Shown here: piece by piece, positions 1 through 64,000 of the stretch
How positions within the stretch are numbered: position 1 is the first letter of the stretch
Layout: every line of letters starts with the position of its first letter
Source: Naegleria gruberi
Taxonomy: Eukaryota
Assembly (NCBI GenBank): GCA_000004985.1
Contig: GG738865.1
Strand: one strand, 5' to 3'
DNA length: 64,000 bases
Translations under genes and position numbers: made by a program
Notes under the pieces: generated by a model
Database searches by the model: none
What the model was told of the DNA's origin: nothing
What the model saw: the letters and a program-made list of their open reading frames with translations, nothing else

Positions 1-1
1 A

Positions 2-1729
2 GTTTCAATTGAAGATTTTTCACAAGTTCTCGATGAAGCAAGAGGAAATATTTGCCCACTACTGTCAGGAAGAGGATTTTACATGCCACTAGAGGATGAG
101 GATAATTTTGATTTTGAGGTATACAGTGGTACTGTACCAGAGGTAGTAAGTAGAATAATTGAATACTTTATTTTAACACATGAAAGACTCTGGTAGAGCC
201 ATTCGAGAATGTGTCACAATTGGCAGATATTATTGGAAGTGGCGTAAAGAAACCATTCATTGCTAGAATTTGGAAAAAGTCAAAGATAAGATACTTTGGA
301 AAAACAAATGAGGAGAAACAATATCCAATGTTCTACGTATTATTAATTACAGACAAATCGACACCAAAAGGTGTACCAGTCACCATTTGGAATGAATTAG
401 CATTGAAAACTTATGGAGATTTAAGTGTTGGCGATATTATTTCAGCAGAGGAATATAGAGTGAAAAATTTCCACGATTCTGGAGTTTTCTCAACCAAATT
501 CAAAACTGAAATTTCTATCAACCCAACAAAATCACGAGTAATTCCAATTCAAAAGTTGGACGATAGAATTGCTAGCTTTGCTCCAATAGAATTTCCACTC
601 ACAAATATTAACACTATTATTCAATCTAAACTCGATGGAACAGTACTGAATATCATGGGCATTGTAGCAAATATTGGCCCTTACAGAAGAGAAAAGAGCC
701 AACATCAATTCTCTCAGTATAGATATGTCACATTAATGGATCCTTCTAGCATTTCTGCGATGTCTGTAAAATTATATACTAATTCAAGAAAGCACATTTT
801 GGATACTGTTCAAATTGGTCAAGTTGTGCTTTTGACTGATGTTTCTGCACATACATTCCTAACCTGTATGGACAAGGCTCAAACTACAACTAGTAATTTA
901 GAAAGCTCATTCATTACTCATGTATTTACAGAATCGCAATTATCTACTCTAAATTTTGCCTCTAATATCAAGGAAATTACTGGATACTTTGAGGATTTGA
1001 ATGAATGGAGAGAAAATAATAAGGACTTTTTCAATACTTGCCTTTCTGTGCCAACAACATTTGGACCTTCGAGGCAATATCCTATTCCAGACTTTCAAGA
1101 TTTTGAATCATTCAAAGCAAGATATGTCAACATTCCTTGGATTTATTACAAGGAATTATTTGAGATTCCTACTACTCTTCAACGTTTTCAAAGTACTAAT
1201 GTAATTGTCAAGGCAGTGGTGAAGGACATAACCATTGAAAATAACCTTAAAAGAAAGAGATCTCAAGAGGATGAGAGTAAGATGAAAAAGTCCAGCGATG
1301 CCAGCTCGACCAGAAGTGAAGAAAATTCCTATGAAGACGAAATTGACACTGCCTATACAATTTTAAGCCTAGAAACAGAGGTAAGTTTCAATTCAATACA
1401 ATACAAATTGGAATATGATATTAATTTAACAACCTGCAAAGGGAGTAAATGGAGATAGAAGACTGGAAATGTTAGTACCAATTTGGAATAATGAATTTTC
1501 GCATCCTGACTGTTATAATCCAACTTTTTTGGATGTAATAGATGAGCATTGCGAACAACTTTTCAAATTAAAAAGTCAAACCCATTACTTTAAGAATATG
1601 AATAGATTAATAGAGTATTATAAAAAAGAGATTGTGGACCAGACATACATTTTTGGAGTGGAAGTTCTTTGCAAAGAATATTCTGAATGCAAATATTATG
1701 TTACTCACATGTTTAAGGATGAGCCATAG
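2..1729 (+). CDS. Tandem OB-fold protein (RPA70/replication-factor-A-like DNA-binding folds), 5' partial
   Basis: Exons 2..118, 187..1380, 1442..1729. Introns 119..186 and 1381..1441 (GTAAGT..AAAG) restore a single frame; stop TAG at 1727. Two segments show the RPA-type OB pattern: FIARIWKKSKIRYFGK..MFYVLLITD..VPVTIWNELA..LSVGDIISAEEYRVKNF and LNIMGIVANIGPYR..YRYVTLMD..VKLYTN..IGQVVLLTDV. The family assignment is pattern recognition only. Confidence 0.55.
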
Positions 1730-1770
1730 TTTTATTAGCAAGACTGAGATTACTGGATTAAGAAAACAGT

Positions 1771-2799
1771 TCAGTTTTTATTGCTCATAATGGCCTCCCT
1801 GATTTTTTGCACCTTGGTACTGAACTTGATGGCTTTTGGTTCCTCTTTTGTATTATCTGAATCAAGAGGAAAGCGAATAAAGCTTGAACCGTAAACGAAT
1901 GTATCATCTGCGACTTCCTTCTTGCTGTCTGTATTAACTTGTCTTAGTTTTTTCAAATATTTCAATTCTAGACAAGAGTGAAGCATGATAGTATCTATCT
2001 GCATTTCACTATCTTCCAAAAAATTGGAAGAACTCACAACAGTTGGGGCAGTGAATTGATTTTCTCCAACCTTGAACAGAGAAGGTAATGTCTTTTCAAA
2101 AGTATCTGTTTGAACATCTTCCGGCTCAATAGAGAATTCTGGTTGAATTGTTTGATTTACCATCACTGGCTCATTCCAATAAAATTTAGTTCTAGTCTTC
2201 TTTGTTTTCTTGTTATGATAAATATCATTGTACTTGTTAACTAGAGCACTAATTTCCTTTTCAACATTTTCCAAATCCAAGAATCCATTTTGCTTTTCCT
2301 CATCACCTTCCACTCCTGAATAGAGTGAAGACCATTTCATTTGTTGATTCTTCCTCTCATAATATTCAACCTTCTTTAACTTTTCAATCAAAGTCTCCTT
2401 CCTTCGAATTCTTTCATTCTCCTCTCTTTCCGCTAGTACTCTCTTTTTATATTCTGTTTTAAATAACTTGATAGCTTGTTTTCTATAATTATTATTATCA
2501 TCATTTCCATCATGATGAATATTTGCAATAATTTCAAAGGCTGGACAATTTTCTTGTTTTTTCCTCTCGTAAATGATTTTTTCTCTATAAAGATTCTCCA
2601 ATCTCTTGGCCAATATTTCAATCCGTTCCATACTTGATGTATTATTCCCTCCATCATTAATTTTCTTCTCCAACTCTAAAGGCTCTCCGATAGTTTTAAT
2701 AATCTTTCCACAATGTTTCCTGATTCTCCTTTGAAATTCGTTAATAAATTGCAATCGTAGATCGATAGCATCATCTTGTACTGTTACATAGTGAGGCAT
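1771..2799 (-). CDS. Hypothetical coiled-coil protein (Lys/Glu/Arg-rich)
   Basis: Single long ORF. The track start at 2811 is TTG; the first ATG is at 2797..2799 (MPHYVTVQDD...). Heptad-like charged stretches (EREENERIRRKETLIEKLKKVEYYERK). No family recognised. Confidence 0.6.
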   Translation of the reverse strand: MPHYVTVQDDAIDLRLQFINEFQRRIRKHCGKIIKTIGEPLELEKKINDGGNNTSSMERIEILAKRLENLYREKIIYERKKQENCPAFEIIANIHHDGNDDNNNYRKQAIKLFKTEYKKRVLAEREENERIRRKETLIEKLKKVEYYERKNQQMKWSSLYSGVEGDEEKQNGFLDLENVEKEISALVNKYNDIYHNKKTKKTRTKFYWNEPVMVNQTIQPEFSIEPEDVQTDTFEKTLPSLFKVGENQFTAPTVVSSSNFLEDSEMQIDTIMLHSCLELKYLKKLRQVNTDSKKEVADDTFVYGSSFIRFPLDSDNTKEEPKAIKFSTKVQKIREAIMSNKN

Positions 2800-3012
2800 G
2801 AAGAATTTCAATCAGCTTATTTTTTTTAAGGATTTTTATTTTATTAAAATTATTAAATTGTTATTTAATATTTCTTCATCATATTGTCATGACAATAAAG
2901 TCCATAATTGGGTTATTTTTCATGTTCTATTTATGGAAGTGATTTTGATAAATAAATTACTATTTAAATATTGATCTGTTATGTTTATATAATTAAGAAA
3001 TTATAAAAAGAA

Positions 3013-3495
3013 ATGAAATTCATTCCGCTTGAAAGAAATCAATTTACCAATCTCTTGCTCAATCAACAGAGAATTCAAGACGTTTCGAATAATTCCAACT
3101 GTCAATGCAGAGCTCGTGATCAACAGCCAACTAATTGTGAATGTTCTCAAATCAATGTTGGAATATTATTGCATCCTTCAAGTCAAACTTCAATTCATGA
3201 CTTTACAATTGAATCGTTTCTCAATCAGTTTAGTTTAAACCTCTTGTCGAAACTACCACATGGACAATCGATTAATATTATTGGAATTGCAATTGTCATG
3301 CCAAAGACTGAACTCAAACAAGAAGGAGAAAATGATTTCATCAGAGAATTTTGGAAATTTTCACCTCCTTATTCAAAACCTAACCATTATTCGAAACGAG
3401 TTTTAATTTCACTTCCTGGTGATGGCAATTCCCTGTGGTTTCATCTTTCTCCCTTCCTTTCCTTCAATTCCACTTCACTTCCTTCAAAACTATAA
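3013..3495 (+). CDS. Hypothetical protein, 160 aa
   Basis: ATG-initiated ORF with an A-rich start context (aaagaaATG). It lies between two well-supported genes. No domain recognised. Confidence 0.4.
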   Translation: MKFIPLERNQFTNLLLNQQRIQDVSNNSNCQCRARDQQPTNCECSQINVGILLHPSSQTSIHDFTIESFLNQFSLNLLSKLPHGQSINIIGIAIVMPKTELKQEGENDFIREFWKFSPPYSKPNHYSKRVLISLPGDGNSLWFHLSPFLSFNSTSLPSKL

Positions 3496-3767
3496 ATGTT
3501 AATTTTCATCATCTTTTCATATTCCACTTTCTTCTACTTTCCACCAGTTTAAATTGTACAAATAAGTTAACTAGATCATTTATTGAGTTGTAATTAAATA
3601 GGCGCCGTAAATTCCAGTAAATTTTTCAAAATCTAAAAAAAATTAAAAAAAAATAGAAATTTCATTATCCTTGTTCAGCAGCGTCATCTTTGTATGTTCA
3701 AGAGTCGCAATCACAAATAGATTTTTCAAAGTTCAGCCAATAACAAGGAAAAACAAAATACAACACA

Positions 3768-3812
3768 ACAACAATAACAAATACAACAATAACAAATACA
3801 ACAATAACAACA
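3768..3812. repeat. 15-bp tandem repeat (acaacaataacaaat x3, last copy imperfect) abutting the GDPD start codon
   Basis: Read directly: copies at 3768..3782, 3783..3797 and 3798..3812, followed by ATG at 3813. This repeat explains the spurious antisense ORF 3698..3889 (IVVFVIVV...). Confidence 0.9.
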
Positions 3813-5122
3813 ATGAATAGTCGGGGGATAAAATCGAGCGGACTAGTAGGGAATGGTTCTACTTCTGCTCTTGTATTATTAATTATCAATGTGATGATGC
3901 TGATAGTAGCGATGAATAATTTCCTAATAATGACGGAAGCAAAATTTGAATTGATTGGACATAGAGGAGCTCCAAATTTGAGACCTGAACATACGTATGA
4001 ATCCTATTTATTGGCTTTTCAACAAGATGCTGATTATATTGAATTTGATGTAATGCCATCTAAAGATGGAGTCCTTATGGTGACTCATAGTTTTGAATTA
4101 ACTGGTAGGTACCTGATTGAAAATCTTTGAGTGTGCTAACTGTTTCTTCTATAGAAATTAGTAATGTTGCCTCTGTGAGCAAATTTTCGGATAGAAAGAA
4201 AACTAAAGTTGTCGATAAGAAATCATATTCTGGATGGTTTATTGAGGATTTTACTGCTTCTGAATTACAGGAATTGAGATTGAGAGAAAGATATCCACAA
4301 GCTAGAACTACCAAGTTTGATGACATCTTTGTCATGCCAACTCTTGAAACAGCACTTGACTATATAATTGCTATTACTCCAAATAATTCTTCTAAAATCA
4401 AGCTCTATATCGAAACAAAGCATCCAACATATTTTGCATCTGCTTTGAATGTCGATGTTAACCAATTGCTTGTTAATGTTTTGGAGAAGTACCATTATCT
4501 TGAATATACCATGTTCCAATCATTTGAAATTTCAAGTATGACTAGTATTCGTACAATTTTGTCCAACAAGAATATTCAACCATTGGGATATGTGATGCTT
4601 TTAGTGGCTAATGGTTCTCAAATTGATAATGGAAGAAATTTTGATGAGTACCTGACTGAGGAAGGTATTGATACAGCAAAGAGTGCTGGTATCACTGGTT
4701 TCGGACCAGCTTGGAAGATGGTTACTAAACCATGGGTTGAATCAGTTCACAAGAGAAATTTAATCATTCACCCATATACTTACAGACCTGAGGAATACTT
4801 TTTGAAACAAACCCCATATACCACCTTCTCTGATTTTATTAAGAGTGCTTTGGAACTTGGTGTTGATGGAGTTTTCACTGAGGACATTGATCAAACCAGA
4901 GCCATTGTTCTTGCCTATGAATCCAATTCAGTTGTGACTGTCTTGCTAATCGTTGCCTTTGTATTCGTTGGAGTTTTATTCATTGTCATTGCTGCCTCTG
5001 TTTTATCAGCTTACCTTTGCAAGAGAAAGACCAATCCATCATCATCAGCCACCCAAAACAGAGAAGAACGTGCAGGTCTTGCCCAACAATCCAATTCCTA
5101 TTCATATAATCAAGATGAATAA
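3813..5122 (+). CDS. Membrane-anchored glycerophosphodiester phosphodiesterase (GDPD family)
   Basis: Exons 3813..4104 and 4155..5122 (50-nt intron, GTAGGT..TATAG, phase 1). GDPD signature ELIGHRGAPNLRPEHTYESY..ADYIEFDV..SKDGVLMVTHSFELT, then EISNV..FIEDFTASELQELRL. N-terminal hydrophobic anchor and C-terminal TM segment (VVTVLLIVAFVFVGVLFIVIAASVL). Confidence 0.85.
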
Positions 5123-5251
5123 TTATTACCACTACTTTATAAATCTCACACAATAGATTTATCATCTTTTCAATTATAATGGATTCCAAGATTGACCTTT
5201 GATGTTTCAACTTGCTCCTCGAATTGGTTTGGGAACGCCCATTCATAATTA

Positions 5252-5262
5252 GGCGCCAAAAA
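5252..5262. promoter_or_regulatory. E2F-like element (ggcgccaaaaa = TTTTTGGCGCC on the other strand)
   Basis: Matches the TTTSSCGC consensus on the minus strand. About 180 nt upstream of ATG 5440, in the intergenic spacer. Confidence 0.35.
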
Positions 5263-5439
5263 CATTAAGACCTCAATAAACGCCTCTCCTACTATTTTAC
5301 TTGTTTGAAAAAACAAAACACTCATCATCTTCCATCCTCCGAACACTACCAATATACTCTGTGTTTTGTTCAATAACTTGGATTTTCCATTATTATTATT
5401 AATACAAATAATTAAATAATTTAATATAGTAGCTTAATC

Positions 5440-6057
5440 ATGCCAACACCATCACCAAAAACCAAAACTACGGAATATGAACCTCTCATCTATAGAATTG
5501 TTGCCTTCCTTCAGGTAATTCTGAGTTTGTTCTTCAACTTGACCTTAATTTGCTTAATTCCGTTCATGATTGTTGCCAATCACAGAACCAATCAGACCAA
5601 TACAGAACAATTAGTAGTCTTGGGTATATGTTTAATCATTTTAACGCTCATGTCCATGGCAAAGAATGTGGGCACAGCTTTGGCTTCATGGAAAGGAACC
5701 TTCATGGCCATTCAGGAAGGATTACAGAATCACATTACTCAACAAAATCTCAGAACGAAACGATTTGCCATGATTGGCTGTGGATGTGCCATTGCTCACA
5801 TGATACTTGGCCTCATTCTTTCCTATTTAGGAACTGTCTTTATTGTCATGCTTGTGGATAATTTGGATGATAGAGAATTCGATTGGGGAGTTGATAGTTT
5901 GGAATTTGATAATCCTTTTGCTTTTGTTGTGGCCATTGTCCATTTAATTTTCAATATTGCCGCATTTGGAGTATCAGTGTGGAATCTCATTTTGGTAACT
6001 CGTGAAATTGCCCACTATCACAATGTCAAACCAAGTGGTGAAGAAGAATCCCATTAA
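5440..6057 (+). CDS. Hypothetical 4-TM membrane protein
   Basis: ATG ORF of 205 aa with four clear hydrophobic segments. No family recognised. Confidence 0.6.
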   Translation: MPTPSPKTKTTEYEPLIYRIVAFLQVILSLFFNLTLICLIPFMIVANHRTNQTNTEQLVVLGICLIILTLMSMAKNVGTALASWKGTFMAIQEGLQNHITQQNLRTKRFAMIGCGCAIAHMILGLILSYLGTVFIVMLVDNLDDREFDWGVDSLEFDNPFAFVVAIVHLIFNIAAFGVSVWNLILVTREIAHYHNVKPSGEEESH

Positions 6058-6163
6058 ATAATTCTTAATCTCTTTCCTTTCACTTATTTTCTTATAACTT
6101 TATTGTAAACTCAAAGTGCAATTGCATCAAAGCATGCAAAAACGAAATTAAATAAAGAAAAAA

Positions 6164-7201
6164 ATGTTACATGAAGAAATACCACCTGTTACATCATCTC
6201 TGGAAAATCACAACAATTCATCCCGAATGTTATCCATGATGAAAAATTGTAAACTCACTCCCGAATTGATCTGTGAAGAATTTGAAGGTTTATTGCAACC
6301 TGAGAGAATTTTAAATGTCTACGTGTATGGAAGTAGATTGTATGGTAAATCGGCCGATAATGATTATTATACTATCAATCAAGATTCGGATTTTGATATC
6401 ATGCTTGTTTATGATTTTGATAATTTTCAGGCACCACAAAAGTTGACTTTCCTTTCGAATCAGAAGGAGAATAGAAATTCAGAGTTTTTCCAATTGGAAA
6501 TTCCTCTGTGGATGAAGAGAAGAGAGAGTTTAATTGAAAATAGTGTGGAAAATTCGAATAATGCATCAGAAAATCTCAACGAGATTGAGAAATTCACACC
6601 ACACATGGAGAGGCAAACACTTGAGAATGGTGAAATTATTTACAATTTCAAACAGAAACAATTTGGAGTGGATATGTGCATTTATACAAGAGAGCAATTT
6701 TTGAATCAATTGAAGAAACATCAATTTTCTGAATTGTTGGGTTTGTTTTTGGAGAGAAGCGATGAAGATTATCACAGTTTTATATTGAAAAAGACAGTTG
6801 ACTTTTCTGAAGAGTTTGAAAAGAGTGGAGTTGGAATTCAGTTGAGTAAATTGAGAGCTTCGCTTAGTCAATCAGCGTCTATGGTGTGGAAATGTTGTAG
6901 ATCCATGATGGAACACAGATTGGATTTAGATCCTCCAGAAGTAGAAGTATTCAAAGGCAAAAAGACACTTATTCACACTCTCAGAGTTTATCACTATGGA
7001 ATTCAAATTGCCAAGTTTGGAAAGATTGTGGATTGGCATGAATGTGACAAGTATTATGATGCAATATTCAAACATCCAGAAAAGTACAATTCCTTTAGAG
7101 AATTATCTCAACAATTCAACAAGATTAGACTTGCCTTACATGATGAATTTAGAAATCTTTGTCCAAAAGATGAGACACTAGCAGAGAATGATGAGGAATA
7201 A
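6164..7201 (+). CDS. Putative nucleotidyltransferase-fold protein (Pol-beta superfamily, RlaP/PF10127-like)
   Basis: ATG ORF of 345 aa. The N-terminal segment VYVYGSRLYGKSADN..DSDFDIMLVYD fits the hG[GS]...D.D minimal NTase motif, followed by a helical C-terminal region. Pattern-based call only. Confidence 0.4.
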   Translation: MLHEEIPPVTSSLENHNNSSRMLSMMKNCKLTPELICEEFEGLLQPERILNVYVYGSRLYGKSADNDYYTINQDSDFDIMLVYDFDNFQAPQKLTFLSNQKENRNSEFFQLEIPLWMKRRESLIENSVENSNNASENLNEIEKFTPHMERQTLENGEIIYNFKQKQFGVDMCIYTREQFLNQLKKHQFSELLGLFLERSDEDYHSFILKKTVDFSEEFEKSGVGIQLSKLRASLSQSASMVWKCCRSMMEHRLDLDPPEVEVFKGKKTLIHTLRVYHYGIQIAKFGKIVDWHECDKYYDAIFKHPEKYNSFRELSQQFNKIRLALHDEFRNLCPKDETLAENDEE

Positions 7202-7293
7202 ATTTTGTACAAATATATTATTGAGAAATTTAGCTAAAATTCGAGTTGTGAGAACGAATGAAACCTAGGATTGTTAAAGAATACTATTGATCA

Positions 7294-8591
7294 TTATTCT
7301 TCAGCAGTTTCGAGTTTTTGAATCAACTTTTCCAGAGTTTCCTTCTTCTTTGTGATTGCTTTTACAATGGCAGTTGTGTCATTTGGATCCAAAGCATCAG
7401 CAAGTTTCTTTTCCAATTCTTCAATTTCATTTGATTCTCTGTCCGCTATTGATTCAATTTCTTCCATACTGGCACGATTAATATCGTCATCTGTGAGGAA
7501 ACTTGTTGAAGCAAGATGTTTGCGAAGTTCTTCAGAAATTTGTTGAACTGGTTCAACAACTGCTGCAATTGGTTGAACAGCAGGTACTGATGATTCAACA
7601 ACACTTGTAGCTGTTGGTTGAGTAGTGATAGGAGTAGGTTCTGGTTGCTTCTTTGATTTTCTCTGTTGTTGAGATTGTTATTAAATCATGAAAATGGGAA
7701 TTTGATACTTACACCTCTCTTCTTCTTGGCAGGAGTACCATTTTGTGATTGTGAACTAGTGGCAACAGTGCTAGTAGTTGTGGATTTACTTGGAGTATTT
7801 GGTGGAGTTTCAATAATTACCGAATCAGATGAAACAGTTGTTGCTTTAGGTGAGTGAGCAATAGAATCAGCAACCATTGTGGATGATGACCTCTTCTTTC
7901 CTCGTCCTCTTCCTCTTCCAGAACTGCCTCTCTTTGATTCTTTAGTTTGTTGAGTTGAAATATGTTCCACATTTGATGATGATGAGTGTACTGCATGTTT
8001 AACACGATGATGTACATAATTATCATTTTCACTTTCAGTTTCACTTGCAAGAGAAAAGTCAAATTGATTATTTTTATCCTCAATTTCTCTTTCAATTCTA
8101 TTGAAAAAGATGATGTTAACAAAAAGTCTAATCAGATAAAAAGACATACATATTATAAACTCCAGATTGTGCAACTTGTTGAATTTTAACATCCACTTCA
8201 GAACGAAGTAATTCTGTTGAATGTCTACTCGTGGAAATGTGTAACATTTGTTGAAGTTGGGTAAGAACTTTTAACTTTTCCCAAGTAATTTCACCTTGTG
8301 CACGGAATGCACTAACCACACTACTGTATGCAGTTGTTTCTATTCAATAATGCACGTAAATATCATCCATACTTGTATCCAATAATACCTACCATATTGT
8401 CTTAAACGTTTAACGAGTTGTTTTTCAGATGACGTTATCAGAGAATCCGTATCAATCATCATGTTATCACTTCCATTTGTTGATTGTTGTTGGCTTAGAT
8501 TTGTTGTGTGATCGGTGACCAAATTATTCGATGCTGATGACGATGAAGCAGTGTTATTCACGCCCGACAACGCTTCTTGTTGTTGGCTCAT
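7294..8591 (-). CDS. ENT (EMSY N-terminal) domain protein with Ser/Thr-rich basic middle and acidic coiled C-terminus
   Basis: Four exons: 8393..8591, 8150..8339, 7713..8097, 7294..7662. Introns 8340..8392, 8098..8149 and 7663..7712 are 50-53 nt with GTAGGT/GTATGT/GTAAGT donors, and all phases are consistent. The spliced sequence YETTAYSSVVSAFRAQGEITWEKLKVLTQLQQMLHISTSRHSTELLR matches the ENT consensus. The track start at 8600 is TTG; ATG is at 8589..8591. Confidence 0.8.
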
Positions 8592-8762
8592 TTTTTTCAA
8601 TAATTTATTTTTAAAAATTTAAAATTGAAAAAGTTTTCTTTTTTGTAACCGTTACGTGCACTCCCAAACTCAAATACTTATTCAAATTATTCAAAGAAAC
8701 ACTGTAAATATCTATAGAGAGATGAGCAAAATTGTTATTGTTATTATTTGTTGTTAAGTTTT

Positions 8763-10556
8763 TTACATTCTAAAGACACCGAATTGAGTTGGACTTTCAA
8801 TCTTTCCATTTTCACAAGCACTCAAACTCAAACCAAGAATTCTTCTTGTGTCACGTGGATCAATGACACCATCATCCCACAATCTGGCAGATGAGAAGTA
8901 TGGGTGACCTTCATGTTCATACTTGGCTCTAATACCATTCTTGAATTCTTCCATTTCTTGTTCTGGAACTTCCTTACCTAATCTCTTCATACCTTCAACC
9001 TTAACTTGGGAAAGGACGCCAGCAGCTTGTTCACCACCCATGACAGAGATTCTAGAATTTGGCCACATGTACAAGAATCTTGGATTGTAAGCTCTACCAC
9101 ACATACCATAGTTACCAGCACCGAAACTACCACCGAGGAGGACAGTAATCTTTGGAACCTTAGCACAAGCAACAGCCATGACCATCTTGGCACCATCCTT
9201 AGCAATACCATTGGTTTCGTATTGTTTACCAACCATGAAACCAGTAATATTTTGAAGGAACAAGAGTGGAATACCTCTTTGAGAACACAATTCAACAAAG
9301 TGAGCTCCCTTTTGAGCAGATGATGAGAACAAGATACCATTGTTAGCAATAATACCAACTGGCTTACCATAAATCTTGGCAAAACCTGTCACCAATGTAG
9401 TTCCGTATAATTGTTTGAATTCATCAAATCTACTTCCATCGACAATACGAGCAATAATATCTCTGACATCGAATGGTTTTCTACCATCACGTGGAATGAT
9501 ACCTAAAATTTCATCTGGATTATATTTTGGTTCTTCAAAAGATGTTGGAACTTCATTTCTATTACTATTATTCTTTCCCAAAAAGTCAGTCTTTTTCATA
9601 TTGAGATTTGAAATAATTCTTCTTGTCAAATAAATAGCTTCAGTTTCATCATTGGCATAGTAATCAGTGACACCACTTTGTCTACAGTGAACATCAGCAC
9701 CACCCAATTCTTCATCAGTAACTTCTTCACCAGTAGCAGCCTTAACTAATGGTGGACCACCCAAATAAATAGTACCATTACCCTTTACAATAATACTTTC
9801 ATCAGCCATTGCAGGAACATAGGCACCACCTGCAGTACATTTACCCATAACTACAGCAATTTGTGGAATACCTTGAGCACTCATATTGGCTTGATTGTAG
9901 AAAATTCTACCAAAGTGAAGTTTGTCAGGGAAAACATCAGCTTGATGTTCCAAGTTGGCACCACCACTGTCAGCAATGTAAATACATGGCAAGTTATTTT
10001 GTTCAGCAATTTCTTGGGCTCTCAAATGTTTCTTTACAGTGATTGGATAATATGTACCTCCTTTAACAGTTGCATCGTTAGCAACAATTACACACAATTG
10101 ATCGTGAATTTTACCAATACCTGTAATAATACCACCAGCAGGTACTTCATCCTTTCCGTACAATTCATAACCAGCCAATTGACTGAATTCGAGGAAAGGA
10201 GATCCATCATCCAACATTCTATTAATACGATCTCTAACCAAGAGCTTGTTTCTTGAAGTGTGCATCTTTCTATACTTTTCTCCACCTCCCAACTTGATCT
10301 TTTCAACCAAATTCTTCAAATCATTAACTCCTTGAATATTGTGAGTATAATTTGCCTTGTATTCGGCATCATGATGAATATTATTTTCAAGAATATTATG
10401 AGTATTTTCAGCACTTGTAATACTATGATAAAATCTATTATTATTTGATGAAGATCCAGCAGCTAATTGTTTGGCCAAAGAACCACCAACCAAACCAGAA
10501 CGTTGTTGTTGGTTGAGAAGAATGCTAGAAATTTTCTTGGTTGAATTTTTAAGCAT
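8763..10556 (-). CDS. MCCC2: 3-methylcrotonoyl-CoA carboxylase beta subunit (carboxyltransferase), mitochondrial
   Basis: Intronless 597-aa ORF. Carboxyltransferase domains throughout, and a C-terminus ...PTQFGVFRM like animal MCCC2. N-terminal presequence-like region. Confidence 0.92.
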
Positions 10557-11096
10557 TTTTTTGTTTGTGTTTTTTATTGCAAACTCTGGCTCATATCTTC
10601 ATTGCGCTCCATACTCTTTAGCAAATCATCTACACAAGCATTTGCTTACTTGAGCATAGAATGCAAGCACATACGGACTTCCAAACTTTTCCTTGGTCCA
10701 TTGTTTTTTGAAAAAGTCAGTCCATTGGTCACGGATTGAAATATTGAATGTTGTTGTGTTTGTTACAAGGGAAAAATTCATTTTGATTGAATGGAAAGTT
10801 TTGAGATGGATGGAATTGTGACAATCTTGATGAAAACAAGTGATAATTATCGACTAATAACAACATTGAAAGTTTAACCAATGATGACCAATACATTTAT
10901 GATCATAGATCAACTTGAATGAAACACTTTCCACTATTTTGATTTGATTCAAATCTTCTCAATCTCCTAATCACCGAAACCGCACACACAATAAGAGCAG
11001 AAAAAACAATAGAACAACAACAGTATCCAGAAGAACCCCACAACTCTTCTTGTTTTAATCGAGTGCTCGGAAATCAATAGAGGACAAGTAACAACA

Positions 11097-13193
11097 ATGA
11101 ATAGACGATCATCTTCTAATTGCTTTATCAATTATTTGCTGATGAATAGTCATCATCATGGCACTACAAGTACAATAAGGAGAACAATGATGAGGAGTTT
11201 AATGAATAATAATAGTGGATTGACAACAACAAAAACAACATTAATTAATAATAATAACCGAGGAGGACATTTGAATATATTGTCATCATCATCAGTATCT
11301 GTTAATAATAATAATAATAGGAGAGAATTTAAAACAAATTATTGGACACAAAGTAAACAGGAAAATGGGAATATTGTTGATCATTCATTGGTCGAAGCCT
11401 TGATTACTTTCGAAAGTTCGAGAAAAAGTGTAAATGATAATTTATCAATTCTTTGTAATCAGAGTGACATTACTGAAGAGAGATTGACATCAATATTAAA
11501 TCAAAAGATTATTGAAAAGTTAGATCCATCAACAATATTTACAATGATGCAATTCTATGCCAAGAAGGGAAATGCTCCAAAAGTTAAGGAATTATATAGA
11601 CACATCAAGAATCCAAATGAGGAATCAAAAAAGCAACTTGTTAAATTGTTGGCTTTGGCTGGTTCTAGATTGAAAACAAAAACAAATCCAGAATCAATCA
11701 CACCAAAGGTGGCAAAGAATTTAATGAAAACAATGCCTTCAAATATCAATGTAGCTCATAAGAGAAGTATTTCTGAGCTTAAAGAGGTAGAGGATGCCTT
11801 GAAAAAGAAAAAAGACAGTGTATCATATACACACAGTGTTGTAATTGAAGCATTCTCAATTAGAGGTAACATGAAACAAGCTGAAACTTATTTTGAAAAT
11901 ATTCAACATGTGAATACTGAAGTTTTAAATTCAATGATTGATGGTTGGATTAGAACTTTGACCAAGAGTGATAAATCTCTCATTGAAGGCCAATCTGAAA
12001 ACACAAGTGAAGAATCATTTAATTTTGTAAAGGGCAGAGTGAATTATTATTTTGATTTATTTGACTTGTACAAGATCAAGAGAGATGTGAGAACCTATGC
12101 CTATTTTCTCAGATTTAAATTTATTGAAGCTCTTTTCGTGGATCCTAAAGATCCAGATGTAAATTCAATTGTAGATTTAATAGAGAGTATGATAAGCAAG
12201 GATAAAATTTCACCAGACAATTATTTCGTCTCGACATTCCTTGCCAGACTGAATACCATACACTCCAAAGCCAAAGTGAAAAAGCTTTACAGTACCTATA
12301 AGAAACACCTCCTCAAAGTTAAAGTCACAAATGCCAATAATTTAGCCATCCTCACCACACTTGCCAACTCGAAATGTATTCCAGAAGCTCTTTCATTGTT
12401 TGAACACTTGAAAAAGTCACTTCCAACAAATGAAAAGACCACTGCTTATGAAATTATGATTTCCATGTTCTTGGAGAGTGATGACGAGGCAGCTATTGTG
12501 TTAATTGATGACATGATTCAAAAGAAAGTACCTAGATCCTCTAAAACTTACTACTCTGTTCTCAACTACTTTTCACAACAAGGCAATCACAAGGCAGTGT
12601 CCAAATATTTCCAACTCTTACAGGTTGAGGGGGTTTCGTTGACTCCAGAAATTCTCAAAGTATCCCTAAAGAGTTTAGCTTTAACGAGAAGTAAGAAACA
12701 AGTAATGGACATTCTCAAGAGAGCAGAAACTGAGAATTATCTCACTGAGGAAAGTTGTTCTTCATTTATTGGAACTTATGGACTTTTGGAAGAATTGGAA
12801 GAAGCTGAAAGAGTTTTCAATCTTTTCAAAGATACAAACATGCTGGATATTTACAATGAAATGTTATGTACATATGTTAATCACTCATGTGTTGGTGATG
12901 CCATCACTCTCTATTTGGATTATCCAATGAAGGGTGATATTTTCACGTATGAAACTCTTGTTGGAGCTTTGGGTATTTCAAAAGAGTATTCTGCCATTTT
13001 ACAAATTCACAAAATCATGATCAAGCTTGGTATTCGACCAACTTTTAAATATTATGATCAACTCATTGATATTCTCACCAAGGAACCAGTAACGGATCCA
13101 GAAGTTAAATCCTTCCTCCAATCTCTCCCAGATGAAATGTCTCAATTCAACATTGGACAAATTGAACAATTAATCATGAGACTTTTGTTTTAA
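11097..13193 (+). CDS. Pentatricopeptide-repeat-like (PPR) protein, probably organellar
   Basis: 698-aa ORF with a basic, hydroxylated N-terminus. It carries repeated ~35-aa helical units of PPR type (YTHSVVIEAFSIRGNMKQAETYF; TYYSVLNYFSQQGNHKAVSKYF; FTYETLVGALGISKEYSAILQIHKIMIKLGIRPT). Confidence 0.6.
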   Translation: MNRRSSSNCFINYLLMNSHHHGTTSTIRRTMMRSLMNNNSGLTTTKTTLINNNNRGGHLNILSSSSVSVNNNNNRREFKTNYWTQSKQENGNIVDHSLVEALITFESSRKSVNDNLSILCNQSDITEERLTSILNQKIIEKLDPSTIFTMMQFYAKKGNAPKVKELYRHIKNPNEESKKQLVKLLALAGSRLKTKTNPESITPKVAKNLMKTMPSNINVAHKRSISELKEVEDALKKKKDSVSYTHSVVIEAFSIRGNMKQAETYFENIQHVNTEVLNSMIDGWIRTLTKSDKSLIEGQSENTSEESFNFVKGRVNYYFDLFDLYKIKRDVRTYAYFLRFKFIEALFVDPKDPDVNSIVDLIESMISKDKISPDNYFVSTFLARLNTIHSKAKVKKLYSTYKKHLLKVKVTNANNLAILTTLANSKCIPEALSLFEHLKKSLPTNEKTTAYEIMISMFLESDDEAAIVLIDDMIQKKVPRSSKTYYSVLNYFSQQGNHKAVSKYFQLLQVEGVSLTPEILKVSLKSLALTRSKKQVMDILKRAETENYLTEESCSSFIGTYGLLEELEEAERVFNLFKDTNMLDIYNEMLCTYVNHSCVGDAITLYLDYPMKGDIFTYETLVGALGISKEYSAILQIHKIMIKLGIRPTFKYYDQLIDILTKEPVTDPEVKSFLQSLPDEMSQFNIGQIEQLIMRLLF

Positions 13194-13346
13194 AGTATTA
13201 AAGTAAATAGTTTATTATTGATTAATAGTGATTACTAATAGGTGCTAGGTGCTAATATTCAAGGTTATTAAGAATTTAAGAGAAATGCCCCCTTTGTGGG
13301 GAACAAGATTTTTTGTTATTAGCCGTGTGCTGGTTTTTCAAACACA

Positions 13347-13360
13347 TTTTCGCGCCAATT
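13347..13360. promoter_or_regulatory. E2F-like element TTTTCGCGCCAATT
   Basis: Exact TTTCGCGC core at 13348..13355, about 55 nt upstream of the kinesin ATG (13410). Confidence 0.45.
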
Positions 13361-13409
13361 TTCTGACCGTTACCATTATTAAAATACTCCAAAAAAATAA
13401 CAACAAGGT

Positions 13410-15455
13410 ATGCCTCCACCTCCTCCTTCAACATCTTCATCATCAACACCAAGAGGAAAGGCAATGCGATCTGCTTTTCTACCACCCGAAACCCCATTAT
13501 CAACCAAAATTAGAAAACCAATCAGGGCCACTCCTTCTTCTTCAACTTCCTCATCGACCAATGGCACTAAGCTACAAGAACAAGAACAGCTACAAGACCA
13601 ATGTATTAAAGTGTACATTAGAATTCGTCCGAACGATGATCATGACCAATTACAAATTGAATTTCTCAACAATTCTTCAATTCAAGTCACGTGTAAAAAT
13701 CAAGAAAAGGCAGATACACCAAAAGTATTCCTATTTGATCAGGTTTTGGATGAAAATGTTTCTCAGCAACAAGTTTTTGATTTGATTGGTGTTCCAGTTG
13801 TTGAAGAACTTCTTCAGGGGTTCAATGCTTCCATTTTAGGTTATGGACATACAGGATCTGGTAAAACATTTACAATGGGAACTAATCTTCATGAGATTGC
13901 AGATTCCTTTGAGAGTGGCAATTTGCCTGCTGCTTGTGGTTTATTGCCACGAATTGTTGAAAGGTTGCTAAACAGGAAGAAAGTGGACGAACAATTAAGC
14001 TGCTCCTTATTTGAAATTTATAATGGAGGAGTTTATGATTTATTTGGAGAGGCCAGCAAAAAGTGTAAGGTCAAGTATTCAAACGGTGTGGATGTTGTGA
14101 CCAATGCTAAAAAGAAGCTTATTCATTCACTGTCTGATCTTTCTTCCATTTCGTCTGGTTTAAAAAGGAGACATCAAAGTGCAACTGGACAAAATCTATC
14201 CTCATCAAGATCACACTGCATCTTTAGATTGTTTATCACAACTGCAGACAATACTGAAAGATGCCTAAACATGGTTGACTTGGCTGGATCTGAACGTCAA
14301 AAAACTGCCAACATTCACGCTGATAAAATGTTACTAGATGAAGCAAATTACATTAATACTTCATTGACAGTTTTGAAAAGATGCATTGAAGCAGTCTATA
14401 ATAATCAATCCAATACTGATAAGAAGACACTAGTTCCATACAGGGAAGATAATCTTGCCTTATTGTTGCATTCAACTTTGGAAGGAAATTCAAAAACTTT
14501 CTTTATTGGAAATATTGGAACTGCAAGTGAATCGATATCAACTTTGAATTATGCACAAACGGCAAGAAAGATTAAAAAGATGACTAGCAAGTTGAGTTCA
14601 ATGTTGAAGAAGAAATCAGGAGGATTGTTTGAAGAGGAAATTGAAAAGTTAAAGAAAGAGTTGGAAGAAACTAAGGGTAAATTGGATGAGGAAAGAGATA
14701 GCAAGACCAAACATATTGAAGAACTCTCACAGAAAATTGCATTATTAGAAACTAAACAACAGGAAGCTAATGAAATTCTCAAACAATCGAATACCATTAT
14801 AGAAGAGATGCAAATCAGAGACGATTCTCTGAAAGAAATTTGCTCAGAAAAAGAAGAAATTATTTCAAATCTCTTTGAAGAATTGTCAAAAGCCAGAAAA
14901 GAAAGCGAGCTCTTGGAGAAGGACAATTCAACATTGAAGAGTGAAAATTCAATTCTTTTGGAAGCAATTGAAAATCAATGTGAAATCATTAGACAACGAG
15001 ATAAGGAACATGATTCAGCTTTCCAAAATTTGAAAGAGCAACTAGACGAATATCAAAAACAGTCATCCTCAAAGACTCTTACAATTCAAACTCTGCGAGA
15101 TGAATTGAAAAAAAAGGACAAAATCATACAGAGAAAATCTTCAACTACTGCAGAACAACTTTATCAGACCATTGAAAATTTACTTAAAACAATTGAAGAT
15201 CAAAAGAAGACAATTCACATGTTTTTGAATGGAACGATGGAAGTTGTGGATATTGATAAGGAAGAAGCTCATGATGGTAATTCATGTGATAGTGATGATG
15301 ATGATGAGAAGGTGATGTCTGATTCTCCAGTTGTGAAATCAAACAAACGAAAGGTAATTTCTCCACTCCAAAATATTGTCTATGAATCAACAGATGAAAA
15401 TAATGAACCAGAATGTAAATATTCAAAATCTGATTTATTAGAATATTTAAAATAA
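13410..15455 (+). CDS. Kinesin-like protein, N-terminal motor plus coiled-coil stalk (divergent/orphan family)
   Basis: Motor motifs IKVYIRIRP, GYGHTGSGKTFTMG (P-loop), SSRSHCIF (switch I) and VDLAGSERQ (switch II), then about 250 aa of coiled coil. Stop TAA at 15453..15455. Confidence 0.9.
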   Translation: MPPPPPSTSSSSTPRGKAMRSAFLPPETPLSTKIRKPIRATPSSSTSSSTNGTKLQEQEQLQDQCIKVYIRIRPNDDHDQLQIEFLNNSSIQVTCKNQEKADTPKVFLFDQVLDENVSQQQVFDLIGVPVVEELLQGFNASILGYGHTGSGKTFTMGTNLHEIADSFESGNLPAACGLLPRIVERLLNRKKVDEQLSCSLFEIYNGGVYDLFGEASKKCKVKYSNGVDVVTNAKKKLIHSLSDLSSISSGLKRRHQSATGQNLSSSRSHCIFRLFITTADNTERCLNMVDLAGSERQKTANIHADKMLLDEANYINTSLTVLKRCIEAVYNNQSNTDKKTLVPYREDNLALLLHSTLEGNSKTFFIGNIGTASESISTLNYAQTARKIKKMTSKLSSMLKKKSGGLFEEEIEKLKKELEETKGKLDEERDSKTKHIEELSQKIALLETKQQEANEILKQSNTIIEEMQIRDDSLKEICSEKEEIISNLFEELSKARKESELLEKDNSTLKSENSILLEAIENQCEIIRQRDKEHDSAFQNLKEQLDEYQKQSSSKTLTIQTLRDELKKKDKIIQRKSSTTAEQLYQTIENLLKTIEDQKKTIHMFLNGTMEVVDIDKEEAHDGNSCDSDDDDEKVMSDSPVVKSNKRKVISPLQNIVYESTDENNEPECKYSKSDLLEYLK

Positions 15456-15458
15456 AAA

Positions 15459-16529
15459 ATGGGAAATAGTCAACCAAGTAGAAATTTCACAAAAAATCAA
15501 TTAACAACACCAGTTTCCATTCCGATATTGTTTCTTATCGGAGATAAATCAAGTGGAAAGACGCAAACTATTCTTTCATATAACCACAGTTTCGAATTAA
15601 ACAGACGAACCCGACATTTAATTATTGAACTTTCGCGATGCATTCTTGGTTATGAAGCTCATCAAATTTCCAAGATTGACGAAAAACATTACAAAAGCAT
15701 TGCAAAAAAGTTAAAAAAAACTTGGAATTCCAAAAAGGAAAATTCTTTAAAATTCAACGCTGAAAATTTTAAAAGAAATTTAAATTATTTTGAAATTTCA
15801 ATTGAAAAACTTTTGGAAATTCTTGAAAAAATTGTAAAGGACGAATTTAGTACTGAATTGACCAATTCAGAAATTCAAATTATTGAACAAGCTCAACTAT
15901 TAATTCATCCATTTGCTTATTTCCTGGAAAATTGGTCAATTGGAACACAAACTAATCAATTAGTTGAATTATGTGCAATTCCAAGATCGAAATTATCACT
16001 TGATTCAGAAACATTTTCATGGATGAAAGAAAGAGAAAATTCTGTCGTTTTGGTTTTCATTTCATTGATTGGATGGTTGGATGAAACAGAGTATAATTTT
16101 CACAATTTTGATGAGATTGGAAAGGTGCTTGGACACGTTTCGAATAAGAAATTCGAATTTGTTTTTACAAAACCAGATCTGTTGTGGAAAATTCTGGCAA
16201 AAGGAGTGAAATATAAACATCAGGTGAAAGATACAAGAGCAGAGTTATTGGATATGGAAACTAAATACGGATTCGATCGAATAGTTAGCTCAATAATTTC
16301 AAAATACGAAACTGAACTACTGGCAGAATGCAATGATGCACAGAAACCTTTCAACTATCACATAGCAAGAACCAATTCATTGGACGAAATCTCAAAAGTG
16401 ATTGAAAGTGCCACTTCTGAATTTTCTCAATTTATTTCACCATTTATTATTCGAAAGACTTTATTCCAACCAGCACATTCCAATCAATTATTCTATTCAG
16501 ATCTATTAATATTGTGCATCTACCCTTAA
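15459..16529 (+). CDS. Divergent G-protein alpha-subunit-like protein with degenerate GTPase motifs
   Basis: MGNSQPS fits the N-myristoylation pattern MGxxxS. P-loop LFLIGDKSSGKTQTI. Overall G-alpha layout, but DVGGQR is replaced by LCAIPRSK and NKKD by TKPD (VVLVFISL..FEFVFTKPDLLWKIL). The ATG lies 3 nt after the kinesin stop. Confidence 0.55.
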   Translation: MGNSQPSRNFTKNQLTTPVSIPILFLIGDKSSGKTQTILSYNHSFELNRRTRHLIIELSRCILGYEAHQISKIDEKHYKSIAKKLKKTWNSKKENSLKFNAENFKRNLNYFEISIEKLLEILEKIVKDEFSTELTNSEIQIIEQAQLLIHPFAYFLENWSIGTQTNQLVELCAIPRSKLSLDSETFSWMKERENSVVLVFISLIGWLDETEYNFHNFDEIGKVLGHVSNKKFEFVFTKPDLLWKILAKGVKYKHQVKDTRAELLDMETKYGFDRIVSSIISKYETELLAECNDAQKPFNYHIARTNSLDEISKVIESATSEFSQFISPFIIRKTLFQPAHSNQLFYSDLLILCIYP

Positions 16530-16883
16530 TAATCCTTTAAATACAGTGAAAAATTGATTATTTTTAACAGAAACTTTCCGTAATGAAATATAACAGTTGA
16601 CATTTCCATAACTCGTGTCAAGTTTCTATCCAATTCTATCTTCATATTACATGATGAAGAAGGTAGAGTAAGCAACTGCCAAACATCAAAATTTGGCCAG
16701 CTCTATACACCAAACAAACATCTTGAAAGTTTTGCAAGTTTAAATTTCAGATCTTGGAAAAAAACGTTGCAACTTTCCATAAACAGTTTCTATTGCCAGA
16801 ACTGTAAAGAAAAAACCAAACTAATCTTCATAGCGCTCAAATTAAACTTTTAGCTTATTAGAAGACACAAAAAAATAAACACA

Positions 16884-19162
16884 ATGAAGTGGTTCTCTAC
16901 TACACATGTGTTTTGTTTGTTGTTGATTTTGTTGGTAGTGGTAGAAAGTGAGTTGACAATTCTGTCAAGCGAAGATTTGGCATTTGACAGTTCCAGGAGT
17001 AATCAGAGTGTTATTGAAAGGAAATTATTATCAATTGACGAAAATATAAAGAGAATCAATATTTCTAACACAAATTTCCTTCAAAATTTAGCAAATGACA
17101 ATTGGCAGGTAATCGCATCAACTCAATCACTAGTAATTGTTAGTTTACAGAATTTAACAACCATTGATGATGTTCTTCTACTCGCATCACGTAAACTAAT
17201 TAAAATTGGTGTACACACTATTATTGGAATAGACATTAGGTTTGTGGAGACGAAACTTCAACTAAACTCGACGAAACACTTCTACAAGACTGAGAGAATG
17301 GACAGAACATCTTCTGATTGTTGGATGGGAAATGTTTTCGAATATTTCGATGTTGTAATTTCAAGTGATTTGTTTCTTCCAATTCTCATAAGACAAAATC
17401 GAGATTGTTATGTCACAACCCCAGTGTTTAGAACATTAGATTATCAAGATTTGAGTTTAGTTTCATTTTCTCCCTTTGAAATAGTAATAGCAAACTCAAA
17501 AGCATCATTTAATGATCTTGTCACCTATCAATATGAAATAATGAACGACATGTTCAAAAATTTACAAATTTCACAACAAGTTTGTGAATCAACGACAAGT
17601 TCATACAAGGAACATGATTATTCAGTGTTGAGAATTGAACAATTTTTCACAAATATTTCAGCGGATGATTTTTTATTTATTGTGGAATATCATGCGTTGG
17701 ATAATTGGACACTAAATCAAACATTTACTAATTTGGCATTTGAAATGGTGTTAAATAGAACTGGATATAGTGTTGATAAGCTCAATTCTATGAAAAGATC
17801 ATTCTTTCCCACAAAATGTTACTCCTGTCTAACGTCATCTTGTATGTGGGAAGACAGAGCTAGTCCAGTAGCTTCAAATGCAGATGGTGTCAGTATTGGA
17901 GGTGGTATCTCTCTATTCATTGCATTATTTTTCTATTTTCCTTCTTTAATTCTATTCAGAAACAGAGAATCGGTCAAGATTCGTCTCATTGTTCCATACG
18001 TTTCGGTTCTGAGTCCAGTTTTCATCATGTTGATTCAGATTTTTCAACTTATCAAGCCGTGTTATTTGCTCTATCAGATTGCTGTTAATTTTCTATCCTG
18101 TTGGTCGATTATCATTTATTTTTTGATTTGTATTCGATTCGTCTTGTTGAGAAATATTTATACGCTAGTTCTGTATCTTAATGAGAGACATATCAAGATT
18201 TTAAAATGGTTAGTGAGTAAGAGAGTTGCAAGTATTGGATCCTTTCTGATGGGTGTGTTGATTGGATGTTTAGTTTCCCTCGTTCCCCTTGTTGGATTTT
18301 ATGATGTAAGTTGTTATTCGAATCCCAAACTAAACATCTTCTTTGAAAATAGGAATTCTTTGGAAATCGTGCTGCCATACAATGTGCTTTCATCACCTTT
18401 GGAATCACTGTAGCCATTGCAACATTATCATTACTAGCACTTGTCATTCATTTCCTCTTCAAGATTCCAATAATTTGGAGAAGAGGTCTATTATATATTC
18501 TATTCTTTGATGATCCATTTCAAATCAAGTTTGATATTTTATTCTTCTCACTCAATACTATAGTCATTACAGTTTATTTATTCACAGAGGCGAATCAGAA
18601 TTATGTTTACAGTATTTTTGCACCACTCCTATCTCACAATATTGGAATGTTGTATAGAGGAGGTTTAGTTTTGATTATTGAATGGTTTAAAACGATTTAT
18701 TTTAGAAAACAACTGAATATGACTGAGAAGGAGAAAGTGGACGAATTGGTTCTTCATTTGGAAAATCCAGAATTCTTCAATTTAATGAAGGAATTTGTTG
18801 CAAAGGAAACTTCACTTGAGAACTTGAAATTTTACGAAGAATTGAAACAAATAGAAAGAATGAGTCAATCTGACAAGAATCCCAAAATCAGTCACGAAGA
18901 AATGATTCGAATAAGGGACAAGTACTTTAAAGAAAATGTTCTATACGAATTGAATATTGGAGGCCAAACTAAGCAATCGTTTCACAATCTCGTAGCAACA
19001 GCTGCAAATCCAAATGAAGAAGTTCGCCTTAAAGATTTGAAATTCATTCTCGATGAAGAATTGATGGGAAATTTGAGTGATGCCTATTTGAGATTGAAAC
19101 AACAACCAGGTTTTAAGAGATGGAAAGTAGCTCACAATATTTATATTGAGGAAAAGGAATAG
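16884..19162 (+). CDS. Seven-transmembrane receptor-like protein with C-terminal RGS domain (7TM-RGS)
   Basis: Exons 16884..18305 and 18353..19162 (47-nt intron GTAAGT..AATAG, phase 0). Signal peptide MKWFSTTHVFCLLLILLVVVES, an ectodomain of about 330 aa, and seven hydrophobic segments. RGS box LENPEFFNLMKEFVAKETSLENLKFYEELKQ..IRDKYFKENVLYELNIG..SDAYLRLKQQPGFKRW. Confidence 0.8.
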
Positions 19163-19448
19163 TTTGGGAGTTTTGGAAAAATTTGTACTTTTCTCTATCC
19201 CAAGATTGAGTTTTGATTCTTGAATTCATCTTGGTTCCTTGAAAATCAGTGAAATTACTTTTCGTTCCATTTATTGGAGGAATTCTCTGAATAGTTCACT
19301 CTCGTATTAGGAAAAGCAAACTCATTCCTTTATGAGAGCTCTATGGAACGTTGAAAACCTCATAATCAGTTTGAGAATCCATTAATGTGAAATTTTAGAA
19401 AATATTCTTTACTATTATGGTTAAAGAAATATAGTTCTGGATAATCTT

Positions 19449-21133
19449 TTATTCGTCAGCAATTGCTTTCATATTTTTAATTTCTTCCTCGTGTTTCTCT
19501 CTCAATTCCTTCTTATTGAGCGATTTCTTAAGAATTGCCAAGAATAAGAAAGCTGGAATTAACCAAATAAATAAAACTAAAAGTAAGGTTTGAGGAAGTT
19601 TGAGTTTGGACAAGATACTATAAACACCACTGGTCACAGAAATTCCCAAATAGGTAAATGTTGAAAAGAAACCCATAAATTCACACTTCTTTTCCAATGG
19701 AATTAATTTGCTCATTAATCCACGAGCTACACTAGCATTCCATGCATATAAAAATCCAACAACCAGAAATTGAGCCAAAACAATGTACTTTTCCACTTTC
19801 ATTGAAATTGTAATAAATACTGAATTGAAGAAGAATTAGAAAATTCTCATTCAATTTGATTTGAAAACTTACTCGAAAGTGTTAAAACTCCAAAAAGTGA
19901 ATTTTGACCTGCCAAAACATAAATGTCATGAACCTTGAATAATTTCTCAAAAATTACACCTCCAATCACACCACCAACCATGGCAATCTTGAAATACAAG
20001 TTCAATAACACCTCCTGTTCAAGTCCAAAATTATAAATATCAATAAAAAGAGGTCCCAAATAAATTGTCACAACAGTACCAGCTGTGGAGAAGAATAAAT
20101 AGGAAAAGAGGAAAATCCAACAGTGATAGTATTGCTCATTCCTTCTCCAATGGATGAAGGTCTCAGCAAGTGATTTTAAAGATTTGGCAACCACTGCATA
20201 GACCTTTCCCAATCCTCTCAAATATTTTGGTAATTTGGAGAAACATTCAGGAATTTGCAAAGTTTGTGCTGTTTTGGCAGAAATTGGCTCTGGATTCAGA
20301 GTGACCTTATCTACACCATTTGGACTCAGAATGACAAACAGAGAGACCAGAATGGTGAGACTTGTGAAAACGAGAACCCACCAATTTTCTCTCGAAATAT
20401 CCCAAACTCCTCCCGAAAAAACACTCGAAGGTACAAAGGCCAATACCAATAATCCAACAAGATTGACACCAAATCCAATGAAATTACCCAACAAACTCAA
20501 AATCATCATATTCTTCTTATCAAAACAAGGTAAGAGAGCATTATTATTCATTACTGAAAATCTCAAAAAGAACATGGCCAATATATACACAATTTCACAA
20601 ATAGCCAAATGAGAAGTATAATCCTGTGGTGATTCATGTGGTAATTTATCAGTGAAAAACAATCCAATTGTTGCCAAAATACCCAAATACATTGTCACCA
20701 TCATTGAACTCCTAATTAATTTCAAATTATCAACCAAAGATCCCAAAATTGGCAATGTCAATGCACTTGCCAATGTTGTCACTGTATTAATAATTGAAAA
20801 TGCAGTAGAATACTCAGCTCCACTACCAGAAGCAACATTATGTAAAATCTTTGGATACAGAGCTGAATAGACAATTGTGTTCAACACATTAAAAACAATA
20901 CTAAACGATAACCATCCAATTGAACTTTTCACAACATGAAACAGTATCTGTGTTCTACTACTATGACCCATTCTATTCATTCCATTCTTAGCATCATCAT
21001 GTTCTGCATCATCATCATTCATCATTAATTGTTTTGATTCTTCATTATCAACAAATGATTGATCATGATGATCTATTGATTGAAAACGAGCATGATGATC
21101 ATATTCATCACCTCCATCTCCTCTTTGTATCAT
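19449..21133 (-). CDS. 12-TM major-facilitator-type transporter (possibly Atg22/UMF1-like)
   Basis: Exons 19873..21133 and 19449..19819 (53-nt intron GTAAGT..TTCAG, phase 1). 6+6 hydrophobic segments with a central loop and an acidic, His-rich N-terminus. The subfamily is uncertain. Confidence 0.6.
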
Positions 21134-21704
21134 TTCTTGTTCTTCTGTTCTGTTGTTGTTGATGATGATGTTGAAGAAGAAATGATGATGCAGAATTATT
21201 GTGATGATGAGGATGAGGATGATGATTATTGGAGAGTGATGATAGATCGGAGGGTGCCTTGACGAGTGGTGTAAATTTACTTGGCATTAATTCTTCTCTT
21301 TTTCACAACAAGTGTATGTAGTACTATTAATTATTAAATGTTTGAATATATTGAATATATTGAATTCCTCCGATGAAAATATTTGGATGAGGATGTTGGT
21401 GAGTGATGTGAAGAATCTTTTTTTCAAAGGGTTTTTTGAAAGTTGAGAAGGAGCGGTTTGGCAATGGATGTGTGAAAAGATATTTTGTAAAGATTGGTTC
21501 AGTATGTGATGATGGTAAATTGTATTGAGGCAAAGGGCAAAACGTTGAAGACATTGTTAGTGATATTGAAAAGGGGACTGTTTGATATTTAACAGAAATG
21601 GATTTTCACAAAAGAAATAGTTAAAAATAATCTCAAAGTTGAACTAGAGTCTAGAAATTCTGAAGAAGAGAGAAAGGATATCTTTTATTGACATGCATTA
21701 ATGA

Positions 21705-22073
21705 TCACTTGTTGGATTGATAGATTGAGGAGAGGCTCTCAATTATATCTTTACTCTTTGCAAGTTTTTCTTTTCCAAATTCAATCAAATAACCAATAGA
21801 TCTTATCTGATTCAAGAGCAGCAAAATACAACTCATAGATATGATTGCATATAAATTATTGAAACTACAATAAATCAAAGCAATAAAGTTCAGTAAAGTG
21901 TATATTAACATGCCTAGAGGATCTCTTGTTGCCATTGAATAAAACCCACATAAAACTGCCAACAAAAGCAAAATACGTATGAGTGAAAAACTATAGTTAA
22001 GGGGAGGAGAAAATCTGGAAAAACAAGATAAGATCACCAAAAATCCAATTAGCACCAATTGAAAGGAGAACAT
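21705..22073 (-). CDS. Hypothetical small 4-TM membrane protein
   Basis: ATG ORF of 122 aa, strongly hydrophobic. No family recognised. Confidence 0.45.
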   Translation of the reverse strand: MFSFQLVLIGFLVILSCFSRFSPPLNYSFSLIRILLLLAVLCGFYSMATRDPLGMLIYTLLNFIALIYCSFNNLYAIISMSCILLLLNQIRSIGYLIEFGKEKLAKSKDIIESLSSIYQSNK

Positions 22074-22297
22074 GTTTCCTAATTTCGAAAATCGGTACTG
22101 ATTTGGAAAGAGGCAATCAGTGGTTCAATATGTTTGGCAAACATGTCGTAAAGTGGTGTCGTGTTGCTTTCAGAGTTGAGCAAGATTGGTTCTGTATGTC
22201 GAGACATTTTTTAAGTTGCTTTCAACCAACTAGAATAATACGCATGCACCTTCTCTGATTGGTCCAAATACGAACTTTACAAAAAATGAATACGTAT

Positions 22298-23746
22298 CTA
22301 TATTGTCTTGATGGTGAGTTTGATGATAGGGAATGTTTGGGTGTTGAGGATATGCAAGAGCGCATCATTGTCGAATCTAACCAGTTTAAAAATTAAATCA
22401 TCCCAGTAGTGAAATGTACAAAATTGGTAGTGAGGAAGTTGTGGAAATTTGGAGCGAATTTTTGAGATTATTGTTGAGAAGTTAGATTCTTGTAGAGTGT
22501 TAGAAATGAGAACTGTTTCGTCTTGGAAAGTGGCATAAACCACAACCCTTCTATCAATAGATTGATTACTACCACTACTTGCGATTCTTGTCTGAATATT
22601 TAACTGTTCCATTGTCGGCGTGCTTGTAGAAAGAAATATCTCTTCATAATCTTTTAAAGTCCTAGATGGGATTGGAAGAGCTGTTGAGGGTGTGAAATAC
22701 GAAGTGTTTGCATTCTGAACTTCATTCTCTAAGGTGGTGACAATAGTTTCATGACGTTCATAAAAGATTGGTTTGATCGTAGAAACATCAACTGGTGCAT
22801 TACGCTTAATATCAGTTTCATTCGACAGTGGTGTTTTAGCATTTTTCTCTTCTTCTATTTTATGAATCTCTGAAGCAGTACGGTTTTTGAACAGTCTTTG
22901 ATTATTTGGCAGTTCCTTATTAATTTTTTCTTTTGAAATGGGTGTCTTTTTTGGAGAGGAGGTTTCTTGTTTCCTCTTTTTTCTGTGCTTTTTCAAAGGG
23001 CCAACAATCTGTCCAGCCAACCGTGGATCGTTGGAGGTAGCTGACCTTGTCAATTTAATTGGTGCACTACTTCTTGTTCTCCTAGTATTTGAATTTGGAT
23101 GTGAGGAATTTGACTCATCATTGTATTCACTATCAGATTCAGAATTAGAGTATAATGAAGAAGACGATGATGAATCTGACTCACTCTCTGAAGATTCATT
23201 CAATACTACCTTTGGTTTTCTTCCTCGTTTAGCCTTCACCTTCCCAATATCACTGGTTGACTCTTGTGAGAAATCAAAACTATGTTGTTTGGCTATTGCT
23301 TTGGCAACCTCCACAACTTGTGGTGTCAATTTGGCATAGAATTCTTCAATTTTCTTCAAATAATCCTTTTTAAATGCTTCCTTCTCCTCTTCAGAACCAC
23401 TAACTGATTGAAGGCTTTTTTTAATAATTGTAGTAATTTCTCTTCTAGCCTTTATCACATCTGCATTATCCTCGATCTTATTAGATATAGAACGCCACAA
23501 ATTAGAAATAAATGAATTATTCTCTAGAAGAAAGGGGGCTGGCAATCCCGAAAGGAATTTGAATAGTTTGACATATTTGCACTCACCACTCGAATGGTGG
23601 GTAAATATACAGTGAGGACATCTCATGGCAAATTTTGAGTCGTCAATTGCCCCTTTCTCTGAACTCTTTTCATTCTTCTTTTCAACAAATAAAACAGGCT
23701 GTTCCTCAGGCTGCACTTGCTTGTTCATATCGGAAATCTGCTCCAT
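22298..23746 (-). CDS. Hypothetical Ser/Lys-rich protein with possible C-terminal PB1-like (beta-grasp) domain
   Basis: 482-aa ATG ORF with acidic-Ser and basic tracts (SSESESDSSSSSS; KKHRKKRKQ). The C-terminal ~85 aa (VVVYATFQDETVL..FHYWDDLIFKLVRFDNDALLHIL) resembles PB1. Low-confidence domain call. Confidence 0.5.
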   Translation of the reverse strand: MEQISDMNKQVQPEEQPVLFVEKKNEKSSEKGAIDDSKFAMRCPHCIFTHHSSGECKYVKLFKFLSGLPAPFLLENNSFISNLWRSISNKIEDNADVIKARREITTIIKKSLQSVSGSEEEKEAFKKDYLKKIEEFYAKLTPQVVEVAKAIAKQHSFDFSQESTSDIGKVKAKRGRKPKVVLNESSESESDSSSSSSLYSNSESDSEYNDESNSSHPNSNTRRTRSSAPIKLTRSATSNDPRLAGQIVGPLKKHRKKRKQETSSPKKTPISKEKINKELPNNQRLFKNRTASEIHKIEEEKNAKTPLSNETDIKRNAPVDVSTIKPIFYERHETIVTTLENEVQNANTSYFTPSTALPIPSRTLKDYEEIFLSTSTPTMEQLNIQTRIASSGSNQSIDRRVVVYATFQDETVLISNTLQESNFSTIISKIRSKFPQLPHYQFCTFHYWDDLIFKLVRFDNDALLHILNTQTFPIIKLTIKTI

Positions 23747-23994
23747 TCTTCTTTAAACAGATTCTGTAAAATCAATTTATATTTAATAATTTAATAAATT
23801 AAAAAAGGGGTAGAAATTAATAATGGGTTGATGGGTTGTCACTGATAAAAAGCCTTGTTCATCAGTGTTTGCTATTATTTTTTTAAAACAAGGCTTGATT
23901 GATTTGGGGATTTGTCTTTTTAGTGACAACTCTAGCCGCACAGAAGTAATGAAGCTTTCAATGAAAATGGTCTTTATTTGTACAATGTGGTATT

Positions 23995-25434
23995 TTACAA
24001 CATTTTTATAATTACATCAATATACAATGTGTTATCTACAAGGAATCCACTCTGGGGGTCATTTAATCTTTCTAGAGCGAGTAATTGTTGCCTACCTAAA
24101 CTGGCACTATCTTTTTGAAAGTGTTCATTGAAACATTCGTGTTCTACTGATAGATTTTGCATGTCTTTCTGGTTGACCACTCTGAGGGTAAAGTCACAAT
24201 AGGCACTCGATTGATTATTATTCTCAATGACCAGACTCAAAAATACACTTATATGAGTATTGAATGAATCTCCCAAAGGATAGAGAACTACTTTCCATGT
24301 ATGTCCACCAATTTGAATTAATGGAGAGCTAACATGTTTCTTACTAATTTTAGAATAGTTTGGAATTCTCCAACGATAGTGGGCATGAGCATTTTGTTTG
24401 AATACTTGAACTACATAAATTCCCTTTCTATTTGGATTAATTCTTCCTTCATCTCCTCTCAATACTGCTCTCCTATTCTTGACAAAACTTGTTTCATTGG
24501 TACTATAATATTTGTAAGCCTCAAAAAGTAATTCGTGAGGAACAATATCCAAAGGTTCCACAGAATTCAATAAATATTCAGGTTTAATGAGTGGGAATCT
24601 GATAAAGTCGACTACATTCTTAATGATATCTCTCACAGATAATGTAGAATCTTTTCGGTCAATCCTGATCATACCCCAAGAAACTACCTTTTCTATTTCA
24701 AATTGTTAACAATTAATGATTATAAAGAACTTACCAAATAAATATTCTTCCTTTAAATTTAAATAATCCGATTGAAGAACTTCAATTAATGAATCCTCAG
24801 AAAGTAGAGTGAGGAAAGTATCATTTTCAAAACATTCATCCACATGATCTAATGCCACACTGTAAATAATTATTACTAAATATAATAAAATTACCTTCAA
24901 TAAATCTCAAACATAATTTCTTTAAAAGAGGTAATTCAAGCTCTCCTGCTGCATCAATCAGAGGTACAACATTTGCAGCTGAAATTTGTACTTTTCCACA
25001 ATAAATAAATCTCAAAACTTCCTTGAACACTATTTCCAAATTAATTTTAAAGATTAAAAACCATAAAACCCACCATTTGGAAGAACATTTGGCTTCTTGA
25101 TTGGATTTTCTTCAGAACTGTTACTCTCACGAAATCCGAGAGTGAACATGTTACGAAAATATGGACAACGAGCAGCTAGGACACATTTGTGTGCTGATAT
25201 TAATTCCTGATCATGATGTTCAGATCCAACAAGAAAGAAAACATCTCTGAAATGTTCCATCTGATATAATTGTTCAAAATCCGTACTCAATGTACTAGTA
25301 TCTTGTAAATCAGTTCCGACTAATCCAAAAATTTGATCACCATAATTTTGACTAATATTCAAATCGGAATCATCAAGATTTGGAGTCTCCACACCATTAG
25401 GTTCATCAACAGCTGATCCTAGTTGATGAACCAT
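23995..25434 (-). CDS. BTB/POZ - BACK - MATH(TRAF) domain protein (probable cullin-3 substrate adaptor)
   Basis: Four exons: 25074..25434, 24895..25029, 24735..24848, 23995..24692. Introns are 44, 46 and 42 nt, all phase 1. BTB: FRDVFFLVGSEHHDQELISAHKCVLAARCPYFRNMF..VFKEVLRFIYCGKV. BACK-like: LSEDSLIEVLQSDYLNLKEEYLFEKVVSW. MATH: YRWRIPNYSKI..GGHTWKVVLYPLGD..ISVFLSL..GFLVDNTLYIDV. Confidence 0.8.
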
Positions 25435-25602
25435 TTTTTTCTATTTAAAAATAAATTGTTTAATATTAATAAATAATATTTTAAACAATGTTGTAAAACT
25501 CCCAATCCATCGTATTCATATAATTAATGAATTTATCAATAGGATACCTGTTAAGGATGAATATTAAAAATTGTTTTTGTTAACATTTGTATGATGATCA
25601 CG

Positions 25603-25614
25603 TTGGCGCCAAAA
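25603..25614. promoter_or_regulatory. E2F-like element TTGGCGCCAAAA
   Basis: TTTGGCGC on the minus strand (core 25606..25613). It sits in the 246-nt divergent spacer between the BTB-MATH gene (ATG 25434, minus) and gene 25681 (plus). Confidence 0.4.
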
Positions 25615-25680
25615 CCATGTACAATTCCTACATCATCTTTTTCACCTCAAAGCCTCATCATACAACAATAAAAGAAAAAA

Positions 25681-26793
25681 ATGTCTACAAAAGGTGAATC
25701 GACCCGTTTGAAACCAAAGAATGCACCTCTCATTGAGGAAATTAGTGATGATGAAGAAGAAGTCACAATTGAAGAAGAAAAACCAAAGATTTCAAAGAGA
25801 CAAGAAAAGAGGGAGAGAAAGGCTTCAAGAATGATGGATCCTGCTGCTACTGAAGACAATGATTCCGAAGAATTAAAAGCCCTCAAAAGAGAAGTTCTCA
25901 AAAAAGCATTCAGCACATTTAAAGAGACTGAGGAAAAGAAACAAACAAACAAGTCAGCAATTGCCTACAACTTTATTGTCTTTGTTTTCATTGTCTCAGT
26001 GCTATCCTTATTTATTTTTCAAGCATTTATCATGAAGATTGCACCAACAGATGTAATTACTCCAAAAGAAACTCAGGAATTATTCTCTGGCAACAGCTCA
26101 ATCAAGGCCTTTAATATTCTATTAGGTATGGCATACTCTCCTAGACTTACTCTCCTCTATTTGGCTGTCACTGATAGACAAGTTATTGTGGATCTTTTTG
26201 ACAAGTCTGGATTAGTTTTTGGAAAGGACAAGAACAGCTATCTTGATTTGAGTCTTAAGGTGATGGGGTGTGCCATCTCTCCACGTTTATTCTTCATTTT
26301 ACAGAGTGCCAACGTGTTGATTGATAGACATTATGATCTTGTTGAGAGTGGAACAGTTTTTTCTGTAATTTCAGAACAACTTCAAGACTTTGGAGGTCTC
26401 TACTCTTTGGTTACTGACTCCTTCTGGAAGAATGACAAGACATTTGAGACTCTCTTCTTTTCATTCTCAATTTTCTGTCAAGTAGTATTTTTAATCTTTG
26501 ACTTTGCTTCGAGAATTGGATTTTTCAAGAGAGGAGTTAAATTCTTAATCATGCTTCTCCTTTGGGTTGTATTGAACTCTTACTTTATCCCTCCAATGAT
26601 TTTGTCTTACATGTTCAAGATTACCTATTTCATTCAGCCTGGATTAACTTTGATCATGTACTTGACTGAAAGTTTGGAAATCAAATACGAAAAGCAATTA
26701 CTCGATTCTCAAGAAAGAGAACAAAGAGAAGCCTTCTTAAAGGATGCTCGTGAAACTTTGAAAAAGGCTCAACAATCCAAAAAGCAAGAATAA
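25681..26793 (+). CDS. Hypothetical multi-pass membrane protein with acidic/basic N-terminal tail
   Basis: 370-aa ATG ORF with several hydrophobic segments and a C-terminal charged coil. No family recognised. Confidence 0.6.
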   Translation: MSTKGESTRLKPKNAPLIEEISDDEEEVTIEEEKPKISKRQEKRERKASRMMDPAATEDNDSEELKALKREVLKKAFSTFKETEEKKQTNKSAIAYNFIVFVFIVSVLSLFIFQAFIMKIAPTDVITPKETQELFSGNSSIKAFNILLGMAYSPRLTLLYLAVTDRQVIVDLFDKSGLVFGKDKNSYLDLSLKVMGCAISPRLFFILQSANVLIDRHYDLVESGTVFSVISEQLQDFGGLYSLVTDSFWKNDKTFETLFFSFSIFCQVVFLIFDFASRIGFFKRGVKFLIMLLLWVVLNSYFIPPMILSYMFKITYFIQPGLTLIMYLTESLEIKYEKQLLDSQEREQREAFLKDARETLKKAQQSKKQE

Positions 26794-26941
26794 AGGTTCA
26801 AATATTTATTATTTTTTAAAAGTACCTCCAACTTTCACAATATCATAGGTGCTTACTGTCAAGGGTAAGTATTTCAATATGAATCATCAACCCTGTTACA
26901 AAACTCTTAAGAATATTTATTAATAAAAATTCAAATAAAAA

Positions 26942-27502
26942 ATGCAAGAACAATTCACCACACGACCAATCTATCAAAAACTGATAACGGAAGTTTATGA
27001 AGATAGGTTGAGACAATTAATAGAAGAAAGAGATACCCTTTCGGAAAAGTTTTTAAAGTTGTATGTGCTTGTTTAAATATGTATTGTGTAGGAATTTAAT
27101 TCATGATCAATAGTCAGGAATTAGCTGTGCAATTACAAACAATTAGTAGTAAGAAGGAATTTAATACTCTGGTGGATGTCGGAAGTAATTTCTATGTTCA
27201 AGGACATGTGTAAGTGTAAAGATGATGAAATTAAGTTGATTTATATAATTTTGGGGATAAATGATTGTTGAACGCTTTAAATTGGTTAATTTATGGATTG
27301 GATAAACAGACCAAGTACGGAAATTGTTTATTTAAATATTGGATTAGACTTCTTATCGGAATTCAAGCTAGCAGATGCTATCAACTTTGTAAATAATCAA
27401 ATCAAAATTTTGGACGACATGATTGAAGATAAAAAGCAAAGAGCCATAATTTTGGAACAAAACATTCATCTTGCATTGACTAATAATGGATTTGAAAAGT
27501 AA
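26942..27502 (+). CDS. UXT: UXT (prefoldin-like, alpha-class) protein
   Basis: This gene is not assembled in the ORF track. Exons 26942..27060, 27114..27209, 27310..27502 (introns of 53 and 100 nt, GTATGT and GTAAGT donors, phases 2 and 2). The spliced product of about 135 aa contains TLVDVGSNFYVQGHVPSTEIVYLNIGLDFLSEFKLADAINFVNNQIKIL, which aligns with human UXT ([40 protein letters not shown]). Confidence 0.8.
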
Positions 27503-27521
27503 ATTTATTTTGGCTAGTTCC

Positions 27522-30500
27522 TCACTCGACCAAATCATCAATTACTTTTTCATTCTTTTCAACAAATCCTGGAATGCTCTTTTCACCAATACCAATTTTG
27601 GTGAGCTCGTTAATGGATTTGAATGGTCTGTGTTCGATAATCTTTTCAGCCTTTTTATCACCAATAGTGACAAGCCTCTTCAATTCTTTAACTTCATTTG
27701 ATTCATCATTGATATATTCCAATATCTTTTCAGCAGTTGAGCTACTCTTTAAAGATGCTGGTTTGGATTTTGTTGCTGTCTTTTTCTTTGGTTTCTCCTC
27801 TTCTTCATCTTCATCGACCATCTTGTCGTTGTTAACTTGTTTCTCCTCTTCTTCATCTTTGTAAAGTGCCTTGGTTCTTTCTTCATTCTTGATTCTTCTC
27901 TTCAACTTTTCAACCTTTCGTTGGAGTTTTTCATTTGTTGGGAGAAGAGCAAGAGCCTTTTCCAAGAGTTCCAAAGAACCTCTCTCATTACCTTCCTTCT
28001 TTAAAATGGCTGCTTCCTTAATGTGATTTCTTGCAAGAGCCAGTTTGTCCTCTTTCGTCAACATTCTTCCAGAATCCAATGTCAAATCCATGGACTTGTT
28101 AATGGCAAAAGTGCTAATCTCCAGAAGAGCTGCATTATCGAAGAATACTGCACCAGCTTCCTGCTTTGGTTTCTTTCCTCTTCTGACGGCCTTTGGCACA
28201 AAACTATTCTTTTTCTCCTCTTCTTCCACTTGCTCTTCTTGTTCATTTTCAGAATCAGAATCTTCTGCTGAAGATCTCTTTCTTTTTGGAGCAGTATTCT
28301 TCTTGGTAGCTTGTCTTGTCTTTGGCTTTTCCTTTACAGGAGAAGGTACATTGGTCTTGGTGTAAATGATGGATTCTTCGATTTTAGGATCAAAGATAAT
28401 TCCTTCCAATGGTTGTACTGGTTGTATTTTAACAGGTTTAGGAAGTGTAGTCTCTGTTGTGATCTTTTCAAGTAATGGTGAAGGAGTAATAATGATTGGT
28501 TGAACTGCAGTTGATGTCGACAATTCGTTATTCTTCTTTTCGAATAAATCATCTGTTGTAACATTCTCCAAACCTCCCAATATAGTGTGGAAATCATCAA
28601 CAGGGAAGAGTGTAATATCCTTCTCCTTGATTGGGGAAATTGCTGAAAGATCCAACTCTGGAAGGGTTGACTTAGTTGACGAACCTGGCTTAGTAATACC
28701 TCTTGATTGCAAGCTCTTTAACCTTTGATTTCTTGTTGGAGTTTTGTTATTTACATGATTAGGTTTTTGATTAGATAAATTAGTTTTTGGTTTTTGATCT
28801 GACAATGTTTGAGGTGATGGTACTTTTCTTTGTGCACTCAGGTTTAAGGTTGACTTGGTGTTTATCTTAGAGAGTGAGGTTGTCTTAGATGCAGCTAGTG
28901 ATGGTGTATTGTTGCTAGGTGTGGAAGGAACTTGATTTTCCTTTCCTAATTGCTTGTTGGCAAATGATGGTGTCGAATTCATAGTGTTGGTATTAAGAGT
29001 AGAGAGTGGAGCTCTGTTGGACGATGTTGCTTTGAAAGTCTTAGCCAAAGGTGTAGTGGTAGTAGATACAGATATCACTTTGCTCATTACAATCTCTGGT
29101 GTTCTTGAGTCCTTCTTGTTTGAGGACTTTGGAGCTTGGAATGAAGAGGTTGTTGGTTTAGGAGTAGTTGTTGATTGCTTTTGGAAGAGAGGTGGAGTTG
29201 GGAGCGAATTCATTGTCTTGACACTCATTGGGGTAGAGGAGCTCTTCTTTGTGGAAGTGAGTGGAGTTGAACCAACACTCTTAGCAGAGCTAGGAGTTGA
29301 GCTAGTTGATTTGGATGGAGTAATCTCGTCTAAATCATTTAACATGGCACTCAATTTTCTCTTCATGTCCATAAAATCTGAACCATCAGAACTGACCATT
29401 GTATTAGATGAAGTATTCGAAGCTCCTGTAAGTGCCAAATGTTCCAACTTGGCCAATCTATCCAAAATCTCATCTTGCAACGAAATACTCCTCTTCAAAA
29501 TTGGATTCAAAATGCCTTGTTTCAAATCTTCTTGTGCCTTCTCCAAGTCTTCTTTTGTTGCAAAATTGTTTGGAGCTAAAAGCATCATTTGGTTAATATA
29601 ATCAGCTCCAGACAGAGATTTAGATGTGGAGGTGACTCCAATCTTCTTTTGCGACATTAATTTTTCCTTTTCCAATTGCAAAAGTTTCAATTGTGTATCC
29701 TTATCAGCTCCATATCCTATGTTTGCCATATTTTCCAAGGCTTTTCTTTCTTCCTCATTTTCAAAGTAGCTGGCATTTATCACAGGCTTATTTACAATGG
29801 ATTGTGATTTCATACCAAATCTCAGGGATTTGTGAGTATCTACATAGTGTTCAGTAAATGGAGAAACATTGACAACCATGATTGCTTGAGAAGATCCACC
29901 GAGAGAATCTTGTAACAATCGTGTAAGTTTGCTGTCACGATACGAAACCTTTTGATTCTTGGAATTTAATTGATCTACAACCTTTCTCAAGCTGAATAAG
30001 GATGTATTGATACTACTCGATTCTGCCAACCTAGCACCAGTATTACCAGTCTTTCTATTATCTTCAGAACCAGCCAAATCTATTAAATTAATCTTACCAG
30101 TGAGCCATTGACCTGATCTAGGATCCTTATTTTTCACAGTAAGTGTTAAAATAGCATGAGATCGAGAAGATTGCACGTTGAGTTTCGTTGAGGCAACCTT
30201 CCTATTCTTCATACCCACTTGATAAAATTCCTCACAAAATCCATCATAGGACGTTATTGATTTGATAGTTAGTCCCTTAACAATAATATTCTTACTCTTA
30301 TCTTCATGGAGAGGTAAATCCTTTCCAAGAGATGTGGTTGAATCTTTCGAAGAAACCAACAAGTCAAAGACCTTCTCGTTATAAATCTCCAAGTAGGAAA
30401 CAGATAATTTACAGAGTGGAGCAGAACTATCTGGGCCCTTTCTCCTTTCCACTTCAAATAATAATTGTTGTACTGTTCGAGGAATAAGGCCCATATTTTC

Positions 30501-30977
30501 CAAAGTTTCACCACCCTGCATGGTGTGAGTTTTACCACTTCCAGTCATACCATAGCAAAACACTGTTGTATTAAAACCATCAAAGAGAGTGTCCACTATT
30601 GGTATTATTTCGTTTTGGAAGATTTCATCTTGTGTGGAGGATTCATCATAGGTGGCATCGAATTCAAAACGAATTTCATCGCCAGGATTTCTTGGATCCT
30701 TCATGTACACTATATTGTTCAATGATTGTTGTTGTTGTTGTTCTGATTTGCCAACACGACATGTTTGAAAGCCTGATTTTTCAACTTCACTGGGCAGAAG
30801 AGGTCGGATACGAGAGGCAACTCTTACCTTTCTTCCACCTGTTGTTGATGTGTTATTATTACTAGTAGTGGTGGTGCTGTTGTTGGATATTGATAAACTT
30901 AATGATGGCGAATCGTTGTGTACCATAAAATTTGCCGAGCAACCACGAGGACTCTTTGCAATGCACTGTGTTGACAT
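27522..30977 (-). CDS. KIF22: Kinesin-10 chromokinesin (KIF22/Kid-like) with C-terminal helix-hairpin-helix
   Basis: Motor motifs FCYGMTGSGKTHTM, SSRSHAIL and LIDLAGSEDNRKTGNTGARLAESSSINTSLFSLRKVVDQL..YRDSKLTRLLQDSLGG, close to human KIF22. A long Ser/Thr/Pro-rich linker follows, then a TPR-like helix pair. The C-terminal LKRLVTIGDKKAEKIIEHRPFKSINELTKIGIGEKS is an HhH like that of Kid. The track start at 31001 is TTG; the first ATG is at 30975..30977. Confidence 0.88.
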   Translation of the reverse strand: MSTQCIAKSPRGCSANFMVHNDSPSLSLSISNNSTTTTSNNNTSTTGGRKVRVASRIRPLLPSEVEKSGFQTCRVGKSEQQQQQSLNNIVYMKDPRNPGDEIRFEFDATYDESSTQDEIFQNEIIPIVDTLFDGFNTTVFCYGMTGSGKTHTMQGGETLENMGLIPRTVQQLLFEVERRKGPDSSAPLCKLSVSYLEIYNEKVFDLLVSSKDSTTSLGKDLPLHEDKSKNIIVKGLTIKSITSYDGFCEEFYQVGMKNRKVASTKLNVQSSRSHAILTLTVKNKDPRSGQWLTGKINLIDLAGSEDNRKTGNTGARLAESSSINTSLFSLRKVVDQLNSKNQKVSYRDSKLTRLLQDSLGGSSQAIMVVNVSPFTEHYVDTHKSLRFGMKSQSIVNKPVINASYFENEEERKALENMANIGYGADKDTQLKLLQLEKEKLMSQKKIGVTSTSKSLSGADYINQMMLLAPNNFATKEDLEKAQEDLKQGILNPILKRSISLQDEILDRLAKLEHLALTGASNTSSNTMVSSDGSDFMDMKRKLSAMLNDLDEITPSKSTSSTPSSAKSVGSTPLTSTKKSSSTPMSVKTMNSLPTPPLFQKQSTTTPKPTTSSFQAPKSSNKKDSRTPEIVMSKVISVSTTTTPLAKTFKATSSNRAPLSTLNTNTMNSTPSFANKQLGKENQVPSTPSNNTPSLAASKTTSLSKINTKSTLNLSAQRKVPSPQTLSDQKPKTNLSNQKPNHVNNKTPTRNQRLKSLQSRGITKPGSSTKSTLPELDLSAISPIKEKDITLFPVDDFHTILGGLENVTTDDLFEKKNNELSTSTAVQPIIITPSPLLEKITTETTLPKPVKIQPVQPLEGIIFDPKIEESIIYTKTNVPSPVKEKPKTRQATKKNTAPKRKRSSAEDSDSENEQEEQVEEEEKKNSFVPKAVRRGKKPKQEAGAVFFDNAALLEISTFAINKSMDLTLDSGRMLTKEDKLALARNHIKEAAILKKEGNERGSLELLEKALALLPTNEKLQRKVEKLKRRIKNEERTKALYKDEEEEKQVNNDKMVDEDEEEEKPKKKTATKSKPASLKSSSTAEKILEYINDESNEVKELKRLVTIGDKKAEKIIEHRPFKSINELTKIGIGEKSIPGFVEKNEKVIDDLVE

Positions 30978-31017
30978 TTTTTTGGTTCTTATTTTCTTCA
31001 ACGGTTTGTGTTTTGAA

Positions 31018-31030
31018 TTTTTGGCGGGAA
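31018..31030. promoter_or_regulatory. E2F-like element TTTTTGGCGGGAA
   Basis: Matches the canonical TTTGGCGGGAA. About 45 nt upstream of the KIF22 ATG (minus-strand gene). Confidence 0.5.
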
Positions 31031-31461
31031 GAAGTTGAACGAATGAATTGGGTTTATTGCAAAATCAAGGCTAGCTTGGTGTAGTTCCATGTCATCAGCT
31101 TGGGAATTAAATGCTCTAATTACTCCTCATTTAGGATTGATTCCTCTTGCATGTTAAATCAAGGTGAGCCAAATATTCAAGATTCTTTGCTGAGAAGATA
31201 GAGGTTGAGTGTACCAAAGTTTTTATTTTGGTGGTTCCATCCAGACAATACCACGTCTACATTTAAAATGTAACGGCTAGTTTGTTTGATATCATAATGA
31301 TTGAAGAATAATATCAACACCTATATAATATGTTCTTCTTTACCATCACCTTCATCTAATTACGAATTCTGCTCAGTACACAACTTCTTGATGTGATTGA
31401 AACCTAATATTTGTGCTCAATCCTTGTGGTTCCATTTACATCTTGTATCTATTTTCAAACC

Positions 31462-31474
31462 GACGCGCCAAAAT
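31462..31474. promoter_or_regulatory. E2F-like element GACGCGCCAAAAT (TTTGGCGC on the minus strand)
   Basis: Core at 31465..31472, about 120 nt upstream of the H2B ATG. Confidence 0.45.
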
Positions 31475-31593
31475 TTCGATCCTCTTCCAAGTTTACAAAA
31501 AACTGTTATTCATTTTACTCAGAAAAAATAAATTCAACCTTCGTCACAGTCAGCAACAACCAAATCAACAAAGAAAAAAACAACAACATCAAA

Positions 31594-32085
31594 ATGCCAG
31601 CTAAGACTAAGAAATCCACTGAAAGCAAGGATAAGACCAAGGAAACCAAGAAGGACAAGGTTACCAAGAAGACTACAAAGGCTTCCGGTGATGGTGAAGA
31701 AGGTGAAAAGGACGACAAGAAGAAGAAGTCTAGACATGAATCCTACTCTTCATATATCTACAAGGTCTTGAGACAAGTCCACTCTGATATTGGTATTTCC
31801 ACCAAGGCTATGTCTATCATGAACTCTTTCATCCAAGATATCTTTGAAAGAATTGCCAATGAAGCTGCTCAATTGTGTAGAGTCAATGGTACTAAGACTT
31901 TGTCTTCTCGTGAAATCCAAACTGCTGTCAGATTGATCCTTCCAGGTGAATTGGCTAAGCACGCTGTTTCTGAAGGTACCAAGGCTGTTACCAAGTATCA
32001 AACTTCATCAGGAAAGACTGCTCCAAAGAAGAGAGAGAAGAAGGAAAAGAAGGAAAAGTCTGAAAAGGCTACTGAAAGCAAGTAA
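31594..32085 (+). CDS. H2B: Histone H2B with Lys-rich C-terminal extension
   Basis: The true ATG is at 31594 (aaaATGccagct); the upstream part of track ORF 31411 has no ATG support. Histone fold [85 protein letters not shown], followed by about 24 extra residues. Confidence 0.93.
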
Positions 32086-32318
32086 ATTGCTATTGGTAAA
32101 ATCCATCAATACACACAAAAACAACCCTAGGCAACTGTACAAATTAACTTATATAAACATACAAAATTCTTAAATATTTATTGTTTAATATTTCGCTAAG
32201 CTTACAAGTATCGGAAATGTTTTAAAATCATAAAAAATAACTTCACTACTGTTGGAAGCTAATGTGATTGATAACACTTAGTATGAAGTTAATTTCTGAG
32301 GAATCATCATTATGTTTA

Positions 32319-33263
32319 TTACAAATCTTCATTGGAATCAATGAGTCTCTCTTGACCAAAGTTGGCAGTATTTCTCCTCTTGATAGTATCATTACTACTT
32401 GTTACTACATCGGAGGAATTGTGAGTAGTTGTCTTTCCAACATAATCATCATAATCTTCATCATCCTTCTCTTGTTTGGTATAGTCATGATGAACAACTT
32501 CTGCAGAATGATCATCATGTCCATGAGCATGCCCTGGATGAGCATTCTTTGGAATATGTTGTGCCTTAGCCAAATACAATGAAACACTGTGACCACTATG
32601 AAGGAAATGCGAACCTTTGTCTGCTATGATATACATGTGAATAACAACTTCCAAAATTTCCACAACCAATTCCTGTTCCAAAGTAACTTGAGCATGTGCA
32701 AATTCTTCTGGTTTCTCCTCTCTCTCAACAACCTCTGAAGCATACTTCTTTCCAATATAAACAATATGAAGAATGGCAGTAAAACAACTATAGATGAAAT
32801 AGGTTAAAAAGACAAAAGCTTCAAGCCAGTTGACCCATGTTGTGAGTGGTTTCTTTCTCTTGATAGCAATTAATTCTCTGATATATCTGATTGTGAACAT
32901 GAGAATTAACACAGCCATGTAAAAATATGAAATAATTTGGAGTGCCTTTTGTAAATCAATTTCAAATTGTTTTCTTGCACTAGAATTGGTACCGATCAGA
33001 GAGTTTGCTTGTACATAGGTAATTGCAAACATCTATTTCGTTAGTTTGATTTCGAATAAAATATAGCAGGTTACTAATCGTGAAGTAACTTTGCTACATA
33101 CCTTCAAGACTGAGTAAATGTACATCTTGAGTCTTCTATTACCGAAAGTCCACTGATTAAACTTCTTCCACTTTTGTTTGAAACTTTCCCATCCACTTGT
33201 TGGAGCTTTATTATTCGATTGACCATGGATATCATAATAGGGAGTGTGATGATCGTGTGCCAT
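32319..33263 (-). CDS. Hypothetical His-rich membrane protein
   Basis: Exons 33102..33263 and 32319..33032 (69-nt intron GTATGT..AATAG, phase 0). It has 3-4 hydrophobic segments and a cytosolic tail with HIPKNAHPGHAHGHDDHSAEVVHHDY. No family recognised. Confidence 0.6.
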
Positions 33264-34217
33264 TATGAGTTGTTTCTTTTTATTTTCTTTCTCTCTATTG
33301 TGACTGGTAATTTATCTCATATTATATTGCGTCTTTTAAGTCGCTCACCAAATTTGATAATTCAACTCCACTCTCCGCTCTGGAAAACACTTTTTTGATT
33401 GGATAAAACATTCCAGAACCATTAAATGAAACCTTGCACCAAACGGATAACATTTTTATATGGAAGTGTTACAAACAATCATATCTAGCGAGATTTATTG
33501 TTACATTTTGCAATGTAGATGTCTTTCGCTCAACTCTGATTTCTAAATGCAATATTTAATTTAAAAACTAATTGGGTTTTATTTACTCCAAAAAGATGTC
33601 TCACAAAATTTTGATTTACAAGTGGATTTCGAGATAGATTTTAGCTTTGGTCCTGAGAAATTGATTTACTAAGGTACAACTATAGCTTTGAAAAAACACT
33701 TTTCAAAGGTCTGTATCAAAGATCGTTCTCTTGTACCTTTTTGCTCAGACTTTTCTGGAGACAAGAAAACAATGTAGTTGACTGAATACCAATTTGACCT
33801 ATGAGTTGAAGTGGTCCATTGTTCCAGATAACTCTCACAAAATTCAATTATGTTTCACTTTTTGAATGTACTCAGTTGAGAAGTCTATCAACTCTACCAA
33901 TTTAATGGATTTTAATCAGGTCACGTCTAGTTAAGATTGGGCCTTTTATTTAAGCAATTTGGACCATCGAATACATGTGTGTTACTTCCCAGCAAACACT
34001 TTATTGGGATGCACACAGGTCTGTATCGAGGTTTGTCAAATAATTGCCAAATCCTCTCATCTCCCAATTACAACTGTTGCATAACTTGTTCAACCAATCA
34101 AATAATTGCTTATTTACAAATCTCTTCCATTAGAACAATACTAATCAAAACTAACTCGTCCTATTGCGTAGCACTTGTCACCACGTCTTTGTTGGAAGGA
34201 AATTTTGACAAAAAAAA

Positions 34218-36179
34218 ATGTTCAAACAATTCCCAGCAGATGTACTTCCCCATCTGTTTAGTTTTTTCTCTCTGAGAGAAATCTATTATAATCTCCAATT
34301 TGTTAGCAAGGAATGGCTAGAAATTGCCAACGTACCTAATGAATATAACAAAGTACGAAGAAGAAACAATGTTGGTGGAGGAGACAATAGTGATAATGGT
34401 TATCATCAGTCGTGGTCAATTTATTTGGTTTCGTCATTCAGAAGTGGAAAGCAATTTAAAGAAATTAATCGAATGATGAGTGATTTGGAGAGCGATGCTT
34501 CTGATGAGGAAATTTCAAGGGCCATGTGGGATGATCAACATACACAATTGATCTTTTCATGTATTGAAGGAAAGATGGTGCATGGCTTGCATGCTGGTAA
34601 TCCACTTGTTAAAAAGGATGGTATTGGTGAAATGATCAAATCAATGCAATTCCTCTATGGAGTTCATTATGATAAGGAGCTTGTTAAGAGAATTGTTTCA
34701 GATAGTAACTCAATCAAGTCATGTCTCTATGTAGAGAATGAAGAATTTGCTAAAAACTTTCAAGAAAGAGTGGTTGAAAATGGTAGCGGTTTAAGTGATC
34801 TGAAGGAAAAGTTCTATTTTATGGATTTGTGTTATTTGGACTCCTCTTTGAAAAATGTTAGTGATGAGGTATTCATTTACAAAATATTTGAGAGGGTGTT
34901 TTCTTTGGATTTAGATAACGATTGGTCCAATGTATTTCCCTGTATTCGAAAATGCAAATTATTGAAACAGAAACTAGAAAAATGTAATGGAGAAACTATT
35001 AGAAAAATGTTTCAAATTGAAATGGAGATTGCCTTGAAAATGTTACTCAATATTCTCAAGTGGGGTTACCATCTATCTGATTTGAACTTTCTATACTCCT
35101 TTGCAAGTTATTGTAAATTCACACAAAGCCAATCTGAAGAGATAGTGAAATTGTCTGATTCTCTTATTAATGAAATTAATAGAGTTGTATTGATTGAAGA
35201 AGTGGTACTCACTCCAATCATTGAAGATGACTACATCTCCACCAGCATATTGGATCAGTTCAAGAATAACAAACTTATTGAAATGGTCAACCAAAATAAT
35301 GCACATCCACTCGAAGAAATCGAATATAGAAATCTCTATACTAACACATCTTGCTTTTTAAAATTTCTTCATAGAAAATTTTCAATAGGAGAAATGTTTA
35401 GAACAACAATTAACAAAAGAAAAAAGCTACTAGATGCAGAGAATAGATTGAATGGATATTTCGTTTTTTGCATTGTCAACCAGAGAGACATGGAAAAGAG
35501 AGCAAAATTTTTGGAAAAGATTGAACAGGCATTTATTTATGCAACTGAGCTGAGGGATTTCAGAACTGCTTTCTTTTTCTCGACTCTATTGAATAATGCT
35601 TGTGTTTATAGATTACGTAAAACTCGTGAACACGTGGATAGATCAAGTAATTTCAAAAATCTGTTCGAGGAGAGCCAGAAAACAATTTCTTCAGACGGAA
35701 ATTATAGAAAATTATACCAAACTGTTGAAAAATATGCCAAAGAAGCCAATATTCCAATGTAAGTTTGTAATTTCTGGTTAATTCGATTCAACTCATTATG
35801 GTATATTGATAGCCATCTTCCATTGACAAATTTAACGTTTGTTATTGAAGGAAACTCAAATCAAATTACTATTCTCTTTTTGAGTTACAGATTTATAGCA
35901 CAATTTGGAAGATCATTGAGGATACCATCTAAACTTGGTAACTATGAGAGGAATTTATTCGATAAGAAAACTATTAAAATTATTGACAAGAAGGGAGTTA
36001 AGCATTCAATCAAATCATTTTTTGAAGGAGATGATGATACTTCACACATGCATTATGAACTACAAGCTGATCAACAAGTGTTGGAACTTTTTGTTTTCAT
36101 TGCATTTAATTTCCAACTAAAAGAAGATTCAGAGTTGTACAAAATGAGTTTAGAATGTGAACCAAGACAAGCCAAATAA
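34218..36179 (+). CDS. F-box protein with C-terminal RasGEF (CDC25-homology) catalytic domain
   Basis: Exons 34218..35758 and 35813..36179 (54-nt intron GTAAGT..GATAG, phase 2). F-box: FPADVLPHLFSFFSLREIYYNLQFVSKEWLEIA. RasGEF core: RAKFLEKIEQAFIYATELRDFRTAFFFSTLLNNACVYRLRKTREHV..NYRKLY..ANIPIHLPLTNLTFVIEGN..LYKMSLECEPRQ. Confidence 0.8.
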
Positions 36180-36242
36180 TAATATAACTTATTCTTGAAT
36201 TTTTGAAAATAATGATTTTAATATAATTGCTAAAGAAAGATT

Positions 36243-36989
36243 TCATCTCAATAAGTCGAATATTTTCTGTATGGATCCAGAATCAAGATAAATAATTGAA
36301 TTGGATCTTCTGATTCTAACTTCATTGGGTGCGAGTGAGCATTCAGATTGTTTACAAATTGACAAGTAGACATTCTTATCTTTTGGAACAATATTATCAT
36401 TCCTCAAACTCAAATCTCCATTCACAACAAAGATATCTGCCTGTGAATTTTGAACTAATTCAAATCTTGCCTTCAGGTAGGTATTTCTTGTCAGTTGCTG
36501 AATGATGGCTGATTTCATTTCATCTTTGAAATCATCTCCAATGAAGAATTTGATTCTTCTTCTTGTTACAAATCTCCAAATAAAGAAACATCCAACAGCA
36601 GCAGTACACAAGAGCACACTCTTTCCAAGAGTGAAATGAGTCTTGAGAATTGAAAGGAGACCAACTGGCGAAAATTGTGTCAAATTGTCAGATGTTGGTT
36701 TCATTGGTATTTCTGAAATTACTGAAATTTCAGGATTTGATTGGACTATTTCCGGTTTTGCGTTTAGAATTTTCTGAATTCTTTCTCCCAAGTTGGCAAC
36801 AACAGTTTTCAAGCTATTGGTTGACTTCTCCACATTGTCAAGTTTTTCCATTAATGTCTCAAGTTGTTCATCAGGGATTGAAACTGTACTTGAGTTTAGT
36901 TGAGGTTTACTTTTGTTGTTGGAGAAGAAAGAGCCGAGAAATGCACCCACTGTAGAAGTAAGCAGTATACCAACAAGCCGTTGATTCAT
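36243..36989 (-). CDS. Hypothetical two-TM protein
   Basis: 248-aa ATG ORF with an N-terminal anchor, a short coiled segment, a second TM and a C-terminal alpha/beta-looking domain of about 100 aa. No family recognised. It is divergently paired with the GTPase gene. Confidence 0.55.
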   Translation of the reverse strand: MNQRLVGILLTSTVGAFLGSFFSNNKSKPQLNSSTVSIPDEQLETLMEKLDNVEKSTNSLKTVVANLGERIQKILNAKPEIVQSNPEISVISEIPMKPTSDNLTQFSPVGLLSILKTHFTLGKSVLLCTAAVGCFFIWRFVTRRRIKFFIGDDFKDEMKSAIIQQLTRNTYLKARFELVQNSQADIFVVNGDLSLRNDNIVPKDKNVYLSICKQSECSLAPNEVRIRRSNSIIYLDSGSIQKIFDLLR

Positions 36990-37058
36990 TTTTTAATTAT
37001 GTGAATACAGATATATTACATCACGTTTAAGATTTATTAATTGTAGAGTTTAATAAAA

Positions 37059-37070
37059 CGTGACATCACG
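37059..37070. promoter_or_regulatory. Palindrome CGTGAcaTCACG
   Basis: Perfect 5+5 inverted repeat with a 2-nt spacer, in the 254-nt divergent promoter between genes 36989(-) and 37244(+). Confidence 0.4.
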
Positions 37071-37159
37071 GTTCGAGAATTTTTACATTTTGATTAAATT
37101 GTAAACTGCTACAACTGCCTTGGAGCCCATTGTAGGGTATTGTCATTGTAAACTGAAAA

Positions 37160-37171
37160 CGTGAAATCACG
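37160..37171. promoter_or_regulatory. Palindrome CGTGAaaTCACG (second copy)
   Basis: Same half-sites as 37059..37070, 101 nt downstream. A third half-site, ATCACG, lies at 37019..37025. Confidence 0.4.
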
Positions 37172-37243
37172 TATTGTAAACAGCTATTTAAAGAATCAGA
37201 ATGATTTGATAATTCAGTAATATTCAACAAAAAAAACAACAAA

Positions 37244-38412
37244 ATGTTCAATATTCCAAATAATATTACTGATATTCGTTCTTTGTTTACCTATGCAATC
37301 GGAACACTTTCTATTGGCTCCATTGTCGCAGCTGCATCCCTTTCTTACAAACACTTTTTTACATGGTCCTTGAATAAGCAAGACAAAAATCCAAATGTTT
37401 GTGTGTTGAGGCTTGCTGGTTTAACTCCAAGAAAGCTGGAGATTGTGGACAGAGAAACACAAGTAACCTTGTATATTGCAAATGAAACCAAGGAGATTAG
37501 AATAGTGGACAATTTTAAGGGCTCTCTCTTTTTCAAAGTGTATGGTAAATCTGACATTCCATATATTCATATATTACCAATTCGGTCTATGTCAATACTA
37601 GAGATAGACTTGGTGTTTCTGATAGTTTACTTGAAAAGATTGATGCCAAAATGGAAAAATTGCAATATTTCTCTATTTTATTCACTGGAGGAAAAGGTTG
37701 TGGAAAGAGTATGATGATTGTTTGCTTTATTATGTTCTTCATTGAAATGGGATATGAACTTAAAGTTTCTGAACACAGATCACCAAAGGAGGCATTTGTT
37801 ACAGCAGGAACTGATGATCATGTCACAACAAAATTTCAAGTTGCCAGATTGGAGAAGAAGATCAATAACAAAACTATTGTATTAGAATTGATTGACTCTC
37901 CAGGAATTGAAAAGAGTTACAAGGGTCAACCTTGGTATGGAGACATGAAGGAAACATTCAAGAAAATAATGGATGGTCAAGTGAGAGCCAACTCTTGTGT
38001 TTTCGAAGAAAGAAGGCATACTCTCAATTCAACTAATCCAGATGAAAACATTCCAAAACCAATGTTAGCACTTGTTTGTTCAAACCAAGCATCAGTTGAA
38101 TCTGGAAATGCCAACGATCCATTATTGAACGTCCTGACGAAACAATTACAAAAGAGGGCCTTCTCTGTTTCTACCAAAATTGACCAATCTATGGAAAAGG
38201 ATGATAAGAAAACAACAGTGTTAAAGTTCAATAATGGAAAATTTGAAGAAGTTTTGAATGATATTCGTTGTGTTGGTGATCAGAATGATTTACAATTCTT
38301 TTCACTTACAAAAGAAACCTATTTCAAATTTAAAGATTGTGATGATATTATCAAGTTGCACACTGCCAGATTCATTCACAGTATTCTTGATATGTATAAC
38401 AAAAATTGCTAA
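37244..38412 (+). CDS. Membrane-anchored P-loop GTPase (TRAFAC class, AIG1/septin-like; family uncertain)
   Basis: Exons 37244..37544 and 37604..38412 (59-nt intron GTAAAT..TAGAG, phase 1). N-terminal TM LFTYAIGTLSIGSIVAAASL. G1 FTGGKGCGKS, G3 LIDSPG, G4 STKIDQ. Confidence 0.65.
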
Positions 38413-38490
38413 ATGGGATTCCTTTTTTCAATTTTTAAATATTTTGTAAATTATTTTAAAATTTATTAAACATTTATTGTATTTGTTAAA

Positions 38491-38505
38491 TTTTTGGCGC
38501 CAAAA
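38491..38505. promoter_or_regulatory. Palindromic E2F-like element TTTTTGGCGCCAAAA
   Basis: TTTGGCGC reads on both strands (38493..38504). About 50 nt upstream of the TTLL1 ATG. Confidence 0.5.
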
Positions 38506-38554
38506 GTGTTTGAGGTTGTATTACAGTTTTTTAAAAAAAATTAAGAAGAAAAAA

Positions 38555-40092
<1,538 letters not shown>

Positions 40093-40396
40093 AAACATCA
40101 TGTTTAAAAATCTTTACAAAAATGTCCAAGCACTTCTTAACAAGTTGATTCATTACTCTTATCAAGTACTCCACTCCAGTAATTCCTTAATTGTCGGCCA
40201 GCTTAGAGGTTCATTTTCAGTGTGTAGATAACCTCCTTTAGATCTGCAGTAGATCTTTGCTCAATAAGGGCATCAGAAATGAGAGAATAAGGAATAAGGA
40301 TGGACTCCTTTATGGACAATTACGAAAAGATCATCTTTGGTTATTTCACATTGTTAATGTGTTGTTATATGAAATTGTGACAAAATTGTTTTTTAT

Positions 40397-41152
40397 TCAA
40401 GCAATAAGCCCTTGACTTTGCTTCCACTTTTGACCGTGAGAAGCTACTTGTGTTCTTGATCGTGTCTTGACATACTTTTCAGCAATGAGTTTCCAATTGT
40501 TACCACATGCCTCAAGACCTTCGAGGAAACGTTGATGTTCTTCCTCTGTCCACCATCCCTTATGACTACCATTCTTATTCTTGGCAGACAAATCACCCTT
40601 CACACTCGACTTGAGTCTCAGCTTACCAATCTTTTGTTTCGAGTAATTGTTAGCAATGTCAACTTCTTCATCGTCACCTTCAGATTCTTCACTTGGTGTC
40701 GTGGTATTTTGTTTGTTTCCTCTCTTAATACATGCAGAAGCAACCTTCTTGAGCACTTCAACATTTGGACATGTTGTTGATGAGACACTGGCAGTTGTTG
40801 TCGTTATGGTTGGATTCTTCTTCTGGAGCTCTTCCTTACTACTACTTGTCATTGTGGTTTCACTACTAGAAACACCACTCGAATGATGATCGTTGAATTG
40901 ACTAGGGGATGATGAATTACTACTTTTCACATCTGTGCCAATAATTGAGACATTGGAAGAATGGGAAAATCCAGATTCATCCATCAATACATTACTATTT
41001 GGAACGTTTCTAACTGGGCTCAATACAGGTGGTGCTGTAGTTGTAGTGGCTGTAATTGTTTTACAGGCAATTGGCACTGCACATGTCACTATCTGCTGAC
41101 TTGTGGCATGATTAAAAGCAACAATTCTTCCAGTAGTTGGGGAGGTATTCAA
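40397..41152 (-). CDS. Single-repeat Myb/SANT DNA-binding protein (SHAQKYF-like class), C-terminal part
   Basis: The C-terminal KGWWTEEEHQRFLEGLEACGNNWKLIAEKYVKTRSRTQVASHGQKWKQ is a Myb-like repeat. The ORF is open upstream to 41152 with no ATG until 40982..40984. It is in frame with ORF 41162..41776 across a single TAA. Confidence 0.75.
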   Translation of the reverse strand: MNTSPTTGRIVAFNHATSQQIVTCAVPIACKTITATTTTAPPVLSPVRNVPNSNVLMDESGFSHSSNVSIIGTDVKSSNSSSPSQFNDHHSSGVSSSETTMTSSSKEELQKKNPTITTTTASVSSTTCPNVEVLKKVASACIKRGNKQNTTTPSEESEGDDEEVDIANNYSKQKIGKLRLKSSVKGDLSAKNKNGSHKGWWTEEEHQRFLEGLEACGNNWKLIAEKYVKTRSRTQVASHGQKWKQSQGLIA

Positions 41153-41157
41153 AAGTG

Positions 41158-41179
41158 GGTGTTAAAGTGGTGTTAAAGT
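41158..41179. repeat. Perfect 11-bp tandem duplication (ggtgttaaagt x2)
   Basis: Read directly: 41158..41168 equals 41169..41179. The in-frame TAA (41162..41164, minus strand) lies inside the first copy. Confidence 0.95.
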
Positions 41180-41776
41180 TGGTGGTGGACTATTCACATG
41201 ATCCACTACTTTAGAGTTGGTTGTAAAATAATTTGGCTTGTTTACAGTACCTTCCCAAATGGAGTTTTCTCGATATAGTTGTTGAGGTGCTTGATGGGTT
41301 GGATAAACGGAGAATAACGAGGAGTAACGATTGCCAACAACGACATGATGACTCGTAGACGATGATGCAACAACAGGCATTATTGATTGGCTTGTGGTGG
41401 TGGAGTGAGAAAGGGATGGGAGTTGTTGTGGATGATGTTGCATCATCTGTGGTGGTTGTGTTGAAGAATAATTATTATTACATGATGAGGATTGACTGGT
41501 AGTAGGAATGGCTGTACAGGAAATGGTATTAGAGAAGGCATGTGTTGGTCTGGTTAACAAATTAGGATAGTTTGGTGTTGTTGTGGTTGCAGGATATATA
41601 TCTGAAAAGAGTGAAGAAATGGAAGGTAATTGAATAGTGGCAGAACTATTAGTACTGCTGCCACTGTCTTTTGTCAAATGATTCATTGGCTGAATGTATT
41701 GTTGTTGTTGTTGGCTTGCACTCATGAGTGGATTGGTGGTCATAGTATTCATTCTTGTCATGTTATCTGCCATCAT
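41162..41776 (-). CDS. Gln/Ser/Thr-rich ORF, probable N-terminal part of the Myb gene (or a separate low-complexity protein)
   Basis: ATG-initiated, 204 codons. It has the same frame and composition as the region downstream of its TAA stop. Confidence 0.5.
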   Translation of the reverse strand: MMADNMTRMNTMTTNPLMSASQQQQQYIQPMNHLTKDSGSSTNSSATIQLPSISSLFSDIYPATTTTPNYPNLLTRPTHAFSNTISCTAIPTTSQSSSCNNNYSSTQPPQMMQHHPQQLPSLSHSTTTSQSIMPVVASSSTSHHVVVGNRYSSLFSVYPTHQAPQQLYRENSIWEGTVNKPNYFTTNSKVVDHVNSPPPTLTPL

Positions 41777-41918
41777 GATGATTTAATTCGTATGTTCGGT
41801 ATTATCTTTGAAATAATGATATTGCTGCTGCTATTGTGTCAGAGTAACAAAATAGATCGAATATCGAACCTAGTTGTGTGTGTTGTTTTTTTTGTTGTGT
41901 TGCTGAAGATTTAAATGC

Positions 41919-42194
41919 TTAGTAATCTTGTGTGTGGTTAGCTGTTTGGCGATTTTGGTGCGTTGTTCTTTTGTTGTTCTTTTGACGCAACGCAAAATTG
42001 CTGTCGATTTTTGCATTTTTCACTTTTTGCTTGGAAGAGAATTGTGATAGCTCTTGGTTGGCCATGAGTGAAATGAAAACGCGAGTATTTTGGAGTTTTT
42101 CTGGCCAATCAGAAAAGAGACAGATGATGAGAGGAACTAGCATCGCAACCAAAACATACTTGAGAATGTGATTGAATTGGTCACTAATAAGCAT
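41919..42194 (-). CDS. Questionable small ORF (91 aa, one hydrophobic segment plus basic tail)
   Basis: ATG ORF inside the long ORF-poor interval upstream of the Myb gene. No homology recognised. It could be a uORF in the 5' leader or a chance ORF. Confidence 0.15.
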   Translation of the reverse strand: MLISDQFNHILKYVLVAMLVPLIICLFSDWPEKLQNTRVFISLMANQELSQFSSKQKVKNAKIDSNFALRQKNNKRTTHQNRQTANHTQDY

Positions 42195-43314
42195 GTTTAA
42201 TTATCCATAGTTTCCATTTGCTGTGGTGACACTACCATGTCACTCAAAGATCTAATATCAGCAAATGGAATGCATCATGTTGCATTGATACATCCTCTTC
42301 TTGAATAAAATCTATCACTATTTCTGTACTGTATAAGAAGATCAATGTCAATGTGAAATAGAGGTTCCCAAAATCAAGTCACACCATCAGTGTCTTTAAG
42401 GAGTTGTGAAATTACAGTGTTTCACACAACACCAACCCACTGAAAAGCATGGTATTACAATTTTCGATAGATAGCTCTATTTTGGGTTGGTACACAAAGC
42501 TTAATCCTTATTGTTGTTTTTACCGTTGATTCTGGGTTGAAAACAGCAAAAATCGCGAATTCCTTCCTAATCGGTAAGTGGATTGTTGAATCTTGCCCTT
42601 GACTACAGTGAATTATTATCTTGGCTATCTTGTAAATATCAACAGCCCATTCCCAACGTCACTGTATCTAACAGACCAGTGAGAATTGGCTCTTTCTGGA
42701 TAATGGTCCAGTAATCAAATCTATTGAGGATGGTCCGTAAATTCCAACAACCATACGGTTGTATCAATGATTTGTGAACAAACAATCTAAGGTTCATATT
42801 GAGTAAAATCACTACAGTCCTATCTGAAATCTTTCTAAATGCAGACTGATATCGTTAATACAATTAATACAATGCAATTTCAAGGGCTCAAGGGTGGTAC
42901 CTCATTGCAGATAAGTGGTTGTGAGGATTACTCAACGAGCACACACACCCTTACTCACTTAGTACTCACTTCATTCAACAATTTGATCATTGTGTTTGTT
43001 GAGCTGATGATAATCTAGTATCCTCTTTTTACGTAATTATTGAAACATAGTTATTCCAACTAAATATTCCACTATTACATTAATAATATTACTCAATATT
43101 ACACCTTACTAGAGGTTTTAACAATGTGAGGTTGGTTAAAAACTGTAAATTACACATGTTAAAAAAACCTAAAATAGATTGATTATCATCACTAGAACGT
43201 ACTGTTAGGAAAATTCGAGATAGTAACCTCTCATTATTGCAAAGTGAATGTTGAATTACCAACGTAACTATAATCAACTATAATAACCATAATTACATGT
43301 TACTATTATTATAA

Positions 43315-44811
43315 TCAGAGTTGATATTCGGAAAATTCAAAACTGAATGGCTCCTTTTCAACAATCATTGAGCCAATTTCATCATTGTCAAGTAATGATT
43401 CGTAACATACTGAAAGACAACAAATACTCTTCAATTTATCCTTAGCACTGTTGAAAAAGATGGATGTGTAATAATTCTTGAAATTTTTCCTCTCGTTTGA
43501 TTTCTTCCACAACCTGACCTTCTTTAATACATGTCTCTCAATGGTATTCTCAATGAGGAGAGGAGATCCCACCATGAGGGAGTGGGAACTAGATGACACA
43601 CATCCATTGTATAAATAGTACAGTACTCTCATGGTGTGAATCAATATGAAATCAATGCTCAATAGATTATACTTGTCCAATTCATAAATCCACCTCGAAA
43701 CGATATGATTCAATACTTTAAAGTTTTTCTTTGGAGTTGGCTCGAGAGGTTGAGGGATTTCAAAATAGTTTGTATTCGATTGTTTGATAAATTTGGGTTG
43801 AATCCACATTGGTTTGAATCTGCCTTCAAATGTTGATATTAAAGACTTGGTTGCTCGTTTCATTCTAATCTTTTTCCAAATATCTGTTATGATTTCTTCC
43901 TCATTGCCACTACTGCCATTACTTCCACTTGATTCTTCTTCATCTTCGCTATCTTGTCTATTTGTATCAATTGTCTTCTTTTTGGCATTTGATAAAAAAT
44001 TCCAATCTTTTCTTTGGTCAACTGGAGAAGAATCAGTACTATTGGGAAAATTTAGTGTTTTTCTTCCTTTTTGAAAAGTTTCTGAATGGATAATCGTCCA
44101 ACAATTATCCTTTCGCTTTGACAATAGTATTGAATCCATTTTCAGTTCGACATCATTCATTGAAAAGAACCAATTTGACATGGTAATTTCACTCCAATCA
44201 CAACAAACTCCCTTCTTTAGTGCACTTCTAAAATCAATTTGTAAAAATTGAGGAATTGGGGCTGAAAATTGGGTTCTTTTCAATCCTCTTATCCAATTAG
44301 GTTCCGTAAAAAAAGACTTTTTATCCACCAACAAGGAACACTTATTAATTGAAAATAGGTAATTTGAAATCATGAGAGTGGCCTGTCTCCTCGTTCTCAG
44401 TTTTGTTTGACTTTTCAAATAAATTTCCAATTGTCTTTGTAAATTTAATTTAAATTCCTCCCTCAATTTAATATCCTCCAATGAGAGGGAATAATTCGGA
44501 TCATCATGAAATCTTTCATTTTGCTCACGATAATTAATTGATTTGTTATAGATAAACACCTGATTGGTGGGCACTAATTCCGAAATATAATTCCAAATAT
44601 TATCAGATAGATAGGGCCACAGAGAGTGAATATCATCCCTATTGATTTTATCATACCATTTATGACAGACAAGACTTGATTGAATTAAAATGGATGGTAG
44701 TGGTAGATAACTCAAAATACTATTGAATAATTCATCAATTTCAAATAAATGGTGCCAAAAGTTTTCCGAAAGGGTCAATTTTGTGGATAAACTTTTTGTC
44801 AAGTTTTTCAT
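43315..44811 (-). CDS. F-box domain protein
   Basis: The track start at 44826 is TTG; the first ATG is at 44809..44811. N-terminal F-box-like LFEIDELFNSILSYLPLPSILIQSSLVCHKWYDKINRDDIHSLW. The remainder is unrecognised. Confidence 0.65.
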   Translation of the reverse strand: MKNLTKSLSTKLTLSENFWHHLFEIDELFNSILSYLPLPSILIQSSLVCHKWYDKINRDDIHSLWPYLSDNIWNYISELVPTNQVFIYNKSINYREQNERFHDDPNYSLSLEDIKLREEFKLNLQRQLEIYLKSQTKLRTRRQATLMISNYLFSINKCSLLVDKKSFFTEPNWIRGLKRTQFSAPIPQFLQIDFRSALKKGVCCDWSEITMSNWFFSMNDVELKMDSILLSKRKDNCWTIIHSETFQKGRKTLNFPNSTDSSPVDQRKDWNFLSNAKKKTIDTNRQDSEDEEESSGSNGSSGNEEEIITDIWKKIRMKRATKSLISTFEGRFKPMWIQPKFIKQSNTNYFEIPQPLEPTPKKNFKVLNHIVSRWIYELDKYNLLSIDFILIHTMRVLYYLYNGCVSSSSHSLMVGSPLLIENTIERHVLKKVRLWKKSNERKNFKNYYTSIFFNSAKDKLKSICCLSVCYESLLDNDEIGSMIVEKEPFSFEFSEYQL

Positions 44812-45011
44812 TTTTTTTAATTTCAAAATTAAAATTGAAAATCAAATATGAAATGTCAATGTTTTAGAAAGGCATAGCATGCTAGTGTCAAAAATAAACC
44901 AGAGTTAGAAATCTGTACGCTGGCTGGGTCAAAAATAGCATTTTTCTATAGTAAAGTTAATTAGGTAGCAATGTTATTTGACATAAATAGTTTTTGAATA
45001 ATAAACAAGAA

Positions 45012-45083
45012 TCCCGTGTGGTCCAATGGCTAAGATACCTGGCTCTCACCCAGGAGATCCGGGTTCAATTCCCGGCACGGGAG
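45012..45083 (+). tRNA. tRNA-Glu (anticodon CUC)
   Basis: 72-nt cloverleaf folded by hand. The acceptor TCCCGTG pairs with CACGGGA. The anticodon stem CCTGG pairs with CCAGG around loop CTCTCAC (anticodon CTC at 45045..45047). The T-arm CCGGG pairs with CCCGG around loop TTCAATT. Discriminator G. It is similar to eukaryotic tRNA-Glu. Confidence 0.93.
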
Positions 45084-45089
45084 GATTCA

Positions 45090-45094
45090 TTTTT
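45090..45094 (+). terminator. Pol III terminator T-run (TTTTT)
   Basis: T5 run located 7 nt after the tRNA 3' end. Confidence 0.6.
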
Positions 45095-45345
45095 GCTGGC
45101 CTTCGTTTTTCATTCTCATGCTGCTTTTGCATTATCAATACTGCAATAATATAAATAAAGTCTTTTTTCAAATCATTTTGCAACTACTAGTACTAGTAAG
45201 TTAAATTAGTACTACGCACAAATATTCCAAAATCAAGTCATCTTGACTCATATCAAATATTTCAAATAGTAACAAAAACCGAAATTCATAGACCACATCA
45301 ATTTTCGCTTCCTCCACAAGTAGCACTTTCCACAAGTTCTCAATT

Positions 45346-46695
45346 ATGTTGGGTCAGTCATCATCTTTAAAAAAAATGGCAACTAAAGTAACCGAAACTC
45401 TTGTTGTGCTTTTGTTGTTATTCTTCGCTACTGCTTCTGGCATTAACGCATCATCACCTGCGGAGCCAGCATTCAAAAGTCAATTACGTTCATGTTTTGA
45501 AGCAAATAGAAATACCGAATGTTTGGCCACACAATCATCTTGGTCTTCATGTGGAGGTTCAGTTTATTCTTCATATCAACTTGCACTCTCCATCTCAATG
45601 AATTGTATGAGAAGTGTCTGTGGAAGTCAAAATAGTTTATGTTGCAATACCTATTGTACAATGTATGGTTTATCTGGATATGATCATTCAGTTTGTTTCA
45701 ATAAGTGTTTCAATGGATATACTGGTTCAGTTGTTGGTGCTGCAACTTTGATGAAAACAATCAAGAGTAGTTTGGATACCAATGTTGATTATGTTCCTCC
45801 TGCCACAGCTCAAAAGAAGGACGATGAAACCAAAGTCTATTGTGATATTCCATGTAATTCAGAATTTGCTTTCTATTCCACAACTGGTAAACAACCAAGT
45901 ATTTTAAATGGTGGTTTGAAGGCATTGTTGGCTTCTAATACCAAGACTAATACTTTGGCTGCTAAGAAAAAGCTCATTTCTTCTTGGTCAACCAAGGTTG
46001 GTTCCTCTAAGCCATCATCCTCATCCTCCTCCTCACGTAAGAGCATCAGCAGCATTAAAAGCATCATTGGAAGAAGTAATAGTGGTTACAACAAGGCCAT
46101 TTCAAAGAGCATCTCAAAATACCTTGGCTTCAAACCAGTTAAACAAATTAATAGTGATCTGGTCTATAAGAGACTTGTTAAATTTGTTTCAAGCATTCCA
46201 AGTCTTGGATACATCTTGAGAGGTATTCGTGATAAGAAAACCAGAACCTACCTTACAAGAGGTTACAAATTCATTCAAGCTGCTAGAAAACAAGTCTATC
46301 CACAAAAAGCATTTGCAATCTATGATGGTAAAGTATTGAATGTGAAAGCCACAGTTCAATTGGGTAATCCAGCATTGGTTAAGCAGAGAAGTACCATTTT
46401 CCCAATTCCATTCAATTCATTGACTCCATCTTCACTTTCAAAGAAATCCTTTTTCAATTCCAGTGTTAAACATAATCAAATCTGTACTGGTACAGCTATT
46501 GCCAAAGTGGAATATTATCGTAGATCTCGTATCACTTGTAAAAAGATCAAGTCATGGATTAGTGGAGCTTCAAAGATTAATCCAAAGAATATTTATCAAG
46601 TCAACAAGTTCCTCTTCCTTGTTTATAATCAATGTAAGAAAGCTAAAGCTACTTGTGTTGTTCCATTTGTTGAAGCAATCAAAACAACTGATTAA
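45346..46695 (+). CDS. Secreted cysteine-rich protein, paralogue A of an unrecognised family
   Basis: 449-aa ORF. An alternative ATG at 45376 gives MATKVTETLVVLLLLFFATASG, a signal peptide. It has a 10-Cys N-module (AFKSQLRSCFEANRNTEC..SSCGG..MNCMRSVCGSQNSLCCNTYC..SVCFNKC), a Ser/Lys-rich variable middle and a 4-Cys C-module (NQIC..C..NQC..C). Confidence 0.8.
   Translation: MLGQSSSLKKMATKVTETLVVLLLLFFATASGINASSPAEPAFKSQLRSCFEANRNTECLATQSSWSSCGGSVYSSYQLALSISMNCMRSVCGSQNSLCCNTYCTMYGLSGYDHSVCFNKCFNGYTGSVVGAATLMKTIKSSLDTNVDYVPPATAQKKDDETKVYCDIPCNSEFAFYSTTGKQPSILNGGLKALLASNTKTNTLAAKKKLISSWSTKVGSSKPSSSSSSSRKSISSIKSIIGRSNSGYNKAISKSISKYLGFKPVKQINSDLVYKRLVKFVSSIPSLGYILRGIRDKKTRTYLTRGYKFIQAARKQVYPQKAFAIYDGKVLNVKATVQLGNPALVKQRSTIFPIPFNSLTPSSLSKKSFFNSSVKHNQICTGTAIAKVEYYRRSRITCKKIKSWISGASKINPKNIYQVNKFLFLVYNQCKKAKATCVVPFVEAIKTTD
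45448..45756. repeat. Arm 1 of an inverted repeat (N-module coding sequence of paralogue A)
   Basis: By hand alignment to the reverse complement of 48699..49010, I found 7 substitutions plus one 3-nt indel region over about 309 nt. Confidence 0.9.
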
Positions 46696-46904
46696 ATTTT
46701 TGTAATTCAATAACTTTTTACAAATATAATATTAATAATATTGAAAAATACTTATTACAATTACAGGTCTGTTACAAAATCTTTTAATGGATAGGAATAG
46801 CATTTTTAAAATACTCGCTCAAACTATATGCAAATTAAACAGTGTACTTTTCACCAAATGTGTATGTGACTCAAAACATCCAACTGTCACACCAGTAAAA
46901 AAAA

Positions 46905-47894
46905 ATGACATTGTCATCCAAACAAATTGTCGTTGTGTTAATTATTGTTGGATTCTGTGTTTCTTACACATTGGCTTCTTCTGCCAGCGAACCAGCATTC
47001 AAAAGTCAATTACGTTCATGTTTTGAAGGAAACAGAAACACAGAATGCATAGTCAATCAAGGAAGCTGGAATTCTTGTGGTCGTTCAGTTTATTCTTCCT
47101 ATCAATTAGCTGTTTCCATTTCAATGAATTGTATGAGAAGTGTTTGTGGTAGTCAAAATGGTTTATGTTGTAATACTTATTGTTCAATGTTTGGTTTATC
47201 TGGAAGTGATCATTCGAATTGTTTCTCCTCATGTTATAATTCATACAGGCCATCGACAAATGGTGGTTCATCTTTTGGTGGAAATATTCCTGCAGCTAGT
47301 GATGCTTTAACTGGTTCTGTATCTTGTTCTATTCCATGCGCTGCTGCTTTCTCCTTCTATGAAAATAAAGTAGCCGAAAGTGTGGCCAAAAAACCAGCAG
47401 AAGTCAAGACATTCAAAACTTTGGTCAAGAATTTACAATCTGGCAAACCAATCAAAAAATCAAATCCTGGCTACACAATCACCTCTGCCAAGACTTTGTC
47501 AACCAGCAGCCCTAGTTCTGCAACCTATTTCACAGCACTTAAACCAAAAGTTGTCCTGAAGGGAAGTGAACATAATCAAGTCTTACGTACCTCTATTGAA
47601 GAAGCTGTTCCAACAAACTTGGACTCGGCTCAATTTTACAATTCTCAAGTGGCATCCAATCAAATTTGTTCCAATTCAATGAAAGATGTTGTAAAGGTTT
47701 CAATTTTGAAGAATACCAAAATTGAATGTTCTAAATTGTTGCAATGGATTAAGAATGATAAGACAATTGCTCCTGAAAATTTGGAAAATGTTTATAATTT
47801 CATGTTGGTTTTGCATCAAAAGTGTTCTGCTTTGCCAAATAGTAAATGTGTCATGCCAAATGTTGGATCCATCAAGCTCACTAACACTAAATAA
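46905..47894 (+). CDS. Secreted cysteine-rich protein, paralogue B
   Basis: 329 aa with signal peptide MTLSSKQIVVVLIIVGFCVSYTLA. It has the same 10-Cys N-module (about 80% nt identity to A) and 4-Cys C-module, with a different middle. Confidence 0.8.
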   Translation: MTLSSKQIVVVLIIVGFCVSYTLASSASEPAFKSQLRSCFEGNRNTECIVNQGSWNSCGRSVYSSYQLAVSISMNCMRSVCGSQNGLCCNTYCSMFGLSGSDHSNCFSSCYNSYRPSTNGGSSFGGNIPAASDALTGSVSCSIPCAAAFSFYENKVAESVAKKPAEVKTFKTLVKNLQSGKPIKKSNPGYTITSAKTLSTSSPSSATYFTALKPKVVLKGSEHNQVLRTSIEEAVPTNLDSAQFYNSQVASNQICSNSMKDVVKVSILKNTKIECSKLLQWIKNDKTIAPENLENVYNFMLVLHQKCSALPNSKCVMPNVGSIKLTNTK

Positions 47895-47969
47895 ATTGTG
47901 GATCTATCAATTAATAACTAATTTTTATTAGAAAGCACCCAAATCATAAATTTCCAAAATAAAATTATT

Positions 47970-49088
47970 TTAAAGAGTGTCAGTATTCAAATTAATTCTT
48001 CTAAACATTGGAACAACACATTGTTTAGACTTCTTTGGAATGAGAGATCTACACTTATTATGAACAATCATCATGAATTTGTAAACAGTAAGCAAATTAT
48101 TTGGTGAAATTTCTGAAACTTCCTTCATCCAACGTTGAATCTTGTTACAATTTACTCTAGATCTCTTATAATAGGTAACTTCAACTGTCTTTCCAGTATT
48201 GGCACAGATTTGATTTTTACCAACTTGGCTGCTTTTCAAAACGGGATTCAAAGGGACAACCTTATCAAGTGAAATGTCAAAAACTTGAAGTCTGTCACGA
48301 GTTACTTGAATAACATTGGAAATCATCTTTTTATCAGTTTTTCCTGATGATTTAGAGGTTGATTTAGTGACCTTTCCATTCTTAATAGTTGTGAGTTTAG
48401 TTTTTTTCACAAAAGACGAAATGAAAAGTTTCTTCTTTTTGCCCAATACTGAAACTCCACCATTTCCACTTGCTGTTCCAGTAGTACTATTTGAACCATT
48501 AATTTGAGAAAGGAGAGTTCTCAAGAAATTTCTTTCCTTTCTTGTTGGTTGTTCATTGGCAAAATAAAAAGCATAAGTAGCATCACATGAAACAGAACAT
48601 TTGACAATGGCTTTATCATCAGTGGTGGCACTTTTTGGAACAAAGTCAGAGTTATCATCGAATGGGATGGAAGCATAAGCAATAGAAGTAGAAATTGGTT
48701 TCATCAAAGTTGCAGCAGCAGAAACAACTGAACCAGTATATCCATTGAAACACTTATTGAAACAAACTGAATGATCATATCCAGATAAACCATACATTGT
48801 ACAATAAGTATTGCAACATAAACTATTTTGACTTCCACAAACACTTCTCATACAATTCATTGAAATGGAGAGTGCAAGTTGATATGAAGAATAAACTGAA
48901 CCTCCACATGAAGACCAAGATGATTGTGTGGCTAAACATTCGGTATTTCTATTTGCTTCAAAACATGAACGTAATTGACTTTTGAATGCTGGTTCCGCTG
49001 GAGATGATGCATTGACAAAAGATGAAGATGTGAGAAGGGCTGCCAACAAGACGAAACATGCCAAAACTAGTGGATTGAATCTTGTCAT
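47970..49088 (-). CDS. Secreted cysteine-rich protein, paralogue C
   Basis: The track start at 49124 is GTG; the first ATG is at 49086..49088 (MTRFNPLVLACFVLLAALLTSSSFVNA). Its N-module is nearly identical to A, its middle is unique and its C-module is related. Confidence 0.8.
   Translation of the reverse strand: MTRFNPLVLACFVLLAALLTSSSFVNASSPAEPAFKSQLRSCFEANRNTECLATQSSWSSCGGSVYSSYQLALSISMNCMRSVCGSQNSLCCNTYCTMYGLSGYDHSVCFNKCFNGYTGSVVSAAATLMKPISTSIAYASIPFDDNSDFVPKSATTDDKAIVKCSVSCDATYAFYFANEQPTRKERNFLRTLLSQINGSNSTTGTASGNGGVSVLGKKKKLFISSFVKKTKLTTIKNGKVTKSTSKSSGKTDKKMISNVIQVTRDRLQVFDISLDKVVPLNPVLKSSQVGKNQICANTGKTVEVTYYKRSRVNCNKIQRWMKEVSEISPNNLLTVYKFMMIVHNKCRSLIPKKSKQCVVPMFRRINLNTDTL
48699..49010. 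repeat. Arm 2 of the inverted repeat (N-module coding sequence of paralogue C)
   Basis: See arm 1. The arms are about 2.9 kb apart in opposite orientation. Confidence 0.9.
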
Positions 49089-49277
49089 TATTTTTTTTAA
49101 GCTTTCTTCAAAGATGTCACCCACAAGAACACTGACACAATCAAAATGGGTAAATTTGTCAAAAAAAATTTAACACACTAAATATCTTATAACCATCACC
49201 CGTCAATATTATTATTCGAATCCAATGAACATTCAAAGAGAGATGAAAGAAATTAAAGGGAACTTGCAAGTGAAAAG

Positions 49278-49290
49278 TTCCCGCCAAAAA
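49278..49290. promoter_or_regulatory. E2F-like element TTCCCGCCAAAAA
   Basis: TTTGGCGGGAA on the minus strand. About 20 nt upstream of ATG 49306, in the divergent spacer shared with paralogue C. Confidence 0.4.
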
Positions 49291-49305
49291 TAACTACAAA
49301 AAAAA

Positions 49306-52300
49306 ATGAGTAAAAACATATGGTTGCCGCCACTTTCGCTATCATCTCTGCAGAGAAATGATGGGAAGAACATCATGTTTGACACTCAGAAAGTAATCAA
49401 GCCGACCACCTGGTTGTATATAATGATGATACTGCTGATATTGTTAATGAATAGTGGAGGAGTTGTGAGATGTGGAAATGTTGTGGAAGTGGATGCTGAG
49501 GAAGTGAGGCAGTTGGATTTATATTTGAAAAAATCAAAACCTGATTTGGAAAATTCTCAGCTAGCTTTATTGGCATTTAAGGAGACGAGTCAAATGCTTA
49601 TACTCACCAAGACATTGTCATCCTTGTCCATCACACCAAGAACAATATTTTACTCTGCAGGGTTTATCGGAAATACTATTGTTCAATTGAATGCAAGTGA
49701 AATCAAATTCACCTCCTTGGCTAATGTATTTAACAATTCAACAAGACCATACAAAGTTGTTGATAGGCTTACATCATTATGCTCTTCTACTCTTTCTCAA
49801 TTATATCAGAACAACACCTTTATTCCAAATTATTATATTTGTTTTTTCAAAACAACACTCACATCAGAGAATAGAGTTTTCTTCTCAACAACAAGTGAAG
49901 GATTCAGATGTTTAAAACTAAATTCGGATGGGGATGTAATAACCAAGGATGTTTCTAAGGGATTTATTGAAGATTTTGCTACCTCATTATGTGTTATAAC
50001 CATAATATTTATAGCCCTTCTGTGGGTACAAGGATCATTTAAAAGGAGAATTATTGATACAAAGAGATATCCCTTTACCAATTATTACTTTGGAAACGAT
50101 ACTGATTGGAACTCTTCAACTTTTTCGGATCTTTCAGTAACTCTTAGACCAATATTTCCATTCTTTAAACATTTTTCCAATCAGTTTGACAAGCTTTATA
50201 AACTGATATTCAGATCAATTCAAAACAAAGTGGACCAGGAACATATTAGGAAGTATAAGAAATTTGGCTCTTCAACACTGCTGAAATACCAATTATTCTT
50301 CGACTTTTTCCTCTTTATAGTTATTAGTTGCTTATCAATGGTGCAGTTATTTGTTCCTTCTGTACTATATTTCCCAAATTTTATTCAAATACCTATTAAT
50401 TTTGACCTTGGGAATGACGAAACCTTCACAAGTTATTGGATAGGAGGGGCTGATTTTGTACCTATCAGTTTGGGTTTTTGGTTAATATCCCTCACTTTGA
50501 TGATATTGGGAATAATTTTGTTAATAGTTACTTCTAGTTCAAAAGAAAAGATGATGTATTGGAGCACAAACTCTTTGCCAGACACCAACATTTTGGTTTT
50601 CACTGATGCAATCTTCAAAATTATTTTCATAGTCTTGATTAATGTGATAATCATTTTACTACCGTTCTGGACATTTACCATTAAGGGAGTTCTTATGGTG
50701 GTTATTACAATAGCATCTATTTTCTATGGGAGTCAACAAATTTTAATTCCAACAGAGAAGGTTATTCACGCTATTCATGATGGAAATTATAAGATGGTTG
50801 TTGCCTTCTTGATGTTTGCATATTTTAAGGAACTTCTAGTGATCATACCATTTTTTATTCAGATATTCATGGTGGCCGAAACTATATTTGGGCTAGTTTG
50901 GAGCTTGATTCTTTCCTTTGTTGCAAACAACAGCAAGCTTTCCTTGATTGGTATTTTTGGTATTGTAATTAATTCTGCAACAAGTTTACTTCAAGACTTA
51001 CTACAGCCATCCAGAGTTACCAGGAAAAAGATTGTGGAAAGGTCAGATACATTCGTTTTTCCCTCTCTAACAAAGACCAGCACACAATTCATCCTTGATA
51101 ATGTCGCTGCAAAATATGGTGGCATTATTAATACCTACTCTAAACTGGTAGAAAGTAATGAGATGGTGGATTATACATACAAGGATATTCTCTCATTAAA
51201 TGACAACTTGGAAGAACTTAAGGACATTACAAGAAAAAGAAGTCAGTCTGTTGGAAAATCTGAAAACGGTGAAGCTAAGCTAGCAGCAACAACTATTGAA
51301 AAAATTCACAACCCTGTTAACATCAAATTCGAAAAAAATGAAGACAAAAACGAAGAGGAGCTAAAAACAAGATATACGGAGATCAATGATAGGCCAAAGT
51401 ACATGCATGTTCTCTTCAAGAAAGAAATTGCCTTACTCGTTAGAGGCATCTTCCTTTCAACGCAAGAGAAGAAAAATGAAAAATTGAGAGTAATCTTTAA
51501 GAGAGGAGAGAGGCTTTATACTCCATTGTTGAATACAGACATCAGAAGAATCCATCACAATTTAGTGGGTAGAGTCAAGATAGCAACAGGAAATCTGAGT
51601 AATTATTTAGTAGTAATTTTGATTGCAATGATTATTTTCTTGTCTTTTACTTATTCTGGTGCTGAAAGTGATGGTATGGACATTATGTCAAATATGGCTA
51701 TTGTTATTTCAATCTTTATTCCACAACTTTTTGGAAGATTGGATGAAGGACAAGTTGATGAACTATTCGAAAGAAGAATTGAGGAAACTATCCTTTTAAC
51801 CAAGAGAGATCTTGCAAAGAAACTTGACTTACCAGAGAAGGATCTCAATTTTTGCATTTTCAATTTTCAAAACGATTCAGATATTAGTAACTTTTTAGAG
51901 CACAACACCCCAGCAGTGTCTGAAACTATTGGAAGAAAAATGTAAGTATATTTTAACGAATTGTTTTACTTGAATCAAATGAAAGATTGGAACATTGGGA
52001 AAGTGCTTCAACAAATGGATTTATTACAGCTCAAAAATTCAAGCCACTCATGCTTATTGTATGGGATGAAACCCTTAAAATCAATGCAAAGAAGGGCACT
52101 GCTTCCGCTACAAATGACTATCTCAAGACTCATAGCCAATTCTTGACATCATTTTCAAACATAATTTATTGTATTAGTAATTTTGAGGCTGACTCCTTTG
52201 TGAGTGCTTACGAATTCATTCACGCTGTGGAGCTTCTCAAAAAATCAATCACAAGAAAGGAAGAAGATCAATGCTCAGATATGGATATAACATTTGCATT

Positions 52301-52601
52301 TCTATTCTTTTGCTATTTGAGAGGAAGAAGTGCTGAAGTAGGAATGGTGAATTGTAATTCTTTAGAAGTTAGTTTTGCAGAAGAAGAGTATAACCATTTC
52401 TTTTCCACTTTCTATACTTGGATAGCTGTTAACGATACCAAGAGAGAAAAGCTAAAGGAAGCAAAACAATTTATTGAGTTGGTATTCTCTGTGTATAGCT
52501 CTGAGCAGCGTCTATCATTGGAACATTTCTTGAATAGCTATAGATCGGTCAGAAGTGCAATGTCCAACACAAGTAGATCGATTGAAATCGAAGAGTTTTG
52601 A
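49306..52601 (+). CDS. Large hypothetical multi-pass membrane protein (about 1083 aa)
   Basis: Exons 49306..51941 and 51986..52601 (44-nt intron GTAAGT..GAAAG, phase 2). It has an N-terminal ectodomain-like region, at least 8 hydrophobic segments and a soluble C-terminal domain. No family recognised. Confidence 0.65.
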
Positions 52602-53064
52602 CTGGACATGTAATGGAGCTGACTACAATTCATTTAGCTTAGAAAGAACAGCTCATTTTCTTCAAGTTTGACACAAAAGAAACACAATTTTACTGATGCT
52701 GTCATTCAAACAAAAAAAGAAAGCATTCATCCTGAATGATTAGAGCTTTACCATAGACTTCCAATAAAAAAAGTACGAATGCCAACCTTAAACCAGAAAA
52801 TTACTCTAGTGTTTGAAGTCGTTTTGTGGTATACCTGATGACATTTTTCCATTGAAGAGAACCTTATGTTTTTCAACAACAGAAGTTAACATTCAACCTA
52901 TTTCCTTCATTGATTTACAAATTGGTATAAACAAAGAACAAAAATGATTAGAAATGCACTTGTACAGGAATTGGTTCATTTGTCAACCACTTGAACTGTT
53001 TCTATTGTCAGATTTTCATTGTAAAATAACTTGTTTGCAATTTCCGCAAATCAAGAGAAAAAAA

Positions 53065-54024
53065 ATGAATGCAAAACTCACCATCAAACGCAAGCAATCA
53101 CAATCATCTTCATCGTCTGCATCAGCTTCAGCATCACAATCTTCGCAATCTTCAACAATAAATTCTTCCACAAGTTGTATACAAAATAGTCAAAATGATG
53201 AAGCAGATGATGATGATATTGTGGAGGTGGCTCCATCATTATCGGGAAGTAGTACATTGCACTTTCCGATTAGGACAATGGTATCAATTCATAGGAATGT
53301 AGTGCTACAGATTACATTATTTGACAAGTTGAGGGATAAATCTACATTAAAGTCTTCATTGGCTTCGACTTGGTTTAAAAAGGAGCACCTGGATGAGTTC
53401 TACACTTATTTGAAATACTTTTTGAAGAAACAAATTTATCAGGAAATCAAGTTTATTCCAACAGAACCAGGTAGGATTGAATTGAAAATAGAATTACCTC
53501 CAGAAAAGACGATTCAAGTAATTAAATGTAAAACCATTCAATTTACCTATGAGTGGAAAAAGACATATTCTAATTTTTTCATGTTGAGGAGAAAGGATAC
53601 ACAAGAGGAGTATGAAAGAGAATTATTGAAAGCACAACTTACAAGAAAGCCATCTGTGCCTATTCTTATTGAGGATGATCCACAAGGTCCAGTCAAACAC
53701 AATTTGGATTTAAGTGACGAGGAAACACCAAACAAGAAGCAAAAATCAATTCACAATTTGGATTTGAGTGATGAGGAAAATGTGAAACAAACCCCACCAA
53801 GAAAGAAAAAGAAACCAACTGTTATTATTGAGGATGACGATTCTTCATCATCTGAAGAGGAAGATGTAGAATTAAAGGAAGATATTGAGTTAAACTCTCC
53901 ACCTTTCAAAAAGTTTAAACAAAGTCTGGTATCTTGGCGGTACCAGCTACTTGTCTATTTGGAACCAAAGGAAAAGGATATTCTGGAATTGACAGGAGCT
54001 AAATCAAAAAGCAAATTCTTTTAA
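53065..54024 (+). CDS. Hypothetical acidic nuclear-type protein with SIM-like motifs
   Basis: Preferred ATG is 53065 (aaaaaaaATG); the alternative is 52954. Poly-Ser tract, three hydrophobic-acidic motifs (DDDDIVEV, VPILIEDD, TVIIEDDDSSSSEEED), a duplicated HNLDLSDEE and a KKKK tract. Confidence 0.55.
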   Translation: MNAKLTIKRKQSQSSSSSASASASQSSQSSTINSSTSCIQNSQNDEADDDDIVEVAPSLSGSSTLHFPIRTMVSIHRNVVLQITLFDKLRDKSTLKSSLASTWFKKEHLDEFYTYLKYFLKKQIYQEIKFIPTEPGRIELKIELPPEKTIQVIKCKTIQFTYEWKKTYSNFFMLRRKDTQEEYERELLKAQLTRKPSVPILIEDDPQGPVKHNLDLSDEETPNKKQKSIHNLDLSDEENVKQTPPRKKKKPTVIIEDDDSSSSEEEDVELKEDIELNSPPFKKFKQSLVSWRYQLLVYLEPKEKDILELTGAKSKSKFF

Positions 54025-54055
54025 TAATTTAAGATTTTTTTACAATTATTTGGAT

Positions 54056-55279
54056 TTAAATATTGAGTACACGAAGTTTTTCAGCTTTTGGAACAGTGTG
54101 GATCAAGACACGACCATCATAAGATACAGTACCAAAGGTCCAGCTGTTAGTATTACTCCAACAAAGAGAGTAGACACTTTCTTCATGTTCATCATATGTG
54201 TGAACAAGGTTATCAAACAATTCCTCCTTCTTTGGTTTGGATTTTTCTTCTTCAGATGCTTGTAATTCTTCGTCTAATTCTTGCTCTTTTGCCTTTGATG
54301 AAATTGAGGCAATAGACCATAAATTTACCTTACTGTCAGTACTTCCTGTCAAAATCAATTGATCATATTGTGGATTAAATCTGACTTTGGAAATCCAGTG
54401 TGAATGACCTCCTAAAACCAACAATGGTTCCTTCGTCGAACGAATATCCCAAAACTTTACAAAGCAGTCATCACCACAAGTTGCCAATCTGTACATATGA
54501 TATGGATTGTATTGGACATCCCTAACCATTTGGTCATGAGCAATAAATTCAACATTCTTCTTATTATTCTTTTCTCTCAAGTCAACTTGGATGACCTTTC
54601 CTTGGGCAGCAACAGCAATAATTTCTGAATGATGAGGATCCCAAGCACCAGTTCTTAATCTTCTTCCACCCAAATCATACTTGTTAACAAATTTACATGT
54701 TTTTTCAAATCTAAATTCTCTCAAACATTTTTCATCGATTGAAATTACACGATCACTAGTTCCATTTTGATCCCATAATATTTCGTGTACTCTTTCATTA
54801 TCAAATTGTTTGGCATCTAATTTTGACAGAGTTTCCAAATTATTGGTATTATTACTTTCCAATTCTTCTCCAACATCTGATTGTCCTGCTTGTTCCGAAT
54901 ATGTTGACATTCCGTATAGTGCTGCTTCAAAACCATTTTTAATGGTATTATATGTTGTGAAGAAATATTTTGGTTTTGATGGATGTGGACTAATCGACCA
55001 AACTTCGTGTTGATGTGAAAAAGCAGCTTGACAAAAAACATCATTTTCTTCCTCGTTAAATTCAATAAGATGGACTTCATTGTTGGCATTCAGAGCACAA
55101 GTTCCTACAAGAAATCTATTATTTTGAGTATCACCTTTTACCGCAGCCATACATCTACTCTTGTTTAAACGTTGACCATAGATTGCAGAGGTGTGTCCGT
55201 GACTATCCTGTTGTGATGCTGATGAGGCTGTGTAATCACTGTGTGATCGTAAATGTCCTCTTGTGTTGGATCTTTTCAT
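54056..55279 (-). CDS. EIPR1: EARP/GARP-interacting WD40 protein EIPR1 (TSSC1)
   Basis: Intronless, 407 aa. It aligns with human EIPR1: IYG..RFLVGT, HLIEFNEEEN, VRDVQYNPYHMYRLATCGDDCFVKFWDIRSTKEP, GHSHWISKVRFNPQYDQLILTGSTDSKVNLW, YDEHEESVYSLCWS..SYDGRVLIHTVP. Confidence 0.9.
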   Translation of the reverse strand: MKRSNTRGHLRSHSDYTASSASQQDSHGHTSAIYGQRLNKSRCMAAVKGDTQNNRFLVGTCALNANNEVHLIEFNEEENDVFCQAAFSHQHEVWSISPHPSKPKYFFTTYNTIKNGFEAALYGMSTYSEQAGQSDVGEELESNNTNNLETLSKLDAKQFDNERVHEILWDQNGTSDRVISIDEKCLREFRFEKTCKFVNKYDLGGRRLRTGAWDPHHSEIIAVAAQGKVIQVDLREKNNKKNVEFIAHDQMVRDVQYNPYHMYRLATCGDDCFVKFWDIRSTKEPLLVLGGHSHWISKVRFNPQYDQLILTGSTDSKVNLWSIASISSKAKEQELDEELQASEEEKSKPKKEELFDNLVHTYDEHEESVYSLCWSNTNSWTFGTVSYDGRVLIHTVPKAEKLRVLNI

Positions 55280-55463
55280 TTTTTAATTATAAATATTAAA
55301 TCTTTTAATAATATATCGTTATGATAATCACCTGTCCCATCACGCCAAACAAAATAAAAACACTTTTTAATATTTTAAATGAATATTAAATATTAAATAA
55401 TATTAAATTTAATTTTATTTAAACACAATCATGGTGTAGATTTTCATTTACATATAAAAAGCA

Positions 55464-56633
55464 TTAGTGCTTCTTATAATTATCGAGAATTTCTCTGAGA
55501 TGGAACTTTTTACGAATTATTGTCCTCACATCAGAGTGTTTGTATAATTGTTTCAAAAATGGAATGAGTTTCATCAATTCACGATCTTCCTTATCATCAA
55601 ACCAACTCAAAATTGGTATTCCGTTATCGATTTGATAACCGTATGCTTGTGGTGAGTTATCAACAATGCAAGTCTTGGAAAGATCACGTCCAAGTACTTC
55701 TAAATCCTTCAAATAGTTTCTCTCAACATCAATACAAGAATTTCTAAAAACTCTGTACTTGATGTACTTTCTTTCAGGATCAAGGATTGAAAGCAATTTA
55801 TCAGCATACACACTTTGTGATGCAGTGAAAACAACAACTTCGAAGATTTTTGATACAGCTTCCAAAAACTCAACAAAGTAAGGTCTCTTCCGCACGTAAA
55901 CTGTATATTCAACTCCATGGAAGAGTACAGTAAAGGTAAAGTCAGGATCAGGAATTGGTTCAGTGCTACAATGGACAAGAGTTTCATCAAGATCCAAAAC
56001 TAGGGTTATATCTGGTTGTGATAATTCTTTAGGTGGAAGACAATATTGATGAGGGGAGATCTTAGGTTTTGGTGGAAGGTGGGCAATAAAGTCAAATCTA
56101 TGAAAACGTTAGAACAACAAATGTTTTCATATGAAAATAAAACTTACGGATTGAATTCATCATCATCTTCATACTCAATATCTAATAATTGAGAGTATGA
56201 AAAATCATAAATATCTTCTTCATAGTCTTCTTCCTTTTGCATGACTTTTTCATCATAATTTACACCAAGAGTAATATCTGTGTCAGAGTCACTCAGAGAG
56301 AATCTTCGGGGTGAGAAGAGTTCATCTTCATTGGAGATGGTTGATGTAGAGTCAGAGTAAGAAAGTTTACGAAGAGCTAATGGAGAGGAAGATTTTGGAG
56401 TTGATGATTTTTGTTCTGTCTGATCGGCGTCATTTTCGTTTCCTTTTCGTTCTGTTATGGAGGAACAAAAGTTTGGACGTTATTATTGATTGTATAGAGT
56501 TGTTCATATGTTATCAGCAGATGGTTTGTTGTTGAATAGAGTTAGCATAAATACAGTAAAATAGATAGTTACTTTTTTGAGTTGGTTTGTTAGGAGAGGA
56601 GGTTATTATAAAAGCAGACTTTGGATTAGACAT
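55464..56633 (-). CDS. CTD small phosphatase-like protein (FCP1-homology/NIF domain)
   Basis: Exons 56573..56633, 56148..56451, 55464..56097 (introns of 121 and 50 nt). Catalytic DLDETLVHC (DxDxT), then [64 protein letters not shown]. The first exon is the least certain, but exon 2 has no in-frame ATG near its start. Confidence 0.8.
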
Positions 56634-57096
56634 TTTGGAAATCTAGGTACCTGAACAATGGAATAATTCGGATGATGAAACCGTTACGTAAATCCAATAA
56701 ACAGCAAGGTAGGATTGCTAGGTATTGTTCTGGTATTTTTTTTAATAAATTTTAAAACAATAATTTTTTAAAATAAAATTACTGATTTGCAACGTTTAAT
56801 TTTTTTTAGGAGGGAATATTTGTTGTGACAGGTTTTGAAAAGAATATTTTGAAAATATCGACAAAGAATGACTTTGATATAAATGATTACAAACCGAAGG
56901 TAAGGAATAGTTTTCCAGTTCGACTTCGAGATATTGATTGTTGAAATGATGTGTAATTATTTTGAACATTTCTTTGTGGATTACAAAATTCAATGGAATC
57001 ATTCTCTAATTATGTCTGCTCTCTTCACATCTATTAAGAGAATCAAAAAGACCAATCAATCAAATATATTTTCTGTAGTATTAAAGTGATTGGTTT

Positions 57097-57108
57097 ATGG
57101 CGGGAAAT
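57097..57108. promoter_or_regulatory. E2F-like element ATGGCGGGAAAT (TTTCCCGC on the minus strand)
   Basis: About 45 nt upstream of the MSH1 ATG (57151), in the spacer shared with the CTD phosphatase gene. Confidence 0.45.
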
Positions 57109-57150
57109 AGAGCTGTTGATTAGGTTGTAAGCTAAACCAAAATCAAAAAA

Positions 57151-60100
57151 ATGCTTTCACTGAACAGAACACTATCATCATCGATTTTAACTCAATGTAA
57201 TAGGGTTGGCTCTCACACATTGTCTCTATCACACAGAGTGTCGAAAGCTTGTGGAAAATCCAATTTTAAAGTTATTCTTGGGGTGAATAATTATAACACA
57301 TCGGAATTGATAAACTGTGTTATTAAAAACAACAATCAGAGAAATTACACTCTTACACAAAAATTAAATGGAAAGAAGAAGGACGCTACAAATGATGAGG
57401 AAGAGGATGTTGTAGAACTAAAATCAATCACTACCGAAAGTGTTGATTTAAAAAATCAGAAATTTACTCCAATGATGAATCAATATTTCAAAATTAAAGA
57501 AAAACATTCGGATTATTTATTATTATTTAGAATGGGAGATTTTTATGAAATTTTCTTTGAAGATGCTGTTAAAGCTTCACAAGTTTTACATATTACAGTA
57601 TGTTTAATATTAGATTATGAAAGTATTGAATTTATTTAAATTAGTTGACTAAAAGAGGAAAGCATTTGGGACAAGATATTCCAATGTGTGGAATTCCACA
57701 CCATGCATTAGATGCCTATTTACAAAAATTAATTAAGAATGGTGTTGTAGTTGCTATTTGTGATCAAGTAGAGGATCCAGCCGAAGCCAAGAAGAATAAG
57801 AAAATAGTCGAGAGACAAATTACTAGATTGTAAGTATTAATTTGAATTGGAATTCATTACTCAACTAATATAGAGTAACACCAGGAACATTGACAGAGGA
57901 TAGATTTTTGGAAGCAAGTGAACACAATTATTTAGCTGCTATTGGATTGCCAGAAAAATTCTCAACCAATGACGAAAATCATAAGGAGCAACAGGTTACT
58001 CTTTCATGGGTTGAATTATCGACTGGTGAATTTAATTATTTGAATTGTTCCTGTATGTAACAACCTTAATTATTATTTTAATATTTCAAGTTGGTAATTT
58101 ACAATCGGAGTTATTGAGATTGAGTCCAAGTGAAATTTTGATTCCTTCCAACTTTGAATACGTATTCAAGGTAAGACTGGAGGAATACCATGTCACTCTC
58201 AGAAAACCAGCTTCATATCAACACTATGCAAATTTCATTCAAAATCATTTCAAATTGGACAAGCTTTCAAGTTATAGTGGTGTAAGTTATTTAATAATAT
58301 TAATTTCTCATTATCAAATAGTTGGACATAACTACATGTGGAATGATTTTGGACTATGTTAAAGAAACTCAAAAAGGTCAAATGCCAACACTTAGTACAC
58401 CTGAAAAATTCAAAATGGAAAGAAATATGTCTATTGACTTGGCAACCAGAAAAAGTTTGGAACTCACACGGACCCTATCAGGATCTAGGAAGGGAAGCTT
58501 ACTTTCAATTATTGATAAATGTGTAACAGCACCAGGTGCTAGATTATTGTCGAATCGATTGGCCTCACCATTGGCTGTTCCTTCCGAGATTGAGGATAGA
58601 TTGGATTGTGTAGAATATCTCACTGAAGATAAAGTTCTCATTGATCAAATCAGAGACTATCTGAAGAATTGCTACGACATTGAAAGAGCCATTCAAAGAT
58701 TGAGCATGAGCAGAGGTTCACCAAAGGATCTTTTCACAGTTGCAGCAACGGTTTCACAATGTCAACAACTGAAGGAAATTATTTTGGAAAATGAGGCGAG
58801 GAGACATACCAAATTACCAACAGTGTTGGCCAAAGTAGTGGAAGAATTGAATTCGGATGTCCAACTCGAGGCGATGAACGAGATTTTATCCGCCATGAAA
58901 GAGTACGAGGACCTACCTACTTCTGTAAGTGAGGGAGGCTTCATTAGGGTTGGATATTCAACAGAGCTTGACGAATGGCTCAAATTGAGTCAACACAGTG
59001 AAACCCTTATTCAAGATCTCCAAAAGGAATATAAGGACAAGACTGGAATTAGTACATTGAAAATTAAGAATAACAATGTGATGGGTTACTTTGTAGAAAT
59101 TCCAAGCTCACAACGTGATAGAATTCTTCCATTTAAGGAGTTTTCACACAAGCAAACCATGACTAATGTAGTTCGTTTCAAGACTGACAAGCTAGAAGAA
59201 TTGCAAGAAAAACTTGGAAAGGCACAACAAGAAGCCATCGATATGGAGCTGAAAATCTTCTTCCAGCTTCAAAAGAAATTACTAATAATTGCCAAAACAC
59301 TACTCTCCTCTGCTCAATCTATTGCCTCAATTGACTTGTATTCATCTTTGGCTTTGCTGGCAAGAGAGAGAAGCTATACGAGACCTAATGTAACACCATT
59401 CATTGAGTCTGAAGAGTTGGAAAAATCGAAAAAGAAAGTTCCAATCCTCAATATTCAAAAAGGTAGACATCCAATTGTTGAATATGCACAACAAGTCGGA
59501 GGAGCCACCATTGACAAGTCAAAGTTGGGTAAGAATGTAGGATTGACCTTTGTATCCAATGATTGTACAATGTTTAATAATGAGAATAGACTCATGCTTT
59601 TAACAGGTGCAAACATGGCAGGAAAAAGTACATACCTCAGACAGAATGCCCTCATTATTATTTTAGCTCAGATGGGATGTTTTGTTCCAGCTCAAAAGGC
59701 AGAATTTATGGTGGTTGACAAGATTTTCAGTCGTGTTGGTGCCTCTGATAATCTTGCCAATGATCAATCGACATTTATGGTTGAAATGGTTGAGACTGCT
59801 AATATTCTCAATCAAGCAACCAATAAGAGTTTCGTAATTATGGATGAATTAGGAAGAGGAACATCAGTTCTAGAGGGTTTGAGTATTGCCACAGCTGTTA
59901 TTCAACATTTACACAATAAGATTCAATGCAGAGCTCTATTCGCCACTCATTTCCACGAGCTCATTGAGAAGGCAAAGGAATTGAAATTTATGAAACCCTA
60001 CAAGTTGGAAGTACGAGTTAACAAATCCAATAATATCACGTTCACATACAAGATAGTTCCAGATGAGATTATTGATGGACAAAGTGCTGCATCAACTCAT

Positions 60101-60202
60101 TCGTCCTATGCCATTCAAGTTGCTAAATTGGCTGGTGTACCATCTATTGTAACAGATGAGGCAGAAAAGATTTTAGCAAAATTAAAGGCAGAGAGAAAGT
60201 AA
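57151..60202 (+). CDS. MSH1: Bacterial-type MutS homologue, mitochondrial mismatch repair (MSH1-like)
   Basis: Five exons: 57151..57597, 57645..57829, 57874..58052, 58091..58281, 58322..60202. Introns are 47, 44, 38 and 40 nt. Presequence-like N-terminus. Domain I is [74 protein letters not shown]. ATPase motifs are [33 protein letters not shown] and FATHFHEL. Confidence 0.9.
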
Positions 60203-60476
60203 GGAATGCTCAAAAATCTCTTGGAAAACAGCCGGTAACGTGTCCTTAAAATTATGTGGCTACATTATTGACAGGCGCACTGAAACACACAGAAGAGTGT
60301 CTTTGTCACTTGTCAGGCCTTGTCACTATCATTAAAAAAAATTATCATCACAACTGTGTTATCCAGTTAAAACACATCACAACGATAATCATAAAAACAA
60401 CACCACAACAACAAAACAACTGTAAAACAATAATTAACTACTAGATAACAATAACTACGGACTAAATCACATAAAA

Positions 60477-62706
60477 ATGTCCTCCCTATTCAATCGTTTC
60501 AAAAAGAATAACAGCAATGCAGAGAATAAATTTGAACAACAACGTAACGCCAATCGTAAAACACTACAACCTCAGGATTTGACCTCGACCCAAAGTGAAA
60601 TCAGTGCTCATGACAAGTCGGGTTCACTCTCAATTCCATCAAGTAATACTGCCAGTAGTGGTTCTCTAGCCTATTATGAGGAAGGAGCATCAGTGAATGC
60701 CATGACTCAACTCTCAAACAAAAACAGTAAGAAGGGAGATAACAACAAGGAAAAGATGCCACCACCAGAGGAAATTGTTGCTCAATTTGAAAAGTTGTTG
60801 AAATATCAAGGTATTACACCAACTGAAAAACGATACAAATTGATGATTATGAAACCTTTGGAAGAAAAGTGGAAATTGGTTAAAATTATGCAAAATACAA
60901 AGAAGGAAGCTGATAAATTGCATACCATCAAGGACACTCCTGAATATATTGTACATCGTTTGAAAGATGAACCAACACTTGGTTCAGTTACTGAATTGAT
61001 CAGTCTCTTAAAGGGAGCTAAATCAGAGGATTGGATTCGTAAATTCTTGGATTTACAAGGTTTGGAGTGTTTATTTCAAATACTGGTAGAAAGTTGTGAT
61101 CAACAAATTAGAGAACAGTATGTTTTTGTTAACATTTTCAATAATTTATTGAATGTAACATTATTCAATTGATTATAATCCTTTTTTGGACATTTTTGTA
61201 ACTTTTTCAATATTTGTAATGTCCTCCAATGATTTTTAACACAGAGGTGGTAATATTCACGAAGAATTTTCTGATGATGAAGCACAACCTGAGGAAGAAG
61301 AAAATGAAGAGGAAGAAGATGGACTCGAAGATGAGGAAAAGAAGGAAGAAACTGGTTCCGAACAAGTGGAAACCAAGTCTTTGGATCCAAAGAGTAAACC
61401 ACCTCCACCTATGCTTCCACCAAGAATTGAAACTAAATCAAAGCGTGAAGATCCATACGATGCTCTTCAAGCTGAATGTGTCAGAGCACTTCGTGCATTG
61501 ATGAATACCACTCTTGGTCTTAATGCCTTTTTGCAAAGTAAGGACAAGTCAGTGTTAACTGTCACCAAGATTTTGGATTCCAGAAATATCAAAACCAAAA
61601 CTCAAGTTTTCTTCTTGTTGGCAACTATTTGTAGATTCGAACAAGGTTTTTGGATTGCTATCGATGCTATGAACAAGTACAAGTTGAATAGAAAGGAACG
61701 TGCTAGATTCCAAACCATTGTTCGTTTATTGAAGAAGAAGGTTGAAGTGAGTGATGAAACTATTTTACTCAAAACTTCAATTATTGTTTTCATTAACTCT
61801 TTAATTAATTCTCCACAAGATGCTTCATTGAAGAAACAATTGAGAAAGGAATTTGTTGATCTTAAAATGATTGAAATCAGTGAACAATTGAAAGCTTTGG
61901 ATCTTGACGATACTTTAACAATGCAACTTTCATTCTTCGAAGAGGAAGTTCAAGATATTGAAGATGCTGAAGAGGAGGAAGAAGAGCTAGATCTCGACGC
62001 ATTGGAAGATCCTATGGAAATTCTCAAACTTATTAGAGTTCAATTGGGTGGTTCTCAAGCTTTCGAATATTTCGTTAAAATCCTTCAATACTTTTTAATC
62101 ATTTCCGGTAAATCAAATGAAAAGGAAAAATCAAAGAATATGAATATTCTCTTGACAATGATCAAGAAGGCTGTTGCTTTCAAGGAAGATGGTGGAGTTG
62201 AAGAAGTCAGTGTTAAGGAATTGCAATTAGCTGATCGTGTTGAAACTCAACAACGTAAGATTACACAACTCGAAACTAGATTCTTGAAATTGGCAGAAAT
62301 GTTAAAGACTGGTAAAATTGATGATAAGGTTATTGAAAAATTCATTAGTTTGACATCTAAGGACACAAGAGAAAGCTTTAACAAATCAGTTGAAAGTATG
62401 GATCCTAGTGAGTTACAAGAAGAATTCCTCAAAGATGCCGAAGAATTACTTGTAAAGGTTAAGTCAAAAGGTGGATTTGATTTGGATACTTCAAATGCTC
62501 CAGAAGATTTAAAGAAACACTTGAAGAAACTCGAAACTGAGCTCAAATTTATGACTTATAAGGCCAAACAATTAGAGAAACAATTACAATCTGGAGGTGG
62601 AGGAAAAGGTGGAGGTGGTTCTGGTGGAGGATCAGGTGGAGGCGGCTCAGTAGGTTCAGGAGAAGCAAGCTCTGGTGATTCAGGATCTGAGGTGCCCTTC
62701 AGGTGA
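60477..62706 (+). CDS. Diaphanous-related formin, N-terminal GBD/FH3 region plus coiled coil and Gly/Ser linker
   Basis: Exons 60477..61117 and 61245..62706 (127-nt intron GTATGT..ACACAG, phase 2). GBD-like PPPEEIVAQFEKLLKYQGITPTEKRYKLMIMKPLEEKWKLV. Armadillo-like FH3 ECVRALRALMNTTLGLNAFL. This frame ends at TGA 62704 directly before FH1. Confidence 0.8.
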
Positions 62707-64000
62707 AGGTGGTTCAACAGGAGGTGATTCATCTGTTCCATCCATACCAACAATTCCAGTTGCAACTGAAGGCATTCCATTGCCACCTGGTATGGGAGTT
62801 CCTCCACCACCTGGTATGGGAATTCCACCACCACCTGGTATGGGCGGTATTCCACCACCACCAGGATCAGGTATTCCATTGCCACCTGGCGTTCCACCAC
62901 CACCTGGCATGGGAGGAATTCCAATGCCACCTGGAGTTCCTATGCCACCTGGTATGGGTATTCCTGGTATTCCAGGTATTCCACAAGGATACGTTCCACC
63001 AAAATTACCAACCTATAAGAGTACTGCTGTAATGAAGGGTGTCTTTTGGAGTAAGGTACCAGTTCAACAATTGAAGGACTCTATCTGGATTAAGAAGGAT
63101 ATTGTCACTGGATTGGAAGGTATTGAATTGGAAACAACAGAATTGGAAAAGCTCTTTGCTAAGAAGGAATCTATTGTATTGGAAACTAACACAAAGAAAC
63201 CAGAAAAGGTTACCCTCATTGATCCAAAGAAGGCCCAAAACTCTGCCATCGTTCTCGGTTCTATGAGATTGGACCACGATGATATTAAATTATCCATGTT
63301 GAGAATGGATGAAGGTGTTTTGGCTCCAGAAAATATCAAGGCCCTCAAGGACATGGTTCCTACAGCCGATGAAAGACAAGCTCTCAGTGATTATAATGGT
63401 GATTTCAACATGTTGGGAACAACTGAACAATTCTTGAGTAAGGTCATGGATATTCCAAGACTCGAAGAAAGATTAGAAAGTTGGTTGATCAAACTCAAAT
63501 TCCCTGCCAGTGTTTCCTCAATTGAACCAGATATTGAAACTATCATTTCTTGTTGCAAACAATTACAACAAGGTAAAAAATTCCACAAAGTTTTGCAAGT
63601 CATTTTGGCTATTGGTAACTTTATCAATGGTAACAAGAAGGCAGTTCACGGTTTCCAAATCAATGCCCTTCCAAAGTTGAAGGACACAAAGGCAACAGGT
63701 GCTAAGATTAATATGCTCGATTATATTGTTCAATTTTTGGAGAAGAATCATCCAGAAACTCTCAATTTTGGTGATGACCTTTCTGCTCTTAAGGGTGCTG
63801 AAAGAGTTTCAATTCAAGGTATCACTTCTGAATTGAATGAAATGAAGAATGGTGTCAATTTTGTTGGTAGAGAAATTGAAAAGTCAGATTTAGACACAGA
63901 ATTCGACAAGTTTAGAGAAGTCATGGTTGACTTTTTAGATTTTGCCTCTGAAAAGGTTGAAACATTCGAAAATCAAATTAAGGAAATGCAAACTCAAATT
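62702..64000 (+). CDS. Formin FH1 (poly-proline) and FH2 domains, 3' partial; same gene as 60477..62706 but in the +1 frame
   Basis: This ORF is absent from the ORF track because it runs off the window. Frame 62702 is open to 64000. FH1 repeats IPLPPGMGVPPPPGMGIPPPPGMGGIPPPP. FH2 includes VFWSKVP, LIDPKKAQNSAIVLGSMRL, LAIGNFINGNKKAVHGFQINALPKLKDTKA and LDYIVQFL. Confidence 0.9.

Follow-up and report, generated by a model that had tools for sequence, protein, structure and literature searches.

Eight E2F-type elements in a 64-kb stretch of Naegleria gruberi DNA (scaffold_21:160001-224000, the whole stretch analyzed and hereafter the window) lie without exception in promoters, and are likely, with a probability of roughly 80%, to be binding sites of the Naegleria E2F/DP heterodimer and possibly also of the two-domain DEL (E2F7/8-like) protein. 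The elements and the genes that they precede are the following.

5252..5262, minus strand: E2F-type site TTTTTGGCGCC between the preceding GDPD gene, whose stop lies ~130 nt away, and gene 5440 (NAEGRDRAFT_67015, 205 aa), at -177 from the ATG of the latter.
13347..13360, plus strand: E2F-type site TTTTCGCGCCAATT at -49 from the ATG of a kinesin gene (13410-15455).
25603..25614, unstranded: near-palindromic site TTGGCGCCAAAA in the promoter shared by two divergent genes, at -66 from gene 25681 (NAEGRDRAFT_48727) and at -168 from a BTB-MATH gene (ATG 25434).
31018..31030, minus strand: extended E2F-type site TTCCCGCCAAAAA (gene strand) at -40 from the ATG of a KIF22-like kinesin gene (27522-30977, minus strand).
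31462..31474, plus strand: E2F-type site GACGCGCCAAAAT at -119 from the ATG (31594) of histone H2B.
38491..38505, unstranded: palindromic site TTTTTGGCGCCAAAA at -50 from the ATG (38556) of TTLL1.
49278..49290, plus strand: extended site TTCCCGCCAAAAA at -15 from the ATG of gene 49306 (879-aa product) and at -189 from that of a Cys-rich paralogue (ATG 49088, minus strand).
57097..57108, minus strand: E2F-type site ATTTCCCGCCAT (read along the gene, GGCGGGAAAT) at -42 from the ATG (57151) of a bacterial-type (MSH1-like) MutS gene.

All eight had been picked out by eye in a sequence-only reading of the window, and all are present where that reading placed them. It had described each as an exact match to TTTSSCGC; an exhaustive scan of both strands yielded seven strand hits at six loci (5253, 13348, 25606, 31465, 38493/38497 and 57100), while dinucleotide-preserving shuffles gave a mean of 1.24 hits and a maximum of 4, with 0 of 100 reaching 7. 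The remaining two loci, 31018 and 49278, are TTTTTGGCGGGAA and contain no exact TTTSSCGC; they fit TTTSSCGS (TTCCCGCC on the other strand), which is the extended E2F consensus. Scanning with TTTSSCGS returned exactly the same eight loci and nothing more, the two additions over TTTSSCGC being the TTTGGCGGGAA sites, and thus the eye-scan missed none. The window sites correspond to the classic extended consensus TTTTGGCGCCAA or TTTTGGCGGGAA: six loci are exact TTTSSCGC and two match TTTGGCGGGAA, the extended forms being TTTSGCGCSAAA and TTTGGCGGGAA, and their alignment gives TTTTGGCGC[C/G]AA.

The sites keep to non-coding DNA. With each open reading frame cut back to its first ATG, coding sequence takes up 76% of the window, and none of the eight loci falls within it (P = 0.24^8 = 1.1e-5); more specifically, 8/8 lie within non-coding DNA no more than 210 nt upstream of an ORF ATG, a fraction amounting to 14% of the window (0.142^8 = ~1.6e-7). 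Six sites are 15-66 nt from the closest ATG; those of H2B and gene 5440 are farther off, at 119 and 177 nt. The earlier description of sites just upstream of start codons therefore stands for all eight, but over a range of 15-202 nt rather than 20-190 nt. The word GGCGC occurs at only seven loci in the 64 kb, all of them non-coding, and relaxing the search to the 7-mer TTSSCGC adds two coding matches, both TTGCCGC (5957 and 49324). Without correction, A/T words dominate when k-mers of non-coding and coding DNA are compared; against an order-2 Markov model, the top words in non-coding DNA are TTGGCGC, GGCGCCAA, TTTTGGCGC and TTTTGGCGCC (k = 7, 8, 9 and 10; P values between 2e-9 and 2e-11). These motif densities are those of one 64-kb window rather than of the whole genome. 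The same bias appears in 96 kb of related genomes, where 9/11 motif loci are intergenic (P = 3e-5), at only about two motifs per ~21-kb locus; the promoter-over-coding enrichment proposed as a check is thus found in both data sets.

The genes behind these promoters were thought to be mostly cell-cycle, chromosome or cytoskeleton genes. This holds for the five annotated ones (two kinesins, H2B, MutS and TTLL1), but genes 5440, 25681 and 49306 are without recognisable function, and the absence of such a function in three or four target genes counts against the E2F reading. Pfam and PDB searches found no relative of genes 25681 and 49306. The kinesin at 13410-15455 has KIF15 as its closest solved motor domain; in an exhaustive protein search for its orthologue, no protein from outside its own cluster exceeded 34% identity, the best match being P0270 in an unrelated genome (GCA_002081595.1). 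The formin gene, an actin-cytoskeleton gene of the window, has no E2F-type site in the window scan. The site at 57097..57108 had been assigned to a divergent promoter shared by MutS and a CTD phosphatase; the ORF map and Pfam place the start of the CTD (NIF) phosphatase at least ~620 nt from 57100, and the site is therefore attributed to MutS alone.

Of the mitotic-synchrony and differentiation RNA-seq of Kennard et al. (Data S2), the rows covered are those of EIPR1 and of two of the targets, TTLL1 and MutS. TTLL1 (jgi_33283) is flagged there as up in mitosis and up in differentiation, with a log2 change of +4.6 in mitosis and of 8.8-9.3 (~400- to 650-fold) in flagellate differentiation. MutS (jgi_33296) is flat, with no induction in either the mitotic-synchrony or the differentiation RNA-seq, a series built around mitosis and not S phase; its non-induction despite a site at -42 counts against the E2F reading.

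The cognate factors, whose presence had been suggested as a check, are encoded in N. gruberi. NgruE2F, NgruDP, NgruDEL and NgruRB are listed by Medina et al. 2016 (Figure 2 source data, PMC4862756). Pfam recognizes E2F_TDP and E2F_CC-MB in NgruE2F (EFC36120.1), E2F_TDP and DP in NgruDP (EFC41842.1), two E2F_TDP stretches in the E2F7/8-like NgruDEL, and both RB_A (6e-45) and RB_B (2e-24) in NgruRB, so that a pocket protein is present. The recognition helices of NgruE2F and NgruDP are near-identical to those of human E2F4 and DP2 in their DNA complex (1CF7, chains A and B); both carry the conserved winged-helix RRXYD recognition motif, and in that structure the NgruE2F helix matches E2F4 and the NgruDP helix KNIRRRVYDALNVLMA matches DP2. 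NgruE2F ends in ...ESGEGVSDLFL, a C-terminus that resembles the human E2F1 pocket-binding motif EGEGIRDLF.

Retention of the sites in related Heterolobosea indicates purifying selection at the three window sites examined. Those of the KIF22-like kinesin, H2B and TTLL1, the three that could be tested, all recur at like distance and orientation upstream of the N. lovaniensis and N. fowleri orthologues. The kinesin site reads TTCCCGC (-52) in N. lovaniensis and, in N. fowleri, TTCGCGC (-51). The H2B site, at -122 and -136 respectively, is inside a ~60 bp block conserved across the three Naegleria species; because the block is conserved as a whole, its retention does not single out the E2F core. 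The TTLL1 promoters retain a consensus site at -37 (N. lovaniensis), -41 (N. fowleri) and -26 (Willaertia magna, at 22% G+C), although their flanks are unalignable. Sequence turnover at conserved sites is confined to the S positions of the E2F consensus. The promoter of PCNA, one of the canonical targets of E2F, also carries the motif in each of the five heterolobosean species examined, as follows.

N. gruberi PCNA promoter: CCCGCTCGCGCC at -142 and TTGGCGC at -80.
N. lovaniensis PCNA promoter: site at -220.
N. fowleri PCNA promoter: site at -261.
W. magna PCNA promoter: two copies of ATTTGGCGC.
Acrasis kona PCNA promoter: TTTTGGCGCC at -21.

Motif enrichment, encoded factors, conservation and PCNA provide support, of a purely computational kind, for the initial suggestion of a conserved E2F/DP-RB-type regulon. 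Binding itself, and the direction and timing of regulation, may be inferred as follows. NgruE2F and NgruDP are predicted to prefer TTTGGCGCC or TTTGGCGGGAA. If the circuit works as it does in animals and plants, E2F/DP would activate its target genes at commitment to division, and RB on the E2F C-terminus would repress them at other times. The putative regulon would combine replication and chromatin genes (PCNA, H2B) with microtubule genes (the two kinesins and TTLL1), the latter being needed by Naegleria only in mitosis or in building flagella.

Alternatively, the sites may be real, conserved cis-elements that are read by another GC-box-binding factor, or a general core-promoter or start-site element, with no link to E2F or the cell cycle. 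The assignment to E2F is a prediction from sequence, genes 5440, 25681, 49306 and BTB-MATH have no cell-cycle link, MutS is not periodic, and the E2F-like motifs of Cryptosporidium parvum, which precede the majority of its gene clusters, go with no shared expression pattern (PMC3734150). However, only ~8 of the ~45 promoters in the window, about one in six, have a site, and thus it is not a general element. Interspecies changes stay within E2F degeneracy (GGCGCC to CCCGCC or GGCGGG), the cognate factors are encoded with unchanged recognition helices, and the site is carried by the classic E2F targets PCNA and H2B. This alternative is accordingly considered unlikely.

A bias of composition, in which CpG- and G+C-rich words were purged from coding sequence by codon usage or methylation-driven decay and the survivors are intergenic by chance, is far less probable still and was rejected. 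The window is indeed CpG-poor, as had been noted, with an observed/expected ratio of 0.41 overall and of 0.39 in coding against 0.51 in non-coding DNA. Yet all sites are in non-coding DNA, which is lower in G+C than coding DNA (30.9% versus 35.2%), so that composition acts against the observed location, and an order-2 Markov model trained on non-coding DNA expects 0.03-0.2 copies of words that occur 5-7 times. The control word CGCG is found at two coding and three non-coding loci, two of the latter within E2F-type sites. The Markov scan and the cross-species conservation, in which orthologous positions retain sites in four other species, one with 22% G+C, contradict this explanation. Least probable of all, and likewise rejected, are remnants of a dispersed repeat or mobile element with a preference for intergenic insertion, for although 31018 and 49278 have the identical 14-mer ATTTTTGGCGGGAA in common, the shared sequence stops at the motif, no pair of 160-nt flanks shares more, neither extended flank similarity nor terminal repeats are present, and sites stand at orthologous positions in other species.

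Binding by E2F/DP would place Naegleria beside well-known systems, from which its E2F-type sites were predictable. In the E2F regulon of animals and plants, PCNA, histone, MCM and mitotic genes have TTTSSCGC close to their start sites. Naegleria shows the same consensus, in the extended form TTTGGCGGGAA and the palindromic form TTTGGCGCCAAA as well, with promoter-proximal sites at PCNA and a histone gene, and the same set of factors (E2F, DP, an E2F7/8-like DEL and RB) with near-identical recognition helices. In contrast to both groups, Naegleria belongs to Discoba (Heterolobosea), very distant from either; its predicted sites lie 15-66 nt from the ATG in extremely short promoters; and its putative targets include a tubulin polyglutamylase-type TTLL gene that rises ~400-fold or more in flagellate differentiation.

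The closest protist parallel is C. parvum, for which the E2F-like motifs DTTGSCGCCH and TTTGGCGGGAAV have been described (Oberstaller et al. 2013, PMC3734150). The same two forms occur in Naegleria, and there too the organism is a gene-dense, A+T-rich protist with very short intergenic regions and the case was built on sequence analysis together with E2F and DP genes (PMC3734150). The two differ in extent: the C. parvum motif is upstream of 163/200 gene clusters, with no RB orthologue found and no common expression profile (PMC3734150), whereas Naegleria has a site in about one of six window promoters, possesses RB, and has annotated targets in replication, chromatin and microtubule function. 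The fungal SBF/MBF elements (SCB/MCB; CGCGAA and ACGCGT) overlap the E2F core, GCGSSAAA against CGCGAA (PMC4862756), and the site at 13348, TTTCGCGC, fits both the E2F and the SBF core. It is the sole window site with CGCGAA; the other seven (GGCGCC, GGCGGG, CCCGCC, GGCGCG) lack it and ACGCGT is in 0/8. SBF and Whi5 were not found outside fungi (PMC4862756), and a fungal-type element was rejected.

Because related amoebae retain the sites, the E2F circuit of animals and plants probably also operates in this very distant branch. Such a circuit would extend E2F cis-regulatory logic, beyond the E2F proteins alone, to Discoba, and would support a last common eukaryotic ancestor that already used E2F/RB at genes such as PCNA and histones. 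In the literature searched, neither an earlier report of E2F-type sites for Naegleria nor a transcription factor paired with a binding motif in this genus was found. Naegleria, to which the pathogen N. fowleri is related, serves as a model of early eukaryote cell biology; the present result offers a concrete, testable factor-motif pair with named target promoters, and the short defined promoters (40-130 bp) may be usable for cell-cycle-regulated reporters in Naegleria.

A further possibility, though a doubtful one, is that E2F/DP drives not just S-phase and mitotic genes but also a share of the microtubule, basal-body and flagellar genes whose expression surges at the amoeba-to-flagellate change, perhaps with a Myb partner acting through a nearby CCGTTR element. 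The lead comes from one gene, TTLL1, with its site kept in four species and its expression raised in both differentiation and mitosis. The transcription factors of Naegleria cilia genes are stated to be unknown in a recent review (PMC12183034). If true, such control would be an ancient counterpart of the way in which E2F4/5 and multicilin govern centriole amplification in the multiciliated cells of animals.

The possible partner element lies on the gene side of several sites. CCGTTA at 13367 is 11 nt geneward of the site of kinesin 13410, CCGTTG is 17 nt geneward of that of the KIF22-like kinesin, and CTGTTG is 5 nt geneward of the MutS site. Animals have DREAM/MuvB-B-Myb (CDE/CHR) control, and plant G2/M genes have MSA elements (AACGG) bound by three-repeat Myb. 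The second element of Naegleria, CCGTTR or AACCGTTA (YAACGG on the other strand), 11-25 nt geneward of the E2F-type site, bears a resemblance to these, the motif itself carrying little information. A CHR-like TTCAAA adjoins the N. gruberi KIF22-like kinesin site and is not conserved in N. lovaniensis, for which reason a CDE/CHR reading was set aside. The second element is seen in both kinesin promoters and at PCNA of three Naegleria species, with an invariant CTGTTA at H2B; in total, CCGTTR or CTGTTR occurs 5-30 nt geneward in five promoters and is kept in the PCNA, kinesin and H2B orthologues.

E2F-type elements occur at eight loci in the window. An exhaustive scan of both strands for TTTSSCGC gives 7 strand hits at six loci, against a mean of 1.24 in dinucleotide-preserving shuffles, none of 100 of which reached 7. 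A scan with TTTSSCGS recovers exactly the eight loci named by the sequence-only reading and no others. All eight read as written; their description as exact TTTSSCGC matches holds for six, while those at 31018 and 49278 are TTTTTGGCGGGAA, one base off, yet fit the extended E2F consensus.

E2F-type sites in the window and the genes beside them
5252-5262, gene 5440
13347-13360, kinesin 13410-15455
25603-25614, gene 25681/BTB-MATH
31018-31030, KIF22-like kinesin 27522-30977 (minus strand)
31462-31474, H2B (ATG 31594)
38491-38505, TTLL1 (start codon 38556, within a first exon absent from the ORF list)
49278-49290, gene 49306/Cys-rich paralogue
57097-57108, MutS (ATG 57151)

The window is gene-dense, with 76% covered by ORFs trimmed to the first ATG; its G+C content is 33% and its CpG observed/expected ratio 0.41. 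The claim that the sites occur only in promoters is borne out, as none of the eight loci is coding (P = 1.1e-5, non-coding fraction 0.24). The enrichment of promoters over coding sequence proposed alongside it is also found in the window, where all eight loci lie in the 14% made up of non-coding DNA that precedes an ORF start by at most 210 nt (~1.6e-7, 0.142^8). Non-coding DNA is lower in G+C than coding DNA (30.9% versus 35.2%), and base composition therefore cannot explain this bias. When k-mers of the non-coding DNA are scored with an order-2 Markov model that was itself trained on the non-coding DNA, the top-ranked at k = 7 to 10 are TTGGCGC, GGCGCCAA, TTTTGGCGC and TTTTGGCGCC, with 4-7 copies seen and at most 0.2 expected. 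Alignment of the eight sites gives TTTTGGCGC[C/G]AA; a dispersed repeat is rejected, since the flanks have no similarity beyond the motif.

Pfam assigns the site-adjacent genes to two kinesins, H2B, a TTL-family ligase, MutS (domains I, III, IV and V) and a protein with BTB and MATH domains. No site stands at the annotated 'housekeeping' genes of the window (carboxyltransferase, GDPD, PPR, RGS, RasGEF, Myb, F-box, EIPR1, NIF, formin), and a search for relatives of genes 5440, 25681 and 49306 found none recognisable. The MutS gene is of bacterial type, scoring 303 bits to bacterial MutS versus 189 bits to MSH2; together with the presequence-like N-terminus of its product, this makes it MSH1-like, as first labelled. 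The proposal that the site at 57100 is a divergent promoter shared with a CTD phosphatase fails: the NIF phosphatase starts at least ~620 nt away, and the site is assigned to MutS alone. The kinesin-10/KIF22 label for 27522-30977 is reasonable: its product carries a helix-hairpin-helix domain at the C-terminus, and the best matches outside Naegleria are KIF22 proteins of the same architecture. Kennard et al. report no kinesin-4/10 in Naegleria, however, and NCBI names this gene 'kinesin-6'; its family assignment deserves re-examination.

The KIF22-like kinesin, H2B and TTLL1 sites recur in related genomes. The retrieved N. lovaniensis and N. fowleri loci still have H2B and the kinesin as a divergent pair, and TTL paired with Myb. 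In these, and in a TTLL1 locus of Willaertia magna, TTTSSCGS occurs just twice per ~21-kb locus; of the 11 motif loci in 96 kb of related sequence, 9 fall between genes (P = 3e-5). PCNA, a canonical E2F target, is present within the retrieved loci, and its orthologues were added by search.

Sites in promoters of related genes (nt relative to ATG)
N. lovaniensis TTL, -37, CTTTCCCGCCAGC
N. lovaniensis H2B, -122, TTTTTTGGCGGGTC
N. fowleri TTL, -41, TTTTCCCGCCATT
N. fowleri H2B, -136
W. magna (22% G+C) TTL, -26, CTTTGGCGCCTTA, sole GGCGC locus in 21 kb, plus one coding match
Kinesin, TTCCCGC at -52 (N. lovaniensis) and TTCGCGC at -51 (N. fowleri), versus -40 in N. gruberi
N. gruberi PCNA, CCCGCTCGCGCC at -142 and TTGGCGC at -80
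N. lovaniensis and N. fowleri PCNA, CCCGCTCGCGCC kept, at -220 and -261 respectively
W. magna PCNA, ATTTGGCGC twice, at -109 and -143
Acrasis kona PCNA, TTTTGGCGCC at -21, sole TTTSSCGS in 12.8 kb

The TTLL1 flanks are not alignable between species (51% column identity), and every species compared has a consensus site in this promoter, with a GGCGCC to CCCGCC substitution; such turnover would be expected where the degenerate specificity of a factor holds the site. The H2B site lies inside an invariant ~60-bp block shared by N. gruberi, N. lovaniensis and N. fowleri, in which the core changes at S positions only. This block (window 31440-31520; 9700-9790 and 19640-19730 in related loci L002 and L004) carries the elements GxCSCGCCAAAA, TTSGATCC, AGTTTACAAAAA and CTGTTA; upstream of it is a GTGGTTCCAT (ATGGAACCAC) element, with two copies in the N. 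gruberi intergenic region.

A second element, CCGTTR or AACCGTTA (YAACGG on the opposite strand; Myb/MSA-like), is found 5-30 nt from the E2F-type site, on its gene-ward side, in the promoters of both kinesins, H2B, MutS and PCNA of three Naegleria species, with the CTGTTR form in H2B and MutS. The window has 11 copies of CCGTTR, 8 of which are non-coding, and the element is conserved in orthologous promoters; it hints at a Myb partner, but as a motif it is low in information.

Positions of the CCGTTR-type element
Window, 13367, 30999, 31503 and 57113
Related loci, L004 ~1385, L006 ~505 and L008 ~6325

The E2F and DP genes whose existence was to be confirmed are exact N. gruberi proteins, NgruE2F (EFC36120.1, NAEGRDRAFT_54558) and NgruDP (EFC41842.1, NAEGRDRAFT_50903), deposited with NgruDEL and NgruRB as source data by Medina et al. 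2016 (PMC4862756). Pfam finds E2F_TDP and E2F_CC-MB in E2F, E2F_TDP and DP in DP, two E2F_TDP stretches in DEL, and RB_A and RB_B in RB. NgruE2F ends in ...ESGEGVSDLFL, which we take to resemble the pocket-binding motif of human E2F1. DNA recognition by E2F/DP involves well-established RRXYD contacts. The recognition helices of NgruE2F and NgruDP (the latter KNIRRRVYDALNVLMA) are essentially identical to those in the E2F4-DP2-DNA crystal structure 1CF7, and the same DNA specificity as that of E2F4-DP2 is therefore expected.

Expression values come from part of Data S2 in the preprint by Kennard et al. (10.1101/2024.01.08.573270). Among those entries TTLL1 (jgi_33283) carries the flags for induction in mitosis (log2 +4.6 at 20 min) and in differentiation (log2 +8.8); the transcripts of the site-bearing MutS (jgi_33296) and of EIPR1, which lacks the motif, stay flat. 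MCM5, cyclin B and Aurora rise jointly in the same entries after release from a heat-shock block, and mitotic genes therefore shared one wave of induction with at least one replication gene in that experiment.

The best-supported reading of these promoters is E2F/DP, restrained by RB, acting via a single site near the transcription start, where we infer binding as well as the sign and timing of regulation. DEL may be a repressor, on the model of E2F7/8 and plant DEL proteins, which are repressors. In motif, factors and target classes alike, the Naegleria case agrees with the E2F-RB regulon known from animals and plants, and both Naegleria sequence forms have already been reported in Cryptosporidium parvum (PMC3734150). 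Full-text literature searches turned up no account of E2F sites in promoters of Naegleria. As E2F, DP and RB were already known in Naegleria, such sites were predictable; named promoters and support across species are what this analysis adds. According to a 2025 review (PMC12183034), the factors behind the induction of Naegleria cilia genes are not known.

Several further observations concern the same sequences. Proteins of the window are identical to N. gruberi NEG-M entries, including EFC44949.1 (kinesin), EFC45052.1 and EFC44952.1 (H2B), and jgi_44525, at scaffold_21:214056-215279 (minus strand) in a published table, corresponds to window 54056-55279; the window is therefore scaffold_21:160001-224000. 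The public 'metagenome' assembly PRJEB11402 (ENA ERZ929261/Logan ERR1078381) has contigs encoding proteins identical to those of N. gruberi, namely L001 (MutS and formin) and L006 and L007 (PCNA), and the sample evidently contained N. gruberi or a very close strain. In a comparison of window 30978-40100 with related loci L003 and L004, N. lovaniensis and N. fowleri both retain the divergent H2B-kinesin and convergent TTLL1-Myb pairs; relative to TTLL1-Myb, however, their H2B-kinesin block is inverted, and the intervening genes there are GT61 glycosyltransferases, versus RasGEF and genes without assigned function in N. gruberi. A divergent promoter of W. magna (JBEGDK010000017.1; L009 535-740; genome 23% G+C), shared by an RCC1-like gene and one encoding 549 aa, carries a palindromic TTTGGCGCCAAA and a second GCGCCAAAAAA and is likely a further regulon member.

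Three tandem paralogues at window 45346-49088 (449, 329 and 372 aa), without a match in a Pfam search, have signal-peptide-like N-termini and the common motif SSPAEPAFKSQLR; the third is on the same divergent promoter as the 49278 site. A CpG is present in every E2F-type site, and CpG observed/expected is 0.39 in coding versus 0.51 in non-coding DNA, so that depletion is stronger in coding sequence; cytosine methylation, if N. gruberi has any, could modulate the sites. Other motifs strongly favour non-coding DNA in the window, namely ACTGTA/TACAGT (21 versus 11 coding), TTTTTGTA (8 versus 0) and TATTTAAT (10 versus 0); these are candidate splice, branch-point, start-site or polyadenylation signals.

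What the first reader, a model, noticed from the sequence alone, without database searches (positions are those of the whole stretch)
15441..15470. Kinesin and G-alpha-like ORFs are in the same frame, separated only by TAA-AAA
The sequence reads ...tta aaa TAA aaa ATG gga aat... The 681-codon kinesin ORF (frame of 13410) and the 356-codon ORF (frame of 15459) share a reading frame. Only one stop and one Lys codon lie between them, so there is no room for a terminator, a promoter or a separate 5' UTR.

Three explanations are possible. The downstream gene may be transcribed from a promoter inside the kinesin coding region. The two may be expressed from a dicistronic mRNA with reinitiation. Or stop-codon readthrough may give a kinesin with a G-alpha-like tail.

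The MGNSQPS myristoylation-type start favours independent initiation. Shared frame alone has a 1 in 3 chance expectation.
Basis: seen in the sequence. Interest (0 to 1): 0.5.

Follow-up and report, generated by a model that had tools for sequence, protein, structure and literature searches.

The report
Two tightly packed Naegleria genes
In the amoeba Naegleria gruberi, a kinesin gene and an unannotated, very divergent G-alpha-like gene are only three bases apart, most likely as two separate genes whose messages overlap, because the kinesin stop codon sits inside its own poly(A) signal.

Summary
The kinesin ORF (13410-15455, 681 aa) is 100% identical to N. gruberi EFC44949.1. A 356-codon ORF (15459-16529) follows in the same frame, separated only by TAA-AAA.

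The second ORF is real coding sequence that is absent from the N. gruberi proteome. It is a remote G-alpha relative with no Pfam hit. Its only close relative is an N. gruberi paralogue that stands alone and also begins MGNxQ.

"No room for a terminator" has an explanation. The stop codon lies inside the only AATAAA in 3.1 kb of the two ORFs. N. gruberi is documented to use such dual-use stop/poly(A) signals, with 3' UTRs of about 22 nt. The kinesin mRNA should therefore end inside codons 3-8 of the second ORF.

The last 40 nt of the kinesin ORF (10% GC) look like a gene leader. The downstream ATG has a typical A-rich start context.

Best reading (about 0.7): two monocistronic, overlapping transcripts, with the G-alpha-like gene's start site inside or at the end of the kinesin coding sequence. 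Readthrough (UAA-A context, no downstream structure), splicing (no GTAAGT donor) and reinitiation (mRNA predicted to end first) are disfavoured.

No transcript data or orthologous loci could be reached. This is an extreme case of a known kind of packing, of modest interest.

The parts
13410..15455 (+). Kinesin gene (681 aa; N-terminal motor at residues 75-388, coiled-coil stalk, acidic tail); N. gruberi EFC44949.1 / D2VDS2
   Evidence: ORF list; Pfam Kinesin 1.6e-67; 100% identity to P0001; frame-0 codon bias
15414..15417 (+). TGTA, a candidate upstream auxiliary element of the kinesin poly(A) site. It lies 34 nt upstream of the hexamer, slightly further from the predicted cleavage site than the 20-50 nt range used in the paper.
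   Evidence: Motif position; role of UGUA in N. gruberi from PMC11529991
15419..15458 (+). Last 13 kinesin codons, the stop and AAA: a 10%-GC stretch that looks like a gene leader and doubles as the 5' leader or core-promoter region of ORF2
   Evidence: 0 of 26,841 CDS 40-mers in the window are this AT-rich, against 7.2% of 40-mers from -60..-1 leaders
15451..15456 (+). AATAAA hexamer containing the kinesin stop codon TAA (15453-15455): a dual-use stop codon and poly(A) signal. It is the only AATAAA in kinesin plus ORF2.
   Evidence: AATAAA is about 17-fold depleted in sense CDS in the window. Dual-use stops in N. gruberi: PMC11529991
15466..15480 (+). Predicted (not observed) cleavage and polyadenylation zone of the kinesin mRNA, inside ORF2 codons 3-8
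   Evidence: Inference from a 15-20 nt signal-to-cleavage distance and a 22-nt median 3' UTR at dual-use stops (PMC11529991)
15513..15539 (+). Moderately T-rich stretch, a possible downstream U-rich element of the kinesin poly(A) site; weak evidence
   Evidence: Sequence; U-rich downstream elements in N. gruberi
15459..16529 (+). ORF2: unannotated 356-aa divergent G-alpha-like gene starting MGNSQ
   Evidence: not in the protein collection; remote G-alpha homology; coding signal; purifying selection against the paralogue; start context
15540..15563 (+). P-loop GDKSSGKT (residues 28-35)
   Evidence: SSGKTQTIL is invariant with the paralogue, with 5 synonymous and 0 non-synonymous differences
16167..16178 (+). 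TKPD (residues 237-240), the counterpart of the G-alpha NKxD guanine-specificity motif, within the invariant block FEFVFTKPDLL

Best explanation
These are two separate genes of Naegleria gruberi packed head-to-tail with a 3-nt spacer and expressed as two overlapping monocistronic mRNAs.

The kinesin mRNA needs no intergenic terminator. Its UAA stop is part of an AAUAAA poly(A) signal (a 'dual-use' stop), so cleavage and polyadenylation should occur about 15-25 nt further on, inside the first few codons of the downstream gene.

The downstream gene encodes a very divergent G-alpha-like P-loop protein. It has lost the switch II DxxGQ motif and is not in the current annotation. It is translated from its own AUG at 15459, on its own transcript. 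That transcript's start site must lie within, or at the very end of, the kinesin coding sequence. The AT-rich last ~40 nt of the kinesin ORF serve as its leader or core promoter. The shared reading frame is a coincidence.

Shown: the anatomy, the identity of both ORFs, coding selection on ORF2, the AATAAA/stop overlap and its uniqueness in the two ORFs, the start context, and the conserved stand-alone N-terminus of the paralogue.

Inferred: the position of the kinesin poly(A) site, the ORF2 transcription start, and that ORF2 is currently expressed.
For: (1) The stop is embedded in AATAAA at 15451-15456. It is the only AATAAA in 3.1 kb of kinesin plus ORF2. The hexamer occurs 3 times in 32 kb of sense CDS (0.09/kb, against 1.55/kb expected).

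(2) Direct RNA sequencing of N. gruberi shows the following: AAUAAA is the poly(A) signal, 15-20 nt upstream of cleavage; median 3' UTR is 39 nt; 11-13% of stop codons overlap AAUAAA, with a median 3' UTR of 22 nt; hexamer identity is the main determinant (PMC11529991). In this window 5 of 26 ORFs have such stops.

(3) The ORF2 ATG context scores in the 99.3rd percentile of 2,443 ATGs and resembles other gene starts. The next in-frame ATGs are at codons 189 and 266, beyond the P-loop.

(4) The paralogue (P0121; N. gruberi D2VDP2) starts MGNKQ after an ...aaaaaaaa leader. It sits 180 nt from a divergently oriented gene, so it is a stand-alone protein with the same N-terminus.

(5) ORF2 has been under purifying selection. 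It is 356 stop-free codons long (P about 1.7e-13) with frame-0 codon bias. Of 81 residues identical to the paralogue, 30 use different codons, and the motif blocks have 0 non-synonymous against 4-5 synonymous changes.

(6) The last 40 nt of the kinesin ORF are 10% GC, which is leader-like and unlike CDS.

(7) Heterolobosea have conventional monocistronic genome architecture, at about 2 genes per directon (bioRxiv 10.64898/2026.07.29.740908).
Against: No transcript, cap or poly(A)-site data for this locus could be reached. No promoter motif is known or was found in the kinesin 3' coding region.

The AATAAA may be just a by-product of ORF2's A-rich leader: 5 of 25 gene starts in the window have AATAAA at -8 to -22. 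Any ORF2 transcript that starts upstream of 15451 would itself carry this signal near its cap.

The candidate UGUA lies slightly outside the usual distance, and the downstream U-rich stretch is weak.

ORF2 is missing from the annotated proteome and has no orthologue in about 15 billion proteins. Neither its expression nor the age of the juxtaposition can therefore be shown.
Confidence: 0.7

Rival explanations
1. ORF2 is a stranded, currently silent copy, or the junction is very recent or artefactual. A recent deletion, or an assembly or sequencing error in the A-rich run, may have removed the spacer and promoter. Alternatively, a point change may have created or shifted the TAA. In either case the ORF is still intact but is no longer independently expressed.
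For: ORF2 is not in the N. gruberi proteome or any other protein set. The spacer is 30-100 times shorter than the other spacers in the window. No second strain or species was available to confirm the junction. A metagenomic copy of the paralogue carries a roughly 105-nt frame-shifting deletion, so members of this small family can decay.
Against: The ORF is fully intact and aligns end to end with the paralogue, including the last residues. The motif blocks show purifying selection. The start context and the MGN start are intact. The AT-rich, leader-like 40 nt upstream is preserved. Absence from the annotation is expected anyway for a gene with no intergenic space.
Confidence: 0.13
2. There is a dicistronic kinesin-ORF2 mRNA with termination-reinitiation. 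Ribosomes that finish the kinesin ORF at UAA would resume at the AUG 3 nt downstream.
For: The stop and start codons are only 3 nt apart, a geometry compatible with reinitiation. There is no obvious room for a promoter.
Against: The AAUAAA at the stop should end most kinesin transcripts before ORF2. From established knowledge, reinitiation after a 681-codon ORF needs a ribosome-tethering element such as the calicivirus TURBS (UGGGA motif upstream). No TGGGA occurs in the 100 nt upstream (sequence). No significant RNA structure is present. Heterolobosea show monocistronic architecture. The paralogue is expressed from a stand-alone locus.
Confidence: 0.07
3. A spliced fusion. An intron spanning the stop would join the kinesin to the G-alpha-like domain. 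One candidate is 15415-15513 (99 nt, in frame).
For: 44 in-frame GT..AG pairs spanning the stop keep the reading frame open. This includes GTAAAT(15415)...CCAG(15513), which would retain the P-loop.
Against: All recognisable introns in the window use GTAAGT or GTATGT donors. None is present near the kinesin end; the candidates are GTAAAT or GTAATT. The 'intron' would be open coding sequence. It would also delete the MGNxQ N-terminus that is conserved with the paralogue. The annotated kinesin model is the unspliced 681-aa ORF.
Confidence: 0.03
4. Programmed stop-codon readthrough yields a 1,039-aa kinesin with a G-alpha-like tail.
For: The two ORFs share a frame with one stop between them.
Against: UAA followed by A is the commonest termination context in the window: 13 of 26 stops are TAA-A. 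From established knowledge it is a poor readthrough context; leaky stops are usually UGA or UAG followed by C or CARYYA. There is no stimulatory structure downstream (z = -1.09). The mRNA is predicted to be cleaved about 15-25 nt after the stop. A fusion would bury the conserved N-terminal Gly2. The shared frame has a 1/3 prior.
Confidence: 0.02

Closest known systems
[quoted passage not shown]
   Same: The UAA stop lies inside AAUAAA. An ultrashort 3' UTR is expected. The organism is one where 11-13% of stops are reported to do this.
   Different: Here the next gene's start codon follows after 3 nt. The predicted cleavage site therefore falls inside the downstream coding sequence, and the two mRNAs must overlap. 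The cleavage site was not observed for this gene.
Overlapping transcription of adjacent genes in highly compacted eukaryotic genomes (microsporidia, nucleomorphs); cited from my own knowledge of the literature, not retrieved here
   Same: Transcription start or end signals lie inside neighbouring coding sequence, and adjacent mRNAs overlap.
   Different: N. gruberi is not globally that compact. Other same-strand spacers in the window are 106-354 nt, so this is a local outlier rather than a genome-wide regime.
Heterotrimeric G-protein alpha subunits (Pfam PF00503)
   Same: Similar length (356 aa, against 354 for GNAI1). Gly2 at the N-terminus. A P-loop near residue 30. About 165 residues lie between the P-loop and strand beta4, leaving room for a helical insert. 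The C-terminal half is homologous (hhalign 96.4%). Counterparts of NKxD (TKPD) and TCAT (IART) are present.
   Different: It fails the Pfam model. Switch II DVGGQ is replaced by ELCAIPRS, and no recognisable switch I RxxTxGI is present. It is probably not a conventional GTPase switch. The family is restricted to two N. gruberi paralogues.
Termination-reinitiation cassettes (calicivirus TURBS, influenza B M1/BM2 UAAUG)
   Same: The stop and the next start are within a few nucleotides.
   Different: There is no upstream UGGGA-type tethering motif, the first ORF is cellular and 681 codons long, and the mRNA is predicted to end before ORF2.
C. elegans SL1-type operons, where the upstream poly(A) site abuts the downstream trans-splice site (from my own knowledge)
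   Same: There is essentially no intercistronic space, and 3'-end formation of gene 1 is next to the 5' end of gene 2.
   Different: That arrangement requires spliced-leader trans-splicing. This is not known in Heterolobosea, whose genome architecture is monocistronic.

Membership tests
G-alpha (Pfam PF00503) | Match to the family HMM above the gathering score | tested here: not met
   No Pfam hit at E <= 0.01. At E <= 10 only noise appears (THOC7, AAA_22, and similar). PDB sequence and profile searches were empty.
G-alpha (Pfam PF00503) | Detectable homology to bona fide G-alpha proteins | tested here: met
   phmmer hit to N. gruberi D2VG73 (E 4e-4 library-wide; pairwise 2e-12), which is Pfam G-alpha 3.1e-42. 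hhalign against [GNAI1 + D2VG73] gives 96.4%, E 1.3e-9, over residues 195-352.
G-alpha (Pfam PF00503) | G1 P-loop GxxxxGK[ST] | tested here: met
   GDKSSGKT at residues 28-35.
G-alpha (Pfam PF00503) | Switch II DxxGQ, with the catalytic Gln | tested here: not met
   The alignment to D2VG73 places ELCAIPRS opposite TAGGKKMERRRW. There is no Gly-Gly-Gln. The paralogue lacks it too.
G-alpha (Pfam PF00503) | NKxD and TCAT guanine-recognition motifs | tested here: inconclusive
   TKPD and HIART occupy the aligned positions. They are degenerate but colinear.
G-alpha (Pfam PF00503) | All-helical domain inserted into the Ras-like fold | tested here: inconclusive
   The spacing fits, and the AF2 secondary structure for residues 47-158 is helical. 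However, the models are unreliable (pLDDT 40.5 and 38.5), so no fold search was run.
Dual-use stop codon / poly(A) signal (N. gruberi type) | AAUAAA overlapping the stop codon | tested here: met
   AATAAA at 15451-15456 contains TAA at 15453-15455.
Dual-use stop codon / poly(A) signal (N. gruberi type) | The hexamer is otherwise avoided in the coding sequence | tested here: met
   There is no other AATAAA in kinesin or ORF2. Density is 0.09/kb in sense CDS, against 1.55/kb expected.
Dual-use stop codon / poly(A) signal (N. gruberi type) | Upstream UGUA and downstream U-rich auxiliary elements | tested here: inconclusive
   TGTA at 15414 lies slightly beyond the 20-50 nt range from the predicted cleavage site. 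A modest T-rich stretch lies at 15513-15539.
Dual-use stop codon / poly(A) signal (N. gruberi type) | Mapped cleavage site about 15-25 nt after the stop | not testable with these tools
   The supplementary 3'-UTR tables of PMC11529991 are not held, and there is no access to reads.
Programmed stop-codon readthrough | Leaky stop context and/or a downstream stimulatory structure | tested here: not met
   UAA-A is the window's commonest termination context. The downstream 120 nt fold no better than shuffles (z = -1.09).
Termination-reinitiation | An mRNA covering both ORFs, plus an upstream ribosome-tethering motif | tested here: not met
   No TGGGA occurs in the 100 nt upstream. The AAUAAA at the stop predicts 3'-end formation before ORF2. 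Transcript coverage itself is not testable here.
Polycistronic transcription unit or operon | Lineage with co-transcribed gene clusters resolved by trans-splicing | tested here: not met
   Literature only. Heterolobosea have about 2 genes per directon and no heavy tail, which is conventional monocistronic architecture.

The most novel reading that the evidence does not exclude
In a free-living heterolobosean with otherwise monocistronic genes, a fraction of kinesin transcripts bypass the stop-embedded poly(A) signal. The G-alpha-like protein would then be made from this dicistronic mRNA by termination-reinitiation at UAA-AAA-AUG. Its synthesis would be coupled to that of a kinesin that is probably cell-cycle regulated.
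Probability: 0.06. Interest if true: 0.65.

Novelty: new member of a known kind. Interest (0 to 1): 0.3.

Why it matters
This would be the tightest kind of head-to-tail gene packing in N. gruberi. The 3'-end signal of one gene, the stop codon, the leader and the start codon of the next gene all lie within about 15 nt.

It is a natural test case for two questions. One is how Naegleria places a promoter inside coding sequence. The other is how it ignores a cap-proximal AAUAAA.

It also adds a gene missing from the reference annotation: a degenerate G-alpha-like protein that lacks switch II and lies next to a multi-pass membrane protein with an RGS domain. This shows that annotation pipelines can drop real genes that have no intergenic space.

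None of this changes current understanding. It extends the dual-use stop codon phenomenon already described for this organism.

Tried and rejected
**Searches that led nowhere**
- Word-indexed protein searches with ORF2 alone found nothing. With the 4-sequence alignment they returned only D2VG73.
- Exact look-ups of the kinesin and of D2VDP2 in the contig index failed, so the N. gruberi scaffold annotation around the locus could not be read.
- The metagenome scan for ORF2 relatives found none.
- A 681-aa metagenomic kinesin (P0012) proved unrelated and lies at a contig end.
- As a result, no orthologous junction could be compared.

**Structure**
- AlphaFold2 without an alignment and with 4 sequences gave unusable models (pLDDT 40.5 and 38.5). 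Fold searches were therefore not run.
- PDB sequence and profile searches were empty.

**Literature**
- No N. gruberi promoter, TSS or 5'-UTR description was found.
- The 3'-UTR tables of PMC11529991 are not held.

**Ideas considered and rejected**
- An intron across the stop: there is no GTAAGT or GTATGT donor.
- Retroposition origin of ORF2: the apparent 'intron' difference from the paralogue is instead a deletion in the metagenomic copy.
- Treating the AATAAA as a purpose-built signal: it may be a by-product of the A-rich leader, since 5 of 25 starts have one. It should still act on the kinesin pre-mRNA.
Full report
**Observation**

The window reads ...gaa tat tta aaa TAA aaa ATG gga aat agt... 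at 15441-15470. The ORF list gives 13410..15455 (681 aa) and 15459..16529 (356 aa) on the + strand. Both starts are divisible by 3, so the two ORFs share a frame with one stop and one Lys codon between them. The description is correct.

**Organism and the first ORF**

The window is AT-rich (31-39% GC). ORF1 is a kinesin: Pfam Kinesin E 1.6e-67, with the motor at residues 75-388. It is 100% identical over its full length to 'kinesin-1' of Naegleria gruberi (EFC44949.1, D2VDS2) on an 820-kb scaffold. The PPR-repeat ORF just upstream is EFC44948.1. The closest non-self kinesins are only about 31% identical (KIF15/KIF3-like), so no close orthologue is known.

**The second ORF**

- ORF2 is not in the 15-billion-protein collection, either exactly or as any detectable fragment. 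It is therefore absent from the N. gruberi proteome.
- It is nonetheless coding. It has 356 stop-free codons where off-frame stops occur at 7.9% per codon (P about 1.7e-13). Its codon log-likelihood is positive in frame 0 and negative in frames 1 and 2, as for the kinesin and unlike the flanking intergenic DNA.
- Pfam and PDB sequence searches find nothing.
- An exhaustive HMMER scan of 1.84 billion representatives finds only two relatives. One is P0121 (E 6e-16), whose 90% cluster contains N. gruberi D2VDP2/EFC44932.1, on the same scaffold but outside the window. The other is N. gruberi D2VG73 (E 4e-4), a clear G-alpha (Pfam 3.1e-42).
- A profile of ORF2 plus its paralogue matches a [human GNAI1 + D2VG73] profile with 96.4% probability (E 1.3e-9) over ORF2 residues 195-352.
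- The P-loop GDKSSGKT is present. TKPD and HIART stand where G-alpha has NKxD and TCAT. Switch II DVGGQ is replaced by ELCAIPRS.
- 'G-alpha-like' is therefore fair as remote homology. The protein fails the family model and lacks a catalytic hallmark.
- AlphaFold models were too poor to use.
- Comparison with the paralogue shows purifying selection. Of 81 identical residues, 30 use different codons. The blocks SSGKTQTIL and FEFVFTKPDLL have 4-5 synonymous and 0 non-synonymous differences.

**Where the downstream protein starts**

- The paralogue on metagenome contig L001 is a stand-alone gene, 180 nt from a divergently oriented neighbour.
- It begins ...ttaaaaaaaaATGGGAAAC (MGNKQ). ORF2 begins ...aaaataaaaaATGGGAAAT (MGNSQ). 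The N-terminus and the A-rich leader are thus family features.
- A position-weight score built from the other 25 gene starts puts the 15459 ATG in the 99.3rd percentile of all 2,443 ATGs in the window. The next in-frame ATGs are at codons 189 and 266, past the P-loop.
- A free Gly2 argues for initiation at this AUG rather than a fusion.
- As a knowledge-based caveat, Pro at position 6 does not fit the usual N-myristoylation pattern, whereas the paralogue (Ala6-Thr7) does.

**How the kinesin message can end without an intergenic region**

The TAA lies inside AATAAA (15451-15456). In this window AATAAA occurs 3 times in 32 kb of sense-strand coding sequence, 0.09/kb against 1.55/kb expected from composition. 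The copy at the stop is the only one in the 3.1 kb of kinesin plus ORF2.

Direct RNA sequencing of N. gruberi (PMC11529991) established the following:
- AAUAAA is the poly(A) signal and sits 15-20 nt upstream of cleavage.
- The median 3' UTR is 39 nt.
- 11-13% of stop codons overlap AAUAAA ('dual-use' stops), with a median 3' UTR of 22 nt.
- Hexamer identity explains most of the site choice, helped by upstream UGUA and downstream U-rich elements.

In this window 5 of 26 ORFs have such stops. A TGTA lies at 15414 and a modest T-rich stretch at 15513-15539. The kinesin mRNA is therefore predicted to be cleaved at about 15466-15480, inside ORF2 codons 3-8. This is an inference, not an observation.

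**The junction as a leader**

The last 40 nt before the ATG (15419-15458) are 10% GC. None of 26,841 40-mers inside other ORFs is that AT-rich, whereas 7.2% of 40-mers from the -60..-1 leaders of other genes are. Compositionally, the last 13 kinesin codons are ORF2's leader read in frame.

AATAAA at -8 to -22 is present upstream of 5 of 25 start codons. The hexamer may therefore be a by-product of A-rich leaders. It also follows that N. gruberi genes evidently tolerate it close to their 5' ends.

Same-strand spacers elsewhere in the window are 106-354 nt. The 3-nt spacer is the genuinely unusual feature. The shared frame has a prior of 1/3.

**Rivals**

- Readthrough. TAA-A is the commonest termination context in the window, at 13 of 26 stops. 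The 120 nt after the stop fold no better than shuffles (z = -1.09). The mRNA should end before ORF2.
- Splicing. 44 in-frame GT..AG pairs span the stop. However, all recognisable introns in the window use GTAAGT or GTATGT, and none is available here. A splice would also remove the conserved N-terminus.
- Dicistronic reinitiation. The geometry fits. However, there is no TGGGA-type tethering motif upstream, the poly(A) signal should truncate the transcript, and Heterolobosea have conventional monocistronic architecture.
- Silent or recently stranded copy, or an assembly error in the A-run. This cannot be excluded without a second genome or RNA data. The intact ORF, the intact start context and the selection signature argue against long-term silence.

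**Verdict**

The most likely reading (about 0.7) is two separate genes with overlapping monocistronic mRNAs. The kinesin has a dual-use stop/poly(A) signal. The downstream gene is an unannotated, degenerate G-alpha-like gene whose transcription must start within or at the end of the kinesin coding sequence.

This is an extreme example of a phenomenon already described for this organism, plus a missed gene. It is of modest interest. The existing long-read RNA datasets for N. gruberi would settle it at once.

Noticed in passing
window 16884-19162 (+): The 509-aa multi-pass membrane ORF (16884..18413) and the RGS-domain ORF (18647..19162, Pfam RGS 2.7e-08) are probably one gene. A 47-nt GTAAGT...TAG intron at 18306-18352 would join them into a roughly 744-aa membrane protein with a C-terminal RGS domain. 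The divergent G-alpha-like gene therefore lies directly upstream of a TM-RGS gene.
   Followed up: partly
window 41080-41260 (-), stop at about 41162: A 204-aa ORF and a 251-aa ORF ending in a Myb domain are open in the same frame, with a single TAA between them. The TAA lies in an 11-nt tandem duplication (ACTTTAACACC x2). This looks like a small indel or repeat, or an unrecognised short intron within one gene.
   Followed up: partly
window, 5 gene starts (6164, 10556-, 15459, 16884, 25681): AATAAA, the N. gruberi poly(A) hexamer, occurs 8-22 nt upstream of 5 of 25 start codons, although it is about 17-fold depleted inside coding sequence. Either 5' UTRs are only a few nucleotides long, or cap-proximal signals are ignored.
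   Followed up: partly
window 13347-13356 (+), and upstream of the starts at 25681, 49306 and 57151: E2F-like GC boxes (TTTTCGCGCC, TTGGCGCC, TTCCCGCC, TGGCGGGAAA) lie 30-70 nt upstream of several genes, including the kinesin. They were seen by eye and may point to cell-cycle regulation. This was not tested statistically.
   Followed up: no
L001 2150-2320: The metagenomic copy of the ORF2 paralogue (P0121) lacks about 105 nt relative to N. gruberi D2VDP2. The missing segment encodes IISSII...HIARANLLNE, which contains the TCAT-like motif, and the frame shifts after it. This suggests a decayed or misassembled copy.
   Followed up: partly
window 27522-31001 (-): A second, unrelated kinesin gene of 1,159 aa (Pfam Kinesin 1.4e-95, plus a weak C-terminal HHH_3 match) lies about 12 kb downstream on the other strand.
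   Followed up: no
window 45012-45083 (+): tRNA-Glu (CTC). This is the only Rfam or ARAGORN hit in the window.
   Followed up: yes
window 52954-54024 (+): Another ORF of exactly 356 aa has no Pfam hit and no exact entry in the protein collection. It is unrelated to ORF2 by tblastn.
   Followed up: no

What the first reader, a model, noticed from the sequence alone, without database searches (positions are those of the whole stretch)
15459..19162. Linked pair: degenerate G-alpha-like gene immediately upstream of a 7TM-RGS receptor gene
The ORF at 15459..16529 has G-alpha hallmarks: MGxxxS myristoylation, a GDKSSGKT P-loop, helical-insert spacing and a conserved beta-strand/TKPD region. However, it lacks the switch II DVGGQ motif (LCAIPRS in its place) and has TKPD instead of NKxD, so it is unlikely to hydrolyse GTP normally.

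The next gene starts 354 nt downstream on the same strand. It encodes a signal peptide, an ectodomain, seven TM segments and a C-terminal RGS box. This is the AtRGS1-type architecture that regulates self-activating G-alpha proteins in plants and some protists.

Physical linkage of a 7TM-RGS gene with a catalytically degenerate G-alpha-like protein suggests a co-regulated, non-canonical G-protein module.
Basis: partly seen in the sequence, partly recalled or inferred. Interest (0 to 1): 0.6.

Follow-up and report, generated by a model that had tools for sequence, protein, structure and literature searches.

The report
Degenerate G-alpha-like gene beside 7TM-RGS gene
In a Naegleria-like amoeba genome, a very divergent, probably GTPase-dead G-alpha relative lies just upstream of an ordinary member of the large Naegleria 7TM-RGS receptor family, but the pairing is absent from every related locus I could read, so it looks like chance adjacency, not a signalling module.

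Summary
ORF 15459..16529 (356 aa, gene A) is a real gene. Gene B starts 354 nt downstream (16884..18305 + 18353..19162, one 47-nt intron, 743 aa). It has a signal peptide, a ~315-aa ectodomain, seven TM segments and a C-terminal RGS box.

The homology is nevertheless real, through an intermediate. A full-library phmmer search finds only two relatives, both from Naegleria gruberi:
- an uncharacterised orthologue (E 6e-16);
- a divergent protein (E 4e-4) that is itself a clear Pfam G-alpha (E 3e-42).

hhalign gives 97-98% probability and a full-length collinear alignment. G1 (GDKSSGKT), G4 (TKPD) and the G5 strand are conserved. The switch I Arg/Thr and DVGGQ are gone.

Gene B is 35-43% identical to Naegleria 7TM-RGS proteins. 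That family is known and was shown biochemically to act as GAPs, with 28 genes in N. fowleri. Gene B keeps the RGS4-type G-alpha contact residues.

No gene A relative lies next to any of four gene B homologues. Gene A also lacks the switch elements that RGS boxes bind. Both AlphaFold models were too poor to use.

Verdict: new members of known kinds. A linked module is not supported.

The parts
15459..16529 (+). Gene A: intron-less CDS of 356 aa. A divergent, catalytically degenerate G-alpha-like protein, orthologous to N. gruberi NAEGRDRAFT_48704.
   Evidence: ORF. Full-library phmmer gives P0006 at E 6e-16 and P0007 at E 4e-4. P0007 is Pfam G-alpha at E 3e-42. hhalign probability is 97-98% and the alignment is collinear over residues 1-353.
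15540..15563 (+). G1 / P-loop, GDKSSGKT (residues 28-35).
   Evidence: Read directly from the sequence. SSGKTQTIL is invariant against the N. gruberi orthologue. It aligns with GAGESGKS of Gi-alpha-1.
15585..15935 (+). Roughly 117-residue insert (residues ~43-159) at the position of the G-alpha helical domain.
   Evidence: G1-to-G3 spacing is 135 aa against 153 aa in Gi-alpha-1. DSSP on both low-confidence AlphaFold models shows 5 helices here.
15975..15989 (+). Degenerate G3 / switch II: AIPRS in place of DVGGQ.
   Evidence: Alignments. The N. gruberi orthologue has LVSTN at this position, and P0007 has TAGGK.
16167..16178 (+). G4 variant TKPD, inside the invariant block FEFVFTKPDLL.
   Evidence: P0007 has SKPD and Gi-alpha-1 has NKKD.
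16359..16373 (+). Strand beta6 / G5-like HIART (residues 301-305), aligned with TCAT of Gi-alpha-1.
   Evidence: HIAR is conserved in the N. gruberi orthologue.
16530..16883 (.). 354-nt spacer between gene A and gene B.
16884..18305 (+). Gene B exon 1: signal peptide (residues 1-22), ectodomain (residues 23-~335) and TM1-TM4.
18306..18352 (+). Gene B intron, 47 nt, GTAAGT..TAG. Removing it joins the two ORFs in frame.
   Evidence: The homologue L005 has a 44-nt intron at the same position.
18353..19162 (+). Gene B exon 2: TM5-TM7 and the cytoplasmic RGS box.
17895..18703 (+). Seven-transmembrane region (residues 338-591; the span includes the intron).
   Evidence: Seven family-conserved hydrophobic segments. 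Predicted cytoplasmic loops carry 3, 6, 3 and 4 K+R; predicted external loops carry 1, 1, 1 and 0.
18758..19135 (+). RGS box (residues ~610-735).
   Evidence: Pfam PF00615 at 31.7-34.7 bits against a cut-off of 23.9. The residues matching RGS4 E83, S85, E87, N88, E126, N128, D163 and R167 are all conserved.
13410..15455 (+). Context only: a kinesin ORF whose stop codon lies 3 nt before the gene A ATG, in the same frame.

Best explanation
The window comes from a heterolobosean amoeba related to Naegleria. The two genes are separate members of the lineage's expanded G-protein signalling toolkit.

**Gene A** descends from a heterotrimeric G-alpha subunit and has become a pseudo-GTPase.
- It keeps the nucleotide-holding elements: the G1 P-loop, the G4 motif TKPD with the guanine-specifying Asp, and the beta6/G5 strand. 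These are its most conserved blocks.
- It has lost the Mg2+/gamma-phosphate sensing and catalytic elements: the switch I Arg finger and Thr, and the DxxGQ of switch II.
- I infer that it still binds a guanine nucleotide but cannot hydrolyse GTP or perform the normal switch. It would then act as a nucleotide-locked or nucleotide-independent adaptor, comparable to plant extra-large G proteins and other pseudo-GTPases.

**Gene B** is a type I membrane protein: a glycosylated ectodomain, seven TM helices and a cytoplasmic RGS box with an intact G-alpha-binding surface.
- I infer that it works like the characterised N. fowleri 7TM-RGS proteins and AtRGS1, as a receptor-like GAP for catalytically competent, often self-activating, G-alpha subunits encoded elsewhere in the genome.

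**The pairing.** The tandem position of A and B is most likely incidental.

Shown here: homology, motif status, gene structure, topology signals and lack of conserved adjacency. Inferred: nucleotide binding without hydrolysis, GAP activity and the target of the RGS box.
For: Origin of the window:
- The best hits of both genes are Naegleria proteins.

Gene A:
- A phmmer search of 1.84 billion representatives returns only P0006 (E 6e-16) and P0007 (E 4e-4). P0006 is in the cluster of N. gruberi XP_002677676; P0007 is N. gruberi XP_002677043.
- P0007 matches Pfam G-alpha at E 3e-42 over profile positions 10-330 of 333. It also matches solved G-alpha chains down to E 8e-14.
- hhalign of the gene A family against P0007 gives probability 97.6%, E 3e-12. 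A permissive local alignment covers residues 2-353 and a global one 1-353, with the P-loops in register, at 97-98% probability.
- The invariant blocks between orthologues that are only 31% identical are SSGKTQTIL (G1/alpha1), FEFVFTKPDLL (beta5/G4) and HIAR (beta6/G5). The switch I and switch II positions differ between them and match no consensus.

Gene B:
- The spliced product is 743 aa.
- Its RGS box scores above the Pfam gathering threshold.
- It has homologues at E 1e-121 to 1e-132 in N. fowleri and N. lovaniensis, named RGS domain-containing proteins.
- It shows seven conserved hydrophobic segments, a positive-inside charge pattern and 8 ectodomain sequons.
- All eight RGS4-type contact residues checked are conserved.

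Literature:
- N. fowleri has 28 7TM-RGS proteins whose RGS boxes are GAPs for selected G-alpha subunits. Binding is selective for the transition state (PMC9283941).
- Naegleria G-alphas with deviant catalytic motifs have already been noted (PMC8584482, citing Anantharaman et al. 2011).

Adjacency:
- No gene A relative lies in the flanks of four gene B homologues.
Against: - There is no direct match of gene A or its orthologue to Pfam PF00503 at E<=1. There is also no match to any PDB sequence, even with a family profile.
- The family profile against Gi-alpha-1 alone is not significant.
- Both AlphaFold models are poor (pLDDT 40 and 38). Foldseek then finds nothing significant, so the fold is unconfirmed.
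- The G-alpha assignment therefore rests on one intermediate sequence.
- A tandem, same-strand G-alpha-like to 7TM-RGS pair is expected by chance only about 0.02-0.08 times per genome. Chance is plausible but not proven.
- The gene B homologues examined are only 35-43% identical and may be paralogues.
- The N. gruberi neighbourhood of the gene A orthologue could not be read.
Confidence: 0.7

Rival explanations
1. One reading: the pair is a functional, co-regulated module. The pseudo-G-alpha would be a dedicated partner of the neighbouring 7TM-RGS receptor, as a decoy, scaffold or nucleotide-independent transducer. This would resemble XLG proteins acting alongside AtRGS1 in plants.
For: - The two genes lie in tandem on the same strand, 354 nt apart.
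- Such a tandem pair is expected by chance only about 0.02-0.08 times per genome for these two specific families.
- Both genes belong to the same signalling pathway.
Against: - The adjacency is absent at all four loci with gene B homologues.
- No gene A orthologue was detected in the N. fowleri or N. lovaniensis proteomes, although both keep close gene B homologues.
- Gene B's RGS box has the canonical surface for a transition-state G-alpha. Gene A lacks the catalytic Gln and Arg and has no conserved switch I.
- In N. fowleri, all G-alpha/RGS binding needed the AlF4- transition state and the switch I glycine (PMC9283941).
- The chance estimate is post hoc. With about 107 RGS genes and about 80 cyclase genes per genome, some pathway-related neighbour is expected by chance.
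Confidence: 0.12
2. Gene A is a decaying relic: a G-alpha paralogue drifting towards loss, with no maintained function.
For: - The G2 and G3 motifs are lost.
- The family is tiny and patchy, found only in the window organism and N. gruberi.
- In the N. gruberi-like metagenomic contig L004, the orthologue has a ~34-codon deletion plus a frameshift that removes beta6/G5.
Against: - Gene A is an uninterrupted 356-codon ORF in DNA of 33% G+C.
- The start (MGN) and end are collinear with the N. gruberi orthologue.
- At only 31% overall identity, the nucleotide-binding blocks G1, G4 and G5 remain invariant. That pattern indicates selection, not neutral drift.
Confidence: 0.08
3. Gene A is not derived from G-alpha. 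It would be another P-loop NTPase whose similarity to P0007 is coincidental or confined to generic GTPase motifs.
For: - No direct Pfam or PDB G-alpha hit.
- Profile against Gi-alpha-1 is not significant.
- AlphaFold and Foldseek are uninformative.
Against: - The match to P0007 covers about 185 residues at E 3e-12. It extends well beyond the motifs, through alphaG, alpha4, beta6, alpha5 and a shared C-terminal FSD[IL] tail.
- The global alignment is collinear, including the P-loop and an insert of 135-150 aa between G1 and G3. Among GTPases that insert is typical of G-alpha (from my own knowledge).
Confidence: 0.06
4. Gene A is expressed together with the upstream kinesin, either from a bicistronic mRNA or by read-through of the single in-frame TAA. 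Read-through would yield a kinesin fused to a G-alpha-like domain.
For: - The kinesin ORF ends at 15455 and the gene A ATG is at 15459. The two are in the same frame, separated by TAA and one AAA codon.
- Other same-strand gaps between ORFs in the window are mostly about 100-350 nt.
Against: - The N. gruberi-like orthologue stands alone behind a divergently oriented gene, and it also starts with MGN.
- Being in the same frame has a 1-in-3 chance.
- There is no evidence about transcripts.
Confidence: 0.04

Closest known systems
N. gruberi NAEGRDRAFT_48704 (XP_002677676, 'predicted protein'; P0008 in the P0006 cluster)
   Same: It is the only clear orthologue of gene A: about 31% identity, collinear over the full length. 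The SSGKTQTIL, FEFVFTKPDLL and HIAR blocks are identical. It likewise lacks DxxGQ and has no Pfam hit.
   Different: It has a longer helical-region insert. Switch I and switch II have different sequences (LVSTN against AIPRS). Its N-terminus, MGNKQAT, fits the myristoylation pattern, whereas gene A's MGNSQPS does not. Its genomic neighbours are unknown, apart from a divergent upstream gene seen in L004.
Divergent N. gruberi G-alpha NAEGRDRAFT_49275 (P0007) and the Naegleria-specific G-alpha expansion
   Same: It is homologous to gene A (E 4e-4; hhalign 97-98%). It shares an xKPD G4 variant (SKPD) and the C-terminal FSD[IL] tail. It has also lost the catalytic Gln and the G3 Asp (TAGGK).
   Different: P0007 is still recognised by Pfam G-alpha (E 3e-42) and keeps the GG of switch II and the RRRW motif. 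Gene A is much further degenerated.
Plant extra-large G proteins (XLGs) and other pseudo-GTPases
   Same: These are G-alpha-derived proteins with deviant G motifs. They are thought to signal with little or no nucleotide cycling (PMC8584482). This is the functional analogy proposed for gene A.
   Different: The origin is independent. XLGs carry a large N-terminal extension that gene A lacks. No binding to G-beta-gamma or to nucleotide has been shown for gene A.
Naegleria fowleri 7TM RGS family (28 genes; PMC9283941) and Arabidopsis AtRGS1
   Same: Gene B has the same architecture of 7TM followed by a C-terminal RGS box. It is 35% identical over 89-95% of its length to N. fowleri and N. lovaniensis RGS domain-containing proteins of 714-831 aa. 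The RGS contact residues are conserved.
   Different: Gene B has a ~315-aa ectodomain with no recognisable domain: no Pfam domain was found, so none of the EGF or lectin-type modules described for some N. fowleri members. It has one intron, shared with L005 but absent from the Naegleria homologues. Sequence homology of its 7TM part to AtRGS1 was not tested.

Membership tests
Heterotrimeric G-protein alpha subunit (Pfam PF00503) | Significant direct match to the family profile | tested here: not met
   PF00503 is not listed at E<=1 for gene A, P0006 or the N. gruberi orthologue P0008. PDB sequence searches find no G-alpha, with the single protein or the family profile.
Heterotrimeric G-protein alpha subunit (Pfam PF00503) | Homology to bona fide members, shown through an intermediate sequence | tested here: met
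   Gene A matches P0007 at E 4e-4 against 1.84 billion proteins. hhalign gives E 3e-12 to 7e-13 and probability 97-98%. P0007 matches PF00503 at E 3e-42 and solved G-alpha chains at E 8e-14.
Heterotrimeric G-protein alpha subunit (Pfam PF00503) | G1 P-loop, GxxxxGK[ST] | tested here: met
   GDKSSGKT at residues 28-35. It aligns with GAGESGKS of Gi-alpha-1.
Heterotrimeric G-protein alpha subunit (Pfam PF00503) | All-helical domain inserted between G1 and switch I | tested here: inconclusive
   The spacing fits: 135 aa between G1 and the G3 position, against 153 in Gi-alpha-1 and 149 in P0007. The region is predicted helical, but only in models with pLDDT around 40.
Heterotrimeric G-protein alpha subunit (Pfam PF00503) | G2 / switch I with the catalytic Arg and the Mg2+-binding Thr (RxxTTG) | tested here: not met
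   The aligned stretch is ENWSIGTQT in gene A and CNFPFRVVN in its orthologue. There is no Arg at the finger position and the stretch is not conserved between the two. The exact register is uncertain.
Heterotrimeric G-protein alpha subunit (Pfam PF00503) | G3 / switch II, DxxGQ with the catalytic Gln | tested here: not met
   AIPRS in gene A and LVSTN in the orthologue, at the DVGGQ position.
Heterotrimeric G-protein alpha subunit (Pfam PF00503) | G4, NKxD | tested here: inconclusive
   Gene A has TKPD. The Lys and the guanine-specifying Asp are kept and the Asn is replaced by Thr. The motif is invariant in the orthologue, and P0007 has SKPD. TKxD is compatible with guanine binding in dynamin (from my own knowledge).
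Heterotrimeric G-protein alpha subunit (Pfam PF00503) | Three-dimensional fold (Ras-like domain plus helical domain) | tested here: inconclusive
   The two AlphaFold2 runs gave mean pLDDT 40.3 and 38.5. Foldseek against the PDB gave no hit at E<=0.001.
Heterotrimeric G-protein alpha subunit (Pfam PF00503) | N-terminal lipid anchor and binding to G-beta-gamma or a receptor | not testable with these tools
   Gly2 is present, but Pro at position 6 violates the usual myristoylation pattern and there is no nearby Cys. Binding needs experiments.
7TM-RGS receptor-like GAPs (Naegleria 7TM RGS family / AtRGS1 type) | RGS box above the curated threshold, at the C-terminus | tested here: met
   PF00615 scores 34.7 bits for the exon 2 ORF and 31.7 bits for the spliced protein, against a cut-off of 23.9.
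7TM-RGS receptor-like GAPs (Naegleria 7TM RGS family / AtRGS1 type) | Seven transmembrane helices N-terminal to the RGS box, placing the RGS box in the cytoplasm | tested here: met
   There are seven family-conserved hydrophobic segments in residues 338-591. K+R counts are 3, 6, 3 and 4 in predicted inner loops against 1, 1, 1 and 0 in outer loops. A signal peptide and 8 ectodomain sequons are present. This rests on hydropathy only; no dedicated TM predictor was available.
7TM-RGS receptor-like GAPs (Naegleria 7TM RGS family / AtRGS1 type) | Full-length homology to known family members | tested here: met
   E 4e-132 to 6e-121, 34-35% identity and 89-95% coverage to N. fowleri and N. lovaniensis RGS domain-containing proteins. 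Identity is similar across the ectodomain, TM region and RGS box.
7TM-RGS receptor-like GAPs (Naegleria 7TM RGS family / AtRGS1 type) | G-alpha-contacting residues of the RGS box (RGS4 E83, S85, E87, N88, E126, N128, D163, R167) | tested here: met
   All eight are identical in gene B and in four Naegleria homologues. The RGS4 sequence was verified against PDB entry 1AGR.
7TM-RGS receptor-like GAPs (Naegleria 7TM RGS family / AtRGS1 type) | GAP activity on a G-alpha subunit | not testable with these tools
   Needs biochemistry. It has been shown for other family members in N. fowleri (PMC9283941).
Conserved linked gene pair / co-regulated module | Adjacency conserved in related genomes | tested here: not met
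   No gene A relative was found by tblastn in 6-10 kb upstream of, or in the downstream flanks held for, the gene B homologues in L001-L003, or in the 551 nt upstream in L005. tblastx finds no other shared flanking genes. The homologues may be paralogues.
Conserved linked gene pair / co-regulated module | Co-expression or physical interaction | not testable with these tools
   No RNA-seq data and no multimer structure prediction were available.

The most novel reading that the evidence does not exclude
The pseudo-G-alpha could be a nucleotide-locked partner dedicated to the adjacent 7TM-RGS receptor. That would be a protist counterpart of plant XLG/AtRGS1 signalling, in which a dead G-alpha couples to, or decoys, an RGS receptor. 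Expression might be coordinated along a tightly packed kinesin / G-alpha-like / 7TM-RGS gene string, since the first two ORFs are only 3 nt apart and in frame.
Probability: 0.08. Interest if true: 0.6.

Novelty: new member of a known kind. Interest (0 to 1): 0.25.

Why it matters
**Practical value.**
- Gene A and its N. gruberi orthologue, currently a "predicted protein", escape Pfam but can now be annotated as G-alpha-derived pseudo-GTPases.
- This adds an extreme case to the G-alpha degeneration already noted in Naegleria.
- The conservation pattern is G1, G4 and G5 kept, G2 and G3 lost. It predicts nucleotide binding without hydrolysis, which can be tested directly.

**Gene B.** It extends the biochemically validated Naegleria 7TM-RGS family to another heterolobosean. 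Its conserved ectodomain has no known domain.

**The linked module.** This would have been the interesting part, and the comparative evidence available does not support it.

Tried and rejected
- **Direct family and structure searches for gene A found no G-alpha:** Pfam at E<=1, PDB phmmer, a PDB search with the family profile, and word-indexed homologue searches with the single protein and with the profile (only P0006 was returned).
- **hhalign of the family profile against Gi-alpha-1 alone** was not significant, although the top local alignment fell on the G4 region.
- **Two AlphaFold2 runs** were made, one without and one with the G-alpha intermediate P0007 in the alignment. Both gave pLDDT around 40. 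Foldseek against the PDB returned no significant hits. A few G-alpha chains appeared among insignificant matches for the second model, and I give that no weight.
- **The N. gruberi genomic context could not be read.** Neither the gene A orthologue nor P0007 is on record by exact look-up. The only contig carrying the orthologue, L004, ends inside the gene.
- **The source genome could not be identified.** Exact look-up of three window proteins found nothing on record.
- **No second G-alpha, RGS or gene A paralogue is in the window**. Pfam scans of the other large ORFs gave none either.
- **A sequence in L005 upstream of the gene B homologue looked like a tRNA,** but ARAGORN did not confirm it.
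- **The primary source on inactive Naegleria G-alphas** (Anantharaman et al. 2011) is not held. It is cited only through PMC8584482.

Full report
**Source and setting.** The window has about 33% G+C and is densely packed with mostly intron-poor eukaryotic genes. The best relatives of both genes in the finding are Naegleria proteins. The source is therefore a heterolobosean amoeba related to Naegleria. The species is undetermined: three window proteins are not on record by exact look-up, and identities to Naegleria are only 31-43%.

**Check of the observation.**
- ORF 15459..16529 (+) is 356 aa.
- It contains GDKSSGKT at residues 28-35 and TKPD at residues 237-240.
- AIPRS occupies the position where G-alphas carry DVGGQ.
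- The next gene starts at 16884, 354 nt downstream on the same strand.
- That gene is split by a 47-nt GTAAGT..TAG intron (18306..18352). Removing it joins ORFs 16884..18413 and 18647..19162 in frame into a 743-aa protein.
Two details need correcting: the intron was not mentioned, and the N-terminus is MGNSQPS, with Pro at position 6 and Ser at position 7. This does not fit the usual myristoylation pattern (from my own knowledge). The N. gruberi orthologue's MGNKQAT does fit it.

**Is gene A a G-alpha relative?** Direct tests fail.
- Pfam gives no PF00503 hit at E<=1 for gene A or its orthologue.
- PDB sequence searches find no G-alpha, with either the single protein or the family profile.
- The word-indexed homologue search finds nothing.

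An exhaustive phmmer search of 1.84 billion representatives, however, returns exactly two proteins.
- P0006 (E 6e-16, 31% identity) belongs to the cluster of N. gruberi XP_002677676 / NAEGRDRAFT_48704, annotated "predicted protein".
- P0007 (E 4e-4) is N. gruberi XP_002677043. It is an unambiguous G-alpha: Pfam E 3e-42 over profile positions 10-330 of 333, and E down to 8e-14 against solved G-alpha chains, with the Entamoeba histolytica G-alpha 4fid as the best hit.

Profile comparison of the gene A family with P0007 gives 97.6% probability and E 3e-12 over the C-terminal 185 residues. Permissive and global modes give a full-length collinear alignment with the P-loops in register, at 97-98% probability. 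I therefore accept gene A as G-alpha-derived, resting on one intermediate sequence. Structure could not confirm this. Two AlphaFold2 runs gave pLDDT 40 and 38, and Foldseek found nothing significant.

**Motif status of gene A.** I aligned gene A with Gi-alpha-1. I recalled that sequence from memory and verified it as identical to PDB chains. The alignment shows:
- **G1:** intact.
- **G3:** DVGGQ is replaced by AIPRS. The orthologue has LVSTN and P0007 has TAGGK.
- **G4:** NKKD is replaced by TKPD. P0007 has SKPD.
- **G5:** TCAT is replaced by IART.
- **Switch I:** no Arg at the finger position, and the stretch is not conserved between the two orthologues.

At 31% overall identity, the invariant blocks between gene A and its orthologue are SSGKTQTIL (G1/alpha1), FEFVFTKPDLL (beta5/G4) and HIAR (beta6/G5). 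The nucleotide-holding elements are thus under constraint, while the elements for Mg2+/gamma-phosphate sensing and catalysis are gone. My inference is a pseudo-GTPase that still binds guanine nucleotide but neither hydrolyses it nor switches. It would act as a locked or nucleotide-independent adaptor, analogous to plant XLGs (PMC8584482). That review, citing Anantharaman et al. 2011, already notes that some Naegleria G-alphas deviate in their catalytic motifs and that N. gruberi has about 44 G-alphas.

**Gene B.**
- The RGS box scores above Pfam's gathering threshold: 31.7-34.7 bits against 23.9.
- Full-length homologues at E 1e-121 to 1e-132 and 34-35% identity are N. fowleri and N. lovaniensis "RGS domain-containing" proteins. 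A metagenomic homologue, L005, is 43% identical and shares the intron position.
- Family-averaged hydropathy shows seven hydrophobic segments in residues 338-591.
- K+R counts are 3, 6, 3 and 4 in the predicted cytoplasmic loops against 1, 1, 1 and 0 in the external ones. Eight of the ten N-x-S/T sequons lie in the ectodomain. This supports an N-out, C-in topology with a cytoplasmic RGS box.
- Aligned with RGS4 (sequence verified against 1AGR), the residues matching E83, S85, E87, N88, E126, N128, D163 and R167 are all conserved. The box therefore looks like a working GAP surface.
- This is the architecture of the 28-member N. fowleri 7TM-RGS family. The RGS boxes of that family accelerate GTP hydrolysis on selected, partly self-activating G-alphas. 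Binding there needs the transition-state form and the switch I glycine (PMC9283941).

**Is the pair a module?**
- The neighbourhoods of three Naegleria homologues of gene B contain no gene A relative. I held 6-10 kb upstream of each gene and the downstream flanks of each locus (L001-L003). The 551 nt upstream of the closest homologue (L005) contain none either.
- tblastx finds no other shared flanking genes.
- N. fowleri and N. lovaniensis keep gene B homologues, but no gene A orthologue is detectable in their proteomes.
- Gene A lacks what canonical RGS boxes bind, so it is unlikely to be gene B's substrate.
- Using published family sizes, a tandem G-alpha-like to 7TM-RGS pair is expected about 0.02-0.08 times per genome, and a pair in any orientation about 0.06-0.3 times. 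Counting all pathway-related neighbours (about 107 RGS genes and about 80 cyclase genes), a suggestive neighbour is expected by chance.

Caveats: the homologues may be paralogues, the N. gruberi context of the gene A orthologue could not be read, and expression is untested. I put the module hypothesis at about 0.1.

**Verdict.** Both genes are new members of known kinds. Interest is modest. The main gains are:
- an annotation for a Pfam-invisible G-alpha-derived pseudo-GTPase family;
- a clear biochemical prediction for it.

Noticed in passing
window 15453..15461: The kinesin ORF 13410..15455 ends with TAA only 3 nt before the gene A ATG (15459), in the same reading frame (..TTA AAA TAA AAA ATG GGA..). 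Other same-strand gaps between ORFs in the window are mostly about 100-350 nt. This could mean overlapping UTRs, a bicistronic transcript or stop-codon read-through.
   Followed up: partly
window 18306..18352; L005 ~1920..1963: The 47-nt intron of gene B sits at the same codon position as a 44-nt GTAAGT..CAG intron in the metagenomic homologue L005. The N. fowleri and N. lovaniensis homologues are intron-less.
   Followed up: partly
window 17157..17438 (gene B residues ~92-185): This is the best-conserved part of the ectodomain: 51-59% identity to Naegleria and L005 homologues, against about 37% overall. No Pfam family matches it. It may be a ligand-binding module of unknown fold.
   Followed up: no
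window 16488..16526; P0008 and P0007 C-termini: Gene A (YSDLLILCIYP), its N. gruberi orthologue (FSDISFTISM) and the divergent G-alpha P0007 (FSDISFV) share a C-terminal [FY]SD[IL] tail. In canonical G-alphas the extreme C-terminus is the receptor-coupling determinant.
   Followed up: no
L004 ~2216..2353: On an N. gruberi-like metagenomic contig, the gene A orthologue lacks about 34 codons (IISSII..HIARANLLN, which includes beta6/G5) and shifts frame relative to the N. gruberi reference protein. This is either a decaying allele or an assembly error. Separately, the reference model XP_002677676 starts 29 residues downstream of the MGNKQ start seen in this contig.
   Followed up: partly
window 19449..21133 (-): Two minus-strand ORFs (117 and 428 aa) rich in hydrophobic segments lie convergent to gene B. 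They are probably one multi-pass membrane protein gene split by an intron. The larger ORF has no Pfam match.
   Followed up: no
window 27522..31001 (-), 34218..35762 (+), 60477..62706 (+): Other signalling and cytoskeleton genes lie in the window: a second kinesin with a C-terminal helix-hairpin-helix motif, a RasGEF-domain protein, and a formin-like GBD/FH3 gene split over two ORFs. The window holds no further G-alpha, G-beta or RGS gene.
   Followed up: partly

Follow-up and report, generated by a model that had tools for sequence, protein, structure and literature searches.

A single in-frame TAA on the minus strand of the Naegleria gruberi NEG-M reference (contig GG738865.1; the window is the whole 64,000-nucleotide stretch of this contig that was analysed) separates a glutamine-, serine- and threonine-rich reading frame from a frame that carries a Myb repeat, and the question raised by this locus is whether the codon parts two genes, is read through, is spliced out, is an error of the assembly or interrupts what was one gene. 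The comparisons described below favour the last of these, and we regard a recent nonsense allele of one Myb gene in the NEG-M reference as the probable explanation. The upstream ORF (41162..41776, minus), which forms the N-terminal part of the gene, had been described in an earlier note on this DNA as ATG-initiated and rich in Gln, Ser and Thr, and so it proved: it starts with the ATG at 41776, runs for 204 codons (204 aa) and ends in the TAA at 41162..41164. The C-terminal part (40397..41161, minus) follows in frame and stays open over 254 sense codons up to a TGA at 40397..40399. That one TAA splits two ORFs of the same frame, as the note had it, is borne out by arithmetic (41164-40397+1 = 768 = 256 x 3, with this lone stop between them), and a recount gave the same 56 sense codons between the TAA and the first ATG past it (40982..40984).

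The assignment of a Myb/SANT repeat to the downstream ORF, made earlier from the letters, is upheld by profile searches in which both models score above their cut-offs. PF00249 (Myb_DNA-binding; cut-off 24.4 bits) matches at residues 202-247 of the downstream segment with 42.8 bits and an E value of 5.6e-11, TIGR01557 (myb_SHAQKYF; cut-off 29.3 bits) scores 44.1 bits with the downstream part, and among PDB structures a Myb of the SHAQKYF family, 6nvz, matches best (E 2.6e-7). The predicted DNA-binding domain of the SHAQKYF class thus lies at 40421..40558 (minus). Its recognition-helix motif is VASHGQKWKQ, within which the signature SHGQKW is unvaried in five of five Naegleria sequences, as against SHAQKYF in the class.

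A search with the joined protein retrieved P0004, a 460-residue protein encoded on an ENA metagenome contig (L001, 2349 bp) that matches window positions 40124..42465 (minus strand) with 97.5% DNA identity over 2.3 kb, flanks included; P0004 and the NEG-M protein are 98% identical. The Myb gene of this contig is an uninterrupted 460-codon ORF in which the TAA at 41162..41164 has no counterpart. The upstream NEG-M ORF aligns end to end with P0004 residues 1-207 and the downstream part is collinear with residues 208-460 (one indel of 3 nt and four substitutions), and over the 254 codons after the TAA the comparison of NEG-M with L001 reveals no additional stop or frameshift. The close intact relative is one sequence only, this environmental Naegleria contig. 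The orthologues at greater distance include C9374_014255 of N. lovaniensis (438 aa) and FDP41_010688 of N. fowleri (501 aa), each a single intronless ORF (1317 and 1506 nt, respectively), and P0007, a JGI metagenome protein of 395 aa that is likewise a single protein. These distant orthologues have a low-complexity N-terminal region, as does the NEG-M gene, and share with the NEG-M downstream ORF a near-invariant C-terminal YSKQKIGKLRLK...Myb block. Moreover, an N-terminal LPSI motif of the NEG-M upstream ORF (codons at 41618..41629, minus) recurs in N. lovaniensis and N. fowleri in the protein alignment, with a similar LPPISS in P0007, which ties the upstream ORF to the architecture of the Myb-bearing orthologue family.

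The neighbourhood is shared in part. A TTL (tubulin-tyrosine-ligase) gene lies directly downstream and convergent both in the window and in N. lovaniensis; in N. fowleri it lies downstream on the opposite strand with one Ras/Roc gene in between. In the synteny comparison (L003 and L004 against window 38556..44841) this Ras/Roc GTPase insertion is found in N. fowleri only; upstream, the place of the N. gruberi F-box ORF is taken in N. lovaniensis and N. fowleri by two Glyco_transf_61 genes.

The continuous ORFs in L001, N. lovaniensis and N. fowleri establish one ancestral gene, and these alignments show one original intronless Myb gene, in which the insertion is derived in NEG-M. The earlier proposal of one original coding region is therefore sustained, by the 460-codon ORF of L001 and by the single-ORF syntenic orthologues. 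It had been offered alongside the option of two genuinely separate genes, namely a gene for a low-complexity protein, followed by a Myb gene that has a promoter of its own and starts at the ATG at 40982..40984. The presence of that ATG 56 codons past the TAA would suit such an arrangement, but four of the four sequences compared (L001, L002, N. lovaniensis and N. fowleri) encode continuous proteins with neither stop nor spacer, the orthologue comparison yielded none with two genes, and in L001 the 56 codons ahead of the ATG are conserved as coding sequence, so that we find two genes here scarcely credible.

What, then, distinguishes the NEG-M gene from its intact relative? The stop lies, as had been noticed, inside an exact 11-bp tandem repeat, GGTGTTAAAGT x2 (minus strand ACTTTAACACC x2), at 41158..41179. 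Against L001, the lesion (41158..41167, minus; DNA alignment columns 1315-1324) consists of 9 extra nucleotides (41159..41167, CTTTAACAC) and a substitution at 41158; described in another way, 'AA' in L001 is swapped for the second 11-mer in NEG-M, with a net gain of 9 nt. The L001 junction, CCACCACCAACTTTAACACCA-ACACTTTTG (PPPTLTPTLLNT), reads CCA CCA CCA ACT TTA ACA CCA ACA CTT TTG (PPPTLTPTLL), and that of NEG-M, longer by 9 nt with the TAA among them, reads CCA CCA CCA ACT TTA ACA CCA CTT TAA CAC CCA CTT TTG. Since 11 mod 3 is 2, the second 11-mer is read out of register and TTTAAC becomes CTT TAA C; since the net change is +9, the two halves stay in frame and deletion of one copy fails to restore the gene. 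It had been pointed out before that loss of one 11-mer shifts the frame and that an 11-bp duplication alone is insufficient, and both statements hold, the second because the difference from L001 is an exchange of 'AA' for the second 11-mer that brings in the TAA. Neither a pure 11-nt duplication nor a 12-nt slippage between CACCAAC repeats reproduced the NEG-M sequence; the lesion needs an 11-nt copy together with loss of AA, or a 9-nt insertion together with a substitution, which is unusual and keeps the frame.

Short perfect tandem duplication is a common type of mutation in this genome. The window contains three perfect tandem duplications with a period of at least 11, where 0.06 are expected, and 15 with a period of at least 8, where 2.3 are expected (100 second-order Markov simulations); over the whole window, tandems with periods of 8-15 exceed expectation about 6-fold. 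Those clearly within long ORFs have a period of 9 (12786, 32038 and 62966), and those with periods of 8, 10 and 11 are mostly intergenic to ORFs, the 8-mers at 37560 and 13190 being ambiguous. The 11-mer at 41158 is a clear exception to this inter-ORF placement, which fits a disruptive role. A second perfect 11-bp tandem, GTTGTTCTTTT x2 (plus strand), lies 800 bp off in the 5' flank of the Myb gene (41962..41983) and is also NEG-M-specific, the first unit in L001 being imperfect and 4 nt longer there. That both 11-bp tandems, lying within 800 bp of each other, depart from L001 may be a hint that this region is prone to slippage or templated repair.

Both halves of the gene bear marks of coding constraint. 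NEG-M and L001 differ in the coding region by 6 substitutions in 1371 nt and by indels of 6, 3, 9 and 3 nt, and in the flanks by 17 substitutions in 956 nt and by indels of 1, 1, 1, 1, 4, 2, 3, 2 and 1 nt. Multiples of 3 account for four of the four coding indels and for one of the nine in the flanks (hypergeometric P for all four coding indels being multiples of 3, 5/715 = 0.007), a pattern which indicates that both halves were kept as coding sequence. Viewed as a pseudogene, the locus has a derived premature stop, the ORFs of the four relatives named above being continuous, and is free of downstream degeneration, with 254 codons still open. The undamaged downstream frame implies either a recent lesion, or one that another allele shelters, or an artefact. 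Naegleria has been described as mainly heterozygous diploid (PMC9928731), so that the reference may show one of two haplotypes, and the TAA allele may be one of the two.

The artefactual reading, in which the NEG-M ORF is intact and the second 11-mer is a consensus error of sequencing or assembly, gains from the TAA allele being found nowhere else in the searched collections: these held no second record of it, and two JGI metagenome scans (one with a gapped junction pattern, the other with a 31-mer just downstream) brought up no more alleles. It also accords with the remainder of the gene being perfectly intact, and with a net change that is in frame, so that the lesion has left no other trace. 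However, a clean 9-nt net difference that makes an exact 22-bp tandem is atypical of base-calling error, and such insertions are rare in Sanger assemblies, of which we take the NEG-M assembly to be one. Further, the second NEG-M tandem (41962..41983), which likewise differs from L001, suggests real slippage-type mutations in the lineage. We consequently consider an assembly error unlikely, and less likely than a recent nonsense allele, and infer that the TAA is present in NEG-M DNA and that translation terminates there.

Whether a TAA would in fact be read as a stop can be judged from the window itself, in which 26 of 43 long stop-to-stop ORFs terminate in this codon. One TAA-terminated ORF is exactly EFC45048.1 (3-methylcrotonoyl-CoA carboxylase beta, MCCB), another window ORF is exactly EFC45052.1 (kinesin-6), and conserved ORFs of 597, 1151 and 884 aa contain no internal TAA. 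TAA as the usual terminator, together with conserved ORFs free of it, shows that the code is the standard one, and the same two observations rule out reassignment of TAA to a sense codon (Gln), as is known from ciliates. Programmed or efficient readthrough, giving a full-length Myb protein, had been among the earlier options. Its attractions are that the frame is preserved across the stop, that the downstream region is undecayed and that the stop is followed by C, the hexamer CACCCA agreeing at five of six positions with the readthrough context motif CARYYA. Yet the stop is missing from the closest relative, L001, and from every orthologue, which argues against a conserved recoding site; TAA is the main terminator in the window and the least leaky of the stop codons; and the 120 nt past the stop fold no better than shuffles (z = 0.09). 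With an incomplete CARYYA context and no stimulatory structure in these 120 nt, the option lacks support, and we hold readthrough to be very improbable.

Removal of the stop by splicing was approached by enumerating the frame-keeping GT..AG intervals of up to 400 nt that span it, the shortest of which is 102 nt and none of which has a GTAAGT or GTATGT donor. The candidate intervals have 38-44% GC, whereas local introns, found in the TTL gene at ~38757 and 38894 and also at 18306 and 51943, are ~46-57 nt long and AT-rich (23-30% GC in the three measured) with GTAAGT or GTATGT donors; the earlier statement that no AT-rich GT-AG intron of the local type crosses the stop accordingly stands. Read by eye, the TTL-like gene (38556..40092, plus) has its apparent start at the ATG at 38556, followed by two short AT-rich introns (~38757..38803 and ~38894..38941) and then a long exon.

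The public gene model nevertheless contains such an intron. EFC45055.1 (NAEGRDRAFT_48733; 488 aa), whose exon map we reproduced exactly, joins on the minus strand an exon at 44181..43602, an exon at 41601..41251 and an exon at 40932..40397, with an intron of 2000 nt between 43602 and 41601 and an 'intron' of 318 nt at 41250..40933 that skips the TAA, begins GTACTG and ends CACAG, has a GC content of 39% and is coding in L001. The model begins within the neighbouring F-box ORF and leaves out the conserved ATG and N-terminus of the Myb gene. If splicing did proceed in this way, the TAA interval would be removed and an internally deleted Myb protein made, and the 318-nt interval does have GT..AG ends, is divisible by 3 and leaves an open frame on removal. 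But its length, its GC content and its GTACTG donor depart from all that is seen in the local introns, L001 has conserved coding sequence of the ordinary kind over this interval, and the same model also requires the 2000-nt intron to a piece of the F-box ORF at the cost of the conserved ATG and N-terminus; we rate its use in the cell as most unlikely, and judge both introns of EFC45055.1 to be annotation artefacts of an ab initio predictor that refuses internal stops. The F-box ORF itself (43315..44841, minus) has 508 codons and matches PF00646 (E 8.4e-6), its inner piece 43602..44181 being exon 1 of EFC45055.1. The F-box gene and the Myb gene are probably both mis-annotated in the public record.

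Taken together, these observations can be accommodated by one course of events. The locus would be an intronless single-repeat Myb transcription-factor gene of the SHAQKYF class, with a long low-complexity N-terminal region and a C-terminal DNA-binding domain, that acquired a recent, derived insertion in NEG-M, a second copy of the adjacent 11-mer replacing two A's, possibly through slippage or a templated-repair event. The 11-mer would have been copied out of codon register, so creating TAA from TTTAAC, and translation from the normal ATG would end after 204 residues with a product that lacks the Myb domain. The reference allele is thus a probable loss-of-function (null) allele. Exact protein look-ups for the half-products (ATG-started, 204, 203 and 195 aa; TTG-started, 251 aa) returned no record, and a literature search found no paper on this Myb gene or on the metagenome project PRJEB11402. 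More speculatively, the TAA allele could be real and also tolerated or selected, either because unusually efficient readthrough of the TAA still yields full-length Myb protein or because the axenic NEG-M line has lost the Myb factor in adapting to the laboratory. SHAQKYF Mybs are tied to encystation in other amoebae, and truncation of a factor that regulates differentiation or encystment would suit such an adaptation; we think this whole reading very improbable.

The feature is, in our view of the recent nonsense allele, an ordinary gene-disrupting small insertion, of a common kind of mutation and with no new mechanism, and the stop carries no lesson for the genetic code or for recoding. Its main value is for annotation: EFC45055.1 is a chimera of an F-box piece and the Myb gene in which the stop is masked by an invented intron, and the correct description is an intronless Myb gene of the 460-codon type that is interrupted in the reference. 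Users of NEG-M or of EFC45055.1 in comparative genomics should be aware that the reference Myb allele is probably null.

Another pair of long ORFs parted by one in-frame TAA occurs in the window at 15453..15461 (plus). Here a kinesin-motor ORF (13401..15455, plus) ends LEYLK-TAA, and ATG GGA AAT AGT follows three bases on, opening a 356-codon ORF (MGNSQPS...) with a P-loop-like motif, GDKSSGKT. The 356-codon ORF has no Pfam hit, and its 356-aa product is absent as such from the protein collection. The MG start resembles a true N-terminus, so that the pair would seem to be two genes lying 3 nt apart, which raises the question of where the promoter of the 356-codon ORF is located.

Finally, considering known systems, the locus resembles the tobamovirus type of UAG-CARYYA readthrough in that one in-frame stop precedes a frame that stays open and encodes a functional domain, but differs from it in having TAA as the codon, at an unconserved position, with an incomplete context and no stimulatory structure in the 120 nt that follow. 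With the SHAQKYF single-repeat Mybs (Myb1R or 'Myb-like') it shares one Myb/SANT repeat, with a variant of the class signature in the third helix, and the related Naegleria-like proteins P0009 and P0011 carry SHAQKYF-Myb naming from their sources. Unlike that class, the NEG-M gene reads SHGQKW in place of SHAQKY(F), places the domain at the extreme C-terminus behind ~400 low-complexity residues, and has it severed from the start codon by the premature stop. In contrast to frameshift-type cases, the net change in NEG-M is in frame (+9) and the gene is broken by a stop inside the insert, and in contrast to a pure tandem duplication the event entailed loss of 'AA'. The likeness lies with strain-specific tandem-indel nonsense alleles and young unitary pseudogenes, products of replication slippage or templated repair, which have, as here, a derived stop within an exact short repeat, intact close and distant relatives and a coding sequence still free of secondary decay.

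What the first reader, a model, noticed from the sequence alone, without database searches (positions are those of the whole stretch)
45346..49088. Three-gene cluster of an unrecognised secreted cysteine-rich family with a selectively conserved inverted module
Three adjacent genes share one architecture: A at 45346..46695 (+), B at 46905..47894 (+) and C at 47970..49088 (-). Each has a signal peptide, a ~95-aa N-module with 10 invariant Cys (SCFE.NRNTEC..SCG.SVYSSYQLA.SISMNCMRSVCGSQN.LCCNTYC..GLSG.DHS.CF..C), an unalignable Ser/Lys/Thr-rich middle, and a ~70-aa C-module with 4 Cys (NQIC...C...W......P.N...VY.F....H.KC....C).

The N-modules of A and C form a ~310-nt inverted repeat (45448..45756 against 48699..49010). 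Aligning them by hand I found 7 substitutions, all synonymous third-position changes (tca/tct, cct/cca, gag/gaa, ttg/tta, atc/att, gtc/gtt, acc/act), plus one in-frame 3-nt indel region. The signal peptides and middles flanking the repeat are unrelated.

That pattern points to strong purifying selection or gene conversion confined to one module of a mosaic gene. I do not recognise the Cys spacing as any named domain.
Basis: seen in the sequence. Interest (0 to 1): 0.7.

Follow-up and report, generated by a model that had tools for sequence, protein, structure and literature searches.

The report
Bacterial-derived secreted domain in Naegleria genes
Three neighbouring genes of the amoeba Naegleria gruberi encode secreted proteins whose cysteine-rich front end was captured from bacteria, and two of the copies have recently overwritten each other at that end by gene conversion; what the domain does is still unknown.

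Summary
Three adjacent Naegleria gruberi genes (A, B, C) share one layout: signal peptide, 10-Cys N-module, S/T/K-rich middle, 4-Cys C-module. The N-modules of A and C form a ~300-nt inverted repeat, 97% identical, with 7 differences, all synonymous.

The interpretation needs two corrections.

1. The near-identity is gene conversion, not selection alone. Between A and C, dS is 0.11 in the N-module and 1.0 or more elsewhere in the same genes. Purifying selection has acted since (7 of 7 changes synonymous).

2. The N-module is not an orphan. It is 63-74% identical to stand-alone ~115-aa secreted 8-Cys proteins of Acidovorax and related uncultured bacteria. Wherever enough flanking sequence is available, those proteins sit in an operon with a divergent apolipoprotein N-acyltransferase (Lnt) paralogue. 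So the module most likely entered Naegleria by horizontal transfer and was fused to a Naegleria-only C-terminal part.

N. lovaniensis has one such gene in a related neighbourhood, with an intron inside the module. Its N-module groups with a different bacterial clade, which hints at two acquisitions.

No Pfam, NCBIfam, PDB or fold match exists, so function is open. My guess, at low confidence, is a ligand-binding module for a bacterial envelope component.

The parts
45346..46695 (+). Gene A (NAEGRDRAFT_67035, XP_002677700.1); the NCBI model starts at 45376
   Evidence: ORF; 100% identical to P0001; accession
45346..45450 (+). A: leader and predicted signal peptide, cut predicted after INA
   Evidence: Hydrophobic core with KD 3.48 and an A-x-A-like site; the predicted cut aligns with the bacterial signal-peptide cut
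45451..45720 (+). A: N-module, a 90-aa 10-Cys helical domain of bacterial ancestry
   Evidence: AF2 pLDDT 81, six helices
45445..45761 (+). Left arm of the inverted repeat = gene-conversion tract in A
   Evidence: I1 plus I3; identity profile
45835..45876 (+). A: conserved V.C...C.....FY mini-motif (2 Cys), also present in B, C and N. lovaniensis
45721..46473 (+). A: basic S/T/K-rich, poorly conserved middle
   Evidence: S+T 23%, K+R 17%; dN 0.86 against C
46474..46692 (+). A: C-module, 4 Cys, found only in Naegleria
   Evidence: the only hit outside N. gruberi is N. lovaniensis
46905..47894 (+). Gene B (XP_002677701.1, mis-annotated as 'nucleoporin')
   Evidence: orthologue on the environmental contig L020
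46977..47246 (+). B: N-module, 79% aa identical to A/C and up to 74% to bacterial P0011
47319..47360 (+). B: CxxxC..FY mini-motif
47658..47891 (+). B: C-module
47970..49088 (-). Gene C (NAEGRDRAFT_48735, XP_002677800.1), convergent with A and B
47973..48215 (-). C: C-module
48564..48605 (-). C: CxxxC..FY mini-motif
48738..49007 (-). C: N-module, protein sequence identical to A's over these 90 aa
48694..49013 (-). Right arm of the inverted repeat = gene-conversion tract in C
   Evidence: I1 plus I3
49008..49088 (-). C: predicted signal peptide, cut predicted after VNA

Best explanation
A, B and C are paralogous Naegleria gruberi genes for soluble, basic, secreted proteins built from two kinds of parts.

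Part 1: a ~90-aa disulfide-stabilised all-helical N-module. It descends from a rare bacterial family of stand-alone ~115-aa secreted 8-Cys proteins. That family is found in Acidovorax and other uncultured bacteria. In every contig with enough flanking sequence it lies in an operon with a divergent but catalytically intact Lnt-like N-acyltransferase. The module entered the Naegleria lineage by horizontal transfer.

Part 2: a Naegleria-only C-terminal extension, made of a CxxxC..FY motif, a low-complexity S/T/K-rich linker and a 4-Cys C-module.

After duplication in the N. gruberi lineage the genes diverged to saturation everywhere except the N-module, which is under strong purifying selection. 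Because only that module kept enough DNA identity, ectopic recombination between the convergently oriented copies A and C recently copied one module onto the other. This was non-reciprocal gene conversion with a tract of about 315 nt. Seven synonymous changes have accumulated since.

Shown: the architecture, the homology to bacterial proteins, the bacterial operon context, integration in the eukaryotic genome, and module-restricted low dS.

Inferred: the direction of transfer, the conversion mechanism, secretion, and two disulfide pairs.

Guess (about 20% confidence): the module binds a conserved non-protein ligand of the bacterial envelope, lipid- or lipoprotein-related. The bacterivorous amoeba would deploy it extracellularly on a basic, probably glycosylated stalk.
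For: Identity of organism and genes.

Gene conversion:
- Nei-Gojobori for A vs C: N-module dS 0.113 and dN 0.004. C-module dS 1.0 and dN 0.51. Middle dS 2.4. Signal peptide dS 3.2.
- In the same module, A/C vs B gives dS 0.56-0.77, so constraint alone does not produce 0.11.
- Fisher contrast of A-C vs A-B differences between the two modules: p = 4e-10.
- Boundaries are sharp.
- 7 of 7 changes are synonymous; P = 2e-5 to 2e-4 under neutrality.

Bacterial homologues:
- The exhaustive profile search of 1.84e9 proteins found 5 hits.
- The word-indexed searches found about 15 clusters among 5.8e9 proteins.
- Identity is 63-74% to the high-GC clade.

Bacterial context:
- The operon is lipoprotein, then 8-Cys protein, then Lnt-like protein. 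It was seen with both partners in L001, L004, L007, L013, L015 and L018. L003, L005, L006 and L008-L012 show the same tight three-gene arrangement, but their contigs end before the downstream gene can be identified.
- Cultured hosts: Acidovorax lacteus JCM 31890 and Acidovorax sp. DW039.
- Of the two most divergent members, P0008 is also Lnt-linked (L014). P0006's contig (L017) ends within the second downstream gene, before any Lnt-like gene could appear.
- Lnt and 8-Cys divergences run in parallel.
- Lnt catalytic motifs are kept. Scores lie at the TIGR00546 cut-off.

Not contamination:
- Window GC is 0.31-0.39 throughout, and N-module GC3 is 0.15-0.21 against 0.70-0.80 in the high-GC bacterial homologues.
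- The flanking genes are eukaryotic (F-box; TTL 91% identical to N. lovaniensis).
- The N. lovaniensis module contains a GT..AG intron.
- An independent environmental contig reproduces the inner cluster.

Structure: AF2 pLDDT 81, six helices.

Cys covariation: C2+C3 were gained together; C8+C9 were lost together.

Soluble: there is no hydrophobic segment other than the signal peptide; pI 9.1-9.9.
Against: - No expression, proteomic or read-level data were available.
- Secretion rests on heuristics only.
- The direction of transfer is inferred from distribution and operon conservation, not from a rooted tree.
- Only two Naegleria species carry the gene. N. fowleri gave no hit, so sampling on the eukaryotic side is thin.
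- The C-module model was unusable (pLDDT 48).
- The ML test used home-made code on 90 sites.
Confidence: 0.75

Rival explanations
1. The A/C identity is due only to very strong purifying selection on the N-module, with no gene conversion.
For: The module is highly constrained. It is 63-74% identical between bacteria and amoeba. dN = 0 between B and its environmental orthologue. 7 of 7 A-C changes are synonymous.
Against: Protein-level selection does not hold synonymous sites. A-C dS is 0.11 in the module, against 0.56-0.77 for A/C vs B in the same module and 1.0 or more in the rest of A and C. The relative-divergence contrast gives p = 4e-10.
Confidence: 0.03
2. The inverted repeat is an assembly artefact: one N-module was placed twice.
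For: Short-read assemblers can misplace repeats. The independent contig L020 stops before both arms, as contigs often do at repeats.
Against: The arms differ at 7 sites plus an in-frame 3-nt indel. Each is joined in frame to its own distinct signal peptide and middle region. Both resulting ORFs are intact. The inner 2 kb is reproduced collinearly by L020.
Confidence: 0.02
3. The transfer went the other way. The domain arose in Naegleria or Heterolobosea, and bacteria living with amoebae captured it.
For: The unrooted tree cannot give direction. The domain is rare in bacteria: one hit among 185,579 GTDB species genomes. In L014 the 8-Cys gene lies in a 40% GC block next to a 54% GC Lnt-like gene.
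Against: The two Naegleria lineages attach to different bacterial clades. A eukaryotic origin therefore needs at least two transfers into bacteria, each followed by independent linkage to the same divergent Lnt subfamily. Bacterial members span 29-90% identity and 45-67% GC, and the Lnt partner co-diverges with them. The L014 low-GC block includes two other bacterial secreted genes, so it is not specific to the 8-Cys gene.
Confidence: 0.1
4. There was a single ancient transfer into the Naegleria ancestor. On this reading the apparent affinity of the N. lovaniensis module for a different bacterial clade is an artefact of fast evolution or long-branch attraction.
For: The two species' genes share the Naegleria-only C-terminal part. 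They also lie near the same TTL/Myb pair, as expected for orthologues. N. lovaniensis, P0006 and P0008 are the three longest branches.
Against: NJ bootstrap is 0.99 for {N. lovaniensis, P0006, P0008} and 0.00 for Naegleria monophyly. ML with gamma rates rejects three monophyly topologies by dlnL 30-57, z 3.2-4.6, RELL 0. Several specific residues are shared by N. lovaniensis and P0006/P0008 (alignment).
Confidence: 0.35

Closest known systems
Unnamed bacterial family of hypothetical proteins: Acidovorax sp. DW039 ACDW_15400 (BEU95835.1 / WP_338798210.1), the Acidovorax lacteus JCM 31890 locus on NZ_BAABEX010000011, and metagenomic members P0004-P0022
   Same: The same ~90-aa domain, 63-74% identical to the N. 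gruberi modules for the high-GC clade. The 8-Cys framework C-x36-C-x4-C-x6-CC-x3-C-x12-C-x3-C is shared. The mature N-terminus SSPAEPAFKSQL follows directly after a signal peptide in both.
   Different: The bacterial proteins are stand-alone at 112-145 aa. In every contig with enough flank they are in an operon with a lipoprotein or small secreted proteins and a divergent Lnt paralogue. They have no C-terminal extension. They have 8 Cys (some 6), not 10. Their function is equally unknown.
Naegleria lovaniensis C9374_014248 (XP_044541618.1)
   Same: The full architecture is shared: signal peptide, N-module, CxxxC..FY motif, K/S-rich middle and 4-Cys C-module. The gene lies within about 7 kb of the same TTL/Myb gene pair.
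   Different: It is a single gene, not a cluster. It has an intron inside the N-module. Its N-module is only 40% identical to N. gruberi's and groups with a different bacterial clade. It has 8 Cys.
Concerted evolution by gene conversion between inverted paralogues, such as arm-to-arm conversion in human Y-chromosome palindromes and inverted Hsp70 pairs in Drosophila (from my own general knowledge)
   Same: Near-identity is maintained between inverted copies, with depressed synonymous divergence and sharp tract boundaries. The inverted orientation avoids deletion by crossover.
   Different: Here the tract covers only one domain of otherwise saturated genes, and the domain is of bacterial origin.
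Small helical disulfide-rich secreted lipid binders: saposin-like proteins (naegleriapores), plant nsLTPs and oomycete elicitins (analogy only, from my own general knowledge)
   Same: All are ~90-100 aa, all-helical, with 3-5 disulfides, and secreted. Elicitin-like proteins also carry S/T-rich C-terminal extensions.
   Different: There is no sequence match (Pfam). No fold match was found in the PDB searches. The Cys spacing differs. This is a resemblance in kind, not membership.

Membership tests
Bacterial Lnt-linked 8-Cys secreted protein family (unnamed) | Significant full-length similarity of the ~90-aa domain | tested here: met
   Profile E-values of 1e-29 to 1e-40. Identity is 63-74% to the high-GC clade.
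Bacterial Lnt-linked 8-Cys secreted protein family (unnamed) | Conserved 8-Cys framework | tested here: met
   All 8 positions are present in A, B and C, plus an extra C2+C3 pair.
Bacterial Lnt-linked 8-Cys secreted protein family (unnamed) | N-terminal signal peptide cut immediately before SS[PA].EP | tested here: inconclusive
   The hydrophobic core and small-residue site align with the bacterial ones. No dedicated predictor or experiment was available.
Bacterial Lnt-linked 8-Cys secreted protein family (unnamed) | Genomic linkage to a divergent Lnt-like acyltransferase | tested here: not met
   tblastn of the Lnt-like and lipoprotein partners against the window and against L002 found nothing. 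The Naegleria genes carry the domain without the system.
Any named Cys-rich or other domain (Pfam-A, NCBIfam, PADLOC, PHROGs) | A match above threshold to a curated profile | tested here: not met
   No hits for A, B or C at E <= 1 in Pfam. No meaningful hits in NCBIfam, PADLOC or PHROGs for the members tested: A, B and bacterial homologues.
Nucleoporin (the NCBI name of gene B) | Nucleoporin domains or FG repeats; nucleocytoplasmic protein | tested here: not met
   No Pfam hit. The protein has a signal-peptide-like N-terminus and 16 Cys. The name is unsupported.
Gene conversion tract | Synonymous divergence depressed inside the tract relative to the flanks of the same gene pair | tested here: met
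   dS 0.113 inside against 1.0-3.2 outside.
Gene conversion tract | Discordant relationships between the tract and the rest of the gene | tested here: met
   In the N-module A and C are identical in protein, with B 79% identical to them. In the C-module all three are about equally distant. Fisher p = 4e-10.
Gene conversion tract | Confirmation by reads or population samples | not testable with these tools
   No reads are available, and L020 stops short of the arms.
Prokaryote-to-eukaryote horizontal gene transfer | Eukaryotic sequences nested among diverse prokaryotic ones; narrow eukaryotic distribution | tested here: met
   Only Naegleria among eukaryotes in the searched collections. Trees.
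Prokaryote-to-eukaryote horizontal gene transfer | Genuine integration in the eukaryotic genome, not contamination | tested here: met
   Host-like GC3, eukaryotic neighbours, fusion to a eukaryote-only C-terminal part, a spliceosomal intron in N. lovaniensis, and an independent contig.

The most novel reading that the evidence does not exclude
The same rare bacterial domain was captured twice, from two different bacterial lineages. It ended up at the head of the same Naegleria gene family in a shared genomic neighbourhood, so an older module was functionally replaced by a newer bacterial one. That would imply sustained selection on a bacterivorous amoeba to keep an up-to-date copy of a prey-derived envelope-associated module, for example to recognise, mimic or interfere with the Lnt-linked system of its prey. 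Within-cluster gene conversion would then spread the current version among paralogues.
Probability: 0.25. Interest if true: 0.8.

Novelty: new variant of a known kind. Interest (0 to 1): 0.6.

Why it matters
Bacteria-to-protist gene transfer and gene conversion between paralogues are both well known. What is unusual here is the combination.

- A very rare, uncharacterised bacterial secreted domain is conserved at about 70% identity across domains of life.
- It is fused to a lineage-specific eukaryotic tail and expanded into a cluster.
- It is homogenised domain-by-domain by conversion.
- It apparently comes from different bacterial sources in two Naegleria species.

The finding gives a concrete handle on an undescribed bacterial operon (lipoprotein, 8-Cys protein, divergent Lnt paralogue). 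It also bears on how a bacterivorous amoeba recruits prey genes for extracellular functions. Finally, it corrects a mis-annotation: gene B is not a nucleoporin.

Tried and rejected
Searches that found nothing:
- Pfam, NCBIfam, PADLOC and PHROGs scans of the Naegleria proteins tested and of the bacterial operon partners gave no informative hit, apart from Lnt for the acyltransferase.
- PDB profile search: only noise, E >= 0.25.
- The AFDB50 library was unavailable.
- Viral contigs and plasmids carried no copy, so no vehicle for transfer was identified.
- The JGI metagenome scan added only two more Comamonadaceae-type loci and no new eukaryotic or divergent members.
- There are no remnants of the lipoprotein or Lnt genes near the Naegleria genes.
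- There is no convincing shared upstream motif among A, B and C.
- Literature searches for the gene IDs, for Naegleria cyst-wall Cys-rich proteins, for Naegleria-Acidovorax links and for Lnt paralogues returned nothing relevant.
- An exact look-up of gene B's product found no contig.

Model that failed: the AF2 model of the C-module was too poor to use (pLDDT 48).

Ideas considered and dropped:
- Phospholipase A2, hevein/chitin-binding, hydrophobin, nsLTP, saposin and SLT-lysozyme. The Cys spacing or catalytic motifs do not fit (my own reading of the sequences), and no profile or fold match supports them.
- A GPI or transmembrane anchor. There is no C-terminal hydrophobic segment.
- The tRNA-Glu upstream of A as a shared integration landmark. 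It is absent from the N. lovaniensis locus.

Full report
**1. What is in the sequence**

The window is Naegleria gruberi. The three ORFs are 100% identical to its predicted proteins:
- A = NAEGRDRAFT_67035 (XP_002677700.1)
- B = XP_002677701.1, labelled 'nucleoporin'
- C = NAEGRDRAFT_48735 (XP_002677800.1)

The ORFs lie at 45346-46695 (+), 46905-47894 (+) and 47970-49088 (-).
- A hydrophobic leader.
- A 90-aa N-module with 10 invariant Cys.
- A poorly conserved basic S/T/K-rich middle.
- A ~75-aa C-module with 4 invariant Cys.

The repeat finder reports arms 45445-45743 and 48715-49013, 299 nt at 97%. A 32-nt extension follows a 3-nt indel. The seven differences are all third-position and synonymous.

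**2. Conversion or selection?**

Nei-Gojobori estimates per module settle this.

| Region | A vs C dS | A vs C dN |
|---|---|---|
| N-module | 0.113 | 0.004 |
| C-module | 1.0 | 0.51 |
| Middle | 2.4 | 0.86 |
| Signal peptide | 3.2 | 0.91 |

- The same N-module compared with B has dS 0.56-0.77 and dN about 0.2. Constraint on the module therefore does not by itself produce dS 0.11.
- The excess similarity of A to C, relative to B, is specific to the N-module (Fisher p = 4e-10).
- DNA identity rises from 0.57 or less to 0.97 or more, and falls again, within about 60 nt at each end.

This is the signature of a recent non-reciprocal transfer, that is gene conversion, of about 315 nt between the two convergently oriented genes.

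Since then purifying selection has acted. 7 of 7 changes are synonymous, which has probability 2e-5 to 2e-4 under neutrality.

The tract need not be 'selectively' confined. It coincides with the only part of the genes that retains enough nucleotide identity for homologous recombination.

B also shows a 37-nt run identical to A (P = 0.01 by codon shuffling), which hints at older, shorter exchanges. At 6 of the 7 A-C differences B has C's base. I cannot explain that asymmetry.

**3. Not an artefact**

- The arms differ from each other, and each is joined in frame to its own unique flanks.
- An independent environmental contig (L020, ENA ERZ929261) is 97.9% identical and collinear with window 46434-48486. 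It covers the tail of A, all of B and the tail of C. It does not reach the arms.
- Between B and this orthologue the N-module has 0 nonsynonymous and 2 synonymous changes. The middle has 4 and 5.

**4. The N-module is of bacterial ancestry**

The first word-indexed search returned only the three paralogues. An exhaustive profile search of 1.84 billion representatives found five relatives. Iterated searches then brought the family to about 15 clusters among 5.8 billion proteins.

One relative is Naegleria lovaniensis XP_044541618.1, which has the complete architecture.

All the others are 112-145-aa stand-alone proteins, each with its own signal peptide. In every case examined they are encoded on bacterial contigs:
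- ABC-transporter, GGDEF and aminotransferase neighbours; 45-67% GC.
- Two are from cultured genomes: Acidovorax lacteus JCM 31890, the only hit among 185,579 GTDB species, and Acidovorax sp. DW039.

In the high-GC clade the gene is the middle of a tight operon:
- a ~300-aa lipoprotein with a lipobox (L..GCGG)
- the 8-Cys protein
- a ~525-aa Lnt-like protein

This was seen with both partners in L001, L004, L007, L013, L015 and L018. Shorter contigs show the same arrangement but are cut off.

The divergent member P0008 (L014) is followed by two small secreted proteins and again an Lnt-like gene. P0006's short contig (L017) shows the same two small proteins but ends before any Lnt-like gene could appear.

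On the Lnt-like partners:
- They keep the Glu-Lys-Cys motifs WPE, K..LVPF.E and LCFE.
- All score at the edge of the TIGR00546 cut-off, 110-134 bits against 132.9. They form a distinct subfamily.
- Their divergence parallels that of the 8-Cys proteins, as expected if the pair is inherited together.

The N. gruberi modules are 63-74% identical to the high-GC clade, including the mature N-terminus SSPAEPAFKSQLRSCFE.

**5. Genuine eukaryotic genes**

- The window is 31-39% GC throughout.
- N-module GC3 is 0.15-0.21, against 0.70-0.80 in the high-GC bacterial homologues.
- The neighbours are an F-box protein and a TTL gene 91% identical to that of N. lovaniensis.
- The module is fused to a C-terminal part found only in Naegleria.
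- The N. lovaniensis gene has a canonical GT..AG phase-0 intron of 115 nt inside the module.
- No remnants of the bacterial partner genes are present.
- No viral or plasmid copy was found.

The most economical reading is transfer from bacteria to Naegleria. The arguments for that direction are:
- deep bacterial diversity
- conserved operon linkage in both bacterial clades
- a eukaryotic distribution limited to one genus

The reverse direction would need at least two captures by bacteria, each followed by linkage to the same Lnt subfamily. I give it about 10%.

**6. One transfer or two?**

The N. lovaniensis gene and the N. gruberi cluster share the Naegleria-only C-terminal part. Both also lie 5-7 kb from the same TTL/Myb pair, and both have a further shared ORF nearby. 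Gene order is rearranged.

Yet the N. lovaniensis module is only 40% identical to N. gruberi's, and it is closest to P0006 at 48%.

- NJ bootstrap gives 0.99 for {N. lovaniensis, P0006, P0008} and 0.00 for Naegleria monophyly.
- A maximum-likelihood comparison rejects three monophyly topologies by dlnL 30-57 (z 3.2-4.6, RELL 0). It used my own code, a BLOSUM62-derived rate matrix with four gamma categories, 18 taxa and 90 sites.

These are the three longest branches, the alignment is short and the implementation is simple. I therefore treat 'two bacterial sources' as favoured (about 55%), not established. The possibilities are:
- replacement by a second transfer
- two old acquisitions with differential loss
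- an artefact

**7. Structure and function**

With a 16-sequence alignment AlphaFold2 gives a confident model of the N-module: pLDDT 81.3, about 90 in the core, pTM 0.70. It has six helices, and the last 12 residues are disordered.

Cysteine presence and absence covary:
- C2 and C3 occur together, and only in N. gruberi.
- C8 and C9 are lost together in four bacterial members.

This predicts two of the disulfides. It also shows that the ancestral domain had 8 Cys.

The mature Naegleria proteins have no other hydrophobic segment. Their pI is 9.1-9.9, and the middle region is 22-23% S+T and 11-17% K+R. They look like soluble, secreted or wall-associated, probably glycosylated proteins.

About 70% identity between a periplasmic or secreted bacterial protein and an amoebal one argues for a ligand common to both settings, not a lineage-specific protein partner. 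Given the Lnt linkage, my working guess is a lipid- or lipoprotein-related envelope ligand. This is inference only, at about 20% confidence.

**8. Comparison with what is known**

As a kind of event, this is prokaryote-to-protist HGT followed by domain fusion, tandem or inverted duplication and concerted evolution. All of these are known processes.

As a family, it belongs with an unnamed and uncharacterised bacterial family. It meets the sequence and Cys-framework criteria but lacks the operon context. It is not a member of any curated domain family or solved fold that I could test. The 'nucleoporin' label on B is unsupported.

**9. Verdict**

- The finding is a new variant of known kinds of process, with a truly uncharacterised domain and an intriguing, not yet secure, hint of repeated capture from bacteria.
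- Interest is moderate to high.

Noticed in passing
window 45012-45083 (+): A tRNA-Glu (anticodon CTC) gene lies about 260 bp upstream of gene A, between the F-box gene and the cluster. No tRNA is present in the N. lovaniensis locus L002.
   Followed up: partly
window 46905-47894: The public annotation of gene B as 'nucleoporin' has no support. It has no Pfam hit, a signal-peptide-like N-terminus and 16 Cys, and is a clear paralogue of A and C.
   Followed up: yes
L001 5062-7943; L013 ~5060-7972; L015 1218-4137; L014 340-3471: There is an undescribed bacterial operon of lipoprotein (or two small secreted proteins), 8-Cys secreted protein and a divergent but catalytically intact Lnt paralogue. 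It occurs in Acidovorax lacteus, Acidovorax sp. DW039 and uncultured relatives. No match was found in Pfam, NCBIfam, PADLOC or PHROGs, except Lnt itself for the acyltransferase.
   Followed up: partly
L014 340-1906: The three small secreted genes form a ~40% GC block next to a 54% GC Lnt-like gene. This is a compositional island of unknown meaning.
   Followed up: no
window 45451-45720, 46977-47246, 48738-49007: GC3 of the N-modules (0.15-0.21) is lower than in the rest of the same genes (0.24-0.30) and in neighbouring genes (0.33-0.36). This could be codon bias from high expression or a conversion-related bias. It is unexplained.
   Followed up: no
window 45456-45651: At 6 of the 7 A-C differences inside the converted tract, B carries C's base. 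Either nearly all changes since conversion fell on A, or C has received short patches from B.
   Followed up: partly
window 38640-40720 vs L002 339-3252: The TTL gene (91% aa identity) and an adjacent Myb gene are shared with the N. lovaniensis locus. They lie on the opposite side of the Cys-rich gene or genes, which indicates a local rearrangement between the species.
   Followed up: partly
window 49306-51945 (+): An 879-aa ORF with many hydrophobic segments and no Pfam hit lies directly next to gene C.
   Followed up: no
window 45445-45761 and 48694-49013: A crossover between the inverted arms would invert the ~3-kb segment between them. That would swap promoters and signal peptides between the bodies of A and C. 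No data here show whether such isomers exist.
   Followed up: no
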